Source: Thermodesulfobacteriota bacterium
GTDB lineage: Bacteria > Desulfobacterota_D > UBA1144 > Nemesobacterales > JAJCZQ01
Reading direction: 5' to 3'
Length of the DNA stretch: 64,000 nt
Assembly (NCBI GenBank): GCA_965215275.1
Contig: OZ244044.1
Span: forward strand, 1,440,001 to 1,504,000
The notes under the pieces were generated by a model that did not search any database, was not told the DNA's origin, and saw only the letters and a program-made list of their open reading frames with translations. The position numbers and the translations under genes were made by a program. Shown piece after piece: positions 1-64,000 of this stretch. Positions within the stretch are counted from its first letter, which is position 1, and the number at the start of each line of letters is the position of its first letter.

Positions 1-2
1 GA

Positions 3-1463
3 AGGTCAGAGGTACTGACGGACAACGAACTCATTGAGTTCAGGTACAGCGGGAGGCCGGCTGCTTTTTTAAGAGGTTTCAAGGCTTTTTATTTTTCCAC
101 TATATTTAACTTTATCGTTATAGGGTGGGTAGTATCAGCAATGTCAAAAGTTCTTGGAGTGTTCTTTGGTATTGACAAGGTTTATGCTGTAACGGTATGT
201 CTGGGTATTGCCTTTTTCTACACAATGCTCTCGGGGCTCTGGGGTGTTGTCGTAACCGATTTTATCCAGTACTTTCTGGCACTTGTCGGGACCGTTCTTC
301 TTGCCGTTATTGTGGTGAACTCTCCGGAAATAGGTGGTTATTCTTCATTTATTGAAAAGCTAAATGATATTGACGGTAAACATTTGAAGATGTTTATATC
401 TTCATGCGACACCTGTAATGAGACAGGTTTTATATCGTCTGATCTGTTTACTTTTCTGATATTTGTCACGGTTGTTTGGTGGTCTTCTCATAATGCTGAT
501 GGAGGTGGATATTTTATTCAGAGGTTTTTATCTGCAAAGAATGAAAAACATGCTGTTTTGGGAATGATCTGGTTTGTATTTAATCACTACATAGTGAGGT
601 TCTGGCCATGGGTTGTTGTGGCAGTTGCATCGCTGATCGTATATCCAGTCCCTGAAGTTACCTCGGGAGATCAGGAGACCATTTACGTCTTGATGATAAG
701 AGAGTTTTTAGGTCCTGGATTAAAAGGACTGTTACTCGTGACGTTCATTGCGGCGTTTATGTCCACCATCTCGACGCAGCTCAACCTGGGTGCATCCTAT
801 TTGCTGAACGATGTTTACAGGAGGTTTATTAATAAAAACGGTTCTGATGCCCACTACGTTTCAGCATCCAGACTCCTTACCTTTTTGCTAACAGTTGTAT
901 CGGGGATCATAGCTTTTCAGATCAAGAATATCGGAGACGCATGGATATTTGTCTGGGCAATGAGTTCCGGTATAGGGTTAGTTCTGATATTGAGATGGTT
1001 TTGGTGGAGAATAAACGCATGGTCGGAAATAGCTGCACTTTCATCGTCTCTGTTCTCAATTCTGCTCATTATAGTTTTTACCAGATACATGGGATATGAT
1101 CTGGAGTTTAAATATCAGGTGCTTGTGATCCCTATATCTATAACGTGCTGGGTTATTGCCACGTTTGTAACGGCTCCCGAACCGAAAGAGAAGCTCGGAG
1201 AGTTCTATCAGAAGGTCAGACCTTGGGGGTTCTGGTCGCCGATTTCAAGTATAAGGCCTGAGGTCAGGGTGTCTTCTTTCTTCCCGGTATTGATCAATTG
1301 GCTTCTGGGAAACTGTGCAGTGATCGCCGCATTAACTGGAACTGGTAAGGTAATCTTTGGAAAATTTAATGAAGGTGTTCTTTTGATAGCTTTATCTTTG
1401 TTTGTATCATCGGTACTTTTCTTTCGCTTAAAGAAAGATTTTTCTGGTTCTGATGTTAAATAA
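3..1463 (+). CDS. Sodium:solute symporter family protein, 5' end outside the window
   Basis: Frame open from base 3 (RSEVLTDNELIEFRYSG...AAFLRGFKA); many TM segments; SSS motifs SGLWGVVVTDFIQ, QRFLSAKNE, AAFMSTISTQLN. Confidence 0.85.
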   Translation, partial: RSEVLTDNELIEFRYSGRPAAFLRGFKAFYFSTIFNFIVIGWVVSAMSKVLGVFFGIDKVYAVTVCLGIAFFYTMLSGLWGVVVTDFIQYFLALVGTVLLAVIVVNSPEIGGYSSFIEKLNDIDGKHLKMFISSCDTCNETGFISSDLFTFLIFVTVVWWSSHNADGGGYFIQRFLSAKNEKHAVLGMIWFVFNHYIVRFWPWVVVAVASLIVYPVPEVTSGDQETIYVLMIREFLGPGLKGLLLVTFIAAFMSTISTQLNLGASYLLNDVYRRFINKNGSDAHYVSASRLLTFLLTVVSGIIAFQIKNIGDAWIFVWAMSSGIGLVLILRWFWWRINAWSEIAALSSSLFSILLIIVFTRYMGYDLEFKYQVLVIPISITCWVIATFVTAPEPKEKLGEFYQKVRPWGFWSPISSIRPEVRVSSFFPVLINWLLGNCAVIAALTGTGKVIFGKFNEGVLLIALSLFVSSVLFFRLKKDFSGSDVK

Positions 1464-1496
1464 TGGAATTATATAGTTAAGTTGACAAGAAAGAAC

Positions 1497-1525
1497 TTGT
1501 AAAATTGGTCAGAAAATGGTAGTAT
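1497..1525 (+). promoter_or_regulatory. Putative sigma70 promoter of tnpB (probably leaderless mRNA)
   Basis: TTGTAA (1497-1502), 17 bp, TAGTAT (1520-1525) with TG extension; ATG 6 nt after the -10 box. Confidence 0.45.
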
Positions 1526-1531
1526 TATAGC

Positions 1532-2755
1532 ATGGTTAGAACGATTACAAGAACTGTAAAGGCAGATAGTGGTTTTCATAAAAGGCTGGATGAATTCTTA
1601 AATCAGCTTACCGATCTGTATAACAGTGCCTTGTACCATAGGTTAAAATCCTGGGATTGGTATGGAAGAACTATCTCTAAATACGAACAGTTTAACGAAC
1701 TAACTGAGGTCCGAGAGCAAGACAAGGGATTTGAAAAGTTTAATGCGGTAGCTCAAAGAAGCGTTCTGGAAAGACTGGATAATGCATATAGTCCTTATTT
1801 GAGCTATTTAAGGAATAAAAAAGCAGGTAAGAAGGTAAGGAAGGTTGGCAGACCTAAATATAAAAGTTCAAACAGACCAGTTCGTTCATTTGAAACAAAC
1901 AATTATAAAAACATAAAGAAGACAGGCAGAAGAACATATTTAACGATAAAGGGACTTGGCAGATTATCTTTCAAAGGTAGTATGCCAGAGTGTGTTTGTT
2001 TGAAAGCACCTAAAACAATAATAAGAGTAATTCAAAGTTCGTTAAGAATTAAGCTCCAGTTTCTGTGTGAGTTTACAGATGAGAAGAAGAGACCTTTGGA
2101 TAAATCCATAGGGATAGATCTTGGAATAACAAACAGATTAGCTTTTTCAGATGGAACTAAAGTTCCCGGTATCAGGATAGACAGGAAGGAACTGAAAAGA
2201 AAGCAAAGAATTGTTTCAAGAGCGGTAAAAGGTTCTGACAGCAGAAAGAAGAAAGTTTTATCGTTAGCGAAGGAATGGGAACGAACTACCGATCGTGAAA
2301 ATAATGCTATACACAGATTAACAACAGAGACCGTAAAGAAGAGTAATCATATAAAATTAGAGGATTTGAATATACAAGGAATGGTAAAGAACCATCATCT
2401 TGCTAAATCCATAACGGAACAGCAATGGGGTAAGATCAAACATCAACTTGCTTACAAAGCCGAGATAGCTGGAGGCAAGCTGGTTTTAGTTAAAGCTCAT
2501 TATACAACAAGAGCCTGTTCTGAATGTGGAAAGATAAATCCAAAACTGCCTTTGTATCAAAGAGTATTTAACTGTATATATTGCGGTTATTCAGAAGACA
2601 GGGATATAAATGCAGGTAAAAATATCAATACTCTTAATGAAGGAGACTTCATGTCGGGCGGGAATAAGGTAGCAATACTCCCGATGAGTGCTAAGAGTAT
2701 CAGATCAAAAGAGAACAGGGATAGAGGAACTCTGCACTCAGAACAGTATAGGTAA
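1532..2755 (+). CDS. tnpB: RNA-guided endonuclease TnpB (IS200/IS605 OrfB-like), 407 aa
   Basis: RuvC-I IGIDLG, RuvC-II KLEDL, zinc ribbon CSEC...CIYC, RuvC-III DRDINA; all three catalytic acidic residues present; no tnpA nearby. Confidence 0.93.
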   Translation: MVRTITRTVKADSGFHKRLDEFLNQLTDLYNSALYHRLKSWDWYGRTISKYEQFNELTEVREQDKGFEKFNAVAQRSVLERLDNAYSPYLSYLRNKKAGKKVRKVGRPKYKSSNRPVRSFETNNYKNIKKTGRRTYLTIKGLGRLSFKGSMPECVCLKAPKTIIRVIQSSLRIKLQFLCEFTDEKKRPLDKSIGIDLGITNRLAFSDGTKVPGIRIDRKELKRKQRIVSRAVKGSDSRKKKVLSLAKEWERTTDRENNAIHRLTTETVKKSNHIKLEDLNIQGMVKNHHLAKSITEQQWGKIKHQLAYKAEIAGGKLVLVKAHYTTRACSECGKINPKLPLYQRVFNCIYCGYSEDRDINAGKNINTLNEGDFMSGGNKVAILPMSAKSIRSKENRDRGTLHSEQYR

Positions 2756-2802
2756 GTTTGTCTACTTAACTATATAATTCCCTTAAATAAGTTCATCTTA
2801 TG
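2650..2802 (+). ncRNA. Predicted TnpB omegaRNA scaffold overlapping the tnpB 3' end, plus about 20 nt putative guide from the flank; boundaries approximate
   Basis: Stems TGAGTGC(2685-91)/GCACTCA(2734-40) and 2747-2774; conserved with compensatory or G-U changes at 44830-44963; canonical omegaRNA position. Confidence 0.65.
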
Positions 2803-2822
2803 TGTTAAATTAAATACTGATC

Positions 2823-3416
2823 ATGGCTATAAAAGTAAAAGAAGTTCAACCGCCAAAACTCAGTTTTTTTGAGAAGTTGTATTTTCCACAGATATTTGGG
2901 GGTTTATGGATTACTTTGAAGCACCTTTTGGGATTTAACCCTATCACGGTTCAGTATCCGGAAGAGGTGAAAGAGCTTCCTCCAAATTATAGAGGTCTTC
3001 ACATTATGCCTGGTGATGATAATGGAGAGATCAGGTGTGTAGCATGTAAGTTGTGTGAAGTAGCTTGTCCGACGCAGGCAATATCGATCGTTGCTGAAGC
3101 TGCCGATGATTACGGGATTGAAAGACGACCTAAGGTATATAACATAGATTTTATGCGCTGCGTCTTTTGTGGTTTTTGCGTTGAGGCATGTCCGTGCGAT
3201 GCTTTAAGAATGGGTATGAAATATGAACTTGCGGCTTACAGCAGGGCAGGTCTTGTTCATACTAAAGAAGTTTTCTTTACCCCTAATGTCAAAAGTGATG
3301 CTCCTAGAGATAACGCAAACTACTTGTACGAGATGCAAAAAGGGGATATTTTGGATAATTTTGACATTGTTGAAAAAGTTAAGGAACTAGATGGGAAATA
3401 TCTACGCAAGTTGTGA
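2823..3416 (+). CDS. nuoI: NADH-quinone oxidoreductase subunit I
   Basis: TVQYPEE, CVACKLCEVACP and CVFCGFCVEACP 4Fe-4S motifs. Confidence 0.93.
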   Translation: MAIKVKEVQPPKLSFFEKLYFPQIFGGLWITLKHLLGFNPITVQYPEEVKELPPNYRGLHIMPGDDNGEIRCVACKLCEVACPTQAISIVAEAADDYGIERRPKVYNIDFMRCVFCGFCVEACPCDALRMGMKYELAAYSRAGLVHTKEVFFTPNVKSDAPRDNANYLYEMQKGDILDNFDIVEKVKELDGKYLRKL

Positions 3417-3417
3417 A

Positions 3418-4774
3418 GTTGTGAATAGCGGGCAGGTTTCAGTCAGTTACAATGGAGGAACAAAATGAGTATAGCAAACAACGGTTGTGAATAGCGGGCA
3501 GGTTTCAGTCAGTTACAATTAATTCCAGTAATAGAACTATCAGATACTTGTTGTGAATAGCGGGCAGGTTTCAGTCAGTTACAATGGTCCGCAGACGAGA
3601 TGCTAAAGGGGATCGAGTTGTGAATAGCGGGCAGGTTTCAGTCAGTTACAATACGAGCTGCAATGATGACTACGGCAATGAAGTTGTGAATAGCGGGCAG
3701 GTTTCAGTCAGTTACAATAAATGGAAAGAGAGTCACCGGCAATAACCGGTTGTGAATAGCGGGCAGGTTTCAGTCAGTTACAATTTTGGATGAACGGAGA
3801 GGAAGTCCCGAACGTTGTGAATAGCGGGCAGGTTTCAGTCAGTTACAATTTATCCGGATGCGTTTAACAATGGAGCGCCGTTGTGAATAGCGGGCAGGTT
3901 TCAGTCAGTTACAATTCTCTGCGGTAAGGTCAAACACATCATACTGTTGTGAATAGCGGGCAGGTTTCAGTCAGTTACAATAAATAACCGCGACTGTCTT
4001 TTCTTTCTTTAGTTGTGAATAGCGGGCAGGTTTCAGTCAGTTACAATCATCTTTTTTGATTATATCATACTCCTTTAGTTGTGAATAGCGGGCAGGTTTC
4101 AGTCAGTTACAATGTTTTAATCGTGGACGCATCATGCGCAGGTGTTGTGAATAGCGGGCAGGTTTCAGTCAGTTACAATAGTTATCCGTTTCGTCTATGT
4201 AGAGCGTGTGGTTGTGAATAGCGGGCAGGTTTCAGTCAGTTACAATTCGTCGTGCTCGCTGTGTCCTGGCTCTTCGTTGTGAATAGCGGGCAGGTTTCAG
4301 TCAGTTACAATGGCACTATTCAACCCCGCTTTCAACAATAGGTTGTGAATAGCGGGCAGGTTTCAGTCAGTTACAATTGGCGAGTTATTTATCTCCATGG
4401 CGGGAGTTGTTGTGAATAGCGGGCAGGTTTCAGTCAGTTACAATGCGTCCCGGCTCCAATGGAATAACTATAAAGTTGTGAATAGCGGGCAGGTTTCAGT
4501 CAGTTACAATAAAGGATGCTTTACAAACTTGGGACTTAAAGTTGTGAATAGCGGGCAGGTTTCAGTCAGTTACAATATAATCCTTGTCTGTTACGTTGTA
4601 ACTCTGGTTGTGAATAGCGGGCAGGTTTCAGTCAGTTACAATACGTTCTTCCATTCTAATACCCTCCCGGTTGTTGTGAATAGCGGGCAGGTTTCAGTCA
4701 GTTACAATAGCGACTCAATGTTCATGGGTCGGCCGGAAGTTGTGAATAGCGGGCAGGTTTCAGTCAGTTACAAT
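3418..4774 (+). CRISPR. Type II-C CRISPR array, 21 identical 36-bp repeats and 20 spacers of 29-31 bp
   Basis: Repeat GTTGTGAATAGCGGGCAGGTTTCAGTCAGTTACAAT, first 3418-3453, last 4739-4774; + orientation inferred from G-U wobbles with the anti-repeat. Confidence 0.98.
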
Positions 4775-4824
4775 ACTTTGCCCGCAACTGCCCTGCCAGC
4801 AAGGGGTTGAGCTTCCCCAACAAA

Positions 4825-5154
4825 TTAAAAAAGAGATATTTGTTGGGGAGTTCTCTCTGGTTTTCTGTGTTTTTTTCCATAAAAAACTTGCATTCGTCCA
4901 AATTGTTTATCCGTTATAGTAATAACTCTAACTTCTCCACGAGGGGGTAAGGCATCTCTGATACGTCCTGAATGAACATAGGCGTTTTCCTCGCTTGCAC
5001 AATGTCTAGCATATACGGAAAACTGCATCATTATAAATCCATCTTGCATTAATGACTTTCTGAATTTTCCATAAGACCGTCTTGCCTGTTTTGTATCGGT
5101 TGGCAGGTCAAACATTACTATTACCCACAAAGTCCTATATCCTCCGAAAGCCAA
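4825..5154 (-). CDS. cas2: CRISPR-associated endonuclease Cas2
   Basis: WVIVMFDLPT...FRKSLMQDGFIMMQFSVYAR; between cas1 and the array. Confidence 0.95.
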   Translation of the reverse strand: MAFGGYRTLWVIVMFDLPTDTKQARRSYGKFRKSLMQDGFIMMQFSVYARHCASEENAYVHSGRIRDALPPRGEVRVITITDKQFGRMQVFYGKKHRKPERTPQQISLF

Positions 5155-5157
5155 TTC

Positions 5158-6066
5158 TTACACCTCAATTCTCATCTGTTTGTTATCTATCAGTTCCGGA
5201 ATTTTCAATGCACTGGGTCCCTCCGAAAATGCTTTCTTCAAACTGACTGCCATGTGCTGGTTCGCGACTATCATGGGGAATTTGGCTGTTTCAAGCCGGA
5301 CATTTTCTGATAAAATGGACAGAAGTGATAATTTTGTCTTTTTGTCAAGTTCAGATATTCCAGATTCTTTCAATTCATAGACTTTTCTATCAACAAGAGG
5401 CCTTAATGGTTCCATTAGATCATCAGCGAGGCACATAGGGTTATATTGATTATGGTGATGAATGCCAAGTGCGGGATGAAGTCCAGTTCCACACAAAGAT
5501 CGGGCAACTGATGCCCTGACCAAGCTGTATCCATAGTTTAGTAAGGAGTTTATTCCGCCTTCTTTGTAATTTCTTGTAAAACCTTTGCCAAACAGTTTTA
5601 ACCAATATATTCTTGCCGCTTGTGCCTCTATATTTTCAGTGTCGCCACTTTTTATTCTTTTCTTCATTTTGGATAGAGGAGAAGGGTCTTTTTTTAAAAA
5701 AGATAAAGTTCGGGCTTGAGCTTCAGTTTTGGCAATTATTATTTTCTGCCAGAGTCGTTTTTTCAGTGGTTTTTTAACACTGGTTTGCATATTAAGAACT
5801 TTGCTGTGGGTGGAATTGCTGGCAATGGGCAATAAGATGGAAACCGGTAAATGTTTCTGGTCGCAGAAGACTATTGTGCAGTTGTTTTCCTGACACGATG
5901 CTATAAGACTTTGAGAAATTGTAATTGAAGGGTTAGCAAGTACCAATATACCCATGTCTTCTACGGGAACACTGCTATCATCCTCTCCTTCTTTTTTGAT
6001 GATCATCTGATAATTTCTCAGATGCAGGTGAGCGGGATTGCTAACCTCAATAATTCTTTTGATCAT
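5158..6066 (-). CDS. cas1: Type II CRISPR-associated endonuclease Cas1
   Basis: EAQAARIYW, NSLLNYGYSLVR, LGIHH, LADDLMEPLRP. Confidence 0.96.
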   Translation of the reverse strand: MIKRIIEVSNPAHLHLRNYQMIIKKEGEDDSSVPVEDMGILVLANPSITISQSLIASCQENNCTIVFCDQKHLPVSILLPIASNSTHSKVLNMQTSVKKPLKKRLWQKIIIAKTEAQARTLSFLKKDPSPLSKMKKRIKSGDTENIEAQAARIYWLKLFGKGFTRNYKEGGINSLLNYGYSLVRASVARSLCGTGLHPALGIHHHNQYNPMCLADDLMEPLRPLVDRKVYELKESGISELDKKTKLSLLSILSENVRLETAKFPMIVANQHMAVSLKKAFSEGPSALKIPELIDNKQMRIEV

Positions 6067-9000
6067 TGGGGTGTTAAATTTTTGGAGATTAGGTGACCAA
6101 TAGCATTTAAGGATTCTTTTTTTACTTTATACTCTGCCATTAATGTGGAAGGTGATTTTGCCAGTTCCAGCCTCTTTTTTTCATCAAGAGGGAGTTTTTT
6201 GAAATCTTTGTCACTTCTTCCGTCTGTATGTATTCGTAATAACAGCTTAATACATTCTCCATTCTTTCCTCTATCAATTTTTCTTACTCTGTAGAAAAAT
6301 TTTTGTCCATCTTTTTGCACACTTACCATGTCGTTTATACATAAGGACATAATCAACTTCCAATCTTCTCCATGATCATTTTTTACGATTGGAGTTTTAT
6401 GAATTCTTATCCGCTTTGCAACTTCCATCGTAGTTACAACTTCACCTTTGAATTTCCCGGTTTTTTTGTTTTTTATAATTTCCACATGGTGATTGTTTCC
6501 ATAGATCATTACACCCAATATTTTTGCATTGTTTTCAATTTTTCTTTGACAATAAGATTGTTCATAAAATTCTTTTGTTCTCCAAACTCTTGCCCGCCGG
6601 ACAATATCTCCTGTTTTAGGATGTTTAAAAGGGTCTTCTTCTAATTTTTTTTGAGCAGTATTTAATCCACCTCTCATATTAACATAGGTTTCAAAACCTT
6701 CCTTGATTACCGGACATAGTATGTTTTTAAGGTCTTTATCCGTCATGTCAGTCAGATTTTTACGGACAACAATACCTGTCTTACCATTCTCTTTTCTTAT
6801 TCCATAAACCGTTTCTTCATGAAGTGCCCCCGTCAGTTTTCTGTTTGTCGAATGTGAAACGATCATTTGCTTTACAGCGTCTCCCAAACCCTCTCTAATA
6901 TCGTCAAGAGGTGGAGGGACTTCTATACCGTGTTCTGAAGGTATAGAAGCATCATCTGCCTTTGATGCAAGATGAACTATTTGTTTGTATAAACTGCGAT
7001 TTGTAAGTGCAATTACGGTTGCGTCAATTGCATGGTGTCTGTGATCCGTGCGTTCCTTTTTTTCAGTATCACCGAGAATACTGTTTAATCCCCACTGATG
7101 CCGAAGCCAGCCTGTTGCCCCACCTTTTGTGAACGTTACATCACAGCCAAGGGTTCTCATATATTTGCCAGTTTCTTTTGCAATGTAGCGTGCGTCGCTC
7201 AGTTGATTGTTGATAAAATCATCATCAATTTCTTCTGCCTGAATGTTTTTACGTTTTTTAGCAGGATAATTGTCGTTTGTTATTATGCCTTCAATAGTGT
7301 CCCACTGTGGCGTTTCTCCAAATGCTTCCCAAGGCGTTCTGTTGCCCTTCTTTTGGTTTTCTTCGGCTAAACACAAGACTTTGTTCATGTAAGAATTGTC
7401 AAGGGTTCTGCTGTATGGAAGTATATGATCTACTTCGGTCTCATGTGTCCATAAGGTTGTTAATTTGATTATTTTTCCGCTGTAGGAGCATTTCAACTCA
7501 CTTTCTTTCCACAACCTGTATTTTAATTTATCCTCATAATTTATATTTTCTCTGAGAGATAGATGAGGATTTTGTTCACGGATTTCTTTGTATCGTTCCT
7601 CTGCTTCCTCATTTGCCTTTGTGTTATCCTTTTGTGTTTGCAAATATCTTTTATACCTTTCGGTGTTCATTTCCAGGTCTCGTGCCATTTCTATACGTAT
7701 CGCGTTTGGTTTTCCATATTCCTTGATAATTGCATTTACAACGCGGCGAACTTCAAAAAGAGCTTTGGTAACTATAGGATTTGGGATAAAGGGTATTTCC
7801 CTAAGGATGTCTTTGTTGGCAGTTATAGGTTTCGTGATACCTTCGTATCCAGCGAGTTGAACGGCACCTTTTTCTTCAGTAAGTTCGCTTTCCTTATGAT
7901 AAACTCTGCCTTCTTTGAGATAAGGGAGGATTTTGTTAACTGCTTTCAACGATAGATTCCCATGCCCATTCTCCAGTTCCAGAACTGCAAGTTTTACTGC
8001 TTTTTCCAAGTCAAAATTCCAGTGATTTTTGAGTCGTTCTTTCAGTCCTTTTTTGGATTTGTAAGAAATCAGGTCTTCAACGAGCTGTTTCTGTTTTTCT
8101 TCGTTCCAAGAATCCCATTCATCTCCGATAATTTTCCTTATTTTACAAGCCGTTGTGTTTCCCTTGATACCTTTCCTGTTTTTTCCTTCGACTTTTTCCA
8201 GATTGAATTTCGTTTTCTTTTTCAGATCAAGCAGGTCCTTCTTTTTCAGAGCTGCCCATGTAAGACTTTCGTTCTTTTCCAGAGCTGCAGCTATCAGTTT
8301 TTTCTTCTCTAAAGTTGGCTTCACGTCTGTTTCCCCTGTCTCAAAGTCAAACCAGCTCAAATTGTTTATATCCTGCCAGTAGCGAAACTGTTGAAACTCC
8401 AGCCGTCCGAGATGAACTCTTTTTCTGCTTGGTTCAAGTGAACATTTCCCTATTGTTTTTCTGTCCCATTTTATTGGTCTTTGAAAAAATATAATTTTTT
8501 CAATAGCTTCTTTTATCTCTTTTGTGTAAAGGTTTGGATTGAGAGATGATTGTTTCGCAAAGATTTTGTCAAGCTCATCCTGATACATTTTTCTTTCTGT
8601 TCTTCGGTCGTGAAATTTTCCTCTGTTGCGTTTGCGGGACAACGTTGCAAGGTATTCCCCGACGGTTCTCATTCCTGCTTCTTCCATTTTTTCATAGAGT
8701 TCTGTAATATCTTTTTTGAAATCACTTTCTTCTTTATCGGATGGTTTTGCAGCATCAACTTCATCTTCCCTATCAAGAAATTCCTGCACTTCAGTATCTT
8801 CTCGCAGATCTCCAAATCCTGTCTTGCGACTGCTGAGAAATCCACGGCGTGTTCCCATGTGCAGTATCGCACGGCCAAATTCATAGGGTGACAGTTCTTC
8901 GTCCAGTGCTTTTGCCCTTATACGGTAAGGGTCTCCAAGTTCGTTAAGTTCAACTTCAGGACTGGGTTTTCCTTTAAGGGTATCAGGTAAAAATCCTTTG

Positions 9001-9254
9001 CTTATGAGATAGTTTCTCAAACGCGTCTTGCGTCTGTGGCGTCTTTCTATAACCCTTCTCATAAGACGCATATTGCGCCGCTTCTGATTTTTCGGAGTGG
9101 GTGTTTTATCTTCTACCGAACGGATAAATATGCGGCTTCCACAGTCAATTAGTTTTTCAGGTTTTCCATCTTGTTCCTCAACGACGCTCCAGCCGATGGA
9201 GTTCGTTCCCATGTCAATGCCCACCGAATACTCTTTCAGTTTGTTTTTTCCCAA
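6063..9254 (-). CDS. cas9: Type II-C Cas9, 1063 aa (TTG start)
   Basis: RuvC-I GIDMGTNSIGW, Arg-rich bridge helix, HNH EVDHILPYSRTLDNSYMNKVL, RuvC-III HRHHAIDA; no csn2 or cas4 in the locus. Confidence 0.97.
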   Translation of the reverse strand: MGKNKLKEYSVGIDMGTNSIGWSVVEEQDGKPEKLIDCGSRIFIRSVEDKTPTPKNQKRRNMRLMRRVIERRHRRKTRLRNYLISKGFLPDTLKGKPSPEVELNELGDPYRIRAKALDEELSPYEFGRAILHMGTRRGFLSSRKTGFGDLREDTEVQEFLDREDEVDAAKPSDKEESDFKKDITELYEKMEEAGMRTVGEYLATLSRKRNRGKFHDRRTERKMYQDELDKIFAKQSSLNPNLYTKEIKEAIEKIIFFQRPIKWDRKTIGKCSLEPSRKRVHLGRLEFQQFRYWQDINNLSWFDFETGETDVKPTLEKKKLIAAALEKNESLTWAALKKKDLLDLKKKTKFNLEKVEGKNRKGIKGNTTACKIRKIIGDEWDSWNEEKQKQLVEDLISYKSKKGLKERLKNHWNFDLEKAVKLAVLELENGHGNLSLKAVNKILPYLKEGRVYHKESELTEEKGAVQLAGYEGITKPITANKDILREIPFIPNPIVTKALFEVRRVVNAIIKEYGKPNAIRIEMARDLEMNTERYKRYLQTQKDNTKANEEAEERYKEIREQNPHLSLRENINYEDKLKYRLWKESELKCSYSGKIIKLTTLWTHETEVDHILPYSRTLDNSYMNKVLCLAEENQKKGNRTPWEAFGETPQWDTIEGIITNDNYPAKKRKNIQAEEIDDDFINNQLSDARYIAKETGKYMRTLGCDVTFTKGGATGWLRHQWGLNSILGDTEKKERTDHRHHAIDATVIALTNRSLYKQIVHLASKADDASIPSEHGIEVPPPLDDIREGLGDAVKQMIVSHSTNRKLTGALHEETVYGIRKENGKTGIVVRKNLTDMTDKDLKNILCPVIKEGFETYVNMRGGLNTAQKKLEEDPFKHPKTGDIVRRARVWRTKEFYEQSYCQRKIENNAKILGVMIYGNNHHVEIIKNKKTGKFKGEVVTTMEVAKRIRIHKTPIVKNDHGEDWKLIMSLCINDMVSVQKDGQKFFYRVRKIDRGKNGECIKLLLRIHTDGRSDKDFKKLPLDEKKRLELAKSPSTLMAEYKVKKESLNAIGHLISKNLTPQ

Positions 9255-9277
9255 TTTCTCATTCCTGTAAAAAAGAT

Positions 9278-9313
9278 TTGACTATATGTTTCAGTTCACA
9301 TAATATTATAACA
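9278..9313. promoter_or_regulatory. Overlapping divergent promoters for tracrRNA (+) and cas9 (-)
   Basis: Plus strand TTGACT(9278-83), 17 bp, TAATAT(9301-06); minus strand extended -10 TGTTATAAT (9313-9305). Confidence 0.6.
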
Positions 9314-9433
9314 TTATTGTGACTGACTGAAACCTGCACAGACATTTTGCTATTCATAACAAGAAGCAAATGTTTCGCAGGAAAGCCTTTCAAGGTACCT
9401 AATAGCCCTCACGCGTAGCTGGGGGCTTTTTTT
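9313..9433 (+). ncRNA. tracrRNA
   Basis: Anti-repeat ATTGTGACTGACTGAAACCTGC (9316-37) and GCTATTCATAAC (9349-60), complementary to the repeat with two G-U pairs; ends in a hairpin plus T run. Confidence 0.9.
9404..9433 (+). terminator. Intrinsic terminator of tracrRNA
   Basis: AGCCCTCA/TGGGGGCT stem followed by a T run. Confidence 0.75.
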
Positions 9434-9502
9434 ATGTGCTTTTATAACGAACGAAAGTCCATACCAAACTGCCTTTTTTCCGTAGATCAAATATTTTAAG
9501 AT

Positions 9503-10330
9503 CTATACTCTGACCTTGTTCGTGTCTATCAGATCCCTTAACCCTTCTCCCAGAAGGTTGAATGAAAAAGTGGTTATAAAGATCGCCAGACTTGGAAACA
9601 GTATCAGATGTGGGAACGTTCTTATTCCTTGCCATCCCGTACTTGCCAGGGTTCCCCAGCTTGAATCCGGTGGTGCAATGCCAAGTCCGAGAAAACTGAG
9701 AGTCGATTCTGCAAGTATAGCGTAAGGTATGGAGAACGTTATTGTGACTATTATCGACCCGAGTATATTTGGCAGTATATGTCTGAAGAATATCTTCAGC
9801 GGTCTTGCTCCTAGTGCACGTGCTGATTCAACGTATTCATATGACTTGACCTGAATGACCCCGCCCCTTACTATCCTTGCCACTCTCATCCAGGAAGTGA
9901 AGCCAAGCGCAATAACGATCCCCAATGTACCCCTGCCTATCATTAAGGTTAGAAGGACTATTACCAGAATGTCCGGTAATGAATAAAATACCTCAACTAT
10001 TCTCATTAAAAGCTCGTCCGTTTTTCCTCCTATGTATCCTGATACGGCACCGTAAGCGGTTCCGACTATCAAGGCTATAAGAGCGGTTGCAAGAGCAACG
10101 ACCATTGACACTCGTGACCCATGGATTATACGGCTCAACATATCCCTTCCCTCTTGGTCGGTTCCCATTATATAATCCCAGCTAGGAGACTGCAGCATGA
10201 CGGAAAAGTTTGTTTCATCCTGTTCGTAGGGGGCGATATAGGGAGCGGCAACGGCAATAAGTAATATGATTAGAATAACGGCTGAAGAAATGGTGATCTG
10301 GACTTTTAATGAAGTTTTTTTACCTTTCAT
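9503..10330 (-). CDS. Oligopeptide/dipeptide ABC transporter permease (OppC/DppC family)
   Basis: [30 protein letters not shown] loop, [16 protein letters not shown]. Confidence 0.9.
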
Positions 10331-10682
10331 ATTTTGTTCTGACTACAGTCTTGATCCCACCTCGGACGTTAAAATCTCCTGTCACTTCAGCTCTTAAAGG
10401 ATCAGCTGCCTTTACTATATCGTCCAGGACCTTGTTTGTTACGTGTTCGTGAAACTCTCCGGTGTCCCTGTATGAAAACATATAAAGCTTGAGGGATTTA
10501 AGTTCTATGCAGAGCCTGTCCGGGACGTACTTAATGTTTATTGTTGCAAAATCAGGCTGTCCCGTCTTTGGACAGATACAGGAAAATTCCGGACAGCTTA
10601 TATCAATTTCGTATTCTCTGCCCTGGTTTTTGTTCAGGAAAGTTTCAAGGATGTAAAACGGGTCTTTGTCGGTCATGATCAC
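10320..10682 (-). CDS. queF: NADPH-dependent 7-cyano-7-deazaguanine reductase (short QueF; start 10682 or 10676)
   Basis: [31 protein letters not shown]. Confidence 0.92.
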
Positions 10683-10858
10683 GAATGAACTGATAGCTCA
10701 ATCTCGTAGCCACGTTTTACTTTCTTTACACGACCGGGAGAGTAGTTCCTGGTTACATATCTCATTCCTTGGCTGGCAAACTCTTTTAGCTTTTTGTCTG
10801 CCGTTTTTTTCAAGCCATCTTTTGACTTTGACGAAACGGTTATGGTTTTAGCTGGCAT
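10679..10858 (-). CDS. Small basic hypothetical protein, 59 aa, absent from the ORF track
   Basis: [66 protein letters not shown] upstream; stop abuts the queF start. Confidence 0.65.
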
Positions 10859-11038
10859 GGTCTTACCTCGTTAATAAAAGATTTTTTAAGATTTTATCAG
10901 AATTCTTACATCAATCAAAGAGATCAAGTAAAATCCGTATGTGAATGACAAGTTAGGCAGGTAGATTTATGTAACGTCAATTTGACTCAAAGATCATCAT
11001 TGTAATAATTAAGGCTAATAAAAACCCATATATTGGAA

Positions 11039-11112
11039 TGGGGCATCGTATAATGGCAGTACAGCGGACTCTGGATCCGCAAGTCTAGGTTCAAATCCTA
11101 GTGCCCCAGCCA
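11039..11112 (+). tRNA. tRNA-Gln (CTG)
   Basis: Acceptor TGGGGCA/TGCCCCA, anticodon arm GCGGA-CTCTGGA-TCCGC, GGTTCAAATCC T arm, CCA end. Confidence 0.96.
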
Positions 11113-11151
11113 CCATTGAAAGTTAAGTTCTGTCTCTATAACGATCGTTTT

Positions 11152-11803
11152 ATGAATAAATACGTTGCTGAATTTATAGGTACGTTCTTTTTAGTTCTGA
11201 CCATTGGGCTGACCGTAATTGAACCGGGTGTTGGTCCTCTTTTCGCACCGCTGGCTATTGTGTCAGTGCTTATTGCCATGATCTATGCGGGCTTTCACGT
11301 TTCTGGAGCTCATTATAATCCAGCCGTTACACTTGCGGTATGGCTGAGGGGTAAGATCCCAGCTTCGCATGTTCCGGGATATATATTTGCGCATCTTTCC
11401 GCGTCGGCGGCTGCGGCCCATACTGACCATCTACTTCAAAGGCAGCGGGACAGCCACAGTATCAACTCCGGCAGCTCTACATGTTCTTATCGCGGAGTTT
11501 GTTTTTACGTTTGCTCTTTGTTACGTTGTGCTACATGTTGCAACGTCAAGGAGTGCAGCGGGTAATTCATATTATGGTGTTGCCATCGGACTTACCGTTT
11601 TGGCTGGTATATACGCAGTTGGAGAAATATCAGGAGGTGTATTCAATCCGGCCGTGGCATTAGGAATGTCCATATTGAACGTTTTGGACTTTAGCGACAT
11701 CTGGGTATTCCTTGTCGCTAATTTTGCAGGAGGTGCTGCCGCGGAACTTGTATTTACTTTACTCAATCCAGAAGATAGAATTAGTATAAAGGAGGGAAGA
11801 TAA
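11152..11803 (+). pseudogene. Aquaporin (MIP family) split by a 1-nt frameshift near 11417
   Basis: MNKYVAEFIGTFFLV and HYNPAVT in one frame, VFNPAVA in another; total 652 nt (3n+1). Confidence 0.8.
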
Positions 11804-12094
11804 ATGAGCATTGGAATAGCTGTAAAGGCAAAATTAAAACCTGAAATGGTTGAAGAGACAAAACAGTTCTTTATTGATAATATTGCAGATACCAGAAATT
11901 TTGAGGGATGTGAATGGGTTAATATGTTTTTGGATGAAGACGACCCGACCGTCATGTTCATAGTTGAAAGCTGGCAATCAAAGGAACATTATGAAAAGTA
12001 CCATCACTGGCGAGCAGAGAACGGTAGTTTAGATAAAATACGCAGCTTTCTGGCAGGTGGGGTTGAAAGGACCTTCGGGACTATAGTGGCATAA
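11804..12094 (+). CDS. Antibiotic biosynthesis monooxygenase (ABM) domain protein
   Basis: 96 aa; TRNFEGC...FIVESWQSKEHY pattern. Confidence 0.75.
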   Translation: MSIGIAVKAKLKPEMVEETKQFFIDNIADTRNFEGCEWVNMFLDEDDPTVMFIVESWQSKEHYEKYHHWRAENGSLDKIRSFLAGGVERTFGTIVA

Positions 12095-12130
12095 GAACGG
12101 ACTGATATGTCTTTTGACAGTTTTTAGGGA

Positions 12131-12388
12131 CTATTTTTCATTGTTTTCATTGATTATATCAAATCCATCTCTGGATATTTGATAAATATCGCTGTCATCA
12201 GCAAATCTCGGGTCGCCTTCGATAAGTTCAATTAGGTTTTTCTTCACCAAGAGTTTAAACATGTCCCTGCCACTAAAATCTTTTGCAAGAAATAAAACGT
12301 TCTTCAGTTCCCCACGGTTTATTCTGTTACCGTAGGCGTAGCCTTTGATCAGTTCAAGTGCAGGTTTTATAAAGTTTTCAATACCCAT
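12131..12388 (-). CDS. Hypothetical protein
   Basis: 85-aa ORF filling an intergenic gap; no recognised motif. Confidence 0.5.
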   Translation of the reverse strand: MGIENFIKPALELIKGYAYGNRINRGELKNVLFLAKDFSGRDMFKLLVKKNLIELIEGDPRFADDSDIYQISRDGFDIINENNEK

Positions 12389-12520
12389 ATAGATCGAAAG
12401 TCGGAAGATAATTACTGGATTTTCCCTGTTTCCCCTATCTCCTAGATATTCCAGTGTTGGTCGTTCTGTTTATACGTCGTTTAAAGTGAAACTGTTAATA
12501 TCAACGAAGGAGTAACGGTC

Positions 12521-12934
12521 CTATTTTCGCGCTTTAAAATTGATCTTTGTCACTTCCGGACTTGACTCTGCTTTATTCTTTCCCACAGTGAATTTACATT
12601 CGTCAAGAATGGCACCATCTTCCACGCTGGCTGACTCAGCCTCGACCACGGAATTTCCTTTAATATTGGCAGTTTTGTGAACCTTTAAGACCTGGGTTTT
12701 GATCAGTCCTTCAACCGTTCCGAAGATTATTAACTTTGATGAACTTATATTTCCAATTATTTTGCCTGTTTCCCCAATTATAACGTTTTGTTCAACTTTT
12801 ATATTACCTTTTAAGAAACCCTCTATCCTGATCGACGACGATGAATTTATACTTCCTTCAAAAGAAGCCCCTTCGCTTAAAAGGGTTGTTACTTTGTCCT
12901 TGTTGTGCATTATTGTTTTACCTATATTAAACAT
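12521..12934 (-). CDS. Bactofilin (polymer-forming cytoskeletal protein)
   Basis: TLLSEGASFEGSI...IRIEG...VIIGETGKIIGNI beta-helix repeats; downstream of an M23 gene. Confidence 0.85.
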   Translation of the reverse strand: MFNIGKTIMHNKDKVTTLLSEGASFEGSINSSSSIRIEGFLKGNIKVEQNVIIGETGKIIGNISSSKLIIFGTVEGLIKTQVLKVHKTANIKGNSVVEAESASVEDGAILDECKFTVGKNKAESSPEVTKINFKARK

Positions 12935-12955
12935 CTTATCTGTCCGTAAAATATA

Positions 12956-13846
12956 TTACCCCATGTCTATATATTTTTTAGGGTTGACCCTTTTACCGTT
13001 TTTTATGATCTCATAATGTAAATGGGGTCCGGTTGATCTGCCGGTTGATCCCACCTTACCGACCTCATCTCCGGATGAGACCTTTTGTCCTTTAACGACT
13101 TTTATTCTGGAAAGATGTGCGTACAGGGTTTTAAACCCATTTTTATGTTTTATAATAACGCACTTGCCGTAGCCTCCATATCGTCCTGCGACTTCAACAA
13201 TGCCGTCTGCAGTTGTTTTAACGGGAGTTCCCGTAGATGCGGAGAAATCTATGCCTGAATGGAAAGCCCTTTTTTTCTTGAAAGGGTCTATTCTGTATCC
13301 ATATAGGGATGTGACCGAACTGTCAACAGGGGCCCCTATCGGGTAGGAGCGAAGGGCTCTGATCGTATCTTCAGTACGCTTGCTTATCAGGTCCAGGTAT
13401 TTGTCATTTAGCCTGTCTGGATTATCCGGTTCAAGATAAAGTCCTCCGATAGAAAGTTCTTTACTTATTCCTTTTTTCTCCAATACTTTTTCCATATACA
13501 TTAATTTTTCTTCTATCTCTTGAAGTTTTTTAACCTTTTCCTTTAGTTCTATTACTTCTTTCTTTGCCAGATTTTCCTTACTGTTGGGATCGTTATCATC
13601 CTCACTGCTGCATGCATGGGCAGAACCTTTATACTTTTCGGGTTTTAAAATGTTAGTTATCAGAAAAGAAGAGTTGTTACTTGCAACGGAATTGTCCTGT
13701 GAAACATAGGAGTACAACCATATAGTGGAGAAAAATGTAATTACACTGAAACACACAAAAGAAAACAGGAGCGAGTTAAGATTAAAATGCCTGGAAGAAC
13801 CCTTTCCTTCGGAAATCAAGACAATTTTCATATTGTTTTTTAACAT
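12956..13846 (-). CDS. M23 family metallopeptidase
   Basis: HSGIDF, TLYAHLS, GRSTGPHLHYE; N-terminal TM segment and coiled coil. Confidence 0.92.
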   Translation of the reverse strand: MLKNNMKIVLISEGKGSSRHFNLNSLLFSFVCFSVITFFSTIWLYSYVSQDNSVASNNSSFLITNILKPEKYKGSAHACSSEDDNDPNSKENLAKKEVIELKEKVKKLQEIEEKLMYMEKVLEKKGISKELSIGGLYLEPDNPDRLNDKYLDLISKRTEDTIRALRSYPIGAPVDSSVTSLYGYRIDPFKKKRAFHSGIDFSASTGTPVKTTADGIVEVAGRYGGYGKCVIIKHKNGFKTLYAHLSRIKVVKGQKVSSGDEVGKVGSTGRSTGPHLHYEIIKNGKRVNPKKYIDMG

Positions 13847-13939
13847 CTTTTACCCCTCTTTTTTATTCCAGATCTCGTGATTTCATAAAAACACTTGAAG
13901 TATGTTGAAATTATTTCATTTATAACTGTAAAATGCAAG

Positions 13940-14947
13940 TCAAATAAAGCTGTTAATCACTTTATTGAAAAAATTTCTTTCAAGCATAAATACCGAATTG
14001 GCGGTCCGGGAAGTTGATAAGAATTGATCTTTAGGGGATCCCATCTCACTTATATTTTTCAGTTTTTCAGCAATTACGCCCCACTCCCTCCCAATCCTGT
14101 CCATATGAGAAGCCAGTTTCAATTCTGAGATCAAAGGACATACGTCTTTCATTTCATCCAGGAAATCTCTGTACATCCACCTGAACCCCGCACCGTCGAC
14201 GCCGCGTTTACTGATGACCTGATAAGCAAACCTTGAGGCCCATTGCCAGTCGTCAAGGTCTTTCCAGTCTGGCAGGTCATCGGCCCATGACTTGATGACC
14301 GTTAAGCCGCTTTTACCACGTGAATTTTCAAAGCCATTGATCATAAGTTCGGCATTTTTCCTTATAGCCTCGGGTACGGTTTTTTTCAGATCTATGCTTT
14401 TACGGTCCAGGGTCACCTTTATGTTATTGTTATTGAGTGGATATGGCTGAATTTTTGAACTCCTTGCCATGGACAGCTTTTTAAATGAGACCTCTTTAAT
14501 ATCGCCGAACGAAGTATCTGAAAGGTAAAAGATATTTTTTTTATCGTCATATCCACAGACAACTACAATATGACCCGGAAAATGCGTACTTGAACCATAG
14601 TAATCAAGATAAAAGATATCGGTCTGTATCAATACGGGAACACCGTTGTTTATGCTTTCAATAAGTTCTTCCATTGCCTTGTCCGGATTTTCTTCATAAC
14701 TCCAGTCGCTGATCTCCATACCAAAATGATTAAGGAAATTTACCTCCATACCAGGACCTCTCAGATGTATCGATCTTGTGGGGCTGGAGTCTTCGTTGAC
14801 GTAGTAATAAAATCCAAGACCGCTTCCCAGTCCAAAGCACGTCTCTTCAGAGTATTGCGACCCGTAGAAATCCATTACGTCTCTGATCGCAACGGAACCG
14901 CAGTGTATTCCAGGCAGATGGTTCCAGTCTTTCAGTATTTTTTTCAT
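13940..14947 (-). CDS. BtrH N-terminal domain / DUF4872-like protein
   Basis: HLPGIHC, FGLGSGLGF, D-IFYLDYY, HFPGHIVVVCGYD. Confidence 0.7.
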   Translation of the reverse strand: MKKILKDWNHLPGIHCGSVAIRDVMDFYGSQYSEETCFGLGSGLGFYYYVNEDSSPTRSIHLRGPGMEVNFLNHFGMEISDWSYEENPDKAMEELIESINNGVPVLIQTDIFYLDYYGSSTHFPGHIVVVCGYDDKKNIFYLSDTSFGDIKEVSFKKLSMARSSKIQPYPLNNNNIKVTLDRKSIDLKKTVPEAIRKNAELMINGFENSRGKSGLTVIKSWADDLPDWKDLDDWQWASRFAYQVISKRGVDGAGFRWMYRDFLDEMKDVCPLISELKLASHMDRIGREWGVIAEKLKNISEMGSPKDQFLSTSRTANSVFMLERNFFNKVINSFI

Positions 14948-15032
14948 AGGATTGCAGGACCTGCGGAGCAGTTCAGATCCGTAGTTTAAACAAGGAAGTA
15001 ATATACTTCAGTACCGAGAGCAATCAAAAAGC

Positions 15033-15623
15033 TTATTTTCTTTCAGGTTTATAAAACGCTGAGATTAAAGCTGTAAGAACGTTCAGAAATGCCCATAAAG
15101 ACAGTATTACGGCCGTTGTGGTCTTAAAATACACCCTTGGCATAATATAAAATAACGTATCCTGCCTTGTCAGTTTCCATAGATCGTTATCGAACAGAAC
15201 AGGATGAAAAATATCTCTCCAGAAGGTCTTGAAATTCGGCAGAACGATAAAAAAACAAAGGGCTATGATAAGGTTAACGACCGCGAATTTATAAAGTCCT
15301 GATATTTTTCTTCGGAGCATTGTCAGTACAGTGACCGCCAAAAAAGCAGCTATGAACATTATGTCTAAAATAGTCCTGACTTCGTTTAAATGTATTTTTT
15401 CATTTACTCTCCACTGATCGTTCAGTTCTTTCTTGTGCAGGAGAAAAGAGACAAGGTTATCTGCTGCATTTTCGACGTTATCAGACCCTAGGACTTCACA
15501 CCTGTTGTGAAAGCTGCATCCATATTGTATCCAGTGGGAACTGTAGGAAGTTAATGCAAACGGCACATAGAAGGTTAAGTAAAATAACGATATGAAAATA
15601 ATAAGGTTACTGACCGCTCTCAT
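15033..15623 (-). CDS. Membrane protein, DUF1461-like
   Basis: EKIHLNEVR and FHPVLFDNDLW motifs; several TM segments. Confidence 0.65.
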   Translation of the reverse strand: MRAVSNLIIFISLFYLTFYVPFALTSYSSHWIQYGCSFHNRCEVLGSDNVENAADNLVSFLLHKKELNDQWRVNEKIHLNEVRTILDIMFIAAFLAVTVLTMLRRKISGLYKFAVVNLIIALCFFIVLPNFKTFWRDIFHPVLFDNDLWKLTRQDTLFYIMPRVYFKTTTAVILSLWAFLNVLTALISAFYKPERK

Positions 15624-15709
15624 TGTAACTGTCCTGGTAAAGAGATAAAGATCTGATTAACTTGAATTTTAGATAAAATACAAAAATGTAATATACTCGT
15701 CAGTATAAG

Positions 15710-16657
15710 ATGAGCAATGATAATATTTCGTTAGAGAAAATACTGAAGAGCAGCAAAAAGGCAATGTTAATAGGTATTGGCGGTGGGGGTGATATAGTGG
15801 GTACGATCCCCACGGCTGGTCTGTTGAGTATGTTTGGTGCTGATCACCTGCTAGGGGGACTTTCTTGGGAAAGACCATCGATCGACCCCGTACCTGGACC
15901 CAGAACGTTCGAAGAGACGATAAATGCAGATAAGCTGAACGATACGGTCTGGTATTGTAATAAGGATACAGGAACTTCCACGGGAGTTGCTTTTGCAGAA
16001 GCACTGGTATCGAAGGTACTTGGAGTTAAAACGCTTTTGATCGATATAAATTACGGACCTATGGCAACTGCTAAGGGAATAACTGATGCTGCAGAAAAGC
16101 TCGGTGTGGACTTGATCATAGGGATCGACGTTGGTGGTGATGCAATTGCAACGGGAAAAGAAAAAGGGATATTAAGTCCGTTGGCGGATTCAGTAATGAT
16201 CGCCTCGCTTTATGAGGTCAGTAAAAAGATAAGAACGATTATAGGTGTTTTCGGGTTTGGCAGTGACGGGGAACTGACGATCTCCGAACTTGAAAGTTCT
16301 GTTGGGCAAATTGCTGAACACGGCGGGATACTGGGCAGCTGGGGAATGACCTTGGATGTTGTGAGACTGATGGAAAAAGTGATAAAGGTAGTTCCGACTG
16401 AGGCAAGCAGGTCTCCCGTTCAGTATGCCAGGGGTGAATTTAAAAAAAACCGTATAAGAAGGGGTACACGGTCCGTTACGCTGAACTTTTCGTCAACGGT
16501 AACGATCTATATCGACCCGGTTGTATTGTTTGAAAAAATATCGGTGCTTGCAAGGCTGATAGCGAAATGCACAGGTATTGAAGAGGCAAACAGGTCCCTG
16601 CACGAATTTGGAATAAAATCCGAACTTGATCTGGAGAGGGAAAGGACCGTTATTTAG
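15710..16657 (+). CDS. DUF1152-like protein
   Basis: GIGGGGDI, GIDVGGD, SPLADS, GFGSDGEL. Confidence 0.7.
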   Translation: MSNDNISLEKILKSSKKAMLIGIGGGGDIVGTIPTAGLLSMFGADHLLGGLSWERPSIDPVPGPRTFEETINADKLNDTVWYCNKDTGTSTGVAFAEALVSKVLGVKTLLIDINYGPMATAKGITDAAEKLGVDLIIGIDVGGDAIATGKEKGILSPLADSVMIASLYEVSKKIRTIIGVFGFGSDGELTISELESSVGQIAEHGGILGSWGMTLDVVRLMEKVIKVVPTEASRSPVQYARGEFKKNRIRRGTRSVTLNFSSTVTIYIDPVVLFEKISVLARLIAKCTGIEEANRSLHEFGIKSELDLERERTVI

Positions 16658-16771
16658 AAAAAGCGTATCTGCGTTTTTAATTTTCTCTGACGTTCGGACC
16701 ATAGATGTTGATGTAGTTAAGACTTATTAGACCAGCTTTGGCACGCGAAAAAGCTGACATGATTTTCGTTA

Positions 16772-17167
16772 TTATTGATATAAATATTGCCTGATGGTGT
16801 TAAGTATTTCCTGAGAACGTGCCTTGTTCCCAAGCTTTCCTACCTTAACTCTCATTTCTGTATGATTTTCAGCTTTCCATTTTATAACTATTTTTACCGT
16901 TTTGCCTTTGGCATTCCGTGCTTTTACCGTTTCCTGAAAATACCATAGTGTCGATTGCTTGACAGATGTCACCGTGTAGCCAAGTTCATCCATACTTTTC
17001 AGCACTGCCTCCATGCATTGTTTATATGGTGCACCTTCATTGGAGATCAGGTCCCCATGTTTGTAAAGAACTACACCTGCAACCGTTCCACCAATAATTC
17101 CAGCGGCCAGACAGGATGACATCAGTACAGTGAGTGCTAATATCGGTAATATACTCAGTTTTTTCAT
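16772..17167 (-). CDS. Lipoprotein, DUF3568-like
   Basis: Lipobox LMSSC, Gly-rich segment, RVKVGKLGN. Confidence 0.65.
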   Translation of the reverse strand: MKKLSILPILALTVLMSSCLAAGIIGGTVAGVVLYKHGDLISNEGAPYKQCMEAVLKSMDELGYTVTSVKQSTLWYFQETVKARNAKGKTVKIVIKWKAENHTEMRVKVGKLGNKARSQEILNTIRQYLYQ

Positions 17168-17375
17168 GTAAATTACTTTATCAGACAGTTATTCTATATG
17201 AATGTTATTAAAATTTCATATAGAATAATCCTTGGCTGTTCGATTTAAGAAGCAAGCATAAAAACATACATAAAATGTCAGAAATAAAAAAGACGATATC
17301 TGATCGTCTGATGATCATCAGAACAATAAAACGGTCGTTCTTGCCGGAGCGATTAAGCTGCAGGATGGAAATTTT

Positions 17376-18482
17376 ATGAACTATAAAGACATATTTCAGG
17401 AGACCTATCTTAACAACAGCGTTGAACAGTGGCTTATTGCACTTGGAGTTTTGGTTGGTTTAAGCCTTGCACTGTTCACCCTTAACAGGCTGTTTATCAA
17501 ACGCTTTGAAAAAATTTCACGGAAGACCAATAACCAGCTTGATGATCTGGTCGTAAAACTTTTATCTAAAACCAACACTTTGATGCTTATAGTTGCTTCT
17601 CTTTACGTTGGTTCTCTTTTCTTAAATATCAATGAAAGCATGACGTCTGCAAGAAAGAGCATGGTGGTGATAGCCTTGCTCTTCCAGGTTGCATTTTGGT
17701 GTTCGGGCATAATTTCTTACTATACGAACAGACTGCTTAAAGAAGATGAGGGCAAGACTGGGAAAAAGATCACACATATAAAAGCAGTCAGCTTTGTTAT
17801 AGAGGTGTTGTTATGGGTGACCATTATACTTCTCATTGCAAACAATCTGGGGTTCAATATCACTACTTTGATAGCAGGTCTTGGAATTGGAGGTATAGCG
17901 ATAGCCCTGGCACTTCAGAGCATTCTTGGTGATATAATTGCGTCACTCTCAATAATTTTAGATAAACCATTTGAGATCGGTGATTACATAGTAATTGGCG
18001 ACTTGCAAGGGGACGTTGAGAACATAGGTTTAAAAACCACCAGGGTGAAGAGTCTCTCGGGTGAACAGCTGGTTTTTTCCAACAACGACTTGCTTCAAAG
18101 CAGGATAAAGAACTATAAAAAGATGACAGCACGCAGAGTAGTATTCACGCTTGGAGTCGTATATGACACTTCGTATGAAAAGCTGAAGCAGATCCCTCAA
18201 ATATTAAAAGATATTATTACTTCAGTGGATAAAGCGACATTTCTGCGTGCTCACTTCTTCTCCTATGGAGATTTTTCCCTGAACTTTGAAGTAGTTTACA
18301 ACGTTGACGACAATGAATATGGCCAGTATATGGAAGCACAGCAAAACATCAATCTTGCAATACTGAAAAAATTCAGAGAGGAAGGTATAGAGTTTGCCTA
18401 TCCAACTCAAAAGCTTCTTGTTGACAGGGCTGATAATAACGCAGAAATAAAAACCGAATTAAGGGAAAACAGCAGTGGCTAA
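17376..18482 (+). CDS. Small-conductance mechanosensitive channel (MscS family)
   Basis: AGLGIGGIAIALALQ, DKPFEIGD, IGLKTTR, GIEFAYPTQ. Confidence 0.92.
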   Translation: MNYKDIFQETYLNNSVEQWLIALGVLVGLSLALFTLNRLFIKRFEKISRKTNNQLDDLVVKLLSKTNTLMLIVASLYVGSLFLNINESMTSARKSMVVIALLFQVAFWCSGIISYYTNRLLKEDEGKTGKKITHIKAVSFVIEVLLWVTIILLIANNLGFNITTLIAGLGIGGIAIALALQSILGDIIASLSIILDKPFEIGDYIVIGDLQGDVENIGLKTTRVKSLSGEQLVFSNNDLLQSRIKNYKKMTARRVVFTLGVVYDTSYEKLKQIPQILKDIITSVDKATFLRAHFFSYGDFSLNFEVVYNVDDNEYGQYMEAQQNINLAILKKFREEGIEFAYPTQKLLVDRADNNAEIKTELRENSSG

Positions 18483-19857
18483 AAAAGCATGGGGAGGAAG
18501 GTTTACAAGATCTACCAGCAAGGTGGCAGAAAAGTTCTCCGAGTCGGTAAGTTTTGACAGGCGGCTCTATGAAGAGGATATAAGGGCAAGCATTGCACAT
18601 GTTCGTATGCTTGCAAAGCAGAGTATCATTCCAAAGACTGACGCTGATAAGATCATCAAGGGGCTGGGCTCTGTAAAAAAGGAAATAATGTCGGGGAACT
18701 TTCCTTTCAGGGAAGAGTACGAGGATATTCATCTCAATATAGAAAAGCGTTTAATTGAAAAAATTGGGAAAGTCGGTGGAAAGATCCATACCGCCAGAAG
18801 TAGAAATGATCAGGTTTTAGTGGATATTCGTCTTTATATACTGAAAGAAGGCGATAATGTTCTGAAACTGCTGAAAAAGCTGTCAGGTAATTTTATCAAG
18901 TTGGCGGAAAAAAATATGGATGTCGTGATGCCGCTGTATACCCACCTGCAAAGGGCACAGCCCGTGCTTCTTGCTCATCATATGCTGGCGTTCTTTGAAA
19001 TGTTCAGACGCGACGCTGGCAGGTTGAGAGACTGTTTAGAGAGGACCGACGTAAATCCCTTGGGAACTGGAGCAGGGGCGGGGACCTCTTTTCCCGTTAA
19101 CAGGAACTACACGGCTTCCCTGCTCGGATTTAACGCGGTATCCTGCAACAGTATTGACACTGTAAGCGATAGAGACTTTATAGCTGAGTTCATATTCTGC
19201 TGTTCTCTGCTTATGATGCATCTGTCGCGACTGTCTGAAGAACTTGTACTCTGGTCCTCAAAGGAGTTTGACTTTATTGATCTTGGGGATGATTTTACAA
19301 CGGGTTCGAGCATAATGCCTCAGAAAAGAAATCCTGACATGGCAGAATTAACTCGTGGTAAAATAGCAAGGGTATATGGAAATCTGAATGCCATCCTTAC
19401 CCTCCTTAAAGGTCTTCCTCTTTCCTATAATCGTGATATGCAGGAAGATAAGGAACCTCTTTTTGATACGATCGACACCGTCAAATTGTGTCTTGAACTT
19501 AATAGTGAGATGCTGAAGAAAATAAAGTTTAAAAGAGAAAACTTACGCAAGTCCCTTACCGATGGATTTGTAACTGCAACTGATATTGCAGATTATCTGA
19601 CCAGAAAGGGTATGCCTTTCAGAAATGCGCATGAGACCGCTGGGGCGATAGTCAGTTATGCGGAAAAACAGGGCAAGCAACTGGAAGAGCTGTCATTGGA
19701 AGAAATGACAGGTTTTTCAAAATTAATAGAAGTTGATGTCTTTAACTGTATATCAATTCAGGGGTCCGTGGAGAGTAAAACCTCCTACGGAGGCACATCC
19801 CCTAAAAACGTTAAGGCCATGTTGCTTGATGCTAAAAAAGAAATTTCTGATTTTTAA
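18475..19857 (+). CDS. argH: Argininosuccinate lyase
   Basis: WGGRF, HTARSRNDQV, THLQRAQP, GSSIMPQKRNPD. Confidence 0.96.
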   Translation: MAKKAWGGRFTRSTSKVAEKFSESVSFDRRLYEEDIRASIAHVRMLAKQSIIPKTDADKIIKGLGSVKKEIMSGNFPFREEYEDIHLNIEKRLIEKIGKVGGKIHTARSRNDQVLVDIRLYILKEGDNVLKLLKKLSGNFIKLAEKNMDVVMPLYTHLQRAQPVLLAHHMLAFFEMFRRDAGRLRDCLERTDVNPLGTGAGAGTSFPVNRNYTASLLGFNAVSCNSIDTVSDRDFIAEFIFCCSLLMMHLSRLSEELVLWSSKEFDFIDLGDDFTTGSSIMPQKRNPDMAELTRGKIARVYGNLNAILTLLKGLPLSYNRDMQEDKEPLFDTIDTVKLCLELNSEMLKKIKFKRENLRKSLTDGFVTATDIADYLTRKGMPFRNAHETAGAIVSYAEKQGKQLEELSLEEMTGFSKLIEVDVFNCISIQGSVESKTSYGGTSPKNVKAMLLDAKKEISDF

Positions 19858-19886
19858 AGTTTATGATACAGTCTATTTTTATAAAA

Positions 19887-19964
19887 GGCCCTATCGTCTA
19901 GCTTGGTTCAGGACGCAGCCCTCTCAAGGCTGAAACACGGGTTCAAATCCCGTTGGGGCTGCCA
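19887..19964 (+). tRNA. tRNA-Glu (CTC)
   Basis: Anticodon arm CAGCC-CTCTCAA-GGCTG, GGTTCAAATCC T arm, CCA end. Confidence 0.95.
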
Positions 19965-20068
19965 GAAGATTATTAAATGGTTTTTAATTTCCAGTCCGTA
20001 CCGTTTGTTTAAGTTGACTCTATTTGGATGTGGCTGGCGAATACTGAAAGACTTGAGCACGATAATGT

Positions 20069-20844
20069 TTAGAAATCATAATTAAAAATTTCCAGGTCCT
20101 GTGCGTATTTTTTAGCAACCATTTTGCGCAGCTCGTCATCGTAATAGTTCTGGTAGGGACCGTGTTTGGTTGAATTTAGTTTTTCTGGCTTAATATCATC
20201 AGATAGTGAAATCTGTTCTTTTACATAGGAAAAGTCCTGTTCGAAGTTCTCAAGACGTCCGATGAAATCTAATGTCTCCAGGTCCAGCAAATAATGCTGG
20301 GGTACAAAGTGGCCCTCACAATGCTTATCGGGTATTTGGGTTACGAAGTGTACAAAATCACTGAAAGACATTTTTTTGAAGCCCACCAAATTCCCATATC
20401 CTTCTACAAACCCTCTATGTTCTCCATTTATAGCCCAACGATTGGTAGGGTTACGCAATTCTGGGTTATCAACTTTATCTTTATAACAGGAAAGCAGTCT
20501 ATCATATGGGTTTCTGACAAATGTGAAGTGGAAATAATCTTTATATATTGTGGACCTGTTTTCAGGGAAAACTACTCTGGGAATAGGTGTTGTGTGAAGT
20601 TCCGTCCCTTGCTCAATTTCGTCTATTGTAATCATAAAGGATATGATAGTTGTAAATGCAGCTTTAGGAACTGGATAATAGATGAATTTGTGTTTGTGAG
20701 AAACGCGGCCGTCGTGTACTGGCTTTAGAGGAGGATACTTTGTTATTGTAAAAGACCTTTTTTCATTCTTCTTTGGCTTAAGAAAATCCCCCCCCCCCTT
20801 TTTTTTCCCCGTAATGTTTTGTACAATGCTTTAATTATTTTCAT
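20069..20844 (-). pseudogene. Sulfotransferase family 2, copy 1, frameshifted at an A8-G11 tract (20788-20806)
   Basis: ATG 20844 homologous to the copy 2 start; YYPVPKAAFTT and FVRNPYDRLLS motifs in the downstream frame; +1 nt restores the ORF. Confidence 0.8.
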
Positions 20845-20912
20845 TTTGTATTTTCAAGTTATCTGAGAGTTTTTGTGTGCGAATCGAGTTGGATTGTTAC
20901 CTTGCTTCTACT

Positions 20913-20963
20913 TGAAATTATAAGAGATTCATAAAGTTGTATCAAGCAATCTTTATAATTTCA
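20913..20963. mobile_element. 51-bp mini inverted-repeat element (MITE-like)
   Basis: TGAAATTATAAGAGATT ... AATCTTTATAATTTCA; homologous to 21811-21861. Confidence 0.5.
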
Positions 20964-21013
20964 TTTATTTGAATGTGTCTGGCGAATACTGAAAGACTTG
21001 AACATAATAATAG

Positions 21014-21742
21014 TTAGAAGTCATAATTGAAGATTTCCAGGTCCCGTGCGTATTTTTTAGCAACTATTTTGCGCAGTTCGTCATCGTAATAGTTCTGGTA
21101 GGGAAAGTGTTTACTTGCCATCAGTCTTTTTGGCCTGATATAACCAGATAGTGGAATCTGTTCTTTTACATAGGAAAAATCCTGTTCGAAGTTCTCAAGG
21201 CGTCCGATGAAATCTAACTTCTCCAGGTCCAGCAAACGATGCTGGGGTGACCAGTGAGGGTCACAATGCTTATCGGGTATTTGGTTTACGAAGTGTACAA
21301 AATCACTGAAAGACATTTTTTTAAATTCTACATTCCCATATCCTTTTATAAACTCTCTATTTTCTCCATTAATAAACGCATGATCGTTACGGTTAACCGA
21401 TTTTGGATGATATATCTTTTCTATGTAACAGGAAAGCAGTCTGTCATATGGATTTCTAACAAATGCGAAGTGGAAATAATCTTTATATCTAGCGGACCTG
21501 TTATCAGGGAAATATAACGTGGGCATAACTGTTGTGTGAAGGGTAGGACCTTGCTCAATTTCATCTATTGTAATCATAAAGGATTTGATAGTTGAACATG
21601 CAGCTTTAGGAACTGGATAATAGATGAACTTATGCTTGTGAGAAACGAAGCCGTGTACTGGAGGCATATGAGGATATTTTAAAGGGATTTGTCTAATTTT
21701 TGGTTTAAGAATCTCTTTGTATAATTCTTTAATTGTTTTCAT
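21014..21742 (-). CDS. Sulfotransferase family 2, copy 2 (intact)
   Basis: PAPS-binding motifs PVPKAACSTI and FVRNPYDRLLS; DPHWSPQ; FIGRLENF. Confidence 0.88.
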   Translation of the reverse strand: MKTIKELYKEILKPKIRQIPLKYPHMPPVHGFVSHKHKFIYYPVPKAACSTIKSFMITIDEIEQGPTLHTTVMPTLYFPDNRSARYKDYFHFAFVRNPYDRLLSCYIEKIYHPKSVNRNDHAFINGENREFIKGYGNVEFKKMSFSDFVHFVNQIPDKHCDPHWSPQHRLLDLEKLDFIGRLENFEQDFSYVKEQIPLSGYIRPKRLMASKHFPYQNYYDDELRKIVAKKYARDLEIFNYDF

Positions 21743-21810
21743 TCTGTATTTTTAAATTATTTGAAAGTTTTTATGTGCGACCCGAATTGTATTGTTACCG
21801 TGCTGCTACA

Positions 21811-21861
21811 TGAAACTATAAGGGATTCATAAAGTTGTATCAAGCAATCTTTATAGTTCCC
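21811..21861. mobile_element. 51-bp mini inverted-repeat element (MITE-like)
   Basis: TGAAACTATAAGGGATT ... AATCTTTATAGTTCCC; right end reads GGGAACTATAAAGATTG, close to the 44743 MITE end. Confidence 0.55.
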
Positions 21862-21911
21862 TTTATTTGAATGTGGCTGATGGATGCTGAGAGGCCTGAA
21901 CACGATAACAG

Positions 21912-22672
21912 TTAGAAATCATAATTAAAGATTTCCAGGTCACGTGCGTATTTTTTAGCAACCATTTTGCGCAGTTCGTCATCGTAGTAGCTCTGGTAAG
22001 GACCGTGCTTGGTTGTCATTCTTTTTTCTGGCTTAATATCATCAGATAGCGAAATCTGTTCTTTTATATAGGAAAAATCCTGTTCGAAGTTCTCAAGGCG
22101 TCCGATGAAATCTAACGTCTCCAGGTCCAGCAAACGATGCTGAGGCGAAAAGTGAGGGTCACAATGCTCGTCTGGTATTTTGGTTACGAAGTGTACAAAA
22201 TCACTGAAAGACATTTTTTTAAAGCCCATCAAATTCCCGTATCCTTTTACAAACTGTCTATCTTCTCCATTAATAAAATAACGATTGGTAAGGTTAGATA
22301 ATGCTGGGTTATAAACTTTTTGTATGTAACAGGAAAGTAATCGATCATATGGGTTTCTAACAAATGTGAAGTGGAAATAATCTTTATATCTAGCGGACCT
22401 GTGTTCAGGTCGAAATATTCTGGGCATAATCGTTTCGTGAATGCTTTTTGGATCTCGCTTAATTTCGTCTATTGTAATAATAAAGGATATGATAGTTGTA
22501 GATGCAGCTTTAGGAATTGTATAATAGATGAATTTATGTTTGTGAGAAATGTATATGAGTGTTGGACGAGAAGCGTATTTTGTTATTGTAAAAGACTTTT
22601 TCTCACTCTTTTTGGCTTGAGAATACCCCCCCCCATCCGTAATGTTTTGTATAATGCTTTAATTGCTTTCAT
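21912..22672 (-). pseudogene. Sulfotransferase family 2, copy 3, frameshifted at or near a G9 tract (22626-22634)
   Basis: ATG 22672 (MKAIKALYK) runs into TAA; +1 nt gives a continuous frame through YYTIPKAASTT into ORF 21912..22427. Confidence 0.8.
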
Positions 22673-22732
22673 TCTGTATATTCAAATTATCTGAAAGTTT
22701 TTGCGTGCGACCCGAGTTGGATTATGACCTTG

Positions 22733-24085
22733 CTACTGTATAAGATCATAGTAATCCAAACCCAGATGCGTGATCAGGTCTTCCCCCATAATATACCTCA
22801 GAGTATTTTTAAGTTTCATAAGTTGAATAAAAAGGTCATGTTCAGGATATAGAACTTTGCTGACCATAGGGCTTTTAAAGTAGAACGAGAGCCATTCCTG
22901 AATACCGTACATACCTGCTCTATGTGCAAGGTCCAGAAATAGTACCAGATCCAAAACGATAGGAGCTGCAAGGATGCTGTCTCTGCACAGGAAGTTTAAC
23001 TTGATCTGCATAGGATAATTAAGCCAGCCGAAAATATCTATGTTGTCCCAGGCTTCTTTTTCGTCGCCCCTTGGGGGATAGTAATTGATCCGCACCTTAT
23101 GATAGAGGTTGGAATAAAGTTCGGGGTATAAATGGGGCTGAAATATAGTTCCAAGAACACTGAGCTTGCTTTCCTCTTTGGTTTTAAACGACCATGGATC
23201 ATCTAATACCTCACCGTCCCTGTTGCCAAGTATATTAGTTGAAAACCATCCGTTAACTCCAAGCATTCTGCTTTTAAATCCGGGTGCCAAGATAGTTTTC
23301 ATCAACGTCTGTCCCGTTTTGAAATCCTTTCCGGCTATGGGAACTTTATTTTCTTCTGCAAGACGTTCCAGTGCGGGTACGTCGGCGGACAGATTCGGAG
23401 CACCGTTAGCGTAAGGAACCCCACATTTTATTGCAGCATAGGCATAGATCATGCTCGGGGGTATATCTTTGCTGTTCTTTTTTAAGCCTTCTTCAAAACT
23501 TTTTAAGGTTTTGTGAACTTTTTTGGGCTTAATAAAGACTTCAGTGCTGCCACACCAGATCATAACCAGTCTGTCAGCTTTATTCTGTTCTTTAAACCCG
23601 TTTATATCGTCAATAAGCTGCTGGGCAAGGTCCATATTTGTCTTGCCTTTTTTGACGTGTCTGCCTGAAAGGTTCTTAACGTATTGCTGATCGAATACTG
23701 CCTTCATAGGCGATAGTTTTTTTAGCCTGCTTTTTAGGTCGTCAAGCAGTTCTTTCTGTAACACGCCAGCTTTCAGAGCAGCTTCATAACAGTTGTCCGG
23801 AAATATGTCCCACCCACCAAATATAAGGTTTTTGCAGTTTGCAAGAGGTACAAGGTCTTTAATTAACGGGGTTTTCTCCTGAGTTCTTTTCCCAAGCCTA
23901 ATAGTGCTCATCTGGGTTAACGAACCTATAGGTTTGCCGATCCCCTTGTTGATCGCTTCCACGCCGGCAGTAAAGGTGGTGCTGACCGCCCCGCTCATAC
24001 CTGGAAGTAAAACGCCGAGTTTGCCCTTGGGCGGCTTTATATTGATCTTACTACCGTTTTCTGACTTTCTGGAGAGTTTAGACAA
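22733..24085 (-). CDS. ino1: Inositol-3-phosphate (myo-inositol-1-phosphate) synthase
   Basis: GKDFKTGQT, STNILGNRDG, YYPPRGDEKEAWD, RDSILAAP. Confidence 0.92.
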   Translation of the reverse strand: MSKLSRKSENGSKINIKPPKGKLGVLLPGMSGAVSTTFTAGVEAINKGIGKPIGSLTQMSTIRLGKRTQEKTPLIKDLVPLANCKNLIFGGWDIFPDNCYEAALKAGVLQKELLDDLKSRLKKLSPMKAVFDQQYVKNLSGRHVKKGKTNMDLAQQLIDDINGFKEQNKADRLVMIWCGSTEVFIKPKKVHKTLKSFEEGLKKNSKDIPPSMIYAYAAIKCGVPYANGAPNLSADVPALERLAEENKVPIAGKDFKTGQTLMKTILAPGFKSRMLGVNGWFSTNILGNRDGEVLDDPWSFKTKEESKLSVLGTIFQPHLYPELYSNLYHKVRINYYPPRGDEKEAWDNIDIFGWLNYPMQIKLNFLCRDSILAAPIVLDLVLFLDLAHRAGMYGIQEWLSFYFKSPMVSKVLYPEHDLFIQLMKLKNTLRYIMGEDLITHLGLDYYDLIQ

Positions 24086-24091
24086 GAAAAA

Positions 24092-24484
24092 CTACCTTTT
24101 TGAGAACTGCTGACCCCTTCTTGCTTTTCTTCTGCCGTATTTCTTACTTTCCACCATTCTCGGGTCGCGTTTGAGAAATCCCGCTGTTTTGAGTGTTTTG
24201 CGGAGTTTTTCATCTGATTTCAGTAAAGCACGTGAAATACCATGCCTTATGGCCTCTGCCTGACCCGTAAGGCCACCGCCATTTACATTTACAGCCACAG
24301 AGTATTTTCCCTTGGTACCAGTAAGTTCAAGTGGATCATTTACTTTAGTCTGCCAAATATGACGTGGAAAATATTCACTTACTTTCCTGTTGTTAATTAA
24401 GATCTCACCGCTGCCGGATTTAAGCCAGACCCTGGCAACTGACGTTTTTCTTCTACCTACTCCTCCAAATAATGTTTCTGCCAC
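24092..24484 (-). CDS. rpsI: 30S ribosomal protein S9 (probable GTG start at 24484)
   Basis: [29 protein letters not shown]. Confidence 0.96.
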
Positions 24485-24489
24485 TTGAA

Positions 24490-24924
24490 CTAAACCTCCA
24501 ATTTTGTTGGTCGTTGTGCCGAATGCGGGTGTGAACTTCCCGAGTAAACTTTCAGCCTGCCTATCAGCCTTTTCTGCCATTTGTTCTTCGGCAGCATTCC
24601 CCATACGGCTTTCTTAACGACTTCCCCTGGATCTTTTTCCTTTAACTTTGCTGCAGTAATTGATTTTAATCCACCTATGTAAGGCGTATGCCAGTAGTAA
24701 GTTTTCTGTGTCCACTTCTTACCGGTCAGATTGACTTTGTCTGCGTTAACCACCACAACGAAATCGCCGTTGTCACAGTGAGGGGTAAATACTGGTTTTC
24801 CTTTGCCTCTAAGCAGATTTGCAACCTGTGTCGCAAGGCGGCCGACCGTCTTTCCTTCAGCATCTATAACAAACCATTTTTGTTCAATTTCGCTGTCTTT
24901 TGCAACGTAAGACTTCATACCCAT
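24490..24924 (-). CDS. rplM: 50S ribosomal protein L13
   Basis: [32 protein letters not shown]. Confidence 0.97.
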
Positions 24925-25041
24925 AACTCCTTATAAAATAAAAAGTTAAATTTACTGAAACAGGAAATTAAAGTCAATACAGCAAAAAGTATTGGTATTT
25001 GTAAGACCTTGCCGAAGTAGGTCGTATTTGCCGAGGTCTTT

Positions 25042-25827
25042 TTAAAGATATACCAGCCATACGAATAATTTTGATAAAATAAAATCACAGATAATGATCA
25101 GCAGAAGTGATACGACCACTGTTTTAGTGGTTGCGTTCCCTACTCCTCTCGTTCCTCCATCAGCTTTCATCCCTAAAAAACAGCCCGTTATGGAAACTAT
25201 GAGACCGAAAAAGAACGTTTTTGAAATTCCCGTGATAAAATCGCTTATGCCGATCCACTCCATTGTGGAAGTTAAAAAAAGCCTTGGCTCTATACCAAGA
25301 TCGATTTGCGACATTATCACGGCTCCCGTTATACCTGACAGATTTGCTATTATTGCAAGCAGTGGGAACGATATAACGGCGGCAAGTATTCTCGGAGCTA
25401 TGAGCTTTTTAAAAGGATCTGCTCCAAGTGATTTAATTGCATCGATTTGCTCTGTAACGTTCATCGCTCCGATCTCGGCGGTAATGCCAGAACCGACCCT
25501 TCCTCCTACCAGCAGGGAAGTAACGACCGGTCCCAGTTCTCTTACAAAGGAGAGCGTAACAACTGGTCCAACGAGACTTTTTGCCCCAAACCACAAAAAG
25601 CCCCATGACAGCTGGACGACCATGACCATCCCGATCGCCATGGCAGAAACGATGACGATCAAAATTGATTTTACGCCTATTTCAGAGATCTGCTCCAGTA
25701 CGTCCTTAGAGCTGTAATCAGGTTTTATAGTTGCACCTATACACCTTATGGAAAAAATGGAAACTACTCCCATGGTGTGCAAAAAGGTCAGACAGTTAGA
25801 GCCAATTCTGTAAAATAAACTGGTCAT
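25042..25827 (-). CDS. mlaE: MlaE family ABC transporter permease
   Basis: RELGPV, GRVGSGITAEIGAM, EQIDA, GVGNATTKTVV. Confidence 0.88.
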   Translation of the reverse strand: MTSLFYRIGSNCLTFLHTMGVVSIFSIRCIGATIKPDYSSKDVLEQISEIGVKSILIVIVSAMAIGMVMVVQLSWGFLWFGAKSLVGPVVTLSFVRELGPVVTSLLVGGRVGSGITAEIGAMNVTEQIDAIKSLGADPFKKLIAPRILAAVISFPLLAIIANLSGITGAVIMSQIDLGIEPRLFLTSTMEWIGISDFITGISKTFFFGLIVSITGCFLGMKADGGTRGVGNATTKTVVVSLLLIIICDFILSKLFVWLVYL

Positions 25828-26375
25828 TATTTTGCTATAACGCTGAAATTCCCAATAAATCCCATGAAATCTTTAAAGTACAGATCAAAGCTGTTACCTA
25901 TGTTTGAGTAAATTACGTCATAAACACAATCACCTTTCATCAGTACCACCGTTGCAATTTTTAATTCTGTCTCATCAAGCTGTGCACTGTGTATCAATAA
26001 AAGGGACTGTTCGTTATCAATATGAACGGACTTTTTGCTCAGCAGCTTTTTTTGCTTAAGACCTATGAGCAGAGATCTCGACAGAGAGTCCAGACTGCTG
26101 TTGATATTGGTCGACGAGCACGTGGAGTTAACTTTTATAGAAGCGTCATTGTCCTTTGATACGAACAAAAGATCACCTTGGTCTGTGCTCACTTTATTCC
26201 AGCTGTCATTTAGCCTGCCTATCTTATAGCTCGTTGATTTCTTATTATACACGTGGTTCAGCAGCTTACCTTTTTCTTTACCGGAGGACCTGTATATCTG
26301 GGTAAATTTTACAACCGAGCAGGAACTGAGTGTGATAAGGAAAAATATCAAGGCGATAGAGATTTTATTGCTCAT
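25827..26375 (-). CDS. Hypothetical lipoprotein
   Basis: Lipobox LSSC; stop overlaps the mlaE start. Confidence 0.65.
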   Translation of the reverse strand: MSNKISIALIFFLITLSSCSVVKFTQIYRSSGKEKGKLLNHVYNKKSTSYKIGRLNDSWNKVSTDQGDLLFVSKDNDASIKVNSTCSSTNINSSLDSLSRSLLIGLKQKKLLSKKSVHIDNEQSLLLIHSAQLDETELKIATVVLMKGDCVYDVIYSNIGNSFDLYFKDFMGFIGNFSVIAK

Positions 26376-26477
26376 TGTGGGGTTTTTAGAGTGAGATGGG
26401 AATAAAGCTAAATATTACTTGAATATTCTGTAAAAACCAACACACTAATAAACGGCGTAAAATTACGGTGCATCACA

Positions 26478-26729
26478 TTGAATAAAATTCAGGTCTATAC
26501 TTCAAGTTCGTGTCCGTTTTGTGCAAGGACAAAATTGCTGCTGGACAACAAAGGCGTTGAATATCAGGAGATCCCCCTGGACGACAATCCTGAAAAAAAG
26601 CTTGAGGTCATGAAAGAACTGAACTGGAAAACCGTTCCCATAATCATTATAAACGACAAACTTATCGGAGGTTATCAGCAACTGGCGTCGCTTGAGAGCA
26701 CCGGTGAACTGGATAAACTCCTAAGCTGA
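26478..26729 (+). CDS. grxC: Dithiol glutaredoxin
   Basis: CPFC, TVP, IGG motifs. Confidence 0.85.
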   Translation: MNKIQVYTSSSCPFCARTKLLLDNKGVEYQEIPLDDNPEKKLEVMKELNWKTVPIIIINDKLIGGYQQLASLESTGELDKLLS

Positions 26730-26760
26730 TCATATAAACGCTTTATTTATCTTACTTCCG

Positions 26761-28155
26761 ATGCTAATAAAAACCAGATTTGCTCCAAGTCCTACTGGTT
26801 CACTTCATCTTGGTGGAGCAAGAACTGCAATATTTAACTGGTTGTTCGCACGTCACCACGGTGGAGAATTTGCCCTCAGGATCGAAGATACCGATCGGGC
26901 AAGGTCAACGCATAAGTCCGTTAATGAGATCCTGGATCTTTTAAAATGGCTGGGGATAGACTGGGATGGAGACATCGTAAAACAGTCCGAAAGGCTTGAT
27001 ATATATAAAGGATACGCTTATGCACTTCTGGAGTCCGGCAAAGCTTATAAGTGTTACCTGACCCAGGAAGAACTTGAGGCAAAGAGAGAAGAAGCACGTG
27101 AAAAAGGTGAATTTTTTCGTTACAAACGGGAATGGTCAAATGAAAACGCATCCCCGGATAAACCATATTCATTGAGACTGCTCACACCTGATACAGGTAA
27201 GATCGTGGTCAGTGACGTTATAAGGGGCAAAGTGAGCTTTAAAGCGGAAGAGATAGATGATTTCATAATTTTGCGAGTGGACGGGTATCCGACCTACAAC
27301 TTTGCGGTCGTAGTTGATGATGCTCTTATGAAAGCCTCTCATGTAATTCGTGGAGATGATCATTTGATAAATACTCCAAAACAGCTGCTTATATACAAAG
27401 CCCTTGATTTTGACGTTCCGTGTTTTGCGCACGTGTCGATGATACATGGTGCCGACGGGGTAAAACTGAGTAAAAGACATGGAGCTGCTTCGGTCGAGGC
27501 TTACAGGGACCTCGGTTACCTGCCCGAGTCAATAATCAACTACCTTGCACGGCTTGGATGGTCATATGGTGATGAGGAAATATTTTCTAGGGAGGACTTG
27601 GTAGAAAAATTTTCACTGGACGGTTTGGGAAAATCTCCCGCGGTGTTTGATCCTGAAAAACTCAACTGGCTTAATGCTTATTATATAAGGGAGAAAACAA
27701 CCGAAGAGCTCGCTGATCTGATCCTGCCCCTTATGAAAAAAAAAGGTTACGACGTCAAAGCTGATAATAAACTGATGATGATAATAGAACAGCTGAGAGA
27801 AAGGTCCAGGACCTTGAACGATTTTGTTACGCAGTCCTTCTATTTTTACATTGATGATCTTGAGTATGAAAGCAAGGCAAAGGATAAATTTTTAACTAAA
27901 GATAACGCTACGTTGTTTAAGTCCATTATTGAAAAATTGAGGTCCCTTAAAGGATTTGATCATGACTCGATTCACAAGGCACTTACTGAAATGGTAACTG
28001 AAACGGGTCTTAAATTCGGCAAGATCGCCCAGCCGATGCGCGTGGCACTGACCGGTGGCACGGTAAGTCCGGGAATTATTGAAGTCGTTGAAATACTTGG
28101 AAAAGATAAGGTGATTGAAAGATTAGAGCGTGCTGCCGGTAGTATTGATGAATGA
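26761..28155 (+). CDS. gltX: Glutamate--tRNA ligase
   Basis: RFAPSPTG, HLGG, LRIEDTD, KLSKR. Confidence 0.96.
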   Translation: MLIKTRFAPSPTGSLHLGGARTAIFNWLFARHHGGEFALRIEDTDRARSTHKSVNEILDLLKWLGIDWDGDIVKQSERLDIYKGYAYALLESGKAYKCYLTQEELEAKREEAREKGEFFRYKREWSNENASPDKPYSLRLLTPDTGKIVVSDVIRGKVSFKAEEIDDFIILRVDGYPTYNFAVVVDDALMKASHVIRGDDHLINTPKQLLIYKALDFDVPCFAHVSMIHGADGVKLSKRHGAASVEAYRDLGYLPESIINYLARLGWSYGDEEIFSREDLVEKFSLDGLGKSPAVFDPEKLNWLNAYYIREKTTEELADLILPLMKKKGYDVKADNKLMMIIEQLRERSRTLNDFVTQSFYFYIDDLEYESKAKDKFLTKDNATLFKSIIEKLRSLKGFDHDSIHKALTEMVTETGLKFGKIAQPMRVALTGGTVSPGIIEVVEILGKDKVIERLERAAGSIDE

Positions 28156-28249
28156 GGAACGCTCTTTCTACATTGGTATGGATAAAAATCTGCTTTCAGG
28201 CAGCGGTCCGTGTTTGAAAGTAATACCAAATTAAACTATAATATTACAG

Positions 28250-28504
28250 ATGGGTATGGAGATAGAAAGAATTAAATCTTTAATTGAGTCCGGTATTTCT
28301 ACGTTCCATGTGGAGGTAGTCGGTGATGGTACACATTTTAAAGCGGTCGTGGTATCGCCTGATTTTGAAAACAAAATGGTGATAGACAGGCATAAGCTTG
28401 TTTATGAGGCACTTGGCGGTGCCATGGACGAAGATATACACGCGATCTCACTAAGAACGTATACTCCGGATCAATGGCAAAACATGAGCAAGAAAGGAGA
28501 TTAA
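28250..28504 (+). CDS. BolA/IbaG family protein
   Basis: GDGTHF, RHKLVY, IHAISL; next to a monothiol glutaredoxin. Confidence 0.88.
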   Translation: MGMEIERIKSLIESGISTFHVEVVGDGTHFKAVVVSPDFENKMVIDRHKLVYEALGGAMDEDIHAISLRTYTPDQWQNMSKKGD

Positions 28505-28505
28505 A

Positions 28506-28823
28506 ATGTCAGACGTTATACAGGATAAGATCAGGGATCAGATCACAAGCAATAAGGTAATCCTATATATGAAAGGGTCAAGAGATACGCCGATGTGCGG
28601 TTTTTCAAGCAAAGTCGTGAAGATACTGGACTCCTATGGGGTGGATTACAAGACCGTTGACGTTCTTTTGGATCAGGATATCAGAAAGGGTATTAAAGAG
28701 TTTACGAATTGGCCCACCATACCTCAGCTGTACGTGAACGGTCAGTTTATTGGCGGATGCGACATCTGTGAAGAGATGCACTTCAACGGTGAACTGGAAA
28801 AGGTCGTTAAAACTGATCAGTAA
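28506..28823 (+). CDS. grxD: Monothiol glutaredoxin
   Basis: PMCGFS, WPTIPQLY, GGCD. Confidence 0.93.
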   Translation: MSDVIQDKIRDQITSNKVILYMKGSRDTPMCGFSSKVVKILDSYGVDYKTVDVLLDQDIRKGIKEFTNWPTIPQLYVNGQFIGGCDICEEMHFNGELEKVVKTDQ

Positions 28824-28934
28824 GCGTCAGAATTAAAATACACCGGGTACTTTCCTCCTCAGTACTTTAATGCTGACAACAGCATACGGAGAGATCTGTC
28901 TTATTAAATGATCCTGCAGTTTATACAAGGATTA

Positions 28935-29063
28935 TCACTTAACACATTTACAAGAGCAGTCAGAATCAGGACACTCACATTTGTCATTTTTGCAGTTGCA
29001 TGTTTCACAGTGACAATTTTCACACCCACATGATGGTTCTGATTCTATGAATATTCTTTTCAT
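28935..29063 (-). CDS. Metallothionein-like protein, 42 aa with 11 Cys, absent from the ORF track
   Basis: MKRIFIESEPSCGCENCHCETCNCKNDKCECPDSDCSCKCVK; AGGAGG 10 nt upstream of the ATG. Confidence 0.78.
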   Translation of the reverse strand: MKRIFIESEPSCGCENCHCETCNCKNDKCECPDSDCSCKCVK

Positions 29064-29157
29064 TGTTCATTTACCTCCTGAAGTAACGATATCAATAAAA
29101 GTTGACTTTAGCAAGGAAAATATGAACAAGTGTAAAACGGACGGAATTTAGCTGTCG

Positions 29158-30279
29158 TTATGGATTATTCAGGAAGCTTTCCAGGTGGTTCTTCATGCTT
29201 GAGTCGGCTAATTTTTTCAGTGCGGCTTTTTCTATCTGCCTGATCCTTTCCCTTGTAAGATTAAACTGCTTACCGATCTCGTCCAGCGTGTACGTGTTTC
29301 TCTCTTCAATACCAAATCGCAGCCTTATTATCTGCTGCTCTCGTTGGTTCAGCAGTTCCAGTGCTTCTTTCAGTTTTTTGGCAAGGGACGCCCTTGCCAA
29401 AACGGAATCAGGTATAACGGCTTCCTTATCTGACACGGAGTCCAGCAAAGTTGTCTTCTCTCCATCGAGCACGGGCGTGTCAAGACTTATAGCGTCATTT
29501 GTGGAATGGAGTATTCTTTTTACCACTTCCACGGAAATACCGGATTCATCTGCGATCTCCTGAGGAGTGGGCTTTCTTTCAGTGGTTTTTGCTATCTTGG
29601 CACTTGTTTTATAAACGCGGTTGGCTTGCTCAAGCAGATACACCGGCACTTTAATGGTTCTTGTCTGTCCTTGAAGTGCCCTTAGGATTGCCTGATGTAT
29701 CCACCATGAGGCGTAGGTGGAAAACTTATAACCTTTAGTATGGTCAAATCTCTCAACTGCTCTCATCAAGCCTAGATTTCCTTCCTGAATAAGGTCTGGC
29801 AGCGGAAGTCCTCTGCTCATGTACCTTCTTGATATCGTTATTACAAGTCTCAGATTAGCTTTAACAAACCTTTGCTTCAAATTTTTAGCCAATTCGTAAA
29901 AGACAAAGGACAGTGCCAAAAGGCTGGTAATTCTTTTATTTAAGACCTTCGTTCTTGCAGTATTTTTTCTGCTCTTGGCTTTTAAAGCCGTTAGCTTGGT
30001 AGAAGCTGTTTTAAGTTCCTGGGCCCTTCGTTCACATTTTTTTATTTTTGCGGAGATGTGGACCTCCTGCTTTGCCGTGAAAAGAGGTTCAACGGACATA
30101 TCTTTAAAGTAAACGTATAGAAGCCTCAGCTGTTCATCGGGATTCCATTCTTCTTTATCTACAAGTTTTGACTTGTCAATACTGCTTTCATCCAGGTTCA
30201 TATCGATTTCACTATCGTTAGTGAAAGATTCGAAATCATTTATTGTTGTAGTATTTTCTTTCATATTACTTGCCTTCAC
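29158..30279 (-). CDS. RNA polymerase sigma-70 family factor (RpoD/RpoS-like)
   Basis: ANLRLV, DLIQEGNLGLMRAVERFD, KFSTYASWWI, TRERIRQIE. Confidence 0.92.
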   Translation of the reverse strand: MKASNMKENTTTINDFESFTNDSEIDMNLDESSIDKSKLVDKEEWNPDEQLRLLYVYFKDMSVEPLFTAKQEVHISAKIKKCERRAQELKTASTKLTALKAKSRKNTARTKVLNKRITSLLALSFVFYELAKNLKQRFVKANLRLVITISRRYMSRGLPLPDLIQEGNLGLMRAVERFDHTKGYKFSTYASWWIHQAILRALQGQTRTIKVPVYLLEQANRVYKTSAKIAKTTERKPTPQEIADESGISVEVVKRILHSTNDAISLDTPVLDGEKTTLLDSVSDKEAVIPDSVLARASLAKKLKEALELLNQREQQIIRLRFGIEERNTYTLDEIGKQFNLTRERIRQIEKAALKKLADSSMKNHLESFLNNP

Positions 30280-30425
30280 TTTTATTTTTTTAACTTAATC
30301 AGGACAAACAAAGTCAGCATAAGGGGTCAGTGCACGATAACAACGGCTTCTGACAGAAATAACTTTCTCTGTAAACTGCTTAAGCAGGGATGATCTGGTC
30401 TTGATACAACCTTTATAAGCTCAGT

Positions 30426-31037
30426 TTATTTCGCAGCTTTATAGTTGTTCGCAACCCTGCTCCAGTTTACTACGTTCCACCATGCCTTAATGTAGTCAGG
30501 TCTTCTGTTCTGATAATTAAGGTAGTAGGCGTGCTCCCATACGTCTAGTCCCAGTATCGGTTTTAATCCTTCCGATAAAGGATTGTCCTGATTAGGAGTT
30601 GACGTAATAATCAGATCGTTATTGCTGTTAACACAAAGCCAGGCCCACCCACTGCCAAAACGAGTTGCCGCGGCTTTAGAGAACTCCTCCTTAAAATTAT
30701 CAAAATTTCCAAACGCACCGGTTATTTCATCAGACAGCTCTCCCTGTGGTTCACTGTCGCCTCCTGGCTCCATACACGGCCAAAAAAGACTGTGATTTGC
30801 ATGTCCTCCTCCGTTGTTCCTTACAGCGGTTCTGATGTCCTCGGGAACGGAGTTCAGGTCTGAGATCAAACTTTCCAGTGGTCTTTCCTGAACCTCTGAA
30901 TAGTTTTCCAATGCTTTGTTCAGATTATTAACGTATCCCTGATGATGCTTAGAGTAATGAATTTCCATAGTCCGGGCATCAATGTACGGTTCCAGTGCAT
31001 TATAGTCATAAGGTAAATCAGGCAGCTTGTGTGGCAT
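30426..31037 (-). CDS. sodA: Superoxide dismutase (Mn/Fe family, Mn-type signature)
   Basis: [22 protein letters not shown]. Confidence 0.9.
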
Positions 31038-31427
31038 AAATTTACTCCTCCAGTTAAATATTCCTATTTCTCTAACATACAGGTTTTAACAAATTATATT
31101 TCATTGTTCAAGCTATTATTAAATTAGTGCAGATACTGTATGTTGTAGTCAAGGGTCTGTTATTCGTCTGTTTACTTCTATTCACATCCATTTCCACTAT
31201 ATAATTCCCTAATTCTTTATTTGTTTATTCTCTTTAATTTGTAGTATGTTCCATTTCTGCCCATATTTCCTGTTTAACCTGTTTTAATAGAACTAATCCC
31301 TTCTGATATTGTAATCTATTATTGAATTATGTAAAGAGTGAATATGGAATAAAGCCCAAATAATCTTTGCTCTTCAAGTTATTTGATAAGTCAAGTAGAT
31401 TAAAAAGGTGATTTTTAAAAGGAACTT

Positions 31428-32183
31428 ATGAACAAGATAATAGAATTAAAGGACGTTCACAAATCCTTTGGTGAAAAGGTGGTACATCGGGGAATTGACC
31501 TTGATATATACGAAGGGGAAAAAATAACCGTTCTAGGTGGCAGCGGAACGGGCAAAAGCGTGCTTTTAAAATTAATAATAGGTTTTCTCAAGCCGGACCA
31601 TGGCACGGTCACCGTCATGGGAAAAGATGTAACTGCCATTACATATGACGAACTGCTGTCGATAAGAAAAGGCATAGGTATGCTCTTTCAAAGTTCTGCA
31701 CTCTTTGATTCACTAACGGTATGGGAGAACGTTGCATATGCTTTATCCAATGGTTCTGATCTTTCCACTGACGAGATGGATAAGGTGGTAAAGGAAAAAC
31801 TTTCACTGGTCGGACTATCGAAAGTGGAGAGTAAAATGCCAGCGGATCTGAGTGGTGGGATGAAAAAAAGAGTTGCACTGGCAAGAGCTCTTGCAACCAC
31901 TCCCAGGATACTTCTTTATGATGAACCTACGACTGGATTAGACCCTCCCAATATAAACCGGATCAATGGTCTTATAAGGCACATGAACGAACAGTTCAAA
32001 ATAGCAAGCGTCATTATCACGCATGACATTGAAAGTGCATTTGCCGTATCGGACCGCATTGCCTTTTTACATGAAGGAAAGATCGTTTTTGTGGGGACGG
32101 TTGACGAGGCAAGGGACAGCAGTTGTGAAGTATTGAGGGATTTTGTCAAAGGAGTTATAAGAGAAGAGTCAGCTGCCGTTTGA
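31428..32183 (+). CDS. mlaF: MlaF-like ABC transporter ATPase
   Basis: GGSGTGKS, LSGGMKKRV, YDEPTTGLDP. Confidence 0.85.
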   Translation: MNKIIELKDVHKSFGEKVVHRGIDLDIYEGEKITVLGGSGTGKSVLLKLIIGFLKPDHGTVTVMGKDVTAITYDELLSIRKGIGMLFQSSALFDSLTVWENVAYALSNGSDLSTDEMDKVVKEKLSLVGLSKVESKMPADLSGGMKKRVALARALATTPRILLYDEPTTGLDPPNINRINGLIRHMNEQFKIASVIITHDIESAFAVSDRIAFLHEGKIVFVGTVDEARDSSCEVLRDFVKGVIREESAAV

Positions 32184-32233
32184 AGCTGTTTTTTATCTGA
32201 AATGGTTACTCTTCAATATTATTTTTCATTTCT

Positions 32234-34465
32234 ATGAGCATTAAAGTCGAACGCAAGAGGTCGATCGGGCTGATAGGTGCCACAAGTATTGGGGTAGGGG
32301 GTATAGTTGGTGGCGGCATATTGACCCTGGGAGGGGTTGCGTTTGCAAATACGGGACCCAGTGCATCCCTTGCCTTTGCCCTGAATGGTCTTATAGCTGT
32401 AATGGTTGCCCTGAGTTACGCGGAAATGTCATCCACTTTTCCTGAATCCGGTGGGATGTACCTGTTTTCAAAAAAGGTACTGTCAATTGAATCTGCTTTT
32501 TTCGTGGGATGGGTCGTCTGGTTTGCATCGGTTTTTGCCGCAGTGTTATATGCAATTGGTTTTGCGTCCTTTTTGGTTATTGCTGTGAACGTGTTATGGA
32601 ATGAATTTATTGGCAGTTCTCCTCCCTGGTTGTCCTCACTGTGGTTAGTGGACGCGGTCGCTGTCGCCGGAACGCTGTTTTATACGATCTCTTTGTCCAG
32701 GAGTGCCGATGGAGTAGGAAACTTCATCAACGTAGGGAAAATAACGATATTTTTCGTACTGGTCCTTTCGGGGCTTTTTGCGTTCGTTAAGACAAGTCCG
32801 GGGCAGTTTGCAAGCACAATGACGCCGTTTTTCTCAAACGGGATAATCGGTTTGTTCATAGCTATGGGATATACGTTTGTTGCGATGCAGGGTTTTGATC
32901 TGATACCAAAGGCCGGAGGAGAGATCAAGGAACCTGAAAAGAATATTCCCAGAGCAATGCTGCTGTCACTTGTCATATCCCTCATGATATATATCCCCCT
33001 TCTTTTTGTGACCTCAGTTGTTGGTGTTGGTGAAGGACAGACGATTACGTCAATGGGATCGAGTTACAGGGAAGAGGTCATTGCAGCTGGTGCAAAGAAC
33101 TACATGGGCAGCTTAGGCTACTGGTTTGTATTGATAGTGGGCATATTATCAATGCTTTCGGCGTTAAGCGCTAATATCTTTGGAGCATCACGAGTGGCAT
33201 ATAAGATGGCGATAGACAGAACTCTGCCTAAAAGACTGGGATTTCTTCATGGCGTGTATAAAACACCCACTAATTCCATATATGCAACTTCAATAGTAAC
33301 GATTTTAGTGATCATTACGTTCAGAAACGTGGAATCCGCAGGAGCAACGGCAAGTCTTTTATTTCTGCTGATGTTTACGGTTGCTCAGCTCATGTCAATG
33401 CTCGTAAGGCGGAGAATTGATATTTCCAGCATTCCTTTCCGAATGCCTTTGTATCCCGTTCTTCCGGTGATCGGGTCTGTCTGCTGCTTTCTGCTGGCAG
33501 TTTTTCAGGGGTTCGTGGTTCCAAAATCCGGACTGATCACCCTGATATGGCTGTTCATCGGAGGACTTTTATACCTGATCCTTTTCAGTAAAAGTGCAAA
33601 ACGTGCTGATGCATCGGCTGCTGCCTATGATCCGAGTTTGTCAAAATTAAGGGGACAGTTGCCTCTGGTACTTGTTCCCGTGTCCAATCCTACAAGCGCG
33701 GCTTCACTGATCAGGCTTGCAAGTTCACTGGCTCCGCCAGAATTTGGAAAGGTGATGCTCCTGTCCGTGGTAACAGGGCCGGACAGCGGTGATGGTCAGG
33801 TTAGAAGGATAGCTGAAAGTCGGAGCGCGATCGCAAGGTCTCTGGAGGTTTCCATTGAGGAAAAGATCTATCCTGAAGTGCTGACCACGGTTGCAGATAA
33901 TGTGTGGAAAGAGATAAAAAGGGTTTCAGAAAGCTATCGATGCGACAGCCTGGTACTCGGGCTGACCGACCTCAGTGAAGACGTATCCAGGTCTTATATT
34001 GAGGAGAATCTCATAAGCGGCGTTTCTTGCAATGTTGTCGTCTTAAGGTCCTGCGGTGACTGGAGACCGAAAGATATAAAAAAGGTCCTGGTTCCCATAG
34101 CCGGAGAGGGTAACTATGAAAATCTGCTGGCAAGGCTGATAGGAACGCTGTATCGTGTGGGCAGTCCTGAAATTGAGTTTTTGAGAGTCATACCTGAATT
34201 ATCCAGGGAGTCAGACCGCGAGAGGGCAAGGAAGAAGCTGTTTTCATTGGCACAGGACTATTCTATGAGTGAAAATTTCAAAGTGAGAGTTGTTAAAAGT
34301 GATAATGTGACAGAGGAAATAACAGACCGGTCGAAGGGGTTTGACCTGATGGTGCTGGGTTTTACAAAAGCGGATCATCGCTACTTAAGGGTTTTTGGTC
34401 CGATTACGCAGGAAATAGTTCAAAACACGGATATGCCTGTCATACTGATCAGTCATCCGGGATGA
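32234..34465 (+). CDS. APC-family amino acid permease with C-terminal USP-like domains
   Basis: About 12 TM segments, SYAEMSSTFPESGG, GGEIKEPEKNIPRA; C-terminal VLVP...DLMVLG...PVILI. Confidence 0.85.
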   Translation: MSIKVERKRSIGLIGATSIGVGGIVGGGILTLGGVAFANTGPSASLAFALNGLIAVMVALSYAEMSSTFPESGGMYLFSKKVLSIESAFFVGWVVWFASVFAAVLYAIGFASFLVIAVNVLWNEFIGSSPPWLSSLWLVDAVAVAGTLFYTISLSRSADGVGNFINVGKITIFFVLVLSGLFAFVKTSPGQFASTMTPFFSNGIIGLFIAMGYTFVAMQGFDLIPKAGGEIKEPEKNIPRAMLLSLVISLMIYIPLLFVTSVVGVGEGQTITSMGSSYREEVIAAGAKNYMGSLGYWFVLIVGILSMLSALSANIFGASRVAYKMAIDRTLPKRLGFLHGVYKTPTNSIYATSIVTILVIITFRNVESAGATASLLFLLMFTVAQLMSMLVRRRIDISSIPFRMPLYPVLPVIGSVCCFLLAVFQGFVVPKSGLITLIWLFIGGLLYLILFSKSAKRADASAAAYDPSLSKLRGQLPLVLVPVSNPTSAASLIRLASSLAPPEFGKVMLLSVVTGPDSGDGQVRRIAESRSAIARSLEVSIEEKIYPEVLTTVADNVWKEIKRVSESYRCDSLVLGLTDLSEDVSRSYIEENLISGVSCNVVVLRSCGDWRPKDIKKVLVPIAGEGNYENLLARLIGTLYRVGSPEIEFLRVIPELSRESDRERARKKLFSLAQDYSMSENFKVRVVKSDNVTEEITDRSKGFDLMVLGFTKADHRYLRVFGPITQEIVQNTDMPVILISHPG

Positions 34466-34541
34466 TCACGAACGACCGAAATTACAGTTCGTCTGGACCG
34501 GTTTAGATCTTTACTGTTCCACTCTGATCTGTATATAAGCA

Positions 34542-35018
34542 CTATACTTTTTTGCAAAGAACTGTAGCGGTAGAGACTATTCCGTCCTCCGTGCCGATGA
34601 TCCTCATACCCTCGGTGGTCGTAGCCTTAATTCCAATTTCGTCTCTGTTTATATTAAGTACTTTGGACAAGGACCCTTTTATTGGTTCAATGTAAGGGGC
34701 TATTTTTGGTTTTTCACAGATGATCACCGTGTCAAGGTTTACGATCTTCAATTTTTTCGCTTCAAGCATCTTTACTACCTTTTTCAGCAGTTTAATACTT
34801 GATATGTTCCTGTAACGAGGGTCCGTGTCCGGGAAGTGACAGCCAATGTCTTTTTCACCCATTGCACCCAGCAGGGCGTCACAGATCGCGTGTACGAGCA
34901 CGTCCGCGTCAGAATGTCCCATTAATCCGAGTTCATAAGGAATTTCAACCCCGCCCAGTACCAGCTTCGTGCTTTCATCGAACCTGTGTGCATCAATACC
35001 GTGTCCTACTCTGTACAT
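34542..35018 (-). CDS. ispF: 2-C-methyl-D-erythritol 2,4-cyclodiphosphate synthase
   Basis: RVGHGIDAH, GHSDADV, KATTTE. Confidence 0.94.
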   Translation of the reverse strand: MYRVGHGIDAHRFDESTKLVLGGVEIPYELGLMGHSDADVLVHAICDALLGAMGEKDIGCHFPDTDPRYRNISSIKLLKKVVKMLEAKKLKIVNLDTVIICEKPKIAPYIEPIKGSLSKVLNINRDEIGIKATTTEGMRIIGTEDGIVSTATVLCKKV

Positions 35019-35719
35019 TATGTATACTCCCACCCATTAATGACCATCAGCTCAGCAAGCCTCATATCTTCCGGACGGGTAACCTTGAAGTTATATTCCG
35101 AACCTTCGATGACGTGTACATTATATCCTGCCTGTTCCGCTATCTGTGCCTCGTCCGTATAAACGTCGTTCTTTAAGTTTACTTTTTCATAACAGCTGCC
35201 GAGTACCTCATACCTGAACGCCTGGGGCGTCTGTGCCTGCCATATTAAGTTCCTGGACAAGGTACCTTTAACGATACCATTATCTACGCTCTTGAGAGTG
35301 TCCTTGCTCGGAAGTGCGGATATGACGCAGTCTTTTATATTTGCTTCCGAGATGATCTTATCAATAAGGTCTGGCTTAACAAAAGGTCTGGCTGCATCGT
35401 GTATGATGACTACCTCCGCATCCGGATCAGCTGCTTCAAAACCTTTTCTTACTGAGATCTGCCTGAGGTTTCCCCCTTCTACCACTTTTAAGGACTTGGT
35501 CAGTGATATCCCCTGTATCTCCGTTTTAACGAGGTCTACGTCGTCCTCTGATACGACCAGGATTATCTCACCCACGGAGGAACTGTTCTGAAAGGAGTTC
35601 AGGCAAAAATAAAAAAGGGGTTTCCCGTTTATTTTTAAAAACTGCTTTTTTACCTTTCTGTTTAATCTGTGTCCACTTCCTGCGGCCGGGATAATGGCAG
35701 AGGCTTTTATATTAGGCAT
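35018..35719 (-). CDS. ispD: 2-C-methyl-D-erythritol 4-phosphate cytidylyltransferase (start 35719 or 35749)
   Basis: IIPAAGSG, IHDAARP, QTPQAF. Confidence 0.93.
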   Translation of the reverse strand: MPNIKASAIIPAAGSGHRLNRKVKKQFLKINGKPLFYFCLNSFQNSSSVGEIILVVSEDDVDLVKTEIQGISLTKSLKVVEGGNLRQISVRKGFEAADPDAEVVIIHDAARPFVKPDLIDKIISEANIKDCVISALPSKDTLKSVDNGIVKGTLSRNLIWQAQTPQAFRYEVLGSCYEKVNLKNDVYTDEAQIAEQAGYNVHVIEGSEYNFKVTRPEDMRLAELMVINGWEYT

Positions 35720-36731
35720 TAAGGTATGAGGGTGAACCCTCTTTATCATTTATACTTGCGAAGATCATTCTTCCCGTTGTTGTCTGCATCACGCTTTTTA
35801 CCACGACCGTGACCTCTTTTCCCAGATACTTACGACCATCGTTAACTATCAGCATCGTACCGTCATCAAGATAACCAATAGCCTGGTTTGCGTCCCTTCC
35901 TTCCTTTACAAGCTGAATATGGATCGAATGTCCTGGCAGCACCACGGGTCTCAGAGCGTGTGACAGTTCGTTCAGGTTCAGGATCTTGATCTTCTGTATT
36001 GCCGCGATCTTGTTCAGGTTAGAGTCGTTCGTTATAAGAACGGCATTCAGCTCTTTTGACAGTTCTATAAGCTTAAGGTCCGCTTCCTTGATATTAGGAA
36101 AGTCATGGTCAACTATCCTTATGTTGATCTGATCTATTTCACTCTGCATTTTTTTAATTATATCAAGTCCTCTTTTACCGCGTACGCTTCTTATAGGGTC
36201 TGACGAATCCGCGATGTATTGTAATTCCTTTATTATAAAGCTGGGAATGATCACATCACCCTCCAGAAATCCGATCTCTGCGATGTCTGCTACCCGTCCA
36301 TCAATAATAACGCTTGTGTCCAGGATTTTAGGGACTTCGATCTTTTTATTTGCAAAGGTAAAGTTCTTGAAAGAATAGACGGTCTGGTCACTCTTGTATA
36401 TTCCAAAGGATATTCCCAGGGACAGTAAAAAACATAAACTTATTACCTTGATGGTAATAAGTAAGCTGCTTGCGATGCTGGCTGAATCAAGGATTTGTGA
36501 CAGACCGATAAAAAGCATTACGGAGACGGCAATACCGATCGCCATGGCCAGAGCGGACTTACTGGACAGTCTCTGACTTAAGAAATGAATAATGACAAAA
36601 AGCAGCAGTGAGGCAGTTGATATAACTGCTGCAAAATAAAAAGACTTGGACAGTGGATAATCGACAATATTGACCAGCGCAAGAAAACTTGCTATGCCTA
36701 TCAGTGCTGAAAAGATCAGATCCAGTATCAT
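35712..36731 (-). CDS. PIN/TRAM domain membrane protein (YacL-like)
   Basis: KILDTSVIIDGR, GYLDDGTM; typical position upstream of ispD. Confidence 0.88.
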   Translation of the reverse strand: MILDLIFSALIGIASFLALVNIVDYPLSKSFYFAAVISTASLLLFVIIHFLSQRLSSKSALAMAIGIAVSVMLFIGLSQILDSASIASSLLITIKVISLCFLLSLGISFGIYKSDQTVYSFKNFTFANKKIEVPKILDTSVIIDGRVADIAEIGFLEGDVIIPSFIIKELQYIADSSDPIRSVRGKRGLDIIKKMQSEIDQINIRIVDHDFPNIKEADLKLIELSKELNAVLITNDSNLNKIAAIQKIKILNLNELSHALRPVVLPGHSIHIQLVKEGRDANQAIGYLDDGTMLIVNDGRKYLGKEVTVVVKSVMQTTTGRMIFASINDKEGSPSYLNA

Positions 36732-36884
36732 ATTAATATTTTTTCTGCTTTAAAATTTTACCCAGAAGCAGATTATCAGGTAATTATATTCAATAAATCG
36801 ATCTTAAACAAATCATAACGTTCTTACCAGATTGAGATTCGCTCTGTTCGTGATAGAATTAACAAAATAACATAAGGAGATTTT

Positions 36885-37637
36885 ATGAGGATTTATTCCC
36901 TTGCAAGCGGCAGTTCCGGTAATTCCATATACATTGAATCTGAAAGTTCCAGGCTCCTTGTTGACGCCGGTATTTCTCCAAGGTCGTTGAAAAAAAGGCT
37001 GAACTCTTTAGGCGTCGACATAAATGAGATCGATGCCGTTGTCGTTACCCATGAACATAAGGACCATACAAGGTCACTGAAAGATCTGCCTGTTCCGGTT
37101 TACGTAGCGGTAAAAACGGTTCCTATATGGGAAGATCAGGTGGAGAACTTGAACCAGTTTGAAAATGATAAACGATTTGCGGTAAATGATATGGAGATCA
37201 CGCCTTTTTCCGTTCCTCATGACGCGATCGATCCCGTAGGGTTTACAATTGAATTTGACGGGATAAAGATCGGTATAGTAACGGACGCGGGTTCCGTTAC
37301 TGAACTTATTGTTGAAAAACTGCGAAGATCAAACGTACTTGTGTTGGAATCCAACTACGATGTAAACCTGTTACTGTATGGAAAATACCCATGGGAGTTG
37401 AAGCAGAGAATAAAAAGCAACCTGGGACACCTTTCCAATTCCCAGTCTGCACATCTTCTCGGCAGTGTTTACCACGATGAACTTCAGCACGTTGTTCTGG
37501 CACACTTGAGCAAGATCAATAACGACCCTAAGATCGCCTATAAAGAAGCTGCTGAAGCCCTGAGACACAGAGGTAATGGTCATACGAAGATCCATCTTGC
37601 TCCAAGAGATTCGATCGGAGAGGTAATAAACTTTTGA
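36885..37637 (+). CDS. MBL-fold metallo-hydrolase (YycJ/WalJ-like)
   Basis: ASGSSGN, THEHKDH, LESNYD, GHLSN, LAHLS. Confidence 0.88.
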   Translation: MRIYSLASGSSGNSIYIESESSRLLVDAGISPRSLKKRLNSLGVDINEIDAVVVTHEHKDHTRSLKDLPVPVYVAVKTVPIWEDQVENLNQFENDKRFAVNDMEITPFSVPHDAIDPVGFTIEFDGIKIGIVTDAGSVTELIVEKLRRSNVLVLESNYDVNLLLYGKYPWELKQRIKSNLGHLSNSQSAHLLGSVYHDELQHVVLAHLSKINNDPKIAYKEAAEALRHRGNGHTKIHLAPRDSIGEVINF

Positions 37638-38926
37638 TAAGCAGATACTCCAGGAAAGAAATGTCCGGTCTGTGGACCGACAAAGCTAAATACCGGAACT
37701 GGCTCAAGGTCGAAATAGCGGTCTGCGAGGCATGGGCGGAACTTGGAGTAATTCCAGCAGGGTCCCTGAACACGATCAAACAGAAGGCGAGCTTCAGCGT
37801 GCAGAGGATCAGCGTACTGGAAAAAAAAGTAAAACACGACGTGATCGCTTTTCTCACCTGCGTGGCTGAAAACGTTGGGAGCGACTCAAGGTTTATCCAC
37901 CTGGGTATGACGTCTTCGGACGTTATTGACACCTCGTTTTCGATACAGTTAAGGGACGCTGGGAACATCATTATAAAGGATCTCAGAGGTCTGCTCTCGG
38001 AGCTGAAAAAACTGGCTTATGATCACAGATATACTCCTATGATAGGTCGTTCCCATGGTATTCATGCCGAACCAAAGACCCTGGGACTTGTATTTGCTCT
38101 CTGGTATGATGAATTTAGCAGAAACCTTGAAAGGATGATAAGAGCAACGGAGGCAGTGAGCGTGGGAATGATATCCGGTGCCGTGGGTACTTATGCGAAC
38201 GTTGATCCAAAGGTGGAGGAGATCGCATGTGCAAAGCTTGGACTCATACCGGCAAAGATCTCAACTCAGGTAATTCACCGGGACGTGCATGCTGAATATT
38301 TTCTTACCCTGTCGCTCATAGCGGCCTCTATCGAGAGAGTGGCAACTGAGATAAGACATTTTCAAAGGACTGAAGTCCTGGAAATGGAGGAGTTTTTTGA
38401 TAAGGAGCAGAAAGGGTCCTCTGCCATGCCTCACAAGCGAAATCCGATCCTTTCCGAAAATCTTTGCGGACTGTCAAGGTTAGTAAGGTCTTCAGTAATT
38501 CCGGCGCTTGAAAACATGGTCTTGTGGCATGAGAGGGACATCAGTCATTCATCAGTTGAACGGGTGATAGGACCTGACTCAACTATTTTAACGGATTTTA
38601 TGTTAAACAGGCTGTCCACGGTCATCAGGACGTTGAACGTATATCCGGAGAATCTAGAAAGTAACATCTGGCTGACAAGCGGATTGGTATTTTCCCAGAA
38701 AGTGCTTTTAAAGCTGATCTCCAAGGGTTACAGCAGAGAAAAAGCTTATTCCATAGTGCAGCGAAATGCCATGAAGTGCTGGGGATCAAAGTCCGGATTT
38801 AGAGAAATCCTATCAAAGGACAGTGACATTACTTCCGTTCTTGACGAAGAAGACCTTGCTTCATGTTTTATGGTCGATCAGGATTTCAAGCACATAGATC
38901 ATATCTTTAGCAGGGTATTTTCTTGA
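37634..38926 (+). CDS. purB: Adenylosuccinate lyase
   Basis: HDVIAF, GRSHGIHAEP, GSSAMPHKRNP. Confidence 0.96.
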   Translation: MISRYSRKEMSGLWTDKAKYRNWLKVEIAVCEAWAELGVIPAGSLNTIKQKASFSVQRISVLEKKVKHDVIAFLTCVAENVGSDSRFIHLGMTSSDVIDTSFSIQLRDAGNIIIKDLRGLLSELKKLAYDHRYTPMIGRSHGIHAEPKTLGLVFALWYDEFSRNLERMIRATEAVSVGMISGAVGTYANVDPKVEEIACAKLGLIPAKISTQVIHRDVHAEYFLTLSLIAASIERVATEIRHFQRTEVLEMEEFFDKEQKGSSAMPHKRNPILSENLCGLSRLVRSSVIPALENMVLWHERDISHSSVERVIGPDSTILTDFMLNRLSTVIRTLNVYPENLESNIWLTSGLVFSQKVLLKLISKGYSREKAYSIVQRNAMKCWGSKSGFREILSKDSDITSVLDEEDLASCFMVDQDFKHIDHIFSRVFS

Positions 38927-39038
38927 GGACACCCTGATCAATTGCTTTACATGATTCTGGTGTTATTTTTATAAAACCATAGCTTAATATTAAGTTAATC
39001 ACGTTAAACAGAGCTACATTTTAATTTGGAGGAAATAA

Positions 39039-40043
39039 ATGAGAGTATTTTTTTTGCTGGTTTTGATCTTTGGACTGTTTGCCACTGCTGGATGTGATAT
39101 GATGACCGAAGATAGCGGATGCGATAAAGTAACGAGTCAGAATACTAAGGAAAGACTGATTTCTTTTTTTGAGGCAAAGTACTCAGCAAGACTTCCGGTG
39201 GATACCAAGGTAGAGCTTGGAGATTTTGAAAAGAGCAGTGCAAAAGGTCTCTGCCAGGGTTCTTTCATAGTATCAATGCCTGAGAGAGGAGAGTTCCCCG
39301 TTTCATTTTTAACGGATAAGAACAAAAGGTATTTAGTTCTCAGTATGGCTGAAGTAGTAGACCTCAATAAATTTCAAAAGGCAGAAATATCAAGGTTTAA
39401 GAAAGGGGAGATCAGGTTACCAAGACAGCAACCCCTTCCCATACTGGTCAGTAACGACGGAAGTCAGCTGATCGTAGGTGACATATTTGATTCCACCATT
39501 GACCCTTTACAAGAGGTGTTAAGCAAAATATCTCTGGAAAACGTTCCACTGAAAGGTCCCAGAGAAGCAAAGATCACAGTGGTTGAATACTCGGATTTTC
39601 AGTGTCCCTACTGCAAACAGGCAAGCGATATGCTCCCTGCTCTTACCAAAAAATACAAGGATAAGATCAAGGTGGTATTCAAACAGTTCCCGTTACCCAA
39701 TCATGACTGGGCTAAACCAGCTTCAGTAGCTTCTCTTTGTGCTTACGAGCAGGGTAATGATAAATTCTGGAAGGTTCATGATCTTATTTTTAAACATCAA
39801 AAGGAAATAACGCTGGAAAACTCTAATGACAAGTTTAAAAAGTTTGCAAAGCAGTCCGGGCTGAACAGTGATAAATTCAGTAAATGCCTTAAATCAGATG
39901 CCGTTGCTAAAAGGGTGGATCAGGAAATAGATGAGGGTAATCAGATCGGCGTGAGATCAACTCCAACTTTTATTGTTGACGGCATAATCGTTTCCGGGGC
40001 AAGCCTGGATGCGGTAGAGAACGCAATAGATTCCAGATTGTAG
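39039..40043 (+). CDS. DsbA/thioredoxin-fold lipoprotein
   Basis: Lipobox TAGC; EYSDFQCPYC; STPTF. Confidence 0.87.
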   Translation: MRVFFLLVLIFGLFATAGCDMMTEDSGCDKVTSQNTKERLISFFEAKYSARLPVDTKVELGDFEKSSAKGLCQGSFIVSMPERGEFPVSFLTDKNKRYLVLSMAEVVDLNKFQKAEISRFKKGEIRLPRQQPLPILVSNDGSQLIVGDIFDSTIDPLQEVLSKISLENVPLKGPREAKITVVEYSDFQCPYCKQASDMLPALTKKYKDKIKVVFKQFPLPNHDWAKPASVASLCAYEQGNDKFWKVHDLIFKHQKEITLENSNDKFKKFAKQSGLNSDKFSKCLKSDAVAKRVDQEIDEGNQIGVRSTPTFIVDGIIVSGASLDAVENAIDSRL

Positions 40044-40240
40044 ATTTTTGACAGCAGTACTATGGATTGAGGGATTGAGCTTACCGTTCCCGGTCCATGG
40101 AAGCGGTTTATCTTTTACGTCTGACTGAAACAGAGCTTGGATATTTGCCAGAAGGATACGACCCTTGAAGTATGGTAAGGTATTCTGACAAGGTCTGTTT
40201 TGTATCCATGTATGCAGGAAATTGACCTTTTATTCTTATA

Positions 40241-41332
40241 ATGAAGACCGCACTGATCAAGTTCCTTGACTACTGTATAGGTAAACCTCTTTGTTACTTT
40301 CTTTCCATGTTCAAAAGTAATGCCGCTACAAGTGGCAGCTTCCGCAGGATACTGATCATCCGTCCTGGTGGAATAGGGGATGCCGTGCTTCTGTACCCTT
40401 GTTTAAAAGTATTAAAAGATGCTGCCGTAAGTGCTCAGATCGACGTCTTGGCCGAGAAGAGGAACGCCGGAATTTTTAAGGACTGCAGATATATTAATGC
40501 TCTTTACCTATATGATGACTTCAGAAATATGAACTTACTTCTGGTACTGAGAAAAGGTTATGACGTGGTAATTGACACTGAGCAGTGGCATCGTCTGAGT
40601 GCTGTCGTCTGTTTTCTGACCGGTGCAAAGGTAAGAGTTGGTTTTGCAACCAACGAAAGACAAAAGCTTCTCACTAACTCGGTTCTTTACAGACAGGATG
40701 ATTATGAGGTGATCAGCTTTATGAACCTTATATCAGAGGTTACGGGAAAAAGTTATGAATTCGATAAAGATGAGGCTTTTCTGGATTTTGAAGCACCAAG
40801 GTGCATTGAGTTCTTACGATACAGGGACAAATATAAAACCATGGCTGGGATATTCAGTGGTGCCACGGTAAAAGAAAGAAGGTGGGGCACTGAAAACTAT
40901 TCACTTGTCGCAGGCAGACTTCTGGATAACCAGGTGGGGGTGGTTCTGCTGGGAGGAAAGGGAGAAAAGACGGATTCTGTTCATTTTAGAAAGTTTCTTG
41001 GTGGGCGGGATTATCTGGACCTTATAGGTAAGACCGGGTTAGATGAAACAAAGAACATAATATCAGATCTGGACGTTCTGGTAAGTGCGGATTCGGGATT
41101 GATGCACGTTGCATACGGCGTGGGAACGAAAACGGTTTCCTTGTTCGGTGCTGGTATTGAGAAAAAATGGGCTCCTCCCGGTGCTGAGAACCAAGTCATC
41201 AATAAGGAACTTTTCTGCAGTCCATGTACAAGATTTGGTTATACACCAAGCTGCTCCTACAACGTTAAATGTTTGAAAGACATAAACCCTGAAGAAGTTC
41301 TTACCACGGTCACGGGTATGTTGTCTGATTAG
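40241..41332 (+). CDS. Glycosyltransferase family 9 (heptosyltransferase-like)
   Basis: GGIGDA, DSGLMH, SLFG. Confidence 0.87.
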   Translation: MKTALIKFLDYCIGKPLCYFLSMFKSNAATSGSFRRILIIRPGGIGDAVLLYPCLKVLKDAAVSAQIDVLAEKRNAGIFKDCRYINALYLYDDFRNMNLLLVLRKGYDVVIDTEQWHRLSAVVCFLTGAKVRVGFATNERQKLLTNSVLYRQDDYEVISFMNLISEVTGKSYEFDKDEAFLDFEAPRCIEFLRYRDKYKTMAGIFSGATVKERRWGTENYSLVAGRLLDNQVGVVLLGGKGEKTDSVHFRKFLGGRDYLDLIGKTGLDETKNIISDLDVLVSADSGLMHVAYGVGTKTVSLFGAGIEKKWAPPGAENQVINKELFCSPCTRFGYTPSCSYNVKCLKDINPEEVLTTVTGMLSD

Positions 41333-42201
41333 ATGTCAATCTGTAAGAGGTCTTCTCCAAGAAGTATTTCACAGTCAGTGTTGTTCTTGACCAGATCATA
41401 GACGTTTTCCTCGTCACATATTGGGTAAAGATGTGTAAGTACCAACTTCCTGGGTTTGGATAGATTGGCGATCCGTATTACTTCTGAAGGGGTAAGGTGT
41501 CCGGGTTTTTTCAGTCTGTCAGGAAAAGAGCATTCGATTATTAAAACATCGGACCTGTGTGCAAGATCTGCAAGGGAATCCGTATAATCCGTGTCCCCGG
41601 AATATACGATAACTTTTTCGTCCGTCTGGAGCTTATAAGCAAGGCTATTATCCGTATGGGGAGTTTTGAGGCATGAGATACTGAATCCATTCAGTTTATG
41701 GTCCATACCGCATTCAAGTTCAAGGACTTTTAAGCAGTCAGGCTCGATCCATCTGTTGTAAGCACCACTGATAGAGTTGAAAAAATCCTTAAATCCTTTC
41801 GGTCCCCAAACGTGCAGTGGTTTTGTTCTGGGAGTGCCGGATGGATATTTAGTGGCAAATAAAAACGGGATCAGGTCTGAATTATGATCAGGGTGAAGGT
41901 GCGTGATGAATATATGATCAATATCAAGATAATTAATACCGATCTTTTCCAGCTTCCACGTTGCCCCGTTGCCGCAGTCAAAAAGAATCTTATTTGAGTT
42001 AAAGGAAACGAGATATGAAGATGACCCTCTTTTGGTGGTTGGGATGCAGGTTCCACTGCCTAATATATGTATTCTGTGAGTTGTATGCAATTTATCCGGC
42101 CCTTGATCTTTCCTCTGTTTATAAATTACCCGAGATTGGTATAGAATTGTAAGAAAACAATTGAAATTAACTGAGAAGATAAAAGACATTATTCTTGACA
42201 T
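41329..42201 (-). CDS. MBL-fold hydrolase, RNase Z-like (true start probably near 42090)
   Basis: ILGSGT, THLHPDH, YSGDT, GHLT, LTHLYP. Confidence 0.85.
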   Translation of the reverse strand: MSRIMSFIFSVNFNCFLTILYQSRVIYKQRKDQGPDKLHTTHRIHILGSGTCIPTTKRGSSSYLVSFNSNKILFDCGNGATWKLEKIGINYLDIDHIFITHLHPDHNSDLIPFLFATKYPSGTPRTKPLHVWGPKGFKDFFNSISGAYNRWIEPDCLKVLELECGMDHKLNGFSISCLKTPHTDNSLAYKLQTDEKVIVYSGDTDYTDSLADLAHRSDVLIIECSFPDRLKKPGHLTPSEVIRIANLSKPRKLVLTHLYPICDEENVYDLVKNNTDCEILLGEDLLQIDI

Positions 42202-42224
42202 TCATTCAGGATACAAAGTAAAAT
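42195..42224 (+). promoter_or_regulatory. Sigma70 promoter shared by the S8-like paralogs (copies at 46277, 46438, 54438, 56496)
   Basis: TTGACA, 17-18 bp, TAAAAT found five times; each is followed 9-10 nt later by an ATG. Confidence 0.75.
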
Positions 42225-42234
42225 GAAACAAGTT

Positions 42235-44283
42235 ATGAACATCTTATTTCGAATAATACCCCCCCCCTTCCCATCTAAGTCAGTAATTCCCTTTTTCTTT
42301 CTTCTGTGTTTTGTATCTATTGAGGCATATGGCCAGAGTAGTAATTGTAATGCCAATGCAAATATTGATGCTACGCTGACATTGGATGGAGGTAACAAAG
42401 TTGTGACCTTCCAAGCTAATGGAGGACTGAATTACTATCAGATAGACCTGACAGTCCCCGTTATCATAAATATAGATGGAATGGTCAATTCTACCACCTC
42501 CAATAACGTGCAAGCCAGTTTAGAGTTGTGTAACAGCAATGATGATCTGATAACAAGTGTAAGTGGCGGTGGCAGTGCAGATGTAGAATTGGATATTACA
42601 GCAGTTTACCTGATCCCGGGAACTTACTATATTGTTGTGAAAAGCAATGTAGCTGGAGCATCTGATGTTGAAGTTATAAAAGAAGCAGATGCATGTAGGA
42701 CTACTACCAGTTTCAATGATCCCTTATACGGCTGTCAGTGGCATCTGAAAAACACAGGACAGCTCGGGGATATAACTAGCTCTGGAGAAGATATAAACGT
42801 AGAAGGGGTGTGGGATGATAATGTATTCGGTGCTGGAATTAACGTGGCAGTGGTAGATGATGGTATGCAGACGGGTCATGAGGACCTTACTGATAATGTA
42901 AATACCAGCCTGAATCATGATTATTCAGGGAACAATGACGTATACGACCCTTCAAAAGCTCGTGGTACACGTGTATCGGGAGTTATAGCAGCAACAGGTG
43001 ATAACAGCCTTGGAGTAAGAGGCGCAGCACCCCAGGCAGGCATCTATAGTTATAACTTAGCTGGTAATTTAACTTCCGCTAACGCAAAGGATGCTATGAT
43101 CCGTAACAGAGATACAACGGCCGTATCCGTCAATAACTGGGGACCGGAGGACACGTCTGTTCTTATAGAGGCTTCATCAGAGTGGGAGGAAGGAGTGGGA
43201 ATGGGTATAAGTGAAGGGCTTGGTGGTAAAGGGGTATTTTACGTGTGGGCGACTGGAAACAGAGGTGACAACCGCGGTCAGGCTAATTTTGATGAATATT
43301 CCAACTACTACGCAGTAACTGCCGTATGTTCGGTAGATAGAGAAGGAAACAAAAGTTCTTTTTCAGAAGAGGGAGTAAATCTGTGGGTATGTGCTCCAGG
43401 TGAAGATATTACAACTACTGATAATAACGATGGATATATTTTTGATGCAAGTGGAACGGCATATTCAGCAGCGCAGGTTGCAGGTGTGGCGGCACTGATG
43501 AGAGAGGTAAACAGTGATCTTAGCTGGAGAGACCTTAAACTGATACTTGCAGCTTCAGCCCGTAAGAACGACGGTTCTGACACGGGCTGGGAGACAGGGG
43601 CACATAAATACGGTTCTGATACAGAAAGTTATAATTACAACCCTAAGTACGGTTTTGGTGTGGTAGATGCTGAAGCAGCAGTAGGGCTTGCTGAAAGCTG
43701 GACTAATGTTCCAAGGATGAGAACTCAGACCGCTTCTTCTGGAACTATTGATATGGCAATCCCCGACTACAATGACGCAACTTCAACAGACGGAGTACTT
43801 GTTTCCAGACTGACAATACCAGATACTTCTCTTTCTTTTACAGAGTTTGTAGAGGTAGAGCTTAATTTCTCTCACACATACTTACCAGACCTGAACATAC
43901 AGATAACCTCTCCTGACGGTACTGTGTCGCAACTTACTGAGATAGATTCAAACAGCTTTGGTTACACAGATAAAACTCATCGTTTTGGTTCAGCCAGGCA
44001 CCTTGGAGAAGACCCTGCTGGAGAATGGACTTTGAAAATATCTGACACTGTTTCTGACGATACAGGGACGTTACACTCGTGGAGCATTAAAGTCTATGGT
44101 CACAGTAAGGAAGATACAGTACGAAGACCAGGAACACCAGGTGCTGATTCAGGTGGAGGAGGATGTGCGGTCTCCGATCAGAGAGGCGTTATTCCTGATC
44201 TGCTCGGAGCAGTGGCATGTCTGATGCTTATACCTGTATCTGTAGTGATCAGAAGGAAGATAAGGTCTCATATAAAGATGTAA
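42235..44283 (+). CDS. Exported S8/kexin-like pseudo-protease with P-domain and C-terminal anchor (paralog A)
   Basis: DPLYGCQWHL, VAVVDDG, RGT in place of HGT, GTAY in place of GTSM, P-domain, GGGGC-TM-basic tail; ATG 42223 overlaps the -10 box so 42235 is preferred. Confidence 0.85.
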   Translation: MNILFRIIPPPFPSKSVIPFFFLLCFVSIEAYGQSSNCNANANIDATLTLDGGNKVVTFQANGGLNYYQIDLTVPVIINIDGMVNSTTSNNVQASLELCNSNDDLITSVSGGGSADVELDITAVYLIPGTYYIVVKSNVAGASDVEVIKEADACRTTTSFNDPLYGCQWHLKNTGQLGDITSSGEDINVEGVWDDNVFGAGINVAVVDDGMQTGHEDLTDNVNTSLNHDYSGNNDVYDPSKARGTRVSGVIAATGDNSLGVRGAAPQAGIYSYNLAGNLTSANAKDAMIRNRDTTAVSVNNWGPEDTSVLIEASSEWEEGVGMGISEGLGGKGVFYVWATGNRGDNRGQANFDEYSNYYAVTAVCSVDREGNKSSFSEEGVNLWVCAPGEDITTTDNNDGYIFDASGTAYSAAQVAGVAALMREVNSDLSWRDLKLILAASARKNDGSDTGWETGAHKYGSDTESYNYNPKYGFGVVDAEAAVGLAESWTNVPRMRTQTASSGTIDMAIPDYNDATSTDGVLVSRLTIPDTSLSFTEFVEVELNFSHTYLPDLNIQITSPDGTVSQLTEIDSNSFGYTDKTHRFGSARHLGEDPAGEWTLKISDTVSDDTGTLHSWSIKVYGHSKEDTVRRPGTPGADSGGGGCAVSDQRGVIPDLLGAVACLMLIPVSVVIRRKIRSHIKM

Positions 44284-44407
44284 CAATGCAGTCTCTTTCC
44301 AGAATGTTGAATTAATTAAGATCTTTCCCATCAAAATATCTGCTGGCTGCTTATGAGAGAAGGAACGGTATCTTTCTGTTAAAGTCCTTTTTTCCTTTGG
44401 TTTATAA

Positions 44408-44689
44408 TTATTTTGCCATCCCGGCATATGCAACCGGTCGGGTGTCTCCGAACGTCTTTACAAGTGTTTCAAGGAATTCTTCGGAATGCTCGGAGCAGAA
44501 AAAATAGGTTAGAACAGTGTTACCGGACTTGGTTACGCTTAATACCTGGTAGTGGCGGCTGCAAAGGTCTTTGTTGCACATTACACATTCTTTTATCGCC
44601 AGTCTTTCTCCTTCAAGAGTACATCTTTCCCCGTCCTCTCCTATGTTGTCACACTGATATACCTCAACGGATATTTTCCTTTTTGACAT
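44408..44689 (-). CDS. Small Cys/His-rich (probable zinc-binding) hypothetical protein
   Basis: CVMCNKDLCSRH and FCSEH; SD-like AGGAGA upstream. Confidence 0.65.
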   Translation of the reverse strand: MSKRKISVEVYQCDNIGEDGERCTLEGERLAIKECVMCNKDLCSRHYQVLSVTKSGNTVLTYFFCSEHSEEFLETLVKTFGDTRPVAYAGMAK

Positions 44690-44742
44690 CTATTCTCTCC
44701 TTATAGTTTTATATACACTCCATTTTTTACATTAATAAGTAT

Positions 44743-44963
44743 AGGAATTATAAAGATTGATTTACAAGAAATAAAATTTTTAATAATAAGCATTAGGAAA
44801 ATCAGAATATCCATAACGGATATAAATCTGTATCGGGTGGAGCAGTTAAAATGGGGAAAAGACTCCCGGTGGGTGCTATGGGTATTTTAAAATCAAAAGA
44901 ACAAGAGGAACTTTGCACTCAGAACGGTAAAGGTATTGTCGTCGGACGATCTTTATAGTTCTC
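44743..44963 (+). mobile_element. 221-bp MITE carrying a TnpB omegaRNA-like scaffold but no ORF
   Basis: Ends AGGAATTATAAAGATTG and (rev. comp.) GAGAACTATAAAGATCG; degenerate TSD ATAAGTAT/ACAAGCAT; blocks 20/24 and 29/32 identical to the tnpB 3' end. Confidence 0.8.
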
Positions 44964-45100
44964 ACAAGCATATAAGATTGACGGCGATATGATCAGTCTG
45001 AATAACAGCGGTATTTAACTGATTTGCAATCCAACGAGATTTAGTAGACAGTATTACCCGCACAAATTATATTTTGTAAAATTTATTAAGCTATATAAGA

Positions 45101-46069
45101 ATGATCTCCACCAATCAAGCTATTAACGGGACTCTGAAGTTTTTATACAATCGGATCACGAAAAGGCCCACACTTGTAAATCTTGAAGTAACAAAGCTGT
45201 GTAACGCTACGTGTGATTTTTGTGATTACTGGCAGACAAAGCACGAGGAAAGAATTACCGATTACAGACCCGTAATTAAAAAAATTAATCCTCTGGTGAC
45301 GGTAATTACCGGCGGGGAGCCAATGTTAAGAAAGGACCTTCCTGATATTGTCAGGCAGATCAAAGAGTGTTCAATGTTTATTTTTGTCTCTATGGTAACA
45401 AAAGGGGACCTGTTGACCGTTGATAAGGCGAAAGAACTTTTTGAGGCAGGTATGGACCAGATAGCAGTTTCTCTGGATTTTCCCGGCAAGACCCACGATA
45501 CGTATCGCGGGATACCTGGTCTCTGGGACCATATTTCTGAATTGATGCCTAAACTTGCTGAAGTTTTTCCAAAGAAAACAGTGGTTTTAAATACAATAAT
45601 TATGGAGGATAACCTTGATCAGGTCGTAAAGATAGCAGAGAAAGCAAGAGAGTGGGGTGTCAGGATATCTTTTAGTTCTTACTCCGTGATGAAAACAAAC
45701 AACGAAGGTCATTTTATCAGGAAAAAGCAGTTACAGAAAGTTAAGGACGTGATCGATGAACTTATAGAACTGAGGCAACAGTGGAAGGGAACGATTCTGT
45801 CCACGGAATATTATTTAAGGATGGTACCTGCTTATTTTGAAAACGGTGGAGTTCCAGACTGCTTTGCTGGTGTAAGTCACCTTCAGGTTACCCCGAGTGG
45901 GCATTTAAAAAGGTGTTCGGAAATGCCCGTTGTTGCACGCTACGATGAATACAGCCCTGAACTGTTTGACAAAACAAAGTGTGAGGCATGCTGGTACAGT
46001 TGCAGAGGTGAGACACAGAGCCCTGCCAACGTTAGAAGAATGCTTGAATACATGGGGGTCTGGCTTTAA
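45101..46069 (+). CDS. Radical SAM protein with C-terminal Cys cluster (SPASM/twitch-like)
   Basis: CNATCDFC, ITGGEP, C-terminal CEACWYSC. Confidence 0.87.
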   Translation: MISTNQAINGTLKFLYNRITKRPTLVNLEVTKLCNATCDFCDYWQTKHEERITDYRPVIKKINPLVTVITGGEPMLRKDLPDIVRQIKECSMFIFVSMVTKGDLLTVDKAKELFEAGMDQIAVSLDFPGKTHDTYRGIPGLWDHISELMPKLAEVFPKKTVVLNTIIMEDNLDQVVKIAEKAREWGVRISFSSYSVMKTNNEGHFIRKKQLQKVKDVIDELIELRQQWKGTILSTEYYLRMVPAYFENGGVPDCFAGVSHLQVTPSGHLKRCSEMPVVARYDEYSPELFDKTKCEACWYSCRGETQSPANVRRMLEYMGVWL

Positions 46070-46561
46070 ACTCATTTGACGGGTTTTAACGGTTGCGTTC
46101 CTGATGCTGTAAACTTAACACAGCAGGGAAGTTATCAGCGATTTTACCTGCCTGTTTCTTATAGACGTTGCCATCTGAATACCATCTGTTGTGAAGATTG
46201 ATTTTTCAGAAGTCGTACCGCTTGGTGTAGCAGAGAGGTTCTTGTTTCTATTAAAGGGAATTATATTTATACACGCTTGACATTCGTTCATAATACAAAG
46301 TAAAATGAAAGGGTTATGAGTATGAACGTATCTTTTAGAGTAATACGCCTTTTTAATGATAGTGAAAGTAAATCTTTCAAAGTGAAATACAGTTTAACTT
46401 ACCTTTTATTATAAACATGCATAGATATTGTTCATACTTGACATTACGGCGGAACGGAAGTAAAATATCGGCATCATGAAAAATCCAAACGTAAAAAAGC
46501 GTAGTTCTATTACCCCCCCCCGTGTATACCCGACCTTTCAGCTGTATACGGGTATCCTGCA

Positions 46562-49500
46562 ATGACAATGCTTAAGTTCATATCCCCCCCCCCGTCTAAG
46601 TCCATACTTCCCCTTGTCCTTTTCCTTCTGTGCGTAATCACCGTGGTTGCAAGTGGACAGGGCAGTGAAAAGGACCCGTTCTCCGAATGCAGGGGTATCA
46701 GTGCAGACGCGGAAGATCCGCTGTACGGATGTCAGTGGCATCTGAGGAACACTGGACAGCTTAGTTATTCCGGAAAGAGGACAACTGCGGGAGAGGATAT
46801 AAACGTGGAGGGAGTGTGGAACGACGGGATATCCGGTGCCGGGATCAATATAGCAGTGGCAGGTGACGGCGTCGACCTTTCCCATGAGGACCTTTCTGCG
46901 AACGTCCGTTCCGGACCGAACCACAGTTTTTCTGGAAAAAACAATTCCGGAAAGAACAGTTTTGAGAAAAACAATTCAGAAAGCGGTGATCTTTCCGATA
47001 GTTCATCCCTTACCGGAACGCGAGCAGCAGGAGTAATAGCAGCAACTGGATATAACGGACTGGGAGTAAGAGGAGTTGCACCTGGTGCTAGTATATACAG
47101 TAATGAGTTAACAGAAGATCTCAGTGAAACAGAAGCAATGGTGCGTAATAAAGAAATAACTGCAGTATCCGTTAACGACCGGGGATCTGAGGAGGGAGTT
47201 TTATTACAGGGGGCTTCGGCTGAGTGGGAAGAGGGAGTGGAAGAGGGTATAAGGGAAGGGTTTTACGGCAGGGGAATATTTTACGTCCTGGGAGCAGGGG
47301 ACGGACATGAGAGCGGAGATCAGGCTAATTTTTCTGAATATTCCAACTATTACGGTGTAACGGCGGTATGTTCAACTGACGGCTTTGGAAAGAAGAGTAT
47401 ATTTTCAGAAGAGGGAGTAAATCTCTGGGTATGTGCACCTGGTTCTGATATTGTGACCACTGATAACGACGACGGCTACGCCGTGGCTTCCGGAACATTT
47501 CTTTCAGCTTCACAGGTTGGAGGAGTGGCAGCACTGCTGAGAGAAATAAATGGAAACCTGAGCTGGAGGGATATAAAGCTTATACTTGCGGGTTCGGCAC
47601 GGCAGAACGATCTTTCTGACATGAGCTGGGAGACAGGAGCATTTAAATACGGTTCTGATACTGAAAGATATAATTATAACCCTAAGTATGGTTTTGGTGT
47701 GGTAGACGCGGAGGCGGCCGCAGAGCTTGCCGGAAGCTGGAAAGGAGTGGGAGAAATGAGGACCGTTACAGCTTCCTCGGATAATGAACTGACGATCCCT
47801 GATGGAGAAGGAGAGGCGGACGGGGTCCTTACCTCCAGACTTATGATTTCGGACCTGGAGGAAATATTTACGGAGTTCGTTGAGGTAGAACTCGTTCTCT
47901 CGTGTGACTGCCTGCAGGACCTCAATATACGGATAACCTCTCCTTCCGGGACAGTATCGGAACTTGTGCGGGAGTCTGCCAGTGAGTTTGTAAGGGGATC
48001 TTCGAATGAAGAAAACGACTGCGTCAGTTACCTGGGGAAAAAACATCGTTTCGGTTCGGCAAGACACCTCGGGGAAGACCCTTCCGGAGAATGGACCCTT
48101 AAGATATATAATACTGCTTCCGGAGATGAAGAAGATACAGAAAATACCGTTACCCTGCACTCATGGAGCATCAGGGTATACGGGCACGGGAAGGGGGATA
48201 CTTTAACGGACTTTGGCGGGGAGATCACTGCCAAGGCTTTAACTTTGGGTAATGTTCCTGGTGGTAGGCTGACCTGGACGCAACATAAGCTGGTAAACGC
48301 AAGGTTATTCGAGGCAGCCGGAGGCAGGCCGCCGTATACTTACAGTTTAGCTCCTTTACCTCCTGGATTGAATTTTAACGGAACCACCAGAATTATAAAC
48401 GGGAGACCGACCGCTGCAGGTGACACCGACGTTCAGTATACGGCAAGAGACGCAAATAACGATACGGCACGGAGTGACTTCGTTATAAGGATAACGGCGA
48501 ACGCCGCGCCGGTTTTTGGCAGCAAGACGGTTGCTGCTCAGGTGTACACGGCAAGGAAAGCAATAGAACCATTGGAACTTCCCGAGGCAACGGGAGGGGA
48601 TGGAACCTTGACTTACAATATAAGTGGTAACGTCAGGGGTATAGGGTTGAACTTTAACCGTAACACAAGGATACTGAGCGGAATGCCCACCAGTGTTACG
48701 CCTGGTATTACAGCCGTTTATACCGCCACTGACGCAGATGGAGATACTGCCGAACTGAGGTTCAATATACGGGTAAGACATCAGAACGACATACCGACCT
48801 TTGGCAGTCAGACGGTAGATGATCAGAATTGGGTTAACGGCAGTGCAGTAAGGCTAACGCTGCCTCGTGCAAGAAACGGGAACGGAACGTTAATTTACAG
48901 TTTAGGGCTTGCCGTTAACATGAATGCATTACTTGCCGGACTGGATTTTAACAGAAACACCAGAGTGTTAAGCGGAACGCTCAGGATACCCCCGGCGGCA
49001 ATACCTCCTGCTGGGATTACACACAGATATACGGTAACGGACAGTGATAACGATACTCATGAAAGTGATTCTGACAGTTTGACCTTCGGGATCACTGTAT
49101 CAGCGGACGCAATGCCGACCTTTAGCAGTGAGACGATAGATGATAAGGAATACATAGCAGGAAGTCAGATAAAGCCGGTAACGCTGCCAGTGGCAACATC
49201 GGGGAATACTCCGTTAACCTACGGTATAACCCCTGCTTTGCCTGATGGACTGGACTTTGATCCTGCTACCCGGGTGCTGAGCGGAACACCGACCACTGCG
49301 ATGTCTCAGACTACCTATACATATACAGTAACGGACGTAGATGACGACCCGGCTGAGTTAACGTTTGATATCACTGTATCAGCGGACGCAATGCCGACCT
49401 TCGGCGGTGCGACGATAGAAGACAGGACGACCGTTAACGGCGTTACGGCAGTAATGGAAACACTGCCTCTTGCAACAGGAGGGAACGGAACGCTGACTTA

Positions 49501-50140
49501 CAGTTTAACTGATGCCGGTTCAAATGCTTTGAATTTATTTGCCGGACTGGACTTTGATGAAAACACCCGGGTGCTGAGCGGAACACCCGATATCGGTTCA
49601 GCGTTCCTTGATCTGCTTCCCGTAACCGAGACCTATACGTGGATGGTAGCGGACGAAGATGAAGACATGGACGAGTTGACGTTCAGTATAATTATAGAAG
49701 CAGACAGCGAACCTGACCTCAGCGGTGAGACGATAGATGATCAGGTGTACACGGGGACCCCTGTAACTCTTCCTGAGGCAACGGGAGGGAACCCGCCGTT
49801 AAGATACAGTATAATGCCTCGTTTACCAGATGGATTGAGTTTTGATCCTGCTACCAGAAGGATAAGCGGGACACCGACTGCTGCAGCACCTGAGAATACT
49901 TACACGTACACGGTAACGGACAGCAATGACGACGTGGACGTGTTGACTTTCAGGCTCAGTGCAGTTCCGCCACGAGGACCGATGACGTCAGATACCGGTT
50001 CAGGCGGAGGTGGAGGAGGATGTGCCGTCTCGGATCAGAGCAGCGTTGCTTCTGATATCTTTGGAGCAGTGGCATTTCTGATGCTCATACCCGTGTCAGT
50101 ATTTATCAGAAGGAGAAGAAGACCTCATATAAAGACATAG
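46562..50140 (+). CDS. Exported S8/kexin-like pseudo-protease with P-domain, 6 putative Ig-like (He_PIG-type) repeats and anchor (paralog B)
   Basis: Triad positions read AGDG, TGT, GTFL; repeats of the LPDGLDFDPATRVLSGTPT type; GGGGGCAVSDQ tail. Confidence 0.87.
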   Translation: MTMLKFISPPPSKSILPLVLFLLCVITVVASGQGSEKDPFSECRGISADAEDPLYGCQWHLRNTGQLSYSGKRTTAGEDINVEGVWNDGISGAGINIAVAGDGVDLSHEDLSANVRSGPNHSFSGKNNSGKNSFEKNNSESGDLSDSSSLTGTRAAGVIAATGYNGLGVRGVAPGASIYSNELTEDLSETEAMVRNKEITAVSVNDRGSEEGVLLQGASAEWEEGVEEGIREGFYGRGIFYVLGAGDGHESGDQANFSEYSNYYGVTAVCSTDGFGKKSIFSEEGVNLWVCAPGSDIVTTDNDDGYAVASGTFLSASQVGGVAALLREINGNLSWRDIKLILAGSARQNDLSDMSWETGAFKYGSDTERYNYNPKYGFGVVDAEAAAELAGSWKGVGEMRTVTASSDNELTIPDGEGEADGVLTSRLMISDLEEIFTEFVEVELVLSCDCLQDLNIRITSPSGTVSELVRESASEFVRGSSNEENDCVSYLGKKHRFGSARHLGEDPSGEWTLKIYNTASGDEEDTENTVTLHSWSIRVYGHGKGDTLTDFGGEITAKALTLGNVPGGRLTWTQHKLVNARLFEAAGGRPPYTYSLAPLPPGLNFNGTTRIINGRPTAAGDTDVQYTARDANNDTARSDFVIRITANAAPVFGSKTVAAQVYTARKAIEPLELPEATGGDGTLTYNISGNVRGIGLNFNRNTRILSGMPTSVTPGITAVYTATDADGDTAELRFNIRVRHQNDIPTFGSQTVDDQNWVNGSAVRLTLPRARNGNGTLIYSLGLAVNMNALLAGLDFNRNTRVLSGTLRIPPAAIPPAGITHRYTVTDSDNDTHESDSDSLTFGITVSADAMPTFSSETIDDKEYIAGSQIKPVTLPVATSGNTPLTYGITPALPDGLDFDPATRVLSGTPTTAMSQTTYTYTVTDVDDDPAELTFDITVSADAMPTFGGATIEDRTTVNGVTAVMETLPLATGGNGTLTYSLTDAGSNALNLFAGLDFDENTRVLSGTPDIGSAFLDLLPVTETYTWMVADEDEDMDELTFSIIIEADSEPDLSGETIDDQVYTGTPVTLPEATGGNPPLRYSIMPRLPDGLSFDPATRRISGTPTAAAPENTYTYTVTDSNDDVDVLTFRLSAVPPRGPMTSDTGSGGGGGGCAVSDQSSVASDIFGAVAFLMLIPVSVFIRRRRRPHIKT

Positions 50141-50200
50141 TAATGTGGTCCTTTAAAGAGCATTTCTGAGAGAGAATTGGAGTCTGCTGCTAATAAAAAA

Positions 50201-50608
50201 GGGGGCTATATACAATGTTGCCCAAATTGTATATAATGGTGACAAGAGATTAAAACATAAGAACTTAACAAGATGAACAATCCTTCTACCCCCCCCCATC
50301 AAATACGCTGTTTTATGGTGATTGTTTAGATGTAATACAACAATGGTCAGAGGGTTTTGTTGACCTGTGCTACCTTGACCCACCGTTTAACTCTAAGACA
50401 ACTTACAATATCCTATTTGGGGAAAAAAGTAACAATAGAACTCAAGCCGTTGCTGTTAAAGATACATGGTCTTGGGACGATAAAGCACTTGAACGAGTAA
50501 GTAAGATAAAAAAAGCCGTAGGTCATGGTGCTCATCAGTCTATAACAGGATTACATTCAAAAAAGAATTGATGCTTTTTTATTTTGGGCAACATTGTATA
50601 TAGTCCCC
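50201..50608. mobile_element. TIR-bounded element carrying a DNA methyltransferase fragment
   Basis: GGGGGCTATATACAATGTTGCCCAAA (50201-26) vs 50583-50608 reverse complement GGGGACTATATACAATGTTGCCCAAA (25/26); no direct TSD. Confidence 0.75.
50273..50571 (+). pseudogene. Truncated N6/N4 DNA methyltransferase, out of frame at a C9 tract
   Basis: From 50302: NTLFYGDCLDVIQQWSEGFVDLCYLDPPFNSKTTYNILF...DTWSW; ATG 50273 needs +1 nt in C9 (50289-97); stops after about 90 aa. Confidence 0.82.
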
Positions 50609-50762
50609 TTTCTTTATTAAAGGGGATTTTGTCGTTAGATCTGTACTATAACTACTCTCTTGGTTGTGAAAACTCTAACTTATCCCCGTTAGAAGCGTTG
50701 TATTTGCCACGGGATCAGCGGTGGGTGCAGCCTTTTAAATGATCGTTAATAAATAGTTTCTC

Positions 50763-52211
50763 TTACTTTACCTTCCATACGGTTCTTCCAGGCTTGTCTT
50801 CAAGGATTATGCCTTTTTTATGCAGCTCGTTTCTTATCTGATCGGCTTTGTCCCATTTCTTCTCAGACCTTGCGTTGTTCCTTTTCTTAATAAGGTCTTC
50901 TATCTCTTCCGGGGTTATATCAACTGGTTTTTTGGAAGATCTTTTACTTTCCAGGTACTCATCGGGTGTTTTTTCAAGTATTCCCAGCACGTTTGCAAAT
51001 TTATTGATCTCCTTTAACGATTCACCAAGGGTTTTAGTCCATCCATGGCTATCAATGGATTTATTTATCGTTCTTATAAGCTCGAACATATTGCCTATTG
51101 CATTGGCTGTATTAAAATCATCGCACATTGCCTTATGCCATTTATTTCTGAACTTCTCGAGGTTTTCTTCCAGCTCCGGGTCATATCTGGATGGACTGGA
51201 AGCATCTTTGATCTCATAAGCTCTTTTGAGAGTTGTATAGATCCTCTCTATCGAGGCCTCGGTGTCATCCATGACCTGCTCGGAGAAATCAACTGGATTT
51301 TGATAGTGATGCGAGAGAAAGAAAAGCCTGATCGATTCCGGACTCCATTTTTTCACGGCATTTTGAATGGTAAAGAAATTCCCAAGGGATTTTGACATCT
51401 TTTTACTGTCGATCTGAATAAGTCCATTATGTAACCAGTACCTGGCAAAAGGCTTGCCACTTGCCGCTTCGGACTGAGCAATTTCATTTTCATGATGAGG
51501 AAATATAAGATCTTTGCCTCCTCCGTGTATCTCAAAACTATCTCCAAGGTATTCCATGCTCATGGCTGAACACTCAATGTGCCATCCAGGTCTTCCTTCG
51601 CCCCAGGGACTTGACCATGAAGGTTCACCTTCTTTTGCACCTTTCCAAAGTGCAAAATCAAGTGGATCTTCTTTTTTTTCATTAATATCAATACGCACGC
51701 CCTCAAGCATATTATCAGCGGACCTTTTAGAGAGCTTCCCATATTCCTTGAACTTTCTCACTGAGAAAAAAACGTCGTTACCTGAAACGTAGGCTTGTCC
51801 TTTATTGATTATCTTCTTTATAATTTCTATTATCTTGTCAATGTGCTCCGTTACTTTTGGTTCTACGTCAGGCGTCTGAACTCCAATTGCGGCCATATCC
51901 TGTCTGTATTCGCTTATATACCTTTCAGAGATCTTTTCACAGGATACTCCAAGTTCATTTGCACGCCTGATTATCTTGTCGTCAACGTCAGTGTAGTTTC
52001 TGACAAAAGTAACGTCGTAGCCCACGTATCTCAGAAAACGCTGTATAACGTCAAACGAGACCGCGGACCTTGCGTGTCCGAGATGAGCAGAGTCGTAAAC
52101 CGTCGGTCCGCACGCGTATATTCTTACTTTTTTACCCTTTTGCGGGATCAGCTTTTCTTTTTTCTGCGTAAGGCCGTTATATATGGTTATTTCAGGCAGG
52201 TTTTCATTCAT
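50763..52211 (-). CDS. cysS: Cysteine--tRNA ligase
   Basis: CGPTVY, HLGH, GRPGWHIECS, KMSKS. Confidence 0.97.
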   Translation of the reverse strand: MNENLPEITIYNGLTQKKEKLIPQKGKKVRIYACGPTVYDSAHLGHARSAVSFDVIQRFLRYVGYDVTFVRNYTDVDDKIIRRANELGVSCEKISERYISEYRQDMAAIGVQTPDVEPKVTEHIDKIIEIIKKIINKGQAYVSGNDVFFSVRKFKEYGKLSKRSADNMLEGVRIDINEKKEDPLDFALWKGAKEGEPSWSSPWGEGRPGWHIECSAMSMEYLGDSFEIHGGGKDLIFPHHENEIAQSEAASGKPFARYWLHNGLIQIDSKKMSKSLGNFFTIQNAVKKWSPESIRLFFLSHHYQNPVDFSEQVMDDTEASIERIYTTLKRAYEIKDASSPSRYDPELEENLEKFRNKWHKAMCDDFNTANAIGNMFELIRTINKSIDSHGWTKTLGESLKEINKFANVLGILEKTPDEYLESKRSSKKPVDITPEEIEDLIKKRNNARSEKKWDKADQIRNELHKKGIILEDKPGRTVWKVK

Positions 52212-52382
52212 CGTTTCTGTCTCTGATCTCTAATGATGTTTTCATACTATCTGCTTATGAGTTTTTACAGTATTTCCTTTAGCTTCGCAAGCAGGACCTG
52301 TCGCATTGCCGCCATGGTAACCAGTCTTAACTGTCTTCGGGAAGCACCTTCAACTTAAAAAAGAGGTTCATTTCAGCGGCCG

Positions 52383-53474
52383 TTACATGACTGTAATTGC
52401 CTGGGATTGCCATCCAATAAGCAGTATCCAGTCTGTTTCAAGTTGTGGTCCATTAAGGTCCTGATAAAACGGAAGACCTAACTCCAGGGCGATCCTCTGT
52501 CCTTTCAGGAACTTCGTGTTGCTCCGGTTTATAAAGTTGATGCCGATCAGTCCATCCATCCTGTTCCCACCCTGAAGATCAGGCCGGGCAGTTGGTGCAA
52601 GCATCTGGTTAAGTGCCTCATCTGCACCGTCGATCTCTTGCCATAATTTCCAGTTCAGCCGGAAAGAACCGCTCAGCCAGTAATTAAAGTCGTATGCTGA
52701 CCACGTGGTCAGGTCCAGCCTGTTCCCCAGCTTATAATTACGGTCATTTTCGTTCAGCCTGATAGTTGCTTTTGCCTGTCCTCCCAGGTTCAGGTTCTCC
52801 CATCTCTGATAGTAGGTTATCCCCGGCGTTATATCCCAGGTGCCGGAACCAAGCTGCATAGGGTATGGAAGCTGTGTTCTGTTTGGTCCCGTTGGCGTCG
52901 GAACCGTGTCTTTTTTATCGATTGATCCCGTTGGAAAGCTCATTCCAAAGTTCAGGATAAGGCTTCTTTTACTGCCTTGATCAGTGATCCTGTATAAACC
53001 CTCGAACCTGATATCTCCGATCCCTTCGGAACTGGTTTTAAACTGTCCACCCGTCCTGTTTTTTATATCTATTGATTTTTTCACGTAGGGAACTGAACCC
53101 ATGAGCGTTAACTTATCAGTTAATCCTAACATACCGCCGAACATGTGCATCTGCTCTTTCATCTTGATTGGCGTTGCCATAAAATCTGCAAGTACCTGTT
53201 CATCGGTTATCCCGTCCGTCCCGTTCCTCATTCCTTCCATTGCCATAAACATGTAGCGATAGGAGAACATTAATTCACCTGTCTCGTGCGTGTGTTCTCC
53301 CATTACTCCGATCGGTCCATGGTCGCCTGCCTTAAGTCCGTCTTCAGATCCGGTCCTTGCATCTGCAGATAAGACGGATATTGATGTTATTATTATGATC
53401 AGTGCTGCCGCTGTCAGCAGGTTCTGGAGCACCTTCAGATCTTTACAGGGATAGATGGACCGGGATCTGATCAT
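52383..53474 (-). CDS. Putative outer-membrane beta-barrel transporter with His/Met-rich N-terminus
   Basis: Signal peptide, DHGPIGVMGEHTH, LPYPMQLGSGTWD, amphipathic beta strands. Confidence 0.7.
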   Translation of the reverse strand: MIRSRSIYPCKDLKVLQNLLTAAALIIIITSISVLSADARTGSEDGLKAGDHGPIGVMGEHTHETGELMFSYRYMFMAMEGMRNGTDGITDEQVLADFMATPIKMKEQMHMFGGMLGLTDKLTLMGSVPYVKKSIDIKNRTGGQFKTSSEGIGDIRFEGLYRITDQGSKRSLILNFGMSFPTGSIDKKDTVPTPTGPNRTQLPYPMQLGSGTWDITPGITYYQRWENLNLGGQAKATIRLNENDRNYKLGNRLDLTTWSAYDFNYWLSGSFRLNWKLWQEIDGADEALNQMLAPTARPDLQGGNRMDGLIGINFINRSNTKFLKGQRIALELGLPFYQDLNGPQLETDWILLIGWQSQAITVM

Positions 53475-53544
53475 AGAACTTTCCGGAACGTAACGTCCTT
53501 GTTCCTTATGTTTTTCAAAAGCAGACGTGAACTGTTTACAGGGT

Positions 53545-54297
53545 CTATGTTTTTGTTGTTTTTGTTTTGCAGCGTGCTTTCAGTGATTCTATAAAATTTT
53601 TCTGAACGATCTTGCTTGCCCTTCTGATCGGTTCTAAAACCATACTTTCGTATGCTTCAAGAGCGGTCTTTTCAAGTTTACTGTCCCCTGTTTTTCTGGC
53701 AAGCCGGAGCATGGCGATAGAGTTATGAAAAACCGCCTTGAAAAGGTTTTTGCGAGCTTTATCAAGATCAAGGTCCTCAAGGTTCTTCTGTGCTTCGAGC
53801 GTTGCATTAAATCCCACTCCGCAGAAAAGGGTAATGAACTTTTTTGCCTCTTTTTCCGACATACCTTCCATTAAATAGACAAGCGGGGCTTCCACCACGG
53901 ATTCAAGTTCGTTCTTGCTGCCGGACAGGATCTGTGCCAACTGTTTGATCTTGCCGTCGTCCGAATCGGACAGTATATCTCCAAGTGCGTTCTGCACGTG
54001 CATGAGTGCGAAACTGTCCTTTATCTCGTTAAGGCCAAGACCTTCCGACCTCAGTGCCTTTACCTGAACCAGTTTTTCGATCGTTCTTTCAGGATAGTAC
54101 TCTGTGACGTCTTTTGTACCGGTCTTTGCCTTTTTTATTTTAGGCCTGGGAATCAGTTCAAGCTTTGCATAATTACGTATTATGCGTTCTGGGCTTTTTC
54201 CAAGGTCGATCTTTCTCTCTCTGGACCTCTCTATGAGTTCTTCTATTGTAAGATATTTCACGCGGAAAATGTTACGCTCAAAAAGGGGATATTGCAA
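53545..54297 (-). CDS. MerR-like HTH domain protein
   Basis: RIIRNYAKLELIPRP...YYPE...LRSEGLGLNEIK. Confidence 0.6.
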   Translation of the reverse strand: MQYPLFERNIFRVKYLTIEELIERSRERKIDLGKSPERIIRNYAKLELIPRPKIKKAKTGTKDVTEYYPERTIEKLVQVKALRSEGLGLNEIKDSFALMHVQNALGDILSDSDDGKIKQLAQILSGSKNELESVVEAPLVYLMEGMSEKEAKKFITLFCGVGFNATLEAQKNLEDLDLDKARKNLFKAVFHNSIAMLRLARKTGDSKLEKTALEAYESMVLEPIRRASKIVQKNFIESLKARCKTKTTKT

Positions 54298-54476
54298 CCC
54301 CTTACCCGTATATCTCTTATAATGCGTGGTCTTAACGCCTGTATTTTTTGGGAATTATATATTTAACCAAACAGAAATAAAATATGGACCTTGTATCTTT
54401 ATAGCTGTTAACCTGTTATGAGATATTATTCATCCACTTGACATTCGTTCAGGGTACAAAGTAAAATAACAAAGCT

Positions 54477-56195
54477 ATGAACATCTCATTTAGAATAATA
54501 CCCCCCCCATATAAGTCATTAATATCCTTTCTCCTTCTTCTGTGCCTTGTGTCCATTGAGGCATATGGACAGATCAATAACTGTGACACCAGTACTACCG
54601 GTTTCAATGATCCCTTATACGGCTGTCAGTGGCATCTGAAAAACACGGGACAGCTTGGGGCTGTAACTGCCTCTGGAGAAGATATAAACGTAGAAGGGGT
54701 CTGGGACGATAACAGGTTCGGTGCCGGAATTAACGTGGCGGTGGTGGATGACGGTATGCAGACGGGTCATGAGGACCTTTCTGATAATGTAAATAACAGC
54801 CTTAACCATGATTATTCAGGAGGCAGTGACGTATACGACCCTTCAAAAGCTCGCGGAACGCGTGTATCGGGAGTTATAGCAGCAGCGGGAGATAACGGTA
54901 TTGGAGCAAGAGGAGCGGCACCACGGGCAGGCATCTACAGTTATAACCTGGCCGGTAATTTAAACAGCGCTAACGCAAAGGACGCCATGACCCGTAACAG
55001 AGATACAACGGCTGTATCCGTCAACAACTGGGGACCGAATGACCTGCCTCTTCTCAGGGAGGCTTCATCAGAGTGGGAAGAGGGAGTGGAGACGGGTATA
55101 AGTGAAGGGTTTGGTGGTAAGGGGGTATTTTATGTATGGGCGGCCGGGGACGGAGATAAAAGGGCAGATCAGGCTAATTTTGATGAGTATTCCAACTACT
55201 ACGCAGTAACCACCGTATGTTCGGTGGATGGAGAAGGAAACAAGAGCTCTTTTTCAGAGGAGGGAGTAAATCTGTGGGTATGTGCTCCAGGTGAAGATAT
55301 TACAACTACTGACAATAACGATGGATATATTTTTGATGCGAGTGGAACGGCATATTCAGCAGCGCAGGTTGCAGGTGTGGCGGCACTGATGAGAGAGGTA
55401 AACGGAGACCTTGGCTGGAGGGACATAAAGCTTATACTTGCAGCTTCAGCCCGTAAGAACGACGGTTCCGACACGAACTGGGAGACGGGAGCACGGAAAT
55501 ACGGTTCTGATACAGAGAGTTATAATTACAATCCTAGGTACGGTTTCGGCGTGGCAGATGCCGACGCGGCAGTAAAGCTTGCTGAAAGCTGGACTAACGT
55601 TCCAGGGATGAGAACTCAGACCGTTTCCTCGGGAACTGTTGATATGGAAATCCCCATCCACAGCAATGGAGCAGACGGAGAAGTTACTGCCAGACTGACC
55701 ATACCGGATAATGAGTTTTTTACAGAATTTGTAGAGATAGAACTTGATTCCACTTACGGTTACTTTCCAAGTTTAGCTATACAGATAGCGTCCCCTGACG
55801 GTACTGTGTCTGAACTTACCGAGGAGTATTATGCAGGAGCTTTCTCAATTATAAATACCACTCCACTCACTGCAAGCGACTTTATTTACACCGACAGAAC
55901 TCATCGTTTTGGTTCAGCCAGACACCTTGGAGAAGACCCTGCCGGAGAATGGACCTTGAAGATAACTAACACTGATCTGTTTTCTTCAGGCACAGCAACT
56001 TTACACTCGTGGAGCATTAAAGTCTATGGTCACAGTAAGGAAGATACAGTTAGTGATACGTTTGGAGGAGGATGTGTGCTCTCAGATCAGAACGAAGCTG
56101 TTTCTGATCTGCTCACAGCAGTGGCATCTCTGATGCTTATACCCTTATCAGCAGCGATCAGAAAGAAGGTAAGGTCTCATATAAACACCTGGTAA
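54477..56195 (+). CDS. Exported S8/kexin-like pseudo-protease with P-domain and anchor (paralog C)
   Basis: Very similar to paralog A; RGT, GTAY and AAGD substitutions; GGGC-TM-basic tail. Confidence 0.87.
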   Translation: MNISFRIIPPPYKSLISFLLLLCLVSIEAYGQINNCDTSTTGFNDPLYGCQWHLKNTGQLGAVTASGEDINVEGVWDDNRFGAGINVAVVDDGMQTGHEDLSDNVNNSLNHDYSGGSDVYDPSKARGTRVSGVIAAAGDNGIGARGAAPRAGIYSYNLAGNLNSANAKDAMTRNRDTTAVSVNNWGPNDLPLLREASSEWEEGVETGISEGFGGKGVFYVWAAGDGDKRADQANFDEYSNYYAVTTVCSVDGEGNKSSFSEEGVNLWVCAPGEDITTTDNNDGYIFDASGTAYSAAQVAGVAALMREVNGDLGWRDIKLILAASARKNDGSDTNWETGARKYGSDTESYNYNPRYGFGVADADAAVKLAESWTNVPGMRTQTVSSGTVDMEIPIHSNGADGEVTARLTIPDNEFFTEFVEIELDSTYGYFPSLAIQIASPDGTVSELTEEYYAGAFSIINTTPLTASDFIYTDRTHRFGSARHLGEDPAGEWTLKITNTDLFSSGTATLHSWSIKVYGHSKEDTVSDTFGGGCVLSDQNEAVSDLLTAVASLMLIPLSAAIRKKVRSHINTW

Positions 56196-56305
56196 TTCAC
56201 TTCTTTCCAGGACACTTAATTAACTGAGATCTTTCCCGTCAGATATAACGTTGTTAAGAACATCGTCTTTGTTCATTCAGCATGGCCGTCTGTATAATTT
56301 CTTTT

Positions 56306-59300
56306 GGGAACTATAATAGGAAAGTTGACAAAAATGAGGGTTACCCTGAACGGTTGACAGGCTGTATTTTACCTTTATTATTATCAGTGGGAACTGAATA
56401 CCGTCAATTACAGTGAACGGGATAAAAAAGAGAATGATCCCCTGCGTCCTGAATATCATTGTCATTGCAGGAAAGGAAAGAGAAAGAAATTATACTTGAC
56501 ATTCGTTCATAATACGAAGTAAAATATCAGTGTTATGAAAAATTTCATGAAAAATTCAAACATAAAAACAAAAACACGTAGTTCCATTACCCCCCCCCGT
56601 GTATACCTGACCTTTCAGCCTGGTATAAGTGTTTTTTAAGAACAATGTTTAAGATAATACCCCCCCCATCTAAGTCATTACTAACTTTAGTCTTTATTCT
56701 TCTGTGTATAATGGTAATAGCTGCAAAAGGGCAGAGCAGCCTGGAAGAAACATTATCTGAATGCAGAGGTAACAGTGCAGACGTGGAAGATCCGTTATAC
56801 GGATGTCAGTGGCATCTGAAGAACACGGGGCAGTTTATTTATTCAGGAAAGAGAATAACATCAGGAGAAGATATAAACGTAGAGGGAGTGTGGAACGAAG
56901 ACGTATACGGTTCTGGAATTAACGTAGCAATAGTAAGTGACGGTATCGACCTTTCACATGAGGACCTTTCTGCAAACGTCCGTTCCGGACTGAACTATGA
57001 TCTGTCTGACAGTTCATCTTTTAGTGGGACACGAGCGGCAGGAGTTATTGCAGCAACTGGATATAACGGACTGGGAGTAAGAGGAACAGCACCGGGTGCG
57101 AGTATATACAGTTACAGGTTATCCGGTGATCTCAGTGAAGCGGACGCGGTGGTCCGTAATAAGGAAATAACCGCAGTATCGGTTAACGGCCGGGGATCTG
57201 AGGACGGAGCTTTTTTTCAGGAGGCTTCATCTTCCTGGGAAGAAGGAGTGGAACTTGGAATAAGTAAAGGGTTTTATGGAAAAGGTGTGTTTTACGTCCG
57301 GGGAGCAGGGGACGGGCATGAAAGCGGAGATCAGGCTAATTTTAATGAATATTCCAGCTATTACGGAGTAACAGCCGTTTGTTCAACTGACGGTTATGGA
57401 AAAAAGAGTATTTTTTCAGAAGAGGGAGTAAATCTATGGGTATGTGCACCTGGTTCTGATATTGTAACCACAGATAACAACAACGATTACGTTGTAACTT
57501 CCGGAACATTTCTATCAGCTTCACAGGTCGGAGGAGTGGCAGCACTGCTGAGAGAGATAAACGGAGATCTGAGCTGGAGGGATATAAAGCTTATACTTGC
57601 GGGTTCAGCACGGCAGAACGATATTTTTGACCTTAGCTGGGAGACTGGAGCGGTAAAATACGGTTCTGACGTGGAAAGATATAATTATAATCCTAAGTAT
57701 GGTTTTGGCGTGGTAGACGCAGAAGCAGCTGCAGAACTTGCAGGAAGCTGGAAAGGCGTTGGAGAAATGAGGACCGTTACCGCCTTTTCAGATAATGAGA
57801 TAACAATTCCTTATGGAGAAGGAAATGGAGAAGGAGAGGCAGACGGGGTACTTGTCTCCAGACTTATGATCCCGGACGTGGAGGAAATATTTACGGAATT
57901 CGTTGAAGTTGAACTTGTTCTCTCGTGTGACTGCTTACAGGACCTCAATATAAAGCTAACCTCTCCTTCCGGGACAGTGTCTGAACTTGTAAGGGAGTTT
58001 TCAGGGGAGGAAGAAGACGCTGATATCAGTTACCTGAGAAGAACACATCGTTTCGGGTCGGCAAGACACCTCGGAGAAGACCCTGCCGGAGAATGGAACC
58101 TTAAAATATCCGATACTGCTTCCGGAGATGAAGAAGATACAGAAAACACTGTTACCTTACACTCATGGAGCATTAAGGTATACGGGCATGTTTTTTTACA
58201 GGATTTTGGCAAGGAGATCATTACCAAGGCTTTCAGCTTGGGAAGTATCTCTAATAAAACTTACAGAGAAGGAGTTCAGATAACACCATTAGTGCTGCCT
58301 GAGGCAACTGGAACTAATCTGTCAATTACTTACAGTTTAAGTCCTGCCCCACCTGCCGGATTGACCTTTGACAAAACCACCCGAACGATAAGCGGAACAC
58401 CAACTGCTGTAGGCAGGACAAGGCATAATTATAGGGCAAGCATTCCTGGCCAACAACTCAATAGAAACTTTCATATCACGGTAGAAAATAACCCACCCAC
58501 CTTCGGCAGTGAGACTATCCCAAAGAAGAGATATATTCAAGGGACAAATGTAGGTCTTCCAGTAACGCTGCCTGCTGCTACCGGAGGAAATGGAACTTTA
58601 AATTACAGTTTAACCCCTTCATTACCAACTGGATTGGAATTTAATCCTGCTACCCGAGTGATAAGTGGAACTCCAACTGATATTATACAAACTCCTGGTC
58701 GACTTTATACATATAAGGTAACGGACAGTGATGGAGATATAGATAGTTTGAGTTTCCGTATTGAAATATTCAGGGACCAAACGCCAACTTTTAGTGGTGT
58801 GATGGTAGATGATCAGGTGTATACAGCAGGGGTTCAGATAACACCATTAGAGCTGCCTAGGTCAATATTAGGGAATAGCCCATCACACAGTATTACTCCT
58901 GAATTACCTGATGGATTGATTATTGAGACAGAGACGGGCGGTGACGGTGGAATGAGAAGAATAATCATCATACGCGGAACACCAACTACAGCAATGCCTG
59001 AGACTGAGTATACATGGAGAGTAAGAGACACAGATGGAGATACGGACGAGTTAACGTTCAGTATTACTGTATTAGCAGAACCAAACACAGAACCAACCTT
59101 CGGCAGTGAAACTATAGATAACAAGGTGTATATAAACGGAGAGGCAGTAATGGAAACACTGCCTGAAGCAACGTCAGGGAATGCACCATTAACTTACAGT
59201 TTAACTAATATTGGTTCAACTGCTTTGACTTTAGCCGTGGACTTTGATAAGAACACCAGAGTGTTAAGTGGAACACCCAATGTTAATGTACACCTACTTC

Positions 59301-60591
59301 CTATAACTCGTGCATATACATATAAAGTAACAGACAATGATGGAGATACAGCAGAGATAACGTTCAGTATAACAATAGAAGAAGACAGCGAGCCGGACTT
59401 CAGCGTGACGACGATAGAAGATCAGGTGTACATGGGGAGATCAATAAGGTTGCCGGTAGCAACGGGAGGGAATGCACCGTTAGTATACAGTATAACGCCT
59501 CCCTTACCTCCTGGGTTGAGATTGGACAGAGACACAGGGGTAATAAGCGGGACGCCCGCGAGTGCGTCGTCTGAGAGGACCTACACGTACACGGTAATGG
59601 ACAGGGACGGAGACATTAAAGAGTTGACCTTCAGGTTCAGTGCAGAGGTTCCTTCTACTCCAGGACCAGGACCAACAAGAACGTCAGGTAGTGATCCAGG
59701 CGGAGGTGGAGGAGGATGTGCCGTCTCGGATCAGAGCAGCGCCGTTTCTGATATTCCTGGAGTAATGGCATGTCTGATACTTATACCCGTGTCGGTATTG
59801 ATCAGAAGGAAGGGAAGAGCTCGGATAAGGACCTGGCAATGAGTTCCTTTCAGGGACGTTCATGAGAGAGGACCGCGTAATGGTCCTCCCATGTACCCGT
59901 CCGCTTAAGGTAAAGGCAGCGTTACCGCGCACTGGACCGTCCCTGTATTCTGATGAGACGACGGGAGAAGCAGAGGAAGGCATCAGCACGGGTGATCTTC
60001 CGGACGTTCCGTTTACTGAGGTATACCGTTCCCCGTTATAATCCCGTTGTCAGCGTTCCCGGCAGGATACCTTTACAGGGAAAGGGAGCAGGTAGATATA
60101 AAGGCAGGTACACGTCCGGGGATTAGTCCTGAAGGTCTGAAAAGGTTCCGTATCGTGTAATTTCAGCCACGGGGAGGCGTTCACGGTTCCTGGAACGGGA
60201 GGACTTCAACGTCATGGACACGCGGACTTGCCGCTTCGGGGAAAGCGGGGACCCTGACCGAAGAAGGCAGGGAAGTGATCAGGGTTATACTGACCATGCC
60301 GACCGGTCTGAGACAGATAAGGATAAGGTCAGTAAAGGAAAAATAAAAGGTAAACCTCGGGTGAAACCTGCCGCCGCTGATCATAAAGGAAAAACAACGG
60401 GCAATGGATAGATCATCAAGGATGTTTTTAAAAACGGGATAAATCCCGCATAAACGACCTGAAAAAAACAACTAAATAAGAACTGAACAAAAGGTTTAAA
60501 TTGGCAGCAGGTCCTAAAGGAGATCATTTTATAAAAGAAGTTAATGATCAAAGAAAATTATGGGACCTGTCAACTTTCCTTTATAGTTCCC
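56306..60591. mobile_element. 4286-bp transposase-less cargo element carrying paralog D
   Basis: Left GGGAACTATAATAGGAAAGTTGACA, right rev. comp. GGGAACTATAAAGGAAAGTTGACA; perfect TSD TTTCTTTT at 56298-56305 and 60592-60599. Confidence 0.88.
56645..59842 (+). CDS. Exported S8/kexin-like pseudo-protease with P-domain, 5 putative Ig-like repeats and anchor (paralog D)
   Basis: Triad positions read VSDG, SGT, GTFL; close paralog of B. Confidence 0.87.
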   Translation: MFKIIPPPSKSLLTLVFILLCIMVIAAKGQSSLEETLSECRGNSADVEDPLYGCQWHLKNTGQFIYSGKRITSGEDINVEGVWNEDVYGSGINVAIVSDGIDLSHEDLSANVRSGLNYDLSDSSSFSGTRAAGVIAATGYNGLGVRGTAPGASIYSYRLSGDLSEADAVVRNKEITAVSVNGRGSEDGAFFQEASSSWEEGVELGISKGFYGKGVFYVRGAGDGHESGDQANFNEYSSYYGVTAVCSTDGYGKKSIFSEEGVNLWVCAPGSDIVTTDNNNDYVVTSGTFLSASQVGGVAALLREINGDLSWRDIKLILAGSARQNDIFDLSWETGAVKYGSDVERYNYNPKYGFGVVDAEAAAELAGSWKGVGEMRTVTAFSDNEITIPYGEGNGEGEADGVLVSRLMIPDVEEIFTEFVEVELVLSCDCLQDLNIKLTSPSGTVSELVREFSGEEEDADISYLRRTHRFGSARHLGEDPAGEWNLKISDTASGDEEDTENTVTLHSWSIKVYGHVFLQDFGKEIITKAFSLGSISNKTYREGVQITPLVLPEATGTNLSITYSLSPAPPAGLTFDKTTRTISGTPTAVGRTRHNYRASIPGQQLNRNFHITVENNPPTFGSETIPKKRYIQGTNVGLPVTLPAATGGNGTLNYSLTPSLPTGLEFNPATRVISGTPTDIIQTPGRLYTYKVTDSDGDIDSLSFRIEIFRDQTPTFSGVMVDDQVYTAGVQITPLELPRSILGNSPSHSITPELPDGLIIETETGGDGGMRRIIIIRGTPTTAMPETEYTWRVRDTDGDTDELTFSITVLAEPNTEPTFGSETIDNKVYINGEAVMETLPEATSGNAPLTYSLTNIGSTALTLAVDFDKNTRVLSGTPNVNVHLLPITRAYTYKVTDNDGDTAEITFSITIEEDSEPDFSVTTIEDQVYMGRSIRLPVATGGNAPLVYSITPPLPPGLRLDRDTGVISGTPASASSERTYTYTVMDRDGDIKELTFRFSAEVPSTPGPGPTRTSGSDPGGGGGGCAVSDQSSAVSDIPGVMACLILIPVSVLIRRKGRARIRTWQ

Positions 60592-60636
60592 TTTCTTTTT
60601 TGATTTTTCTTTATGGTGTGTTCATAATTATCCGAT

Positions 60637-61395
60637 ATGGCTATGTCCACGCTTATCGTTTATGAACCTCTGGATAGTTTTGGAGAGCAAAGTGAGTACT
60701 GGCTTGAATATTCCAGGTTTTACGAGACGTACTGGTGCGGTCCGACCTCTCCTTTCGGGGTATGGTTCGGCAATGAGTATAAGAATTTCAGAGAATCCCT
60801 GTCCAGGCACATGAACCTTGATGATGCTGATATAAAGGACTGCTTCTTTCTGAAGAAGGGAGAGAAAGGTAAAAAGGAGTATTTTATTGCTCCGCTTAAT
60901 AACTCTGAAAACGTTTTTTCATCTGATAATTCGATCCCGCATGAATGGTTTGCAATGTTTGATAAATGTCAGAGAAAGAACTTTTATACCCACTGGGGGT
61001 TCAATACGATCCACTATGAAGGGTCTCTCCATGATGCCAGGGAAAAGCTCAGGGAAAAAAGAGAAATTATCAAGGATGTATCCTCCTCAGGGATGGATAT
61101 TCCGTTCGCCGGATACCTGGATTATTTAAGTGGAGGGATCGATAATATAATAAGCTGGCTTGACGGGTTTAAAATGGGCGGTTTTGTCATTTTGAACTAC
61201 GGAGAGATATGCACGCATATTCATATTTCCACTTTGCACAATGAGAACAGCGTTGAAGAGATATCCAGCTTTTTGAAACTGCTGAAGGAGAGAAAGGTAG
61301 AGGAAGCGGATTCGGTCTTAAGATTATTTTTTAAGAAGTGGGAAGACATAACGCTTAAGTGTAAAGGTGGAGCGGACAGCGGCCTGTTGCAGTAG
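60637..61395 (+). CDS. Hypothetical protein
   Basis: 252-aa ORF with no recognised motif. Confidence 0.6.
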   Translation: MAMSTLIVYEPLDSFGEQSEYWLEYSRFYETYWCGPTSPFGVWFGNEYKNFRESLSRHMNLDDADIKDCFFLKKGEKGKKEYFIAPLNNSENVFSSDNSIPHEWFAMFDKCQRKNFYTHWGFNTIHYEGSLHDAREKLREKREIIKDVSSSGMDIPFAGYLDYLSGGIDNIISWLDGFKMGGFVILNYGEICTHIHISTLHNENSVEEISSFLKLLKERKVEEADSVLRLFFKKWEDITLKCKGGADSGLLQ

Positions 61396-61573
61396 GTGCC
61401 GAAACGGAACTGCGGTGTTCTGATCCCGTGCTGTGCCTGGTCCTGTATGAGGACTTCGTTACCGGCTGTTCCCTGAACGACCCCAGCCTGTAGAGCGGCT
61501 TTTTAAAATTACGGTCTTTTGCAGCAGTCTGGTATTTATACGGTTCTTTCAGGACCATCTTTTATAATACTTT

Positions 61574-62245
61574 ATGAGATCACAGAAGTTTGACGACGGA
61601 AGTATTGATAAGGTTTTAAGTATTCTGAACAAAGAGGTCAGAAAATGGGACGTTCCCGTTATCAATCTTGTAGCTGCTTCCACGGGAGACCCTTTTAAAG
61701 TACTGATATCCACGCTTCTCAGCTTAAGAACGAAAGATGAAACGACTGCCGCGGCTTCAAGAAAACTCTTTAAACGGGCGTCTACTCCGGAAGAGATATT
61801 AAAGCTGGGGGAAGAGAAATTAGCCAGGCTTATTTATCCGGTCGGTTTTTACAACGTGAAGGCAAGAAGGATAATGGATATTTCCAGGAAACTGATAGAA
61901 GAATACGGTTCGGTCGTGCCAGACGACCTTGATGAACTTTTGAAATTTAACGGGGTTGGAAGAAAGACCGCCAATCTTGTTATTACCTCTGGATTTAACA
62001 AGCCCGGGGTCTGTGTTGATATACACGTTCACAGAATATCGAACAGACTTGGATATATAAAGACCAAAAACCCCGAGCAGACCGAATCGGAACTCAGAAA
62101 AAAGCTGCCCAGGGAGCACTGGATCGATTATAACTATTTGCTTGTTTCCTTCGGACAGCATCTGTGCAGACCGGTATCACCTTTCTGCAGCACATGTCCG
62201 GTAGAGCGTTACTGTATGCGAGTGGGCGTTAAGAGGAGCAGATAG
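61574..62245 (+). CDS. nth: Endonuclease III
   Basis: Hh[30 protein letters not shown]...C 4Fe-4S motif. Confidence 0.93.
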
Positions 62246-62367
62246 CAATTATTTGACTATACTCACACAATAAATATAATCACATTACTGATGTAAGGTC
62301 AGCAGCGTCGCAGCGGTCTTGGTGAAACGGTACATAGCTTGTTGATACAAATGTCGCGGAGTGAATT

Positions 62368-62871
62368 TTGGCAGAAGGTTTATTCTTTTATATATTTGCA
62401 GCACTGACGGTAATAGGGTCCGTAGTGGTTGTAATGCATAAAAATCCGGTCGCCAGTGCGATCGCCATGGTGTTGACATTTTTCTTTACCGCAGCTCTTT
62501 TTATTCTTTTAAGGGCCCAGTTCATAGCCGTAATTCAGGTGCTTGTATACGCCGGCGCAATAATAGTTCTTTTCCTGTTCACCGTGATGTTCCTGAACAT
62601 TAAAGAGAAATCCCTTCAGTTTGACGCTGGCGGTATTGCGAAAAAGATCACGTTTTTGAGCTTAATAATGGTCGTTGTGGGATATTTCGCGTCCAGGCTC
62701 ATTACTGACACGGTTACGGTATCAGAAGCTTCAGAGGGTTTCGGGACCGCAGAAAGTGTTGGAAATATACTGTTTACGGATTACCTGCTTCCATTTGAAC
62801 TGACCTCACTGCTGATAATAGCTGCCATTATAGGGGTCGTATCAATTGCCAGGAGCAGTAAAGATCTATAA
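62368..62871 (+). CDS. nuoJ: NADH-quinone oxidoreductase subunit J
   Basis: QVLVYAGAIIVLFLF, YLLPFELTSLL. Confidence 0.93.
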   Translation: MAEGLFFYIFAALTVIGSVVVVMHKNPVASAIAMVLTFFFTAALFILLRAQFIAVIQVLVYAGAIIVLFLFTVMFLNIKEKSLQFDAGGIAKKITFLSLIMVVVGYFASRLITDTVTVSEASEGFGTAESVGNILFTDYLLPFELTSLLIIAAIIGVVSIARSSKDL

Positions 62872-63176
62872 TGGAAGTGACGCTTACTCATTATATTGTT
62901 CTTAGTGCCGTTCTGTTCGTGATAGGTGCGTACGGCGTAGTTACAAGGAGAAATCTTATCATTGTACTGATGTCCCTGGAACTGATGCTCAATGCCTGTA
63001 ATATCTCTTTTATATCCTTCTCTTACTATTTTACCGATCTGACGGGTCATGTTTTTATGATCATGGCAATAACGGTCGCAGCGGCAGAAGTTGCCCTAGG
63101 ACTTGCTTTTGTTGTTCTTATTTATAAGCACAAAGCCAGCCTGGACATTGACGTCTTAAAACTTTTAAAAGGATAG
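62871..63176 (+). CDS. nuoK: NADH-quinone oxidoreductase subunit K
   Basis: RRNLIIVLMSLELMLNA, VAAAEVALGLA. Confidence 0.95.
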   Translation: MEVTLTHYIVLSAVLFVIGAYGVVTRRNLIIVLMSLELMLNACNISFISFSYYFTDLTGHVFMIMAITVAAAEVALGLAFVVLIYKHKASLDIDVLKLLKG

Positions 63177-63188
63177 AAAATATAGAAT

Positions 63189-64000
63189 ATGCTGTTGACC
63201 GTTGTTATTCTTCCGTTAATAGGTGCTGCGCTGAACGGTTTGCTTTTCGCTACTCCACTGAAGGACGTTCTGTTTAAGAACGAGGATGAAAAGTGGAGAA
63301 AAGGCGTCGTTGGAACGATCGGATGTACGGTCGTGTTTCTCTCTGCAGTGTTGTCCACCGTTCTGTTCTTCGATCTTCTTGATATGGAGCCGGAACAAAG
63401 GCAGATCATAAATGACGTCTTTGTCTGGATCTCATCCGGAGAGCTCAACGTCAGATTTTCGCTGCTTTTTGATCCTTTGGCATCGGTCATGGTACTTGTG
63501 GTTACCTGGGTGGGTTTTCTGATACACCTTTATTCAGTTGGCTATATGCAGCATGATGATTCCTTTGCAAGGTACTTCTGTCTTCTCAATCTGTTTATCT
63601 TTTTTATGCTCATGCTCGTGCTTGGAGATAATTTTCCCGTTATGTTCGTTGGATGGGAAGGTGTAGGGCTTACTTCATATCTGCTGATAGGGTTTTGGTT
63701 TGAGGACCATAACAAGGCTTACGCTGGCAGAAAGGCCTTTATAGTGAACAGGATAGGGGACTTTGGTTTCATTCTGGGAATATTTTTGATCTTTGTGACC
63801 TTCGGTTCCGTAAACTATCAGGAGGTGTTTGCAAAGCTTGCCGACCCGCAGCTAAGCGGGGCAATATCTGAGGCAACGATCACCGTGATCGCTCTCCTGC
63901 TGTTCGTGGGTGCCGTGGGAAAATCAGCACAGCTTCCGCTTTACGTGTGGCTTCCTGATGCCATGGCTGGACCCACTGCCGTAAGTGCCTTGATACATGC
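63189..64000 (+). CDS. nuoL: NADH-quinone oxidoreductase subunit L, 3' end outside the window
   Basis: IHLYSVGYM, GWEGVG, KAFIVNRIGD, GKSAQLPLYVWLPDAMAGPT. Confidence 0.93.
   Translation, partial: MLLTVVILPLIGAALNGLLFATPLKDVLFKNEDEKWRKGVVGTIGCTVVFLSAVLSTVLFFDLLDMEPEQRQIINDVFVWISSGELNVRFSLLFDPLASVMVLVVTWVGFLIHLYSVGYMQHDDSFARYFCLLNLFIFFMLMLVLGDNFPVMFVGWEGVGLTSYLLIGFWFEDHNKAYAGRKAFIVNRIGDFGFILGIFLIFVTFGSVNYQEVFAKLADPQLSGAISEATITVIALLLFVGAVGKSAQLPLYVWLPDAMAGPTAVSALIH

Follow-up and report, generated by a model that had tools for sequence, protein, structure and literature searches.

Bacterial TnpB nucleases linked to DDE transposases have been described before. Altae-Tran et al. 2023 (PMC10691335) distinguished six DDE-associated branches with inverted repeats, DDE-1 to DDE-6, and reported solo TnpBs whose ends are near-identical to those of transposase-bearing elements and for which they proposed movement in trans. 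DDE-5 is grouped there with branches of rearranged catalytic sites and plasmid hosts, and according to the supplement its ends have a TA motif 8 bp upstream; IS1595 is absent from the main text and occurs once in the supplement, in a profile list. A 2026 review (PMC13565253) names ISL2, IS630 and IS1031 as TnpB partners and treats DDE-linked TnpB in bacteria as rare and unexplained. In ISDra2 and ISGst (PMC10097598; 10.1101/2023.03.14.532601), TnpA and TnpB read one motif, excision leaves no scar, and terminal inverted repeats (TIRs) and target-site duplications (TSDs) are lacking. The structure paper on the ISDra2 omegaRNA describes a pseudoknot that pairs -5 to -3 with -103 to -105, just before the guide, and repair from a filled copy has been shown to restore the element for IS605 elements. 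The IS1595 family also includes elements with passenger genes, such as MTnSag1/tISSag10 and tISCpe8 (PMC5704250).

Here we describe a tnpB gene enclosed by IS1595-type ends in a stretch of 64,000 nucleotides, which we call the window. We consider it probable that this is an IS1595-ended, tnpB-only element, moved in trans by the IS1595 DDE transposases of its host and retained through homing by TnpB.

The element and its insertion site

The tnpB-only element occupies 1464-2782 (1.3 kb) and comprises 25-bp TIRs, an exact 8-bp TSD and one intact tnpB, its sole ORF of at least 50 aa. It lies directly 3' of the stop codon of a symporter gene and upstream of nuoI. The features of the locus are as follows.

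141-1463, plus strand: sodium:solute symporter gene (PF00474), left flank
1456-1463, plus strand: left TSD, TTAAATAA, from the sequence and the 8-bp length test; the symporter stop codon forms its last three bases
1464-1488, plus strand: left TIR, IS1595 type, with its terminal base changed from G to T in the window copy
1497-1525, plus strand: possible inward promoter (TTGTAA, 17 nt, TGn-TAGTAT), read by eye and below the scan threshold
1532-2755, plus strand: tnpB, 407 aa, with RuvC residues D196/E277/D358 and a C4 zinc finger intact
2654-2782, plus strand: predicted omegaRNA scaffold, from folds, alignments and covariation
2758-2782, minus strand: right TIR, with 4/24 mismatches against IS1595 TIRs of the same genome and 2/24 against an IS1595 TIR in locus L185
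2783-2798, plus strand: right TSD TTAAATAA (2783-2790) and host flank, predicted guide region
2823-3416, plus strand: nuoI (TIGR01971), right flank

The two TIRs agree at 23 of 25 positions, or 23/24 when counting starts at position 2, and they form the longest of the 68 inverted repeats in positions 1-4500. The earlier note had reported a tnpB with an intact D-E-D set, 23/24 inverted repeats, an exact TTAAATAA duplication and no tnpA, and every one of these observations was confirmed. The first base of the left end is T in the window copy and G in all other copies of its clade (clade A, below); contigs of two sequencing runs, X1 and X5, have the same terminal T and otherwise match the window stretch (0 other letters). 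This change may have immobilised the window copy, which we infer from the altered end; a copy 99.4% identical sits at another genomic site between a different TSD. The candidate promoter ends 6 nt 5' of the ATG and, if used, would yield a leaderless transcript.

The encoded protein scores 192 bits against the NF040570 guided_TnpB model (cut-off 100) and matches the structure of ISDra2 TnpB (E 2e-26); an AlphaFold model made from an 8-row alignment was set aside at a mean pLDDT of 45. In the 94 long proteins, from this genome and its relatives, whose elements have a called TIR pair, the D-E-D set is intact and the RuvC-II glutamate (E277 here) is at its canonical place in 94/94, with no instance of the Fanzor or pro-Fanzor glutamate rearrangement. 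The dN/dS ratio is 0.12-0.33 across all 26 pairs compared, including 5 same-site pairs from different genomes, and 0.21-0.33 between the window tnpB and five paralogues. Because the catalytic set is intact throughout and these ratios are low, TnpB looks functional; it is under purifying selection.

Relatives also preserve the empty site. At 9 of the 14 loci from relatives, nuoI adjoins the symporter gene with a gap of 46-277 bp and no element, and the expectation of an empty site with one copy of the duplication was borne out: two family relatives, G003 and G004, have a single TSD-like 8-mer, TTAGTTAT and TTAATTAT respectively, followed by GTTC, which is what an empty site predicts. Of four sequencing runs compared at the site, X1 and X5 have filled junctions, and none has a joint that bypasses the element; as contigs drop rare variants, this does not speak against an empty allele. 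What looked like a second element upstream of nuoI in G002 proved to be the end of nuoD and was rejected. Further along, window positions 3418-9254 hold a CRISPR array with 36-nt repeats and then minus-strand ORFs that we take, by recognition, to be cas2, cas1 and a 1063-aa cas9.

Copies in the genome and across the order

The source genome (1.99 Mb, one contig) has 24 matches to the TnpB model, and the 25 positions inspected include 19 long copies, all with TIR pairs (19/19). Their TSDs all differ; 12 have at most one mismatch (9 exact, 3 with one), 2 have two mismatches and 5 are lost, in line with the suggestion that other tnpB copies would have TIRs and variable duplications. Exact duplications flanking 77 TIR-like end pairs in the genome numbered 17 at 8 bp, none at 5-7 bp and one at 9 bp, and because of this peak in length the 8-bp duplications are not chance. 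By sequence, the long copies comprise clade A (8 copies of 404-407 aa, the window copy included), clade B (8 copies of 463-485 aa, with 43-51% identity to A) and clade C (3 copies, about 25% identity).

The same genome has 28 matches to the IS1595 transposase (PF12762), several of them intact ORFs of 307-326 aa, in elements with ends of the same kind and 8-bp TSDs; a clade C end and a resident IS1595 end agree at all of 26 bases. The tnpB elements have the makings of non-autonomous IS1595 elements, namely IS1595-like TIRs of ~25 bp, variable AT-rich 8-bp TSDs and a transposase in trans. They depart from IS200/IS605 and IS1341 elements (hairpin ends, no TIR, no TSD, a Y1 TnpA) and from IS607 elements (a serine recombinase, no TIR or TSD) in having both TIR and TSD. 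The genome has no PF00239 match, hence no IS607 resolvase by this model, and no Y1 transposase next to a tnpB; its one weak Y1 match is remote from any tnpB and is presumably RAYT-like. The earlier assignment of the element to IS1595, and away from IS607 and IS200/IS605, therefore stands. The ISNwi subgroup label, like the end consensus of that subgroup, is tentative, and a literature search listed no paper bearing the subgroup name.

The same data bear on the idea that an IS200/IS605- or IS607-type tnpB element is merely nested inside an IS1595 MITE. The canonical catalytic layout of TnpB would suit it, as would the distant homologues L051-L057, which lie in ordinary elements ending in TCAA. 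However, only 68 bp separate the left end from the ATG, with no TCAA-type end; the predicted RNA fold uses the TIR itself; the whole unit moves, with new TSDs each time; and a resolvase or tnpB-linked Y1 transposase is missing from the genome. Nesting is thus largely refuted, and we rate it as extremely improbable.

Other arrangements of these ends occur in the genome. At G000:C1:1742862-1743187 lies an internally deleted clade A derivative of 326 bp that retains both ends, the omegaRNA region, an exact TSD and the flank motif TG^T described below, and at 1616480-1619604 a back-to-back pair of clade B elements is separated by 16 bp. Elements of 420-446 bp bearing the tnpB-element TIRs were seen at 17470-21955 and 1897941-1900957, and a pair of them flanks a 4.5-kb segment with one common 8-bp TSD, like a composite transposon. 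At 1013763, a lone clade A-like left end precedes what reads as the degraded start of a clade C tnpB. The cargo of autonomous IS1595 elements of this genome (L227-L232) includes DNA methyltransferases, methyltransferase-HNH fusions and a HicA-domain gene, and 6 of 11 IS1595 cargo proteins have Pfam matches.

Relatives were gathered by profile search of genomes. Of the 101 genomes of the order searched with an A+B profile, 30 gave matches, among them 27 of the 36 in g10, which is another genus of the order; the 4 family relatives gave none. In the congener G001, a single tnpB 3' end, which has the same right end, lies at the edge of a contig. We retrieved 89 of the 122 matches outside the source genome for inspection, and found a credible TIR pair in 75 of 87 g10 loci, where the architecture spans at least three TnpB lineages. 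After removal of 18 of 115 loci that had no TIR pair and of three implausible pairs (L130, L143, L166), 49 of 94 elements have an exact TSD and 35 have lost a clean one. IS1595 is present in 28 of the 36 g10 genomes, and the right TIRs of 59 of 94 tnpB elements are within 3/24 mismatches of an IS1595 TIR; none of the 44 IS1595 loci is an autonomous element carrying tnpB. A related-locus search returned no relative among genome contigs or viral contigs, the metagenome search returned only 7 distant ordinary elements, and the best plasmid matches are only about 26-32% identical.

A FastTree of 135 proteins separates A+B, D (~395 aa), E (~409 aa) and C, with D and E both from g10. Database homologues of unknown context fall between A+B and D, and ordinary TnpBs between the A+B/D group and C/E; because such proteins lie between the clades, the tree, which is midpoint-rooted and carries no formal test, suggests that TnpB was captured at least twice and probably three or four times. 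The proposal that a DDE-type element captured TnpB and was mobilised in trans is supported by every check that the earlier note suggested, and the movement in trans itself we infer; the novelty implied for bacteria was overstated, as such capture was reported in 2023 (PMC10691335). On the minus strand of L086 (G019), a tnpB without TIRs at about 1754-550, sister to clade E (support 0.955), is followed directly at about 539-380 by repeats of 39 nt, two complete and a third partial, separated by 27-nt spacers, possibly a nascent CRISPR-type array.

The flank motif, the predicted omegaRNA and their possible origins

Each TnpB lineage is accompanied by its own short motif at the left flank. In the window it reads as follows, the caret marking the start of the left TSD.

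1454-1456, plus strand: TG^T, predicted TAM, made of TG before the left TSD and the first TSD base

We compared 56 distinct sites having a TSD with 0-1 mismatch (35 elements without one and 3 same-site duplicates were removed) with the 80 ends of 40 tnpB-free elements. G^T abuts the left TSD in 6/6 clade A sites (mirror position 0/6; controls 2/80), G stands at -1 in 28/29 clade D sites from 14 genomes (mirror 7/29; controls 16/80; p 1e-13) and RR^A is found in 14/15 clade E sites (mirror 2/15; controls 11/80). At three sites each, clade B has A^T in 3/3 (mirror 1/3; controls 14/80) and clade C has TA^A in 3/3 (mirror 0/3; controls 6/80). The motif is one-sided, occurring at the left TSD in tnpB orientation only, and differs by TnpB lineage even within one genome; the control elements have no such motif, with G at -1 in 9 left and 7 right ends. 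Because the motifs were chosen on the same sites on which they were tested, and sites from one genus lack independence, the p values overstate significance; still, the D and E motifs are far from background. Even the youngest copies, which share 95-99% identity with another copy, conform to the motif. It is likely to be the TnpB recognition site (TAM), with very short predicted forms: G^W, TG^T and RR^A.

At the other end, the last 129 bases are predicted to fold into three stems and a pseudoknot.

2654-2658 with 2680-2684, plus strand: predicted omegaRNA stem 1
2685-2691 with 2734-2740, plus strand: predicted omegaRNA stem 2
2746-2751 with 2770-2775, plus strand: predicted terminal hairpin, which uses the right TIR
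2660-2665 (GGGAAT) with 2777-2782 (ATTCCC), plus strand: predicted pseudoknot

In the terminal hairpin the inner right TIR and its upstream strand covary (31 two-sided changes, 92.9% paired), and cognate strands pair better than swapped partners in 62 of 65 cases. Pairing of the GGGA(AT) loop with the TIR tip is possible in 86% of cells in A, B and D and 93% in E and C, with two-sided changes in 3 cells of the A3 alignment and none in A4, where pseudoknot covariation is not above shuffles (179/500). The first stem is misaligned between clades in A3 (51.6% paired) and was left out of evidence. Rfam gave no match for the predicted omegaRNA, a search for RNA data sets containing the sequence listed none, and an omegaRNA-like fold is predicted to be conserved up to the TIR tip across lineages. 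We rejected a fixed internal guide lying between GAACAGT and the TIR, because this stretch pairs with the TIR as the covarying hairpin. From the position of the pseudoknot and the ISDra2 structure paper, the guide is predicted to be the right TSD plus host flank. The only exact genomic match of the predicted 16-nt guide sits behind TCCC and not behind the motif: the left filled junction has the motif and 6/16 guide mismatches, and the right filled junction has the target behind TCCC.

These observations would fit together if the element were retained by homing. A borrowed IS1595 transposase would insert it at AT-rich 8-mers, and transcription across its right end would give an omegaRNA with a scaffold ending at the TIR tip and a guide drawn from the right TSD and host flank. 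The scaffold perhaps extends one base into the TSD, which would explain why the first TSD base is fixed. An empty allele, with motif, one TSD and flank, would be cut and then repaired from a filled copy, whereas a filled allele would be spared because the motif and the full target flank the element on opposite sides. As the transposase has no matching preference, only insertions that happen to land behind the motif would be protected and hence accumulate. Long residence would also predict TIR decay, and perfect TIRs are rarer in tnpB elements (3/59) than in control elements (22/40), the right TIR being further constrained by its predicted role in the RNA. Against this account, the closest IS1595 TIRs in the genome are 4/24 bases off the window right TIR, which points to no particular helper; a review passage indicates that IS1595 excision may be replicative, leaving the donor filled and homing less needed; the pseudoknot, 86% paired, has few two-sided cells; and 0/44 IS1595 loci carry tnpB, 35/94 elements have no clean TSD, and clades B and C contribute 3 sites each.

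A slow retention filter also explains less easily why the youngest copies already obey the motif. That new-site copies do so, that compliance is near-complete (28/29, 6/6, 14/15) while IS1595 elements with like ends are unbiased, and that the motif tracks TnpB lineage inside one genome would all be expected if TnpB-omegaRNA at the right end, or TnpB scanning for its TAM, biased the IS1595 transpososome to insert in fixed orientation behind the motif. Yet retention alone can give the same pattern if unprotected copies vanish fast, and the decayed TIRs, together with 5 insertions kept at the same site in two genomes, fit long retention; we regard such steering as unlikely.

The motif could instead be an oriented target preference of each helper transposase, with TnpB as passive cargo and the terminal hairpin as a sub-terminal repeat. 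IS1595 elements here routinely bear cargo (methyltransferases, HNH proteins), and circle intermediates, mentioned in a review passage, could insert asymmetrically. The 40 control elements have no one-sided motif, though, TnpB is under purifying selection with its triad intact, and the omegaRNA-like fold is kept up to the TIR tip across lineages; we give this explanation little credence.

Retention by homing remains our preferred account. A bolder version, speculative and in our judgement a long shot, is that IS1595 shells made at least three TnpB captures in one order, each with an omegaRNA rebuilt on the right TIR and a TAM deciding landing or survival. If true, it would mean nuclease-steered target choice by a transposase without a preference of its own and without CRISPR or Tn7 machinery. 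IS605 elements do not allow a flank motif to be credited to TnpB alone, because TnpA also recognises it; here the one-sided bias would be a clean nuclease footprint, because the IS1595 transposase family shows no motif. What TnpB gives a bacterial DDE transposon becomes a testable question, for which dozens of dated insertions with predicted TAMs and RNA boundaries are available. If they hold, the short predicted TAMs (G^W, TG^T, RR^A) could be useful for compact genome editors.

Relation to known systems

The concept of DDE elements with TnpB, solo copies included, is already published, and the text and supplement of that study do not name IS1595 as a partner (PMC10691335). A literature search that left most subscription journals outside its coverage found no title or abstract opening describing TnpB in IS1595 ends. 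Like the solo TnpBs of that study, those described here lie between inverted terminal repeats with no transposase of their own, and, in contrast to its DDE-associated TnpBs, no element here has both tnpA and tnpB. They also differ from DDE-5 in having canonical catalytic sites and chromosomal locations, although the transposase partner of DDE-5 may itself be IS1595.

With MTnSag1/tISSag10 and tISCpe8 (PMC5704250) the elements share TIRs of about 25 bp, 8-bp duplications, AT-rich targets and the carriage of cargo; in contrast, the elements described here encode no transposase and carry an RNA-guided nuclease, with the right TIR incorporated in its predicted RNA. As in ISDra2 and ISGst (PMC10097598; 10.1101/2023.03.14.532601), tnpB overlaps a predicted omegaRNA that ends at the right end and has a predicted pseudoknot, a motif lies 5' of the left end, and the flank is predicted to serve as the guide; the predicted pseudoknot occupies a position matching that in the ISDra2 omegaRNA. 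Unlike in those elements, the IS1595 transposase family has no such motif, and the element is set apart from its motif by a variable 8-bp TSD.

The closest eukaryotic counterpart is the Fanzors of DDE transposons (PMC13565253), where TnpB-type nucleases were likewise captured repeatedly by transposons with TIRs and TSDs and where, as predicted here, part of the 5' TSD is read as the TAM. The elements described here are bacterial, however, their RuvC-II glutamate is at the canonical place about 50 residues before the zinc finger, and the pseudoknot is predicted to have been kept.

Follow-up and report, generated by a model that had tools for sequence, protein, structure and literature searches.

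The window, the whole stretch of 64,000 nucleotides analysed here, harbors at 1464-2782 an element of 1319 bp that has 25-bp IS1595-type TIRs and contains tnpB as its single ORF. Its predicted omegaRNA would close with a hairpin folded from the right TIR and continue into a guide that starts with the TSD, while a near-invariant G is found immediately outside the left TSD in this and related elements. On balance, we consider it probable, from sequence comparison and from analogy with known systems, that TnpB cuts empty sites preceded by (T)G by means of this TIR-folded, TSD-started guide, that transposases act in trans and that homing retains the copies.

A tnpB-only element with IS1595-type ends

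The feature is real and all its coordinates are correct. Its 8-bp TSD, TTAAATAA, occurs at 1456-63 and 2783-90, flanking both TIRs ( Table 1 ). In two genomes of the same family (G003 and G004) the transporter gene directly neighbors a nuoI-like gene and only one related 8-mer lies between them, in regions that are ~78% identical and are not direct ancestors of the occupied site. Because the empty site in these genomes has one such 8-mer, the repeat is a true duplication. A search for the empty allele of the 1464-2782 copy recovered no joint in 4 contig runs, all of the same organism and from one study; as contigs drop rare variants, this does not count as evidence that the allele is absent.

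Table 1. Coordinates of the element, its predicted RNA parts and related loci (window positions unless the genome is named).
Feature	Position	Strand	Remarks
Predicted TAM TG, G near-invariant	1454..1455	+	Host DNA directly 5' of the left TSD
Left TSD copy TTAAATAA	1456..1463	+	Upstream SSF transporter gene has its stop codon here
Left 25-bp IS1595-type TIR	1464..1488	+	23/25 identical to the right TIR; first base T, not G
tnpB, 407 aa	1532..2755	+	PF01385 and PF07282; NF040570 above cut-off; last ~38 codons overlap the RNA scaffold
Predicted stem 1, TCGGG 2654-58 / CCCGA 2680-84	2654..2684	+	Encloses the 5' pseudoknot strand GGGAA 2660-64
Predicted stem 2, TGAGTGC 2685-91 / GCACTCA 2734-40	2685..2740	+	MFE; encloses variable stem 3
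Predicted terminal hairpin (stem 4 equivalent)	2746..2775	+	3' arm is the right TIR; folding and covariation
Right 25-bp TIR	2758..2782	+	Repeat search; TTCCC 2778-82 is the predicted 3' pseudoknot strand
Predicted guide	2783..2802	+	Right TSD 2783-90 plus flank; would read TTAAATAAGTTCATCTTATG
Decayed tnpB-less relic with RNA scaffold remains	44743..44963	+	TSD 6/8, TIR 16/25; pseudoknot strands degraded
Further tnpB-family loci, own genome	735945-737502, 1616480-1619604, 202418-203706, 714634-715929, 1724035-1725337		

In TnpB the RuvC residues D196, E277 and D358 and a C4 zinc finger are intact, and in an alignment of relatives the catalytic D-E-D and the zinc finger are kept in 49/49 proteins. 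By family match, D-E-D and zinc finger, the protein is a nuclease of the TnpB (OMEGA) family. It scores below the cut-offs of the IS200_TnpB and IS607_TnpB profiles, and the closest solved folds are the TnpBs of ISFba1 and ISDra2 (8iaz/8h1j). In the predicted structure, residues 370-407 have pLDDT values below 50.

The element has the GG-starting TIRs and 8-bp TSD of the IS1595 family, and its TIR is identical at 17-21 of 25 positions to those of transposase-bearing elements. The IS1595-type ends are presumably ISNwi-like. A DDE_Tnp_IS1595 transposase is absent from within the element and only tnpB is found inside, so that it is classed as a non-autonomous derivative of the family. It differs from IS200/IS605 elements, which have hairpin ends, no TSD and a Y1 transposase, in having TIRs, an 8-bp TSD and a DDE background, and it equally lacks the profile of IS607 elements (no TIRs, no TSD, serine transposase). 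According to the accessible part of PMC8101967, GG-starting TIRs and 8-bp AT-rich TSDs are common to the IS1595 family; the present element departs from the family in lacking a transposase in cis, in carrying a nuclease as cargo, in an RNA that would reuse the right TIR and in a flank motif confined to one side.

The genome contains eight near-full copies (86-100%) at different sites and one truncated copy. It also yields 28 IS1595 transposase matches, with zinc-ribbon and DDE_Tnp_IS1595 domains, whose elements share the TIR type; a search of the same genome gave one weak Y1 match, located elsewhere, and no serine resolvase. Since none of the 34 transposase-bearing IS1595 elements with resolved ends carries tnpB, mobility in trans is what we infer: the shared ends and the 28 matches suggest that IS1595 transposases from other loci of the genome are the likely agents of its movement.

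Several further features were observed among the copies. The left TIR of the element in the window begins with T at position 1464, and a near-identical twin (99.4%) occurs at genome positions 155905-157223; given this T, the 1464-2782 copy may be less mobile than its twin. Copies of tnpB family A (L012, L024, L026-L029), with TnpB 85-99% identical, have three TIR subtypes; from one subtype to the next, the two ends vary in concert with the 5' arm of the RNA hairpin, and the sequences suggest switching between transposases. IS1595-type ends also enclose two further tnpB families (~484 aa and ~400 aa), whose copies have A at -1, mostly as TA; two of these copies are in tandem, 16 bases apart. 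Also, IS1595-type cargo elements occur in the same genome at 17470-21955, 1028600-1033127, 1496306-1500591 and 1812584-1815955, some of them without a transposase.

The tnpB clade was found in 23/37 genomes of the sister family and IS1595 transposases in 31/37; two of the sister-family TnpB proteins are named Candidatus Dadabacteria by their sources. Four of 80 distant tnpB loci were automatically called as having TIRs and TSDs, of which L273 (Paracoccaceae) and L282 (Acidobacteriota) are real and L309 and L326 look like chance; at L269 and L270 the right end is present and the left end unresolved. An RNA-only mini-element of 257 bp (L261:1717-1973, genome G045) has TIRs, a TSD matching at 7/8 positions and TG in front, and is a candidate guide source in trans. 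A search of 120 genomes for the RNA-end pattern also gave false positives: L247, L252-254 and L257 fall in a conserved host gene, which we take to be tyrS, and L231 and L258 were rejected as well.

Elsewhere in the window, the region 3417-9337 holds a CRISPR array with 36-bp repeats, followed by minus-strand ORFs that we take, from sequence alone, to be cas2-, cas1- and cas9-like (the latter of 1063 aa), with an anti-repeat at ~9300-9337. A 32-bp inverted repeat (94%, 356 bases apart) at 50195-50614, whose end resembles IS1595-type TIRs, is probably another mini-element. Four related long repeats with ~280-base internal units and three tandem paralogous genes occupy 42700-59900 and 20000-22800.

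Predicted RNA scaffold and guide start

As in OMEGA systems, a structured scaffold is predicted, with covariation, to overlap the 3' end of the gene and to end at the right end of the element. The first-pass annotation had paired TATAGGTAAGT (2747-2757) with ACTTAACTATA (2764-2774) and placed the 3' arm inside the right TIR; the coordinates and the placement proved correct, with 10 of 11 positions paired. The annotation did not mention the G2752/A2769 mismatch, and an extra wobble pair (G2746-U2775) extends the hairpin. The upstream stem that it described as perfect, stem 2, is indeed so over 7 bp, and has three compensated forms among relatives. The outer pair of stem 1 varies as T-A, G-C or A-T across 78 RNAs.

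Folded alone, the region is only modestly more stable than chance (z -1.96; 9/200 shuffles as stable), and support for the RNA structure therefore comes from the relatives. An Rfam scan of 2400-2900 gave no match and a promoter/terminator scan gave counts at chance level. The interior of the TIR differs among relatives and the 5' arm of the hairpin changes along with it. On average, hairpins with their own TIR reach -6.3 kcal/mol versus -3.0 kcal/mol when joined to the TIRs of other elements (chimera mean), the native tail beating the chimera mean in 62/65 distinct 3' tails. Covariation supports the structure as well: in 45 aligned RNAs chosen from 79, pairing is kept in 91% of cases over the six pairs at the base of the hairpin and the five of the pseudoknot, and 37 double changes are counted. 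No shuffle out of 500 matched this, and slid partners were 31-61% paired, controls that are somewhat flattering because the structure had been named from the same sequences.

The predicted pseudoknot, absent from the first-pass annotation, joins GGGAA (2660-64) to the last five TIR bases (2778-82). Its covariation is thin: two of the five pairs are invariant, double changes occur in 1 and 2 of the 45 rows, and the fifth pair is broken in 12/45. The transposase would conserve the terminal CCC anyway.

The scaffold resembles that of ISDra2, for which the part of PMC10097598 available to us gives the same protein fold, a scaffold over the tail of the gene and the same order of stem 1, pseudoknot, stem 2 and terminal hairpin. 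In the ISDra2 omegaRNA, according to the same portion, -5U to -3C pair with -103A to -105G, positions -6 and -2 form non-canonical pairs and a tetraloop occupies -20 to -17. A guide starting at 2783 puts U-U-C at -5 to -3, as in the ISDra2 register, and 7 unpaired bases follow the hairpin in 57/65 folded tails, the last 5 bases being forced unpaired. Register and spacing, both like those of ISDra2, therefore favor the first TSD base as guide base 1. Thus, the scaffold most likely includes the right TIR up to its last base, and the claim of the first-pass annotation that the guide begins with the TSD and matches the empty site is most likely right, judging from covariation, the predicted pseudoknot and the ISDra2 register, with a start one base later as its rival. 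The sole 14-nt match to the predicted guide in the genome is the filled right junction, where it is preceded by TCCC.

A one-sided flank motif that follows the nuclease

The flanks were compared at 45 independent insertion sites. A total of 119 tnpB loci was examined, of which 8 family-B loci were set aside, 52 passed (both ends found and a TSD of at least 7/8) and 59 failed owing to a missing end, a mismatched TSD, a contig edge or an unrelated tnpB; the 52 passing loci plus one truncated copy, less 8 duplicates, give the 45 sites, whose elements are mutually related although the insertions are separate. Controls were drawn from 63 loci, at 34 of which the ends of a transposase-bearing element could be resolved; 2 of these were dropped, and the remaining 32 were joined by 9 from the same genome.

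G stands immediately 5' of the left TSD at 44/45 sites (1.85 bits) versus 7/41 transposase-bearing IS1595 controls (Fisher 7e-16). One position further out, at -2, 27 of the 45 sites have T, so that TG precedes the TSD, and 13 have G. The mirror base 3' of the right TSD is C in only 11/45, so the bias is one-sided. Within the TSD, base 1 holds 0.58 bits, positions 5-8 are no more informative than in controls, and base 2 is A or T in 45/45, which fits a TAM reaching into the TSD.

These counts modify the expectations of the first-pass annotation. It had noted correctly that TGATG precedes the left TSD here and CATTA that of the 44743 element, and had taken this difference as a sign that the usual equation of TAM and insertion motif may fail; that doubt is not borne out by the counts. 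The 44743 element is a poor comparator because it is a decayed tnpB-less relic. Its suggestion of a relaxed TAM was half right, in that the motif has only 1-3 bases, and its other suggestion, a TAM within the AT-rich TSD, could hold for at most one base. A TAM wholly inside the TSD is disfavored because the filled right junction would then also carry a TAM before a perfect match.

The G is not brought by the element, since at start-codon sites it belongs to the host ATG, and insertion at start codons was ruled out as its cause: with these sites removed, G is still found at 35/36 sites versus 7/32 controls. In TIR-matched controls it occurs in 3/17, against a background of 0.21. Within the same genome, G is found in 8/8 unambiguous copies of family A (one further copy, whose TSD is shifted, is ambiguous), A stands at -1 in 10/10 copies of families B and C, and cargo-only elements have G at 0/8 ends. 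Because families B and C carry A in the same genome, the motif follows the nuclease and not the transposase. Outside the 45 sites, G also precedes the RNA-only MITE L261 and the elements at L273 and L282. Taken together, a short TAM-like motif exists outside the TSD, and the comparisons indicate that the G is likely TnpB's own target signal.

At a number of loci of the sister genus (L013, L014, L015, L047, L051, L054, L081 and L134, also L016 and L020) the element is inserted directly behind a host start codon. An ATG in frame with the host gene is provided by the right TIR, 2-5 codons before the element ends, so that the host protein would gain only a few residues; insertion behind a start codon is seen in 8/18 elements with a TIR ATG versus 0/26 without. 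At these sites the predicted guide corresponds to the first codons of the host gene. From their N-termini, the genes concerned are presumably ugd-, hemL- and trpC-like.

Related geometry has been described before. In the available portions of Altae-Tran et al. 2023 (PMC10691335), TnpB branches DDE-1 to DDE-6 are reported with inverted repeats and solo copies moved in trans, and because an SI legend places a TA motif of DDE-5 systems 8 bp upstream from where the element is predicted to end, the geometry is already in print. DDE-5 shares the 8-bp placement of the motif with the elements studied here, and the flanks of families B and C end in TA or AA. The motif itself differs, being TA in DDE-5 versus (T)G in the 1464-2782 family, and DDE-5 is among the branches with rearranged catalytic sites, whereas the TnpB analysed here has the canonical D-E-D. 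IS1595 does not occur in the main text of that paper and appears in its SI PDF only in the HMM list; for DDE-borne TnpBs, the accessible portions contained no RNA fold, guide register, TSD or controls. A 2026 review (PMC13565253), in its accessible sections, lists ISL2, IS630 and IS1031 and calls for mechanistic work. Among the titles and abstract openings covered, subscription journals being mostly outside, no experimental study of an IS1595-borne TnpB was found.

Probable homing, its alternatives and significance

The cycle that we favor would proceed as follows. The RNA would read through the right TIR into the flank, so that the guide would consist of TSD plus flank and match the empty site; the TAM would be (T/G)G directly 5' of the TSD, and the empty site, carrying (T)G, would be cut. 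The element would spare itself: at the right junction the full guide match follows CCC rather than G, the terminal TIR C taking the place of the TAM G, and at the left filled junction the TAM would be present but usually with only 8 matching bases (self-match of at most 8 nt in 40/45, never more than 11). Excision through the 8-bp repeats would leave an empty site that is refilled, by break-induced recombination, only if a TAM is present; copies without one would be lost. For ISApl4, a member of IS1595, a circle formed through the 8-bp repeats has been reported (PMC12561309, available in part). Since the transposase does not appear to choose G, we infer that the bias is produced after insertion. 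A TAM 5' of the left end and the homing logic are common to this scheme and to ISDra2-type elements, as far as the accessible text on the latter goes. The motif of IS605 elements is common to their transposase and nuclease, and retention is higher with TnpB (Meers et al., bioRxiv 10.1101/2023.03.14.532601, in the part available); unlike in IS200/IS605, the TAM here would be 1-3 bases long, not chosen by the transposase, and separated from the element by the TSD. In a toy model, 92-98% of copies have a TAM if 3-10% of excised copies reinsert, and 45% if all do, so that loss of most excised copies would be required for retention to suffice. Against retention, IS1595 copies that lack tnpB have survived in these genomes, and G is already present beside the youngest copies with tnpB.

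This demand for high loss, together with the G of the youngest copies, keeps in play the reading that the G arises at insertion, TnpB-RNA binding the TAM without a guide match and steering several borrowed IS1595 transposases to a point 8 bases away. We judge it unlikely, although the cleanness of the 44/45, the presence of G in all of the youngest copies (0.4-5% diverged) and the switch of motif with TnpB family within one genome speak for it, as does the binding of TAM sites by dead TnpB with little seed requirement (accessible part of 10.1101/2023.03.14.532601). Retention can yield the same numbers, however, the nuclease is intact throughout the alignment, and the three TIR subtypes of family A imply that several transposases would have to be steered. 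In Cas12k the nuclease is not intact. Nor would insertion be directed by the guide: in 51 nearest-neighbour pairs from 70 sites, TSD positions 2-4 and 5-8 and the right flank are unlike those of the nearest relative (p 0.07-0.9), and only position 1 is shared. The same position bears on where the guide starts. Nearest relatives share TSD base 1 more often than expected (0.76-0.83 vs 0.45) and do not share bases 2-8, and for this reason a guide starting from the second TSD base, in an otherwise identical system, has to be considered; base 1 would then belong to the scaffold and the TAM would be TG plus base 1, i.e. TGT here and TGA in one sister clade. This one-base shift is rather unlikely, yet it has points in its favor. 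In a quick tree, base 1 is clade-specific and heritable and positions 2-8 are not, with T at 9/9 family A and 8/8 family B right ends and A in most of one g10 subclade; also, if all three terminal C are paired, the result is a five-pair pseudoknot with one free base, equivalent to ISDra2 -6 to -2 plus -1, and the flanking base absorbed into the scaffold in IS607 is a precedent (PMC10711439, as far as available). The U-U-C register and 7-base spacing fit base 1 of the TSD instead, base 1 is far less constrained than the G at -1 over the 45 sites (0.58 vs 1.85 bits), and host selection can explain part of its pattern because the insertion points follow start codons or coincide with stop codons.

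Alternatives that deny TnpB a TAM outside the TSD fare worse. Transposase preference or host selection could account for the G, with TnpB lacking a real TAM or being a passenger, given that 8/44 sites lie directly behind a host start codon and that a multi-copy IS1595 in genome G060 has an outside G at ~40% of its ends, by eye and on both sides. The persistence of G at 35/36 non-start sites, its occurrence in only 3/17 TIR-matched transposase-bearing elements and a one-sided bias at symmetric ends make this quite improbable. A Fanzor-like layout, in which the whole right TSD belongs to the scaffold, the guide begins after it and the TAM lies within it, is described for Fanzors with short TSDs in the accessible parts of PMC10711439 and PMC13565253, and the Fanzor1 and Fanzor2* systems of the former resemble the present elements in that a cut-and-paste transposon carries a TnpB-family nuclease whose RNA scaffold includes the TIR. 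In Fanzors a short TSD joins scaffold and TAM, whereas here a long, variable TSD appears to act as the guide seed, alongside a retained pseudoknot and a catalytic E of the canonical kind; a fixed TSD in TAM or scaffold, with the pseudoknot lost or the E shifted, was not found, E277 being in its usual place. As the conserved G would stand 9 bases from the guide, when ISDra2 contacts five TAM positions, as conservation at TSD positions 5-8 does not exceed that of the controls, and as a TAM confined to the TSD would be found in front of the target even at the filled right junction, this layout is hardly credible.

The favored reading, in which the nuclease homes by a TSD-started guide, bears on a question that PMC13565253, in the sections at hand, leaves open, namely how RNA-guided nucleases work with prokaryotic DDE transposases given a variable TSD and a fixed TAM. 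The arrangement is known in outline, DDE-borne TnpBs being in print. The elements suggest a solution other than that of Fanzors, in which the pseudoknot is kept, the TSD serves as guide seed and a very short TAM lies outside it. Should it be confirmed, the predicted (T)G TAM of their ~400-aa nucleases, far shorter than the five bases that are usual, would be of practical value. If steering were true, the system would represent an early form of CRISPR-associated transposition that has two parts, is independent of the guide and relies on a TnpB whose natural TAM is near-minimal and NG-like. Unlike in IS605, the specificities of transposase and nuclease appear separable in these elements, so that whether homing alone imprints a TAM on insertion sites becomes directly testable.

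Follow-up and report, generated by a model that had tools for sequence, protein, structure and literature searches.

A large family of kexin-like pseudoproteases, probably phase-variable and surface-anchored, in an uncultured Thermodesulfobacteriota bacterium

Introduction

Each part of the protein family described here has a precedent, in S8 pseudoproteases, repeat-switched adhesin families and Cys-type sorting tails, respectively. Among the kexins, the active Aeromonas enzyme ASP is described as propeptide-deficient and as requiring an external chaperone (PMC5638518). In Clostridioides difficile, the subtilase-like CspC and CspA are presented as S8 pseudoproteases that pair up in a signalling heterodimer and activate CspB (PMC12880746, PMC7200643). 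The Hop/Hor proteins of Helicobacter pylori (BabA, SabA, OipA) constitute a large paralogous surface family, for which 5' repeat phase variation and gene conversion among dispersed loci are reported (PMC3960876), and the mechanism of Cys-type tails is treated in PMC11980579 and 10.1101/2023.06.07.544157. In the literature searched, outside which most subscription journals lie, we found no description of dead subtilases forming a large family with phase variation. Here we analyze four genes, termed A to D, in the window, a stretch of 64,000 nucleotides from contig OZ244044.1.

Four kexin-like proteins lack the catalytic His and Ser

The four genes and their parts are as follows, with residues at the Asp/His/Ser triad and oxyanion-hole positions numbered after alignment to Kex2.

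42235-44283 (alternative start 42223), + strand: gene A, open reading frame, in frame
Parts of A, + strand: signal peptide; candidate PPC-like domain at about 42334-42702; dead S8 and P domains at 42718-44103 (D212/R247/A413, N346); Cys-type tail at 44155-44283
46562-50140, + strand: gene B, open reading frame, in frame
Parts of B, + strand: signal peptide; dead S8 and P domains at 46715-48187 (G101/T151/F313, D247); six Ig-like repeats; Cys-type tail at 50012-50140
54477-56195, + strand: gene C, open reading frame, in frame
Parts of C, + strand: signal peptide; dead S8 and P domains at 54609-56033 (D91/R126/A292, D225); Cys-type tail at 56064-56195
56645-59842, + strand: gene D, open reading frame, in frame
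Parts of D, + strand: signal peptide; dead S8 and P domains at 56789-58189 (S98/S127/F289, D223); five Ig-like repeats; Cys-type tail at 59708-59842

Pfam matched Peptidase_S8 and P_proprotein in each of the four proteins, and the closest relatives of solved structure are Kex2 and furin, at an identity of ~27%. The catalytic His and Ser are absent in A and C, and all three of Asp, His and Ser in B and D; the oxyanion-hole Asn is kept in A only, the residue being Asp in B, C and D. The Kex2 alignment agrees exactly with the preliminary description of this DNA, which had reported the missing His and Ser in all four proteins together with the residues that replace them. Its six and five Ig-like repeats in B and D are likewise reproduced by motif count, of which He_PIG (Pfam) passes five and four stretches. 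A relocated triad, named there as a possible contrary outcome, was sought in A to D by sequence comparison and rejected, as no new conserved His or nucleophile was found. Taken together, A to D are very probably devoid of proteolytic activity.

The further statement that there is no obvious pro-peptide stands insofar as the Pfam search matched no propeptide family in A to D, and needs qualification for A, which carries an additional N-terminal domain of 120 residues without a Pfam match. A language-model score of 0.91 offers a lead that this domain is PPC-like. Since no propeptide match was recorded for the intact paralogues either, and ASP is both active and propeptide-deficient, lack of a propeptide does not mark an enzyme as dead.

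The comparison with furin or kexin suggested in the preliminary description was made with predicted models of C and of the domain of D, which gave a target TM of 0.87-0.89 against furin and Kex2; the input alignments are rich in active relatives, and the models are uninformative on stability.

Contigs from four sequencing runs of two studies, one of which may be the source study, carry 0-3 differences from the unique stretches that they match, and their agreement at the run of C and at a run at 50289 rules out an assembly artefact. Dead orthologues occur in other assemblies, namely P0006 (94.7% to A), P0154 and P0158, which speaks against chance as well. No Rfam element was found in 40000-62000.

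A to D belong to a family of 57 dispersed paralogues

The 1.99-Mb genome contains 57 dispersed paralogues, occupying ~9% of its DNA. In the triad table of these 57 copies, Asp-His-Ser-Asn is intact in six, and at least one triad residue is lost in 50. The proposed expanded pseudo-protease family was thus, if anything, understated, given this copy number, purifying selection (see below) and an intact predicted fold. Additionally, the number of Ig-like repeats ranges from 0 to about 15 across the family, and two derivatives have lost the S8 domain. Outside the family the triad is nearly always kept: 87 outside relatives retain Asp in 87, His in 87 and Ser in 86 cases, and Asp-His-Ser is kept in 54 of 58 further outside domains.

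In a quick tree with 14 of the 87 outside rows, which omitted one deleted copy and one half-gene, the copies of this genome group with close strain proteins in a single clade, within which each dead type is a separate clade (SH-aLRT 96-100). The best relative among the matches listed from JGI metagenomes and other species' genomes (80 per scan) shares 50% identity, and none of these matches is a member of the clade. The family was not found in four genomes of the same taxonomic family (80-99% complete), and P domains occur in 12 of 100 genomes of the order with 1-2 matches each; fragmented assemblies can drop such repeats.

Poly-C runs suggest frame switching

The following promoter, leader and run elements precede or open the four genes.

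42195-42224, + strand: promoter of A, sigma70-type TTGACA-18-TAAAAT, 11 of 12 consensus matches, start codon 10 nt on
42259-42267, + strand: C9 run of A, codons 9-11, candidate frame switch, ON
46277-46414, + strand: additional promoter copy ahead of B, with a short start remnant lacking a C run
46438-46466, + strand: promoter P1 of B, TTGACA-17-TAAAAT
46476-46565, + strand: leader ORF of B, 29 codons, first C9 run at 46513-46521, stop overlapping the B start (ATGA)
46584-46593, + strand: C10 run of B in the first codons, candidate second switch, ON
54438-54467, + strand: promoter of C, TTGACA-18-TAAAAT
54501-54508, + strand: C8 run of C, ON
56496-56525, + strand: promoter P1 of D, TTGACA-18-TAAAAT
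56535-56639, + strand: leader ORF of D, first C9 run at 56590-56598, stop 5 nt short of the D ATG
56660-56667, + strand: C8 run of D, ON; C9 and out of frame in the six sister copies whose 14-nt flanks are identical

The ATG at 42235, 10 nt past the -10 box, appears to be the better start for A, and from this spacing its mRNA is likely near-leaderless. One added C in the leader run of B would fuse the leader to B, and at D, going by sequence similarity, the spacer looks like a decayed second promoter. An RNA hairpin between paired C runs was considered and rejected, the z-scores of 28 spacers relative to base-shuffled sequences lying between -1.4 and +1.9.

A poly-C run lies just past the start codon in 49 of the 50 defective copies, the remaining one having G runs, and in none of the six intact copies, two of which have internal C runs; the copies are kin with few independent origins, and this comparison is no statistical test. 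Thirty-eight copies are one base out, and 11, including A, B, C and D, are in frame. The promoter signature has 46 matches genome-wide, 42 of them at family genes. By length, the genome has 787 C/G runs of 5, 78 of 6, none of 7 and 139 of at least 8, compared to <1 of the last class expected by extrapolation; 81 of these 139 sit at family 5' ends, and among 148 S8 frames from outside, a C/G run near the start occurs in just two.

Where copies can be grouped by identical 14-nt flanks, run length varies within all five groups. Moreover, P0035, the orthologue (90.9%) of a non-window member in another assembly, ends, as read from the protein, in the peptide of a C10 frame, whereas the copy here has C17 and is in frame. 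From these sister-copy length differences and this one strain orthologue, we infer that the runs switch, and consider it probable that the family is phase-variable. Most strain orthologues appear to share the state found in this genome. The run of C is C8 in the contigs of all four sequencing runs (X1, X2, X3 and X5, from two studies), and no contig bridged the run of A in four further sequencing runs, contigs being prone to drop rare variants. Indels at the D runs and at 42268/42275 come from, or are inseparable from, paralogues, and were excluded from the evidence.

Loss of mismatch repair was rejected as the cause of the runs, as MutS and MutL are present in intact open frames; slippage should hence be damped. 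Downstream starts in the A orthologues P0006 and P0125 hint weakly at an off state, although gene callers start the in-frame D late, too. Annotation pipelines label family members as proteases and give off-state copies starts past the signal peptide.

A Cys-type tail points to surface anchoring

The C-terminal tail consists of a Gly-rich motif with an invariant Cys, a TM helix and a basic cluster (GGGGC-TM-RRK), with a Cys-to-TM spacer of 11 residues. It is present on 61 frames, each of them a family gene, a piece of one or a derivative without S8. The named CTERM models (MYXO, Synerg, JDVT) all score below cut-off, the best being 16.2 of 22.5 for Synerg and 15.5 of 20 for MYXO, and by its sequence the tail is an apparently uncatalogued sorting signal of the Cys type; weak matches occur in 22 of 100 genomes of the order. 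The single CPBP gene of the genome adjoins a family copy; it falls under every myxosortase (Mrt) cut-off and has homologues in 21 of 30 relatives of the order. The genome also encodes one secretin. The family proteins are probably anchored at the surface. The preliminary description had overlooked this tail, as well as gene conversion, the switching of frame by poly-C and the existence of six paralogues that are intact and carry no 5' switch.

Proposed role and alternative explanations

We favour, with reasonable though not firm confidence, the reading that A to D are in-frame members of a 57-copy kexin-like family serving as a randomly switched, lipid-anchored, non-enzymatic surface coat. Each gene would be transcribed from its own strong promoter into a near-leaderless mRNA, and slipped-strand changes in a C8-C13 run past the start codon would turn the copy on or off, most copies being off at the commonest length. 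In B/D-type genes the duplicated promoter-start-run module may tune the level, as the leader ORF fuses to the main frame, ends shortly ahead of the main start or terminates early. The protein would be exported by Sec, lipidated at its tail, cut by the sole CPBP protease and carried to the surface by the secretin system. There, the dead head on its stalk of 0 to about 15 Ig-like repeats might bind host or neighbour molecules, and the exposed surface would be varied against phage or host recognition, with proteolysis provided by the six intact unswitched paralogues. That the main role is adhesion or shielding is an even bet; the adhesins, peptide binders or inhibitor decoys of the preliminary description would be plausible. 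With its 139 long C/G runs, this uncultured 2-Mb bacterium probably maintains a pathogen-style contingency system while its mismatch repair is intact. Every stage between active enzyme and triple-dead copy is present in one genome, so that the transition to a pseudoenzyme can be put to a direct test.

It is conceivable, albeit fairly unlikely, that a protease has become a combinatorial receptor library. Loss of catalysis and gain of poly-C would then have come together, and ~50 dead heads with clade-specific clefts, shuffled by conversion, would be displayed a few at a time for host peptides or partner cells, with the leader giving three levels and one 10-member clade having a relocated His.

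The cleft itself bears on a further, unlikely explanation, in which the dead heads are decoys or traps for host protease inhibitors or Arg-rich antimicrobial peptides, shielding the cell and the six active paralogues, which have the same anchor. Of the acidic S1 residues of Kex2 (D277, D320, D325 and E350, listed in Table 2 of PMC2515848), C has four and A three, and B and D are without D325; judging from the alignment, the Arg-binding S1 pocket appears to be retained in A and C and partly gone in B and D. Equivalents of D277, D325 and E350 are present in 7/7 A/C-type copies, as a decoy would have them. Ser-to-Ala is moreover the classic substrate-trap change. However, in A and C the His-to-Arg change brings a long side chain into the cleft, the B/D-type cleft is altered (W273 to Arg in 21/29, D325 to Ser or Asn in 29/29, the nucleophile to Phe or Val), and a decoy has no need of 50 mostly silent copies.

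The favoured coat also has to be weighed against drift, in which a symbiont of small population size would accumulate copies through duplication and conversion, most of them silent and their apparent conservation due to homogenisation. The dead clades swap segments by gene conversion, which we count in favour of the coat and which is evident in the sequence of B.

47705-48705, + strand: gene-conversion tract of B, 99-100% identity in five 200-nt windows to a paralogue at a distance of 384 kb; best matches 82-93% in the windows before it

In favour of drift, the D locus is duplicated elsewhere at 97-99%, including flanks of 345 nt on the upstream and 754 nt on the downstream side, five copies carry additional frameshifts or a stop, and 38 of the 50 run-bearing copies are out of frame. 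Nevertheless, we consider drift improbable. Among the four window genes dN/dS is 0.18-0.31 at a dS of up to 1.5; by type, it is 0.28 for B/D (n=29), 0.39 for A/C (n=7), 0.37 for DRSD (n=10) and 0.38 for intact copies (n=6). The dN/dS check proposed in the preliminary description therefore places the dead clades (0.28-0.39) under purifying selection, although gene conversion blurs the ratio. No window of the S8 and P domains has dN/dS >1, giving no sign of diversifying selection. Furthermore, triad substitutions are fixed clade by clade rather than at random, the copies retain intact promoters, signal peptides and tails, and the family takes 9% of a compact genome.

It is decidedly improbable that the dead copies resemble the Csp proteins in pairing mutually or with active paralogues as sensors, chaperones or regulators. 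The CspC/CspA pair is a precedent (PMC12880746, PMC7200643), and a family without propeptide might need help, as ASP is said to require its external chaperone (PMC5638518). By contrast, B and D score ~23 bits on the CspC model NF040808 (NCBIfam) against a cut-off of 675; the dead copies are dispersed, with their own promoters, mostly off and unpaired with active genes; and the two S8-less derivatives retain switch, signal and tail. A complex prediction of the C head with an intact paralogue (score 0.01) weighs neither for nor against pairing.

Finally, residual or relocated catalysis through other residues or substrate help is hardly credible for these heads: a substrate His partly rescues subtilisin H64A, as described in PMC12018205, and 10 DRSD copies elsewhere in the genome retain Asp and Ser with a new invariant His adjoining Asp, but the Ser position in A to D is Ala or Phe, no nucleophile, and their conserved His are ancestral, being common to 67-98% of outside relatives.

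Comparison with known systems

The family shares with the S8B kexins (yeast Kex2, furin and Aeromonas sobria ASP) the combined S8 and P domains, the predicted fold and, in A and C, at least three of the four S1 acids, and with ASP the lack of a propeptide. It differs in the lost triad and in possessing an Ig stalk, a Cys-type tail, 57 copies and a poly-C switch. Similar to CspC/CspA, it has a subtilase fold with a substituted triad, apparently retained for a non-catalytic role; compared to these two soluble spore proteins, there are 50 predicted surface-anchored copies here. The literature searched yielded no phase variation of CspC/CspA, whereas the present family has poly-C runs. To our knowledge, the P domain is not known in Csp proteins.

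The tail resembles MYXO-, Synerg- and JDVT-CTERM with their CPBP myxosortases (e.g. TraA, MrtX) in the Gly-rich motif leading to Cys, the TM helix and the basic cluster, the many tails per genome and the presence of a CPBP protease and a secretin, but has an 11-residue spacer, sub-cut-off scores and a single family as user. Like Hop/Hor, the family combines numerous, here predicted, surface paralogues with 5' repeats and conversion among dispersed loci. Compared to these beta-barrel adhesins with CT repeats, it has a dead enzyme head, an Ig stalk, poly-C and a double-run leader, and its genome share of ~9% is ~2x the about 4% of Hop/Hor.

Architecture of the four paralogues

The positions given for four open reading frames in the preliminary description agree with the ORF calls:

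42235-44283 (+), gene A, 686 aa if counted from the earlier ATG at 42223 that the ORF finder chose
46562-50140 (+), gene B, 1192 aa
54477-56195 (+), gene C, 572 aa
56645-59842 (+), gene D, 1065 aa

Domain search revealed that A, B, C and D all have Peptidase_S8 and P_proprotein domains, and their best relatives of solved structure are Kex2 and furin. The Ig-like repeats described before were recovered by motif count, six in B and five in D, with matches to He_PIG repeats. AlphaFold models of C and of the domain of D (pLDDT 83.7 and 84.1) match furin and Kex2 with a target TM of 0.87-0.89; as the input alignments are rich in active relatives, the models indicate fold compatibility, not stability. 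The alignment residues are as first read, with His and Ser lost in all four: the Asp, His, Ser and oxyanion positions hold D/R/A/N in A, G/T/F/D in B, D/R/A/D in C and S/S/F/D in D.

The window also holds the following genes:

1532-2755 (+), IS605-type TnpB gene
5158-9254 (-), cas9 and cas1 genes
20072-22634 (-), three Sulfotransfer_2 genes, two of them with an upstream run, C11 (20788) and C9 (22626)
44408-44689 (-), Cys-rich 93-residue ORF between A and a radical SAM gene
50275-50570 (+), out-of-frame, truncated methyltransferase-start remnant behind a C9 run at 50289, with a 92% copy elsewhere in the genome; its DPPF motif is presumably that of an adenine/cytosine methyltransferase

An expanded and mostly defective family

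Search of the genome (1,990,023 bases, one contig, 99.87% complete) revealed 57 family loci, or 58 frames with one gene split into two, covering 176 kb (8.9% of the genome). Fifty lack at least one triad residue, which supports the expanded pseudo-protease family proposed earlier. Six copies are D-H-S-N and one is D-H-S-D, whereas the defective copies comprise 10 D-R-S-D, 7 D-R-A (including A and C), 30 of B/D type and three others. In a quick tree, the family and close-strain proteins form one clade against 14 outside rows, in which every type is its own clade.

In outside relatives of 43-51% identity the triad is conserved (Asp 87/87, His 87/87, Ser 86/87), as it is in 54/58 further outside domains. 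Among the matches listed, the nearest named outside loci belong to MAGs labelled Dehalococcoidia/Chloroflexota, Binatia and Thermoanaerobaculia, groups whose MAGs may often be sponge symbionts; the studied genome itself tentatively resembles Dadabacteria. P domains occur in 12/100 genomes of the order, one or two in each. Since the triad is kept outside, the family was not found in the four same-family genomes searched, and other assemblies encode dead orthologues (for example P0006, at 94.7% to A), both expansion and catalytic loss look recent and lineage-specific. The outside proteins P0161, P0179 and P0196 (long) have single S8 domains without Ser, which, judged from sequence, is an independent, sporadic loss of catalysis. 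Two derivatives, G000:C1:627284-628603 and 1649106-1650047 (+) on the genome contig, have the C run, signal peptide, N-terminal domain and tail, with no S8 domain.

Poly-C tracts at the 5' ends

A strong promoter, matching the consensus at 11 of 12 positions, stands at the head of each of A-D, and in 44/48 promoter matches the start codon lies 9-10 nt past the -10 box. A C run after the start, read as Pro-Pro-Pro, precedes the signal peptide. C/G runs of length 6 number 78 genome-wide; length 7 is not represented, and 139 runs are at least 8 long, compared to fewer than one expected in that class; 81 of the 139 sit at family 5' ends. A 5' C run is found in 49/50 defective copies, the remaining one having G runs, and a 5' run in 0/6 intact copies, two of which have internal runs. 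Among the 50 copies with a run, the frame is off by one base in 38 and correct in 11 (two of these calls depending on the start codon chosen), with one copy unassigned. A, B, C and D are all in frame, so that 18 kb of the window (42223-59842) hold four of the 11; this clustering may be chance, or the reason why the preliminary description picked them.

Run length varies in 5/5 groups of copies with identical 14-nt flanks. D has C8 and its six sister copies C9. For one member outside the window, the orthologue of another strain terminates in the peptide that a C10 run encodes, where the studied genome has C17. Counting against switching, contigs of four sequencing runs, drawn from two studies of which one may be the source study, show the run of C unchanged, contigs of four further runs do not span that of A, and MutS and MutL are present. 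Homopolymer switches at the 5' end are a general mechanism, according to the available part of PMC2831843. Two internal switches were also seen, a G13 run splitting one copy within its S8 domain (G000:C1:518332-518344) and, in an intact copy, a C17 run inside the P domain (G000:C1:668426-668442). Two other genomes of the order, G011 and G025, have 130 and 113 C9 runs, compared to 133 here, with no match to the family; other families in the order may be under the same kind of switch.

In 28 copies, including B and D, a second run lies ~60 nt upstream inside a leader ORF. For the 26 with an identified start, its length determines whether the leader fuses to the main frame, stops next to the main start or, in most, terminates early; the leader of B overlaps the start of B as ATGA. 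The leader-main spacer resembles a decayed second promoter, and an RNA hairpin between the runs was rejected.

Predicted export and anchoring

In each of A-D a hydrophobic stretch lies at the N-terminus and a GGGGC-x11-TM-RRK tail at the C-terminus. This tail is found on 61 frames in the genome, each from the family or its derivatives, and scores under the cut-offs of MYXO-, Synerg- and other CTERM models. It shares the tripartite, invariant-Cys design of tails linked to CPBP proteases in the accessible text of 10.1101/2023.06.07.544157, a design shown for MrtX and TraA (PMC11980579, in the part available). The genome has one secretin and a single CPBP gene:

G000:C1:680806-681450 (-), CPBP (Rce1-like) protease gene, with a family copy ~250 nt downstream on the same strand

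As CPBP homologues occur in 21/30 relatives and weak tail matches in 22/100 order genomes (a similar tail in 4/5 loci inspected), tail and CPBP are probably an order-wide system exploited by the family.

Selection and gene conversion

Pooled dN/dS over S8 and P domains is 0.28 for B/D type, 0.39 for A/C type, 0.37 for DRSD and 0.38 for intact copies, and 0.18-0.31 among A-D; it exceeds 1 in no 40-codon window of these domains. The P-domain loops and the N-terminal domain evolve fastest. Copies have clearly undergone gene conversion with one another: a 1-kb part of B shows 99-100% identity to a copy lying 384 kb away, whereas the best matches of the preceding windows reach 82-93%; improbably long identical runs are shared within 27/1540 copy pairs; and site incompatibility is lower for near (0.33) than far (0.49) sites, as low in 0/1000 permutations. 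The flanking DNA of D recurs at another locus as a 97-99% duplicate.

Proposed role

On balance we favor a contingency repertoire in which dead kexin heads on Ig stalks would be lipid-anchored at the cell surface, a few on at one time and varied through gene conversion; they would serve as adhesins or as a shield that changes, and the cutting would fall to the unswitched intact paralogues. That the heads instead trap peptides or inhibitors is unlikely. The S1 acids, as given for Kex2 in the available Table 2 of PMC2515848, are kept in A/C types, but are partly lost in B/D types, where 21/29 have Arg at the W273 position, which makes a trap a better match for A and C than for B and D. Drift appears improbable, and Csp-like regulation by dead copies slightly more so (PMC7200643 and PMC12880746, as far as available). 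Residual catalysis in A-D is the least credible, as conservation compared with outside relatives revealed neither a new conserved His nor a nucleophile in them; it is rated higher for the DRSD clade (accessible part of PMC12018205). These 10 copies (e.g. G000:C1:1336543-1339044 (+); none in the window) have His replaced by Arg and keep Asp and Ser. An invariant new His, found in 1% of outside relatives, directly follows the catalytic Asp in 10/10, and is possibly a relocated general base.

Comparison with known systems

The titles and abstract openings searched describe no large switched family of dead subtilases. The contingency repertoire proposed here resembles the Hop family of H. pylori in its genetics (PMC3960876, available part), and CspC in that a pseudoenzyme is kept, but the family is a member of neither. 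It is derived from the S8B kexins, but A-D are probably not active S8B members.

Follow-up and report, generated by a model that had tools for sequence, protein, structure and literature searches.

Non-autonomous derivatives of the IS1595 family, MITEs among them, are as a concept short and gene-less, with inverted ends like those of autonomous IS1595 elements; PATEs are not known to have a target duplication.

Gene-less and stand-alone omegaRNA elements are already known from the literature. The stand-alone omegaRNAs of OMEGA systems, as 2021 work is summarised in the main text of PMC10691335, are evidently mobilised and work in trans, and PATE-like IS200/IS605 elements are reported to encode omegaRNAs (Meers et al., bioRxiv 10.1101/2023.03.14.532601). 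For the TnpB branches DDE-1 to DDE-6 the same main text places TnpB within inverted terminal repeats, with solo copies moved in trans, and its supplement gives a TA motif 8 bp upstream for the DDE-5 ends (PMC10691335); the name IS1595 has 0 occurrences in the main text, and a search by title and abstract of a partial literature collection found no paper on TnpB in IS1595 ends.

We analysed a gene-less element of 221 bp located at 44743-44963 of the window (the whole stretch of 64,000 nt; coordinates are those of the window unless a genome position is named). The preliminary description had taken it for a stand-alone omegaRNA MITE, a mobile cassette that brings guides to TnpB encoded elsewhere. 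We consider it, with a probability of about 0.8, to be a gene-less internal-deletion remnant of an IS1595-ended tnpB element, present in a single copy, most likely immobile and decaying without selection. What stands of the earlier view is an ORF-less tnpB derivative bearing an omegaRNA; the word ‘mobile’ does not, there being one copy only.

Comparison with described systems points both ways. As in the case of stand-alone omegaRNAs, a scaffold lies in transposon ends with neither effector nor transposase, the effector being encoded elsewhere in the genome; those RNAs, however, are described as evidently mobilised and active in trans, while the present element is single-copy, worn, unconstrained and bounded by inverted repeats of IS1595 type (PMC10691335). 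With PATEs it shares the state of a gene-less deletion derivative keeping both ends and an omegaRNA, but PATE ends are hairpins for a Y1 transposase, whereas here we see inverted repeats and an 8-bp duplication (10.1101/2023.03.14.532601). The TA of DDE-5 ends (PMC10691335) is found also before the element and some copies of its family, though subfamily A of this family has TG. The likeness to an IS1595 MITE lies in short length, absence of genes, inverted ends of ∼25 bp as in autonomous IS1595 elements and the 8-bp duplication; the differences are that copy number did not expand and that the interior derives from a tnpB passenger, not from a transposase gene. Of the traits of an IS1595-type derivative, shared inverted ends (worn, 16/25), an 8-bp duplication and an empty site are all present, and amplification as a unit, typical for a MITE, was not seen in the genome, where the element is single-copy.

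A tnpB-family element inserted at this locus; nearly all of tnpB is gone, and the left end is now joined to the last codons of the gene, the scaffold and the right end. The features of the locus, and those of a full-length relative in the same window, are as follows.

44735..44742, + strand: left copy of the 8-bp target-site duplication, with TA before it at 44733-34; the 8-mer is present once at the empty site in G001
44743..44767, + strand: left terminal inverted repeat of IS1595 type, its first base differing from the GGG tip of the family
44768..44797, + strand: remainder of the left end, which is reduced in length relative to full-length copies and lacks their -35/17/-10 site (element positions 34-58)
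44798..44832, + strand: what remains of the 3′-terminal tnpB codons, past the RuvC-III aspartate; frame NIHNGYKSVSGG against NINTLNEGDFMSGG in TnpB
44833..44963, + strand: omegaRNA-like scaffold with predicted P1 (44833-37/44865-69), P2 (44870-76/44915-21), P3 (44904-07/44911-14), terminal stem (44927-34/44949-56) and damaged pseudoknot (44839-42/44960-63)
44939..44963, - strand: right terminal inverted repeat; the terminal stem and the pseudoknot strand overlap with it, and its tip is worn
44964..44983, + strand: right target-site duplication (44964-71, 6/8 to the left copy) and would-be guide
1464..2782, + strand: full-length tnpB element of subfamily A, inverted ends 23/25, TG just upstream
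1532..2755, + strand: tnpB, 407 aa, with PF01385, PF07282 and the D-E-D motifs
2654..2782, + strand: omegaRNA-like scaffold belonging to this full-length element; it stops at the repeat tip

No ORF of at least 60 aa was found inside 44743-44963, as had been claimed for the 221-bp unit, and no effector or transposase gene is present in the element or adjacent to it; its neighbours are a 93-codon gene (- strand) on one side and a radical-SAM gene on the other. The inverted arms, 44745-57/44949-61, agree at 92%, and the flanking 8-mers are identical in six of eight positions, in line with the duplication reported before. At the orthologous site in G001, the sole same-genus genome among 40 related genomes searched, the two neighbour genes are found, but no element lies between them and there is a single 8-mer; the element is therefore a true insertion. 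A carried-over spacer as the origin of the right 8-mer is ruled out by the same empty site. BLASTN of the element against the 1.99-Mb genome gave an E-value of 3e-9 across 84 nt, and the similarity to the 3′-end of tnpB that had been pointed out was recovered in full: 20/24 identical bases between 44862-85 and 2677-2700, and 29/32 between 44904-35 and 2723-54. Elsewhere in the window, a CRISPR array with a 36-bp repeat extends from 3416 onward; judging by sequence motifs, the genes after it are presumably cas2 and cas1.

The ends are worn. The left repeat matches a tnpB element end in G001 at 22 of 25 positions and its own right end at 16; the right repeat matches the G001 end at 19 of 25, and its terminal base is changed further in strain X9. 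Agreement between the two ends of one element, 16/25 here, is 22-25/25 in each of the 13 copies tabulated from the 16 full-length ones, and the element is changed at both tips; a 6/8 duplication occurs also in 2 of these 13 copies. The codon remnant at 44798..44832 matches a tnpB pseudogene at genome position 1113628, and we infer from sequence similarity a deletion junction near 44790-44800.

The parent family consists of tnpB inside IS1595-type ends, and 16 full-length elements of it, in three subfamilies, are present in the genome. The copy at 1464-2782 has 25-bp inverted repeats and a perfect 8-bp duplication (1456-63/2783-90). In 15 of the 16 full-length copies the TnpB frame is uninterrupted and, by eye, the RuvC D, E and D motifs are there, so that TnpB encoded elsewhere, as assumed earlier, does exist, with intact catalytic motifs. 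Tips of the type GGGAATTATA and 8-bp duplications also bound several elements encoding an IS1595 transposase (PF12762), and the genome has 28 matches to PF12762 as opposed to one, weak, match to Y1; by this sequence evidence the tnpB elements would have been moved in trans by an IS1595 DDE transposase. A strict IS200/IS605 PATE, considered for the element, is excluded by the inverted repeats and 8-bp duplications seen family-wide, with Y1 represented by the one weak match. Related TnpBs with the same ends are present in another family of the order.

Of 8 subfamily A copies, 6 have TG just ahead of the duplication, against 0 of 12 non-tnpB IS1595-ended elements (P = 0.0007); in the tnpB family this TG is, from sequence, a predicted TAM signal. 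The right flank begins with T in 16/16 full-length tnpB copies versus 3/12 non-tnpB elements, and in a related family it begins with A in 7/7 copies.

Some other IS1595-type elements deserve mention. A distant TnpB lineage lies inside IS1595-type ends at genome positions 714634-715929, 1724035-1725337 and 202418-203706, with ∼28% identity and a different omegaRNA-like end, which suggests a separate capture. Further IS1595-ended elements carry passengers that we read by eye as methylase-HNH fusions, ABC ATPase and TPR proteins (L003, L004 and L002, genome 675417-678070, 1812584-1815955 and 17470-21955).

Regarding the scaffold, a covariance model built from 14 full-length copies with the element left out (R2) scored it at 67 bits, with E-value 1.1e-15; an earlier model, R1, contained the element, which made its 97 bits circular, and R2 was used for this reason. 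Folding of the + strand gave z = -2.1 (4 of 200 shuffles were as good), and of the - strand z = -0.3. Among the 15 full-length copies and the element, 97% of the 432 cells of P1, P2, P3, the terminal stem and the pseudoknot were paired, a level reached by 0/500 shuffles and compared with 34-56% in slid controls; as the copies are related, this figure counts as support and not as a probability. Three pairs of P2 changed on both sides across the copies. No Rfam match came near the gathering score, either for the element or for 11 relic loci.

The 5′ GGGA(A/C) of the family pairs with the last bases of the right repeat in a pseudoknot whose variable pair is A-U in 13 rows and C-G in 3. In the ISDra2 structure, as described in PMC10097598, bases -5 to -3 form a pseudoknot with the 5′ region; the tnpB family likewise ties the 3′-end of the scaffold to its 5′ region. 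This model predicts that the tip of the element is also the end of the scaffold, in which case the flank would be the guide. The geometry proposed earlier thus holds at family level, by pseudoknot covariation in full-length copies, and the same covariation, placing the scaffold end at the tip, rules out the inverted repeat itself as guide. The related proposal, that RNA structure co-evolves with the inverted repeat, can be kept in part: terminal stem and repeat do covary at family level, but selection on the structure of this copy is not supported.

In the element itself, P1, P2, P3 and the terminal stem all pair, several of the changes giving G-U. GGGA and CCC of the pseudoknot, invariant in 22/22 full-length copies, are changed, and the family register has one A-C mismatch and one G-U; a 5-bp pseudoknot in a shifted register is available at -4.6 kcal/mol (range in full-length copies, -3.8 to -8.6). 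According to the prediction, an extended terminal stem covers and buries the 3′-end, at -14.5 kcal/mol, compared with -4.7 to -12.8 kcal/mol in the other 21 correctly cut copies (one mis-cut row was dropped). Changes in otherwise invariant columns number 12 in the element, five of them in a poorly aligned loop, versus 10 in one divergent full-length copy. The 67 bits exceed the scores of most relics of its age (16-53 bits); full-length copies of a distant family, however, score only 24-38 bits, hence live and dead copies are not told apart by the covariance score.

The element is single-copy in the 1.99-Mb genome, other best matches being partial at 71-89%, and we found no second copy of the 221-bp unit in this genome or across the 40 related genomes. 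An iterated profile gave 44 hits at E ≤0.002, namely 16 full-length copies and 28 hits at 27 relic loci, the element being one of the latter; the reversed-genome control gave 0 hits. A duplication of at least 6/8 is kept at only 2 of the 27 relics, by an automated count with a crude choice of left ends, and long similarities among relics continue into flanking DNA. Structure-breaking decay, named in the preliminary description as the mark of a dead deletion derivative, is indeed what other relics display. Present mobility is not supported, given the single copy, the 16/25 ends and the change of both tips, and neither is a dispersed repertoire of guides.

In the tree, the element groups with relics only, and the 15 uninterrupted TnpB frames are elsewhere in the genome. 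Its nearest relative is not a full-length copy but another relic, at genome 767595-767741 (within L008:587-742, genome 767586-767741), with 100/121 identical positions and support of 99/98; the two share a scaffold deletion. The sister relic lacks a left end, so that the 221-bp unit may or may not have moved as such in earlier times. Its right flank resembles that of the element at 7/8 positions and the X9 allele at 6/8, possibly by chance; the idea of a conserved guide common to both loci is weakened by the latter figure. The sister relic also has a 23-nt tandem duplication in the scaffold, and a foreign repeat tip replaces its left part.

Deletion derivatives of other ages were observed as well. 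L020 (genome 1742862-1743187), younger and 326 bp long, derives from subfamily A; it has TG upstream and its 8-bp duplication is perfect, yet P2 pairs are already broken in it. In G021, from another family of the order, L068:1501-1619 is a short tnpB derivative that arose by a similar deletion and has an omegaRNA-like end. On a different note, the genome has 57 subtilase-like loci (window 42223-44283 and 46562-50140, genome 701394-704180, 1081951-1086077 and 1273849-1276602 among them). Several of these lie between IS1595-type tips, 15 of the 27 omegaRNA relics are within 3 kb of one, and in seven a 5′-half scaffold is situated between the tip and the 3′ trailer of the gene; given these observations, tnpB-derived ends may have carried the subtilase paralog family as cargo during its spread.

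Constraint on the scaffold could be assessed with a second strain. In eight sequencing runs compared, only X9 spans the locus with differences: it has the same insertion, one 14.9-kb contig over the locus and 31 listed substitutions. X5, X7, X8 and X13 cover the element partially and show no difference; X11, X12 and X14 miss it or barely touch it. The X9 differences amount to 12/131 in the scaffold, 9/190 at other intergenic sites, 8/190 at synonymous and 0/389 at non-synonymous sites. Relative to synonymous sites the scaffold is not slower (P = 0.10, the deviation being towards faster change), and it changes much faster than constrained sites do (P = 4e-8). Two pairs are broken in X9, against 2.1 expected by random placement; counted by stem changes, 2 of 8 break a pair, against 3.4 expected (P = 0.25). 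There is no measurable constraint on the scaffold between the two strains, in a test of low power made on one strain pair. The notion that selection maintains the structure of this copy is not supported by these figures, with pair breaks near chance and scaffold changes at 12/131 beside 8/190 at synonymous sites.

The would-be guide in X9 has a substitution at 44969 (its sixth base) and an insertion after 44972 (the ninth base), and four extra bases are present in the left end, at the possible promoter. The first 56 bases of the element show zero substitutions, and the flanking duplication is 7/8 in X9 versus 6/8 in this genome.

The changes that had been cited as compensatory, TGGGTGC against GCACTCA, TAAAG against CTTTA and TATAAAG in the left repeat, are all there in the sequence. 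However, TATAAAG ends are seen in two full-length copies (genome 1624687 and 1834243) as well as in a tnpB end of G001, and TGGGTGC occurs also in relic 656135; being common to other copies, these are inherited subfamily states and not compensation that arose in this copy. One pair runs from A-U in the sister relic through G-U in X9 to G-C in this genome, a path that chance allows.

With worn ends, and mutation as fast as in neighbouring unconstrained DNA, the element looks like a dead relic rather than a mobile guide cassette. The course of events would be the following. The parent, a tnpB element whose family has inserted here, would have been moved in trans by an IS1595 DDE transposase, and internal deletion has left almost nothing of tnpB. 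The scaffold would have outlived the deletion through its overlap with the right end, its pairing dating from the active parent, whose subfamily appears to be without any full-length copy in this genome today. The repeat tips, pseudoknot, promoter region and guide have presumably drifted in the meantime, so that the element would neither transpose nor act as a maintained guide.

One could suppose instead that the element is still transcribed, folded and loaded in trans by subfamily A TnpB as an extra guide or decoy, selected or not. Its main helices still pair, 95 of 119 scaffold positions are identical to a full-length subfamily A copy, 15/16 TnpB frames are uninterrupted, the left end contains a sigma-70-like pair matching at 10/12 with a 15-nt spacer, and stand-alone omegaRNAs act in trans in other systems, as PMC10691335 summarises. 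The -35/17/-10 pair at element positions 34-58 in 9 of 15 full-length left ends is missing along with this segment, and X9 has its four extra bases at the possible promoter. A strict promoter scan gave no + strand site in the element, a result that is uninformative, as the scan also missed the full-length window copy used as control. The guide begins with A, versus T in 16/16 full-length copies, and is preceded by TA, not by the TG of subfamily A; it is unstable between strains, the scaffold shows no constraint, and the pseudoknot is damaged in register. Within 3 mismatches the 20-nt guide matches nowhere else in the genome, and it has no exact match in viral contigs; nothing among plasmid and phage records matches element and guide, 8-nt seeds following TG or TA occur about as often as expected by chance, and metagenome scans with the TnpB protein and with the scaffold pattern gave no match. 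We regard loading in trans as unlikely. A broader version, in which an expressed omegaRNA-only cassette in IS1595 ends, its repeat tip serving as pseudoknot strand in the shifted register, is loaded together with better-kept relics by the 15 TnpBs as a pool of guides or decoys, seems to us improbable.

A true MITE, multiplied as the 221-bp unit at an earlier time or in other strains, with dispersed guides and its last copy here, would agree with the strongly supported sister relic and its shared scaffold deletion, and with both ends and the duplication being recognisable. Yet without a left end in that relic a shared junction is not demonstrable, no second copy turned up in any genome searched, and deletion in place after insertion fits the data equally; we hold such a history to be unlikely. 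Even less credit is due to the idea that the insertion was kept for a role in cis, e.g. its left end giving an outward -35 to the 93-codon gene, which occupies 44689-44408 on the - strand, has no Pfam match and is kept in several related genomes. A promoter-like site does lie across the left junction (44738-44767, - strand, -35 at 44767 and -10 ending at 44738) and points at this gene, and the first 56 bases are without substitution in X9; but the scan gave 2 sites where 2.7 are expected by chance, G001 has the gene without the element, and a like outward site at a full-length copy may make this a general feature of the repeat. The internal-deletion remnant is the reading that we retain.

As a single locus the element matters little, since gene-less omegaRNA elements are already known and it looks dead. 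It is a useful negative example: compensation, apparent against a cousin copy, was inherited and no longer counted as evidence after comparison with a second strain. If a relic of this kind were active in trans, stand-alone omegaRNAs would be extended to DDE-type ends; if the pool of guides or decoys were real, it would constitute a DDE-transposon class of stand-alone omegaRNAs, with transposase recognition and RNA fold residing in the same bases. The more useful result concerns the parent family, in which the repeat tip co-varies with the 5′ pseudoknot strand, TG stands upstream and the flank starts with T; from these signals the TAM and the guide register can be predicted, in testable form, for a TnpB that depends on a DDE transposase for its movement.

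Follow-up and report, generated by a model that had tools for sequence, protein, structure and literature searches.

Mobile insertion cassettes (MICs) consist of a passenger gene lying between inverted repeats of the insertion sequence (IS) type, carry no transposase and need a cognate one in trans (PMC4337579; PMC3129680). Described examples include MIC231 of Bacillus cereus and the TALE-gene MICs of Xanthomonas (Ferreira et al. 2015, PMC4337579), where 55 TALE genes (45%) are located within MICs and 20 more adjoin solo ends (PMC4337579), counts that set a precedent for cassettes dispersing a repeat-rich paralog family. The IS1595 family is characterized by 5'-GG termini, inverted repeats (TIRs) of roughly 24 nt and an 8-bp target duplication (TSD) (PMC8101967). 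Dispersed surface-protein paralogs are also known from the opa genes of Neisseria, in which a repeat tract in the leader peptide sets the reading frame and intragenomic recombination diversifies the repertoire (PMC3960869).

The 4286-nt element analysed here (positions 56306-60591 of the window, the whole 64,000-nt stretch of DNA under study) resembles the MICs in being a passenger between IS-type repeats, without transposase and with a target duplication. It differs from those known in its ends, of IS1595 type with an 8-bp TSD instead of Tn3 (5-bp) or IS231 type, in its cargo, a pseudo-protease predicted to lie at the surface, whose 57 members share a single 2-Mb chromosome and mostly have a putative poly-C frame switch of their own, and in its nested build, with newer ends around an older cassette end. 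The IS1595 family reportedly has transporter IS (tIS) forms, but their combination of own transposase and passenger was not found in the focal unit. With opa the family has in common dispersed paralogs with a 5' frame-setting repeat and recombination among paralogs; it differs in number (up to 11 opa genes versus 57 here), in the repeat (CTCTT pentamers versus poly-C), in the protein (beta-barrel versus S8/P/Ig) and in that switching was measured in opa whereas we infer it here, and the passages on opa in that source do not describe cassettes (PMC3960869). No paper describing a cassette-borne, phase-variable surface family was found in open PMC and bioRxiv, and the inward IS1595-type ends with TSDs around paralogs would appear to be a new result.

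A transposase-free element with IS1595-type ends

The features of the element and of the cassette to its left are listed below (window coordinates, strand).

54350..56302 (+) older cassette with paralog B (54477-56195); left end at 54350
56298..56305 (.) left TSD, TTTCTTTT
56306..56330 (+) left TIR, 25 nt; has one A more than the right TIR and the second copy
56331..56534 (+) upstream region, common to three paralogs without this TIR (genome 34715, 397716 and 409118)
56535..56639 (+) leader ORF, 34 codons, with poly-C tract 1 (9 C, 56590-56598)
56645..59842 (+) cargo gene, paralog D, 1065 aa
59845..60260 (.) non-coding; matches genome 408590-409007, which follows another paralog, at 95.7% identity
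60008..60033 (-) IS1595-type right end of the cargo, likely older, decayed and nested inside the element
60260..60366 (+) 107-nt frame-broken captured piece, 3' end of a pyridine nucleotide-disulphide oxidoreductase gene
60385..60591 (.) right end of the cognate IS1595 element, 207 nt, ending in the right TIR
60592..60599 (.) right TSD, TTTCTTTT

The right TIR (24 nt, 60568-60591) is the same as the left one bar the extra A of the latter. The preliminary description had reported such near-identical TIRs with an exact TSD, enclosing a promoter, a leader ORF and paralog D in a transposase-less unit of the IS1595 family, and this held: two sigma70-like sites lie in the upstream region (56354-56381 and 56496-56525, 11/12 each), none of the 28 IS1595 transposase matches in the genome falls inside the element, the TSD has the 8 bp of the family and the GG-terminal TIRs match those of an element with a Zn_ribbon_IS1595 and DDE_Tnp_IS1595 transposase. 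By rough analytic estimates, the TSD alone has a chance probability of 1.4e-4 and such a TIR pair in 64 kb one of <1e-3, and a TIR profile scored 32 genome sites above 25 bits versus 0 in each of two shuffles; the TIR/TSD pattern is not a product of chance.

Internally the element is a mosaic. Similarity to the paralog at genome 34715 ends ~12 nt before the outer tip of the nested end, the captured piece is 88% identical to chromosomal positions 155754-155861, and the 207-nt right end is 84% identical to genome 1100815-1101021 and to MITEs. Rfam, scanned over 50000-64000, gave no hit at E<=1, so the 750-nt 3' region of the element holds no known RNA.

The cargo is a predicted pseudo-protease

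Paralog D begins with a predicted signal peptide containing poly-C tract 2 (8 C, 56660-56667), which is in frame. A Peptidase_S8 domain (aa 89-326) is followed by a P-domain (aa 419-511), He_PIG (Ig) repeats and a putative C-terminal membrane tail that is Gly-rich-Cys, hydrophobic and basic. The best PDB sequence hits were kexin and furin across both domains (E about 1e-31). The S8 plus P-domain arrangement is thus that of kexin/furin subtilases, from which paralog D differs in that the triad positions Asp/His/Ser are occupied by Ser/Ser/Phe, a loss that led us to reject an active kexin-type protease. Only 6 of 54 alignable paralogs retain the full triad, and dN/dS was 0.27-0.39 in the four triad-less paralog groups. 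The Synerg-CTERM model (TIGR04564) scored 14.9 bits on the tail, below its cut-off of 22.5 (E=0.02). Judging from domain content and purifying selection only, with surface location predicted, the protein is likely a variable, non-catalytic protein of the surface, a binder or a component of the coat, rather than a protease.

At E<=1e-40, no match to the S8 region turned up among 100 other genomes from the order, nor did tblastn detect it in 141 of the ~190 contigs of a same-genus genome (G001); G001 and G019 match the cargo only in the Ig repeats. The preliminary account of the cargo had missed both the triad loss and the membership of paralog D in a poly-C-gated family of 57.

A second copy and an empty locus in relatives

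A second copy of the element occupies genome 1028600-1033127, with flanks unrelated to those of the window copy and a TSD of its own (CATCTTTT/CATCTTTC, 7/8 match). The two copies are 96.9% identical over 354 nt at one end and 98.8% over 754 nt at the other, each has one TIR lesion, and their cargo middles are mosaic and differ throughout. Because the second copy has different flanks and its own TSD, movement of the element as a whole unit, at least once, is supported; because it also has both ends, we rejected a composite formed in situ from two independent IS ends.

In G001 and in a second relative (G002), the two genes flanking the element, a merR-like gene and a gene of 252 aa, are adjacent (~85 nt apart) with flank synteny intact, and both the element and the paralog B cassette are missing. 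Similarity to G001 picks up again at 60597, within the right TSD. The paralog B cassette has a decayed right end at ~56277-56302, and the 4.3-kb element sits at its tip. The preliminary description had proposed looking for an empty site with one copy of the duplication and had taken the perfect TSD to suggest a recent insertion. The locus was indeed empty in G001 and G002, but an empty site with a single TTTCTTTT was not seen in relatives, the nearest of which is ~80% identical and also lacks paralog B; metagenomes scanned for the 252-aa gene on the downstream side yielded only three distant loci (54-57%) and no conspecific strain. Recency is partly upheld, and against it stand the TIR lesion in each copy, the mosaic middles and the frameshift in the only close transposase. 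TIRs with TSDs at two sites (8/8 and 7/8), the lack of an own transposase in both copies and the empty locus in a relative identify the element as a MIC, a known kind.

End subfamilies and candidate transposases

In this genome the focal TIR flanks an IS1595 gene (IS at genome 1100815-1102101), the only close transposase there and a frameshifted one; the nearest intact transposase in the assembly is 46% identical to that of a locus in another genome (L171), and its inner TIRs differ. Several IS1595 end subfamilies occur in the genome, with only the outer ~12 nt common to them. By their GGnnatTAT motif, the focal ends may be ISNwi-like, ISNwi being a subgroup of IS1595. Among 20 loci of other genomes, each element counted once, the focal TIR bounds transposase ORFs of 308-324 aa together with passengers and 8/8 TSDs in five (L170, L171, L175, L177 and L181). 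The transposases of four of these group with the local one (94/96 support); L181 has the focal TIR but a transposase of another clade, so the mapping of TIR to transposase is not strict. Records with same-TIR elements were labelled Dadabacteria, Poribacteria, Gammaproteobacteria and others. The cognate transposase sought in the preliminary description therefore has candidates in the intact same-clade ORFs of other genomes, the local copy being frameshifted.

A catalogue of cargo between such TIR pairs was also proposed there; besides the two copies of the element, the same TIR subfamily bounds tnpB elements, ~420-nt MITEs and a MITE-bounded composite. Two tnpB copies outside the window match the right TIR at 23/24, and the tnpB element within it (1464-2782, own TSD TTAAATAA) has related ends, ~19/24 by inspection. 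The claim of one end family for all cargo types was only partly upheld, standing for tnpB and failing for the methylase-like fragment at ~50204-50610, which has a different end subfamily and, on inspection, no TSD. The occurrence of tnpB between same-subfamily inverted repeats recalls DDE-transposase-associated TnpB (Altae-Tran et al. 2023, PMC10691335), with the differences that tnpB is not part of the focal element and that IS1595 is absent from the main text of that article.

Poly-C tracts and gene conversion

A 5' poly-C tract is present in 48 of 55 scored paralogs, 37 of them out of frame and 11 in frame according to automatic calls (nearest ATG within 45 nt) on tract lengths from one assembly, which could include homopolymer errors. 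Paralog 5' ends account for 80 of the 139 C/G tracts of 8 or more in the genome, and of the 37 out-of-frame genes 33 keep a full-length body. The two element copies differ in tract length: the 10 C of tract 1 in the second copy fuse the leader in frame with the main gene. These tracts probably act as an on/off frame switch of the family genes.

Over 1209 nt the second copy is 99.75% identical to the paralog locus at 1744619, its right end being 99.5% identical to the window copy, and along the cargo gene another paralog outmatches the second copy in 19 of 21 windows. As read from these identity patterns, long gene-conversion tracts between distant paralogs are present. Two traits considered typical of opa, a 5' repeat setting the frame in dispersed paralogs and recombination among them, were found in the family. 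A third, reversible high-frequency switching within a population, may apply as well, with indirect support from the intact gene bodies and from the difference in tract length between the element copies.

Cassette-type ends around many of the 57 paralogs

Paralog D is one of 57 paralogs whose loci make up 9.3% of the genome. A loose regular expression for the ends was uninformative (background 49-65%) and was for that reason replaced by a profile trained only on transposase and tnpB elements, with outward hits as orientation control. IS1595-type ends pointed inward at 44 of 114 paralog flanks versus outward at 12 of 114. Older ends of the same kind, missed in the preliminary description, surround many paralogs, paralog B among them. 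At seven of 23 two-ended loci the TSD matches at 7/8 or more, with a sequence of its own at every locus, and at the other 16 it falls below 7/8; the seven compare with a mean of 0.42 and a maximum of 5 in 20,000 shuffled pairings; the seven include the two focal copies, with which the null was also computed. A stricter first run gave TSDs at 3 of 16 loci (0.37 expected, p=0.0026), the focal copies not being among the three. Shared flanks end within 12 nt of the motif in 20 of 27 cases upstream (null 2.1) and 18 of 36 downstream (null 2.8), counts that include related, non-independent loci. G001 spans 16 of the 57 loci, and at 11 of these its gap is below 200 nt where the present genome has 2.3-6.4 kb; its similarity resumes right after the end at locus 1505534 and within 5-9 nt at locus 1336549, and at several other spanned loci the alignment breaks 30-110 nt or >1 kb from the motif. 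Taken together, IS1595-type cassettes probably spread the surface-protein family through the genome.

An alternative we consider improbable is that the unit, though a true MIC, is exceptional, the family having grown mainly by recombination-driven duplication and the other end motifs being inherited from a few early cassette events or scars of unrelated IS insertions. In its favour are the 34 of 57 loci without a detectable end pair, the clusters with identical inverted halves at genome 397-436 kb and the extensive gene conversion; the genome, with its 28 transposase matches, is also rich in IS1595 ends. It accords poorly with five loci besides the focal copies having their own, different 7-8/8 TSDs, with shared flanks that stop at the motif on both sides, and with paralogs that are mostly single and dispersed and near-empty in G001 at 11 of the 16 spanned loci.

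Origin of the element

We regard it as quite likely that the element is an IS1595-ended MIC mobilised by an IS1595 DDE transposase acting in trans, and that the same kind of cassette spread the 57-gene family. First, a paralog already borne by an older cassette would have come to lie between the ends of the IS at genome 1100815-1102101, along with its promoter, its 3' flank and a fragment of a chromosomal gene; at a time when an intact transposase was at hand, the unit would then have been copied into two sites, one being the tip of the older cassette of paralog B. One TIR lesion may have arisen in each copy after copying. Gene conversion with the pool of paralogs would go on altering the cargo, and slippage of the poly-C tract just after the start codon could turn it on or off.

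Far less probable is that a transporter IS or composite moved with its own transposase, decayed by losing it later and was never mobilised in trans. Same-TIR elements of other genomes do hold a transposase with passengers, and the unit retains 207 nt of the IS right end; yet no transposase remnant lies inside it, and the two copies share the transposase-free build end to end, so that any loss predates copying unless both were deleted identically. It is scarcely credible that chance, or an artefact of a single assembly in a repeat-rich region, produced the TIR/TSD pattern or the second copy, given copies that differ throughout their middles, unrelated flanks with different TSDs, intact flank synteny with G001 and G002 and the very low chance estimate.

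For the family as a whole, we lean, if only slightly, towards a broader reading: an opa-like repertoire of 57 kexin-derived genes, mostly pseudo-proteases, may have been built by repeated IS1595-driven transposition of transposase-less cassettes, copies landing with their own promoter and poly-C switch and then undergoing gene conversion, and the most recent step would be the 4.3-kb element, an older cassette taken up again between ends of a newer subfamily.

There is nothing unusual in a single IS1595 cassette, whereas the origin of dispersed, individually switched surface families is usually put down to unspecified duplication. Here the ends, the site-specific TSDs and the loci found empty in a relative suggest that copying by non-autonomous transposition lies behind ~9% of a small genome. 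If true, the TALE-MIC precedent would extend to IS1595 and to a surface repertoire under phase variation. A ready test system would also be at hand, with ends that are defined, same-clade transposases that are intact in other genomes and dozens of sites predicted to be empty.

Structure of the element

The element is 4286 nt long and lies in a genome assembled as one 1.99-Mb contig. Its boundaries in window coordinates are:

56298-56305, left target-site duplication (TSD), TTTCTTTT
56306-56330, left terminal inverted repeat (TIR), one base longer than the right TIR and otherwise the same
60568-60591, right TIR
60592-60599, right TSD, TTTCTTTT

Promoter-like sites, a 34-codon leader ORF and a single gene of 1065 aa (paralog D) are enclosed, and no IS1595 transposase was found inside, all 28 IS1595 transposase matches of the genome falling outside. 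Coordinates and transposase search bear out the preliminary description of TIRs with a one-base difference, an exact TSD, a leader ORF and paralog D with no transposase. A chance origin of this TIR/TSD pattern is excluded. Judged by the definitions of mobile insertion cassettes (MICs) and IS1595 in PMC4337579, PMC3129680 and PMC8101967, the element shows the testable features of a MIC, with IS1595 ends, and we consider it almost certainly a real IS1595-type MIC.

Starting ~25-37 nt inward of the left end, the upstream region also occurs in three paralogs lacking this TIR. Downstream of the cargo gene are an older end-like motif, 194 nt past the gene and near where similarity to paralog 34715 ends, a flank that recurs at genome 408590-409007, a broken 107-nt fragment of an oxidoreductase gene and finally an IS right end. 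In the simplest reading, newer IS ends would have recaptured an older cassette plus bystander DNA. At genome 397716-409007, two divergent paralogs have 3' halves that are near-identical and inverted relative to each other; recombining them by inversion would exchange the 5' parts and unite the upstream and downstream flanks seen in the 4.3-kb element. This region is possibly the element's source locus or an invertible switch.

Movement of the element

The element transposed as one unit. Its ends recur in a second copy, at genome 1028600-1033127 (96.9% over 354 nt and 98.8% over 754 nt); the likeness stops at the TIRs, the surrounding DNA is unrelated and the TSD (CATCTTTT/CATCTTTC) is distinct from that of the window copy. 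TIR lesions affect the left end of the window copy and the right end of the second copy, so their ancestor was likely a unit with both ends perfect.

In a same-genus genome (~80% identity) and a same-family genome, the two genes flanking this region, a merR-like gene and a 252-aa gene, adjoin each other with neither the element nor the neighbouring paralog B present, and similarity to the same-genus genome resumes at 60597, within the right TSD. The locus is thus empty in these relatives, but paralog B is missing there too, and a metagenome scan found no conspecific empty site.

Candidate cognate transposases

An IS at genome 1100815-1102101 is bounded by the element's TIR but has no TSD, and its transposase gene is broken, with the Zn-ribbon part in one reading frame and the DDE part in another. 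The final 207 nt of the element are the right end of this IS (84%), and several ~420-nt MITEs are internally deleted versions of it. A TIR scan of species genomes returned 20 loci, among them five distinct elements with a 308-324-aa transposase ORF, passengers and 8/8 TSDs, two (L173, L183) with 8/8 TSDs and no intact transposase ORF, two (L179, L188) with mismatched flanks and eight with a single end only. A candidate cognate clade was recovered, four of the five same-TIR transposases clustering with the local, frame-split one (support 94/96); the transposase of L181 falls elsewhere, though its TIR is the same. The nearest intact transposase in the source genome has 46% identity to that of L171, one of the five, and different inner TIRs. 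Because the local transposase is broken and the nearest intact one divergent, we infer, rather than observe, that the element was mobilised in trans by an IS1595 transposase; it may now be stranded.

Other cargo of the same or related ends

Two further elements of the window were compared:

1464-2782, tnpB element (tnpB by Pfam), IS1595-type TIRs, TSD TTAAATAA
~50204-50610, small element with a truncated methylase-like ORF, TIRs of a different IS1595 subfamily, no TSD seen on inspection

The proposal that one end family acts as a modular shuttle holds in part: the element's end subfamily bears tnpB (two copies with 23/24 ends) and a MITE composite, but the methylase-like fragment has the ends of another subfamily. 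The composite, at genome 17470-21955, spans 4486 nt between two same-TIR MITEs with an exact TSD (TAATATAA). It carries genes for an ABC ATPase and two TPR-repeat proteins and contains two poly-C tracts, one of 9 at 19539 and one of 10 at 20737. The methylase-like ORF, which we label so presumptively from a DPPF motif, has a 9-C tract after its start. Judged from ORF starts, the genome holds about nine tnpB-like units of this kind, between IS1595-type TIRs and with exact TSDs.

Elsewhere in the window, 3400-4780 and 5158-9337 hold a CRISPR-like array (36-nt repeat, ~66-nt period) beside a 1063-aa ORF, and an inverted partial copy of the repeat at 9314-9337; together they may form a type II system with an anti-repeat. 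Three ~900-nt paralogous repeats, 66-87% alike, stand in tandem at 20012-22750.

Probable cassette spread of the paralog family

Paralog D carries Peptidase_S8, P_proprotein and He_PIG repeats (Pfam), and its closest solved structures are kexin and furin; its catalytic triad positions are Ser/Ser/Phe. Asp, His and Ser are all kept in only 6 of 54 alignable paralogs. S8-bearing paralogs number 57, and the 62 family loci make up 9.3% of the genome; the S8 part of the cargo had no match at E<=1e-40 among 100 other genomes of the order. The six triad-intact paralogs (424994, 519831, 528267, 603592, 665703 and 1361102) form a single tree group.

All 57 loci were scanned with an end profile whose training set was limited to the ends of transposase and tnpB elements. 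A stricter first run scored both ends at 16/57 paralog loci vs 5.6% of 657 control ORFs, with TSDs at 3/16 vs 0.37 expected, none of the three being a focal copy. Among the 23 loci where both ends were later recognised, seven had a TSD of at least 7/8, the two focal copies and five others (shuffled mean 0.42), and the other 16 had weak TSDs; no end pair could be detected at the remaining 34 loci. Inward end matches were found at 44/114 flanks vs 12 outward in the same DNA, and flank sequence shared among paralogs stops at the motif in 20/27 upstream (null 2.1) and 18/36 downstream cases (null 2.8), counts in which related loci are not independent. The same-genus genome, with 141 of ~190 contigs covered, spans 16 of the 57 loci, with a gap of <200 nt in 11; its alignment breaks 0-9 nt from the predicted ends at two loci and 14-110 nt or further away at several others. 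At paralog B, one end motif lies at 54350 and a second, decayed, at ~56277-56302. Counting against cassette spread, besides the weak TSDs, the undetected end pairs and the non-independence of related loci, some paralog clusters resemble recombination products. For a subset of loci there is good evidence of cassette spread, which is extrapolated to the others.

A truncated paralog lacking S8 (genome 627140-628720) lies between ends with a 7/8 TSD, its locus near-empty in the same-genus genome. At 1532715-1540173, an end pair with an exact TSD (TAAAGATT) surrounds an intact IS1595 transporter element together with a paralog; the whole may be an autonomous composite with the paralog as cargo.

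Gene conversion and probable poly-C switching

Gene conversion among the paralogs is clear. Over 1209 nt of its S8 region, the second copy matches a paralog that lies outside the element at 99.75% identity; dS between the two copies is 0.15, yet their ends differ by 1-3%, and in 19/21 windows the cargo is better matched by another paralog than by the other copy.

A poly-C tract lies near the start of 48/55 scored paralogs; automatic calls put 37 of these out of frame and the other 11 in frame. Paralog 5' ends hold 80 of the 139 genomic C/G tracts of at least 8. The tract is missing in five of the six triad-intact paralogs and present in nearly all triad-less ones. All four paralogs at window 42223-59842 are in frame vs 7/44 elsewhere, a post hoc excess that could reflect chance, a true expression cluster or an assembly effect. 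A full-length body is kept in 33 of the 37 out-of-frame paralogs, and dN/dS is 0.27-0.39 in triad-less groups, both compatible with selected genes being switched reversibly; the tract lengths may, however, include homopolymer errors of the assembly.

A single IS1595-type MIC is of a known kind. The nearest precedent for cassette spread of a whole family is the TALE MICs of Xanthomonas (PMC4337579), and the nearest likeness for the switching logic is opa of Neisseria (PMC3960869); no description of cassette spread combined with a switchable paralog family was found in the open PMC/bioRxiv literature. Taken as a whole, the account in which a real element, family-wide cassette spread and switching belong together is, in our judgement, probably correct, and the poly-C tracts, intact bodies and dN/dS would fit reversible switching of selected genes.
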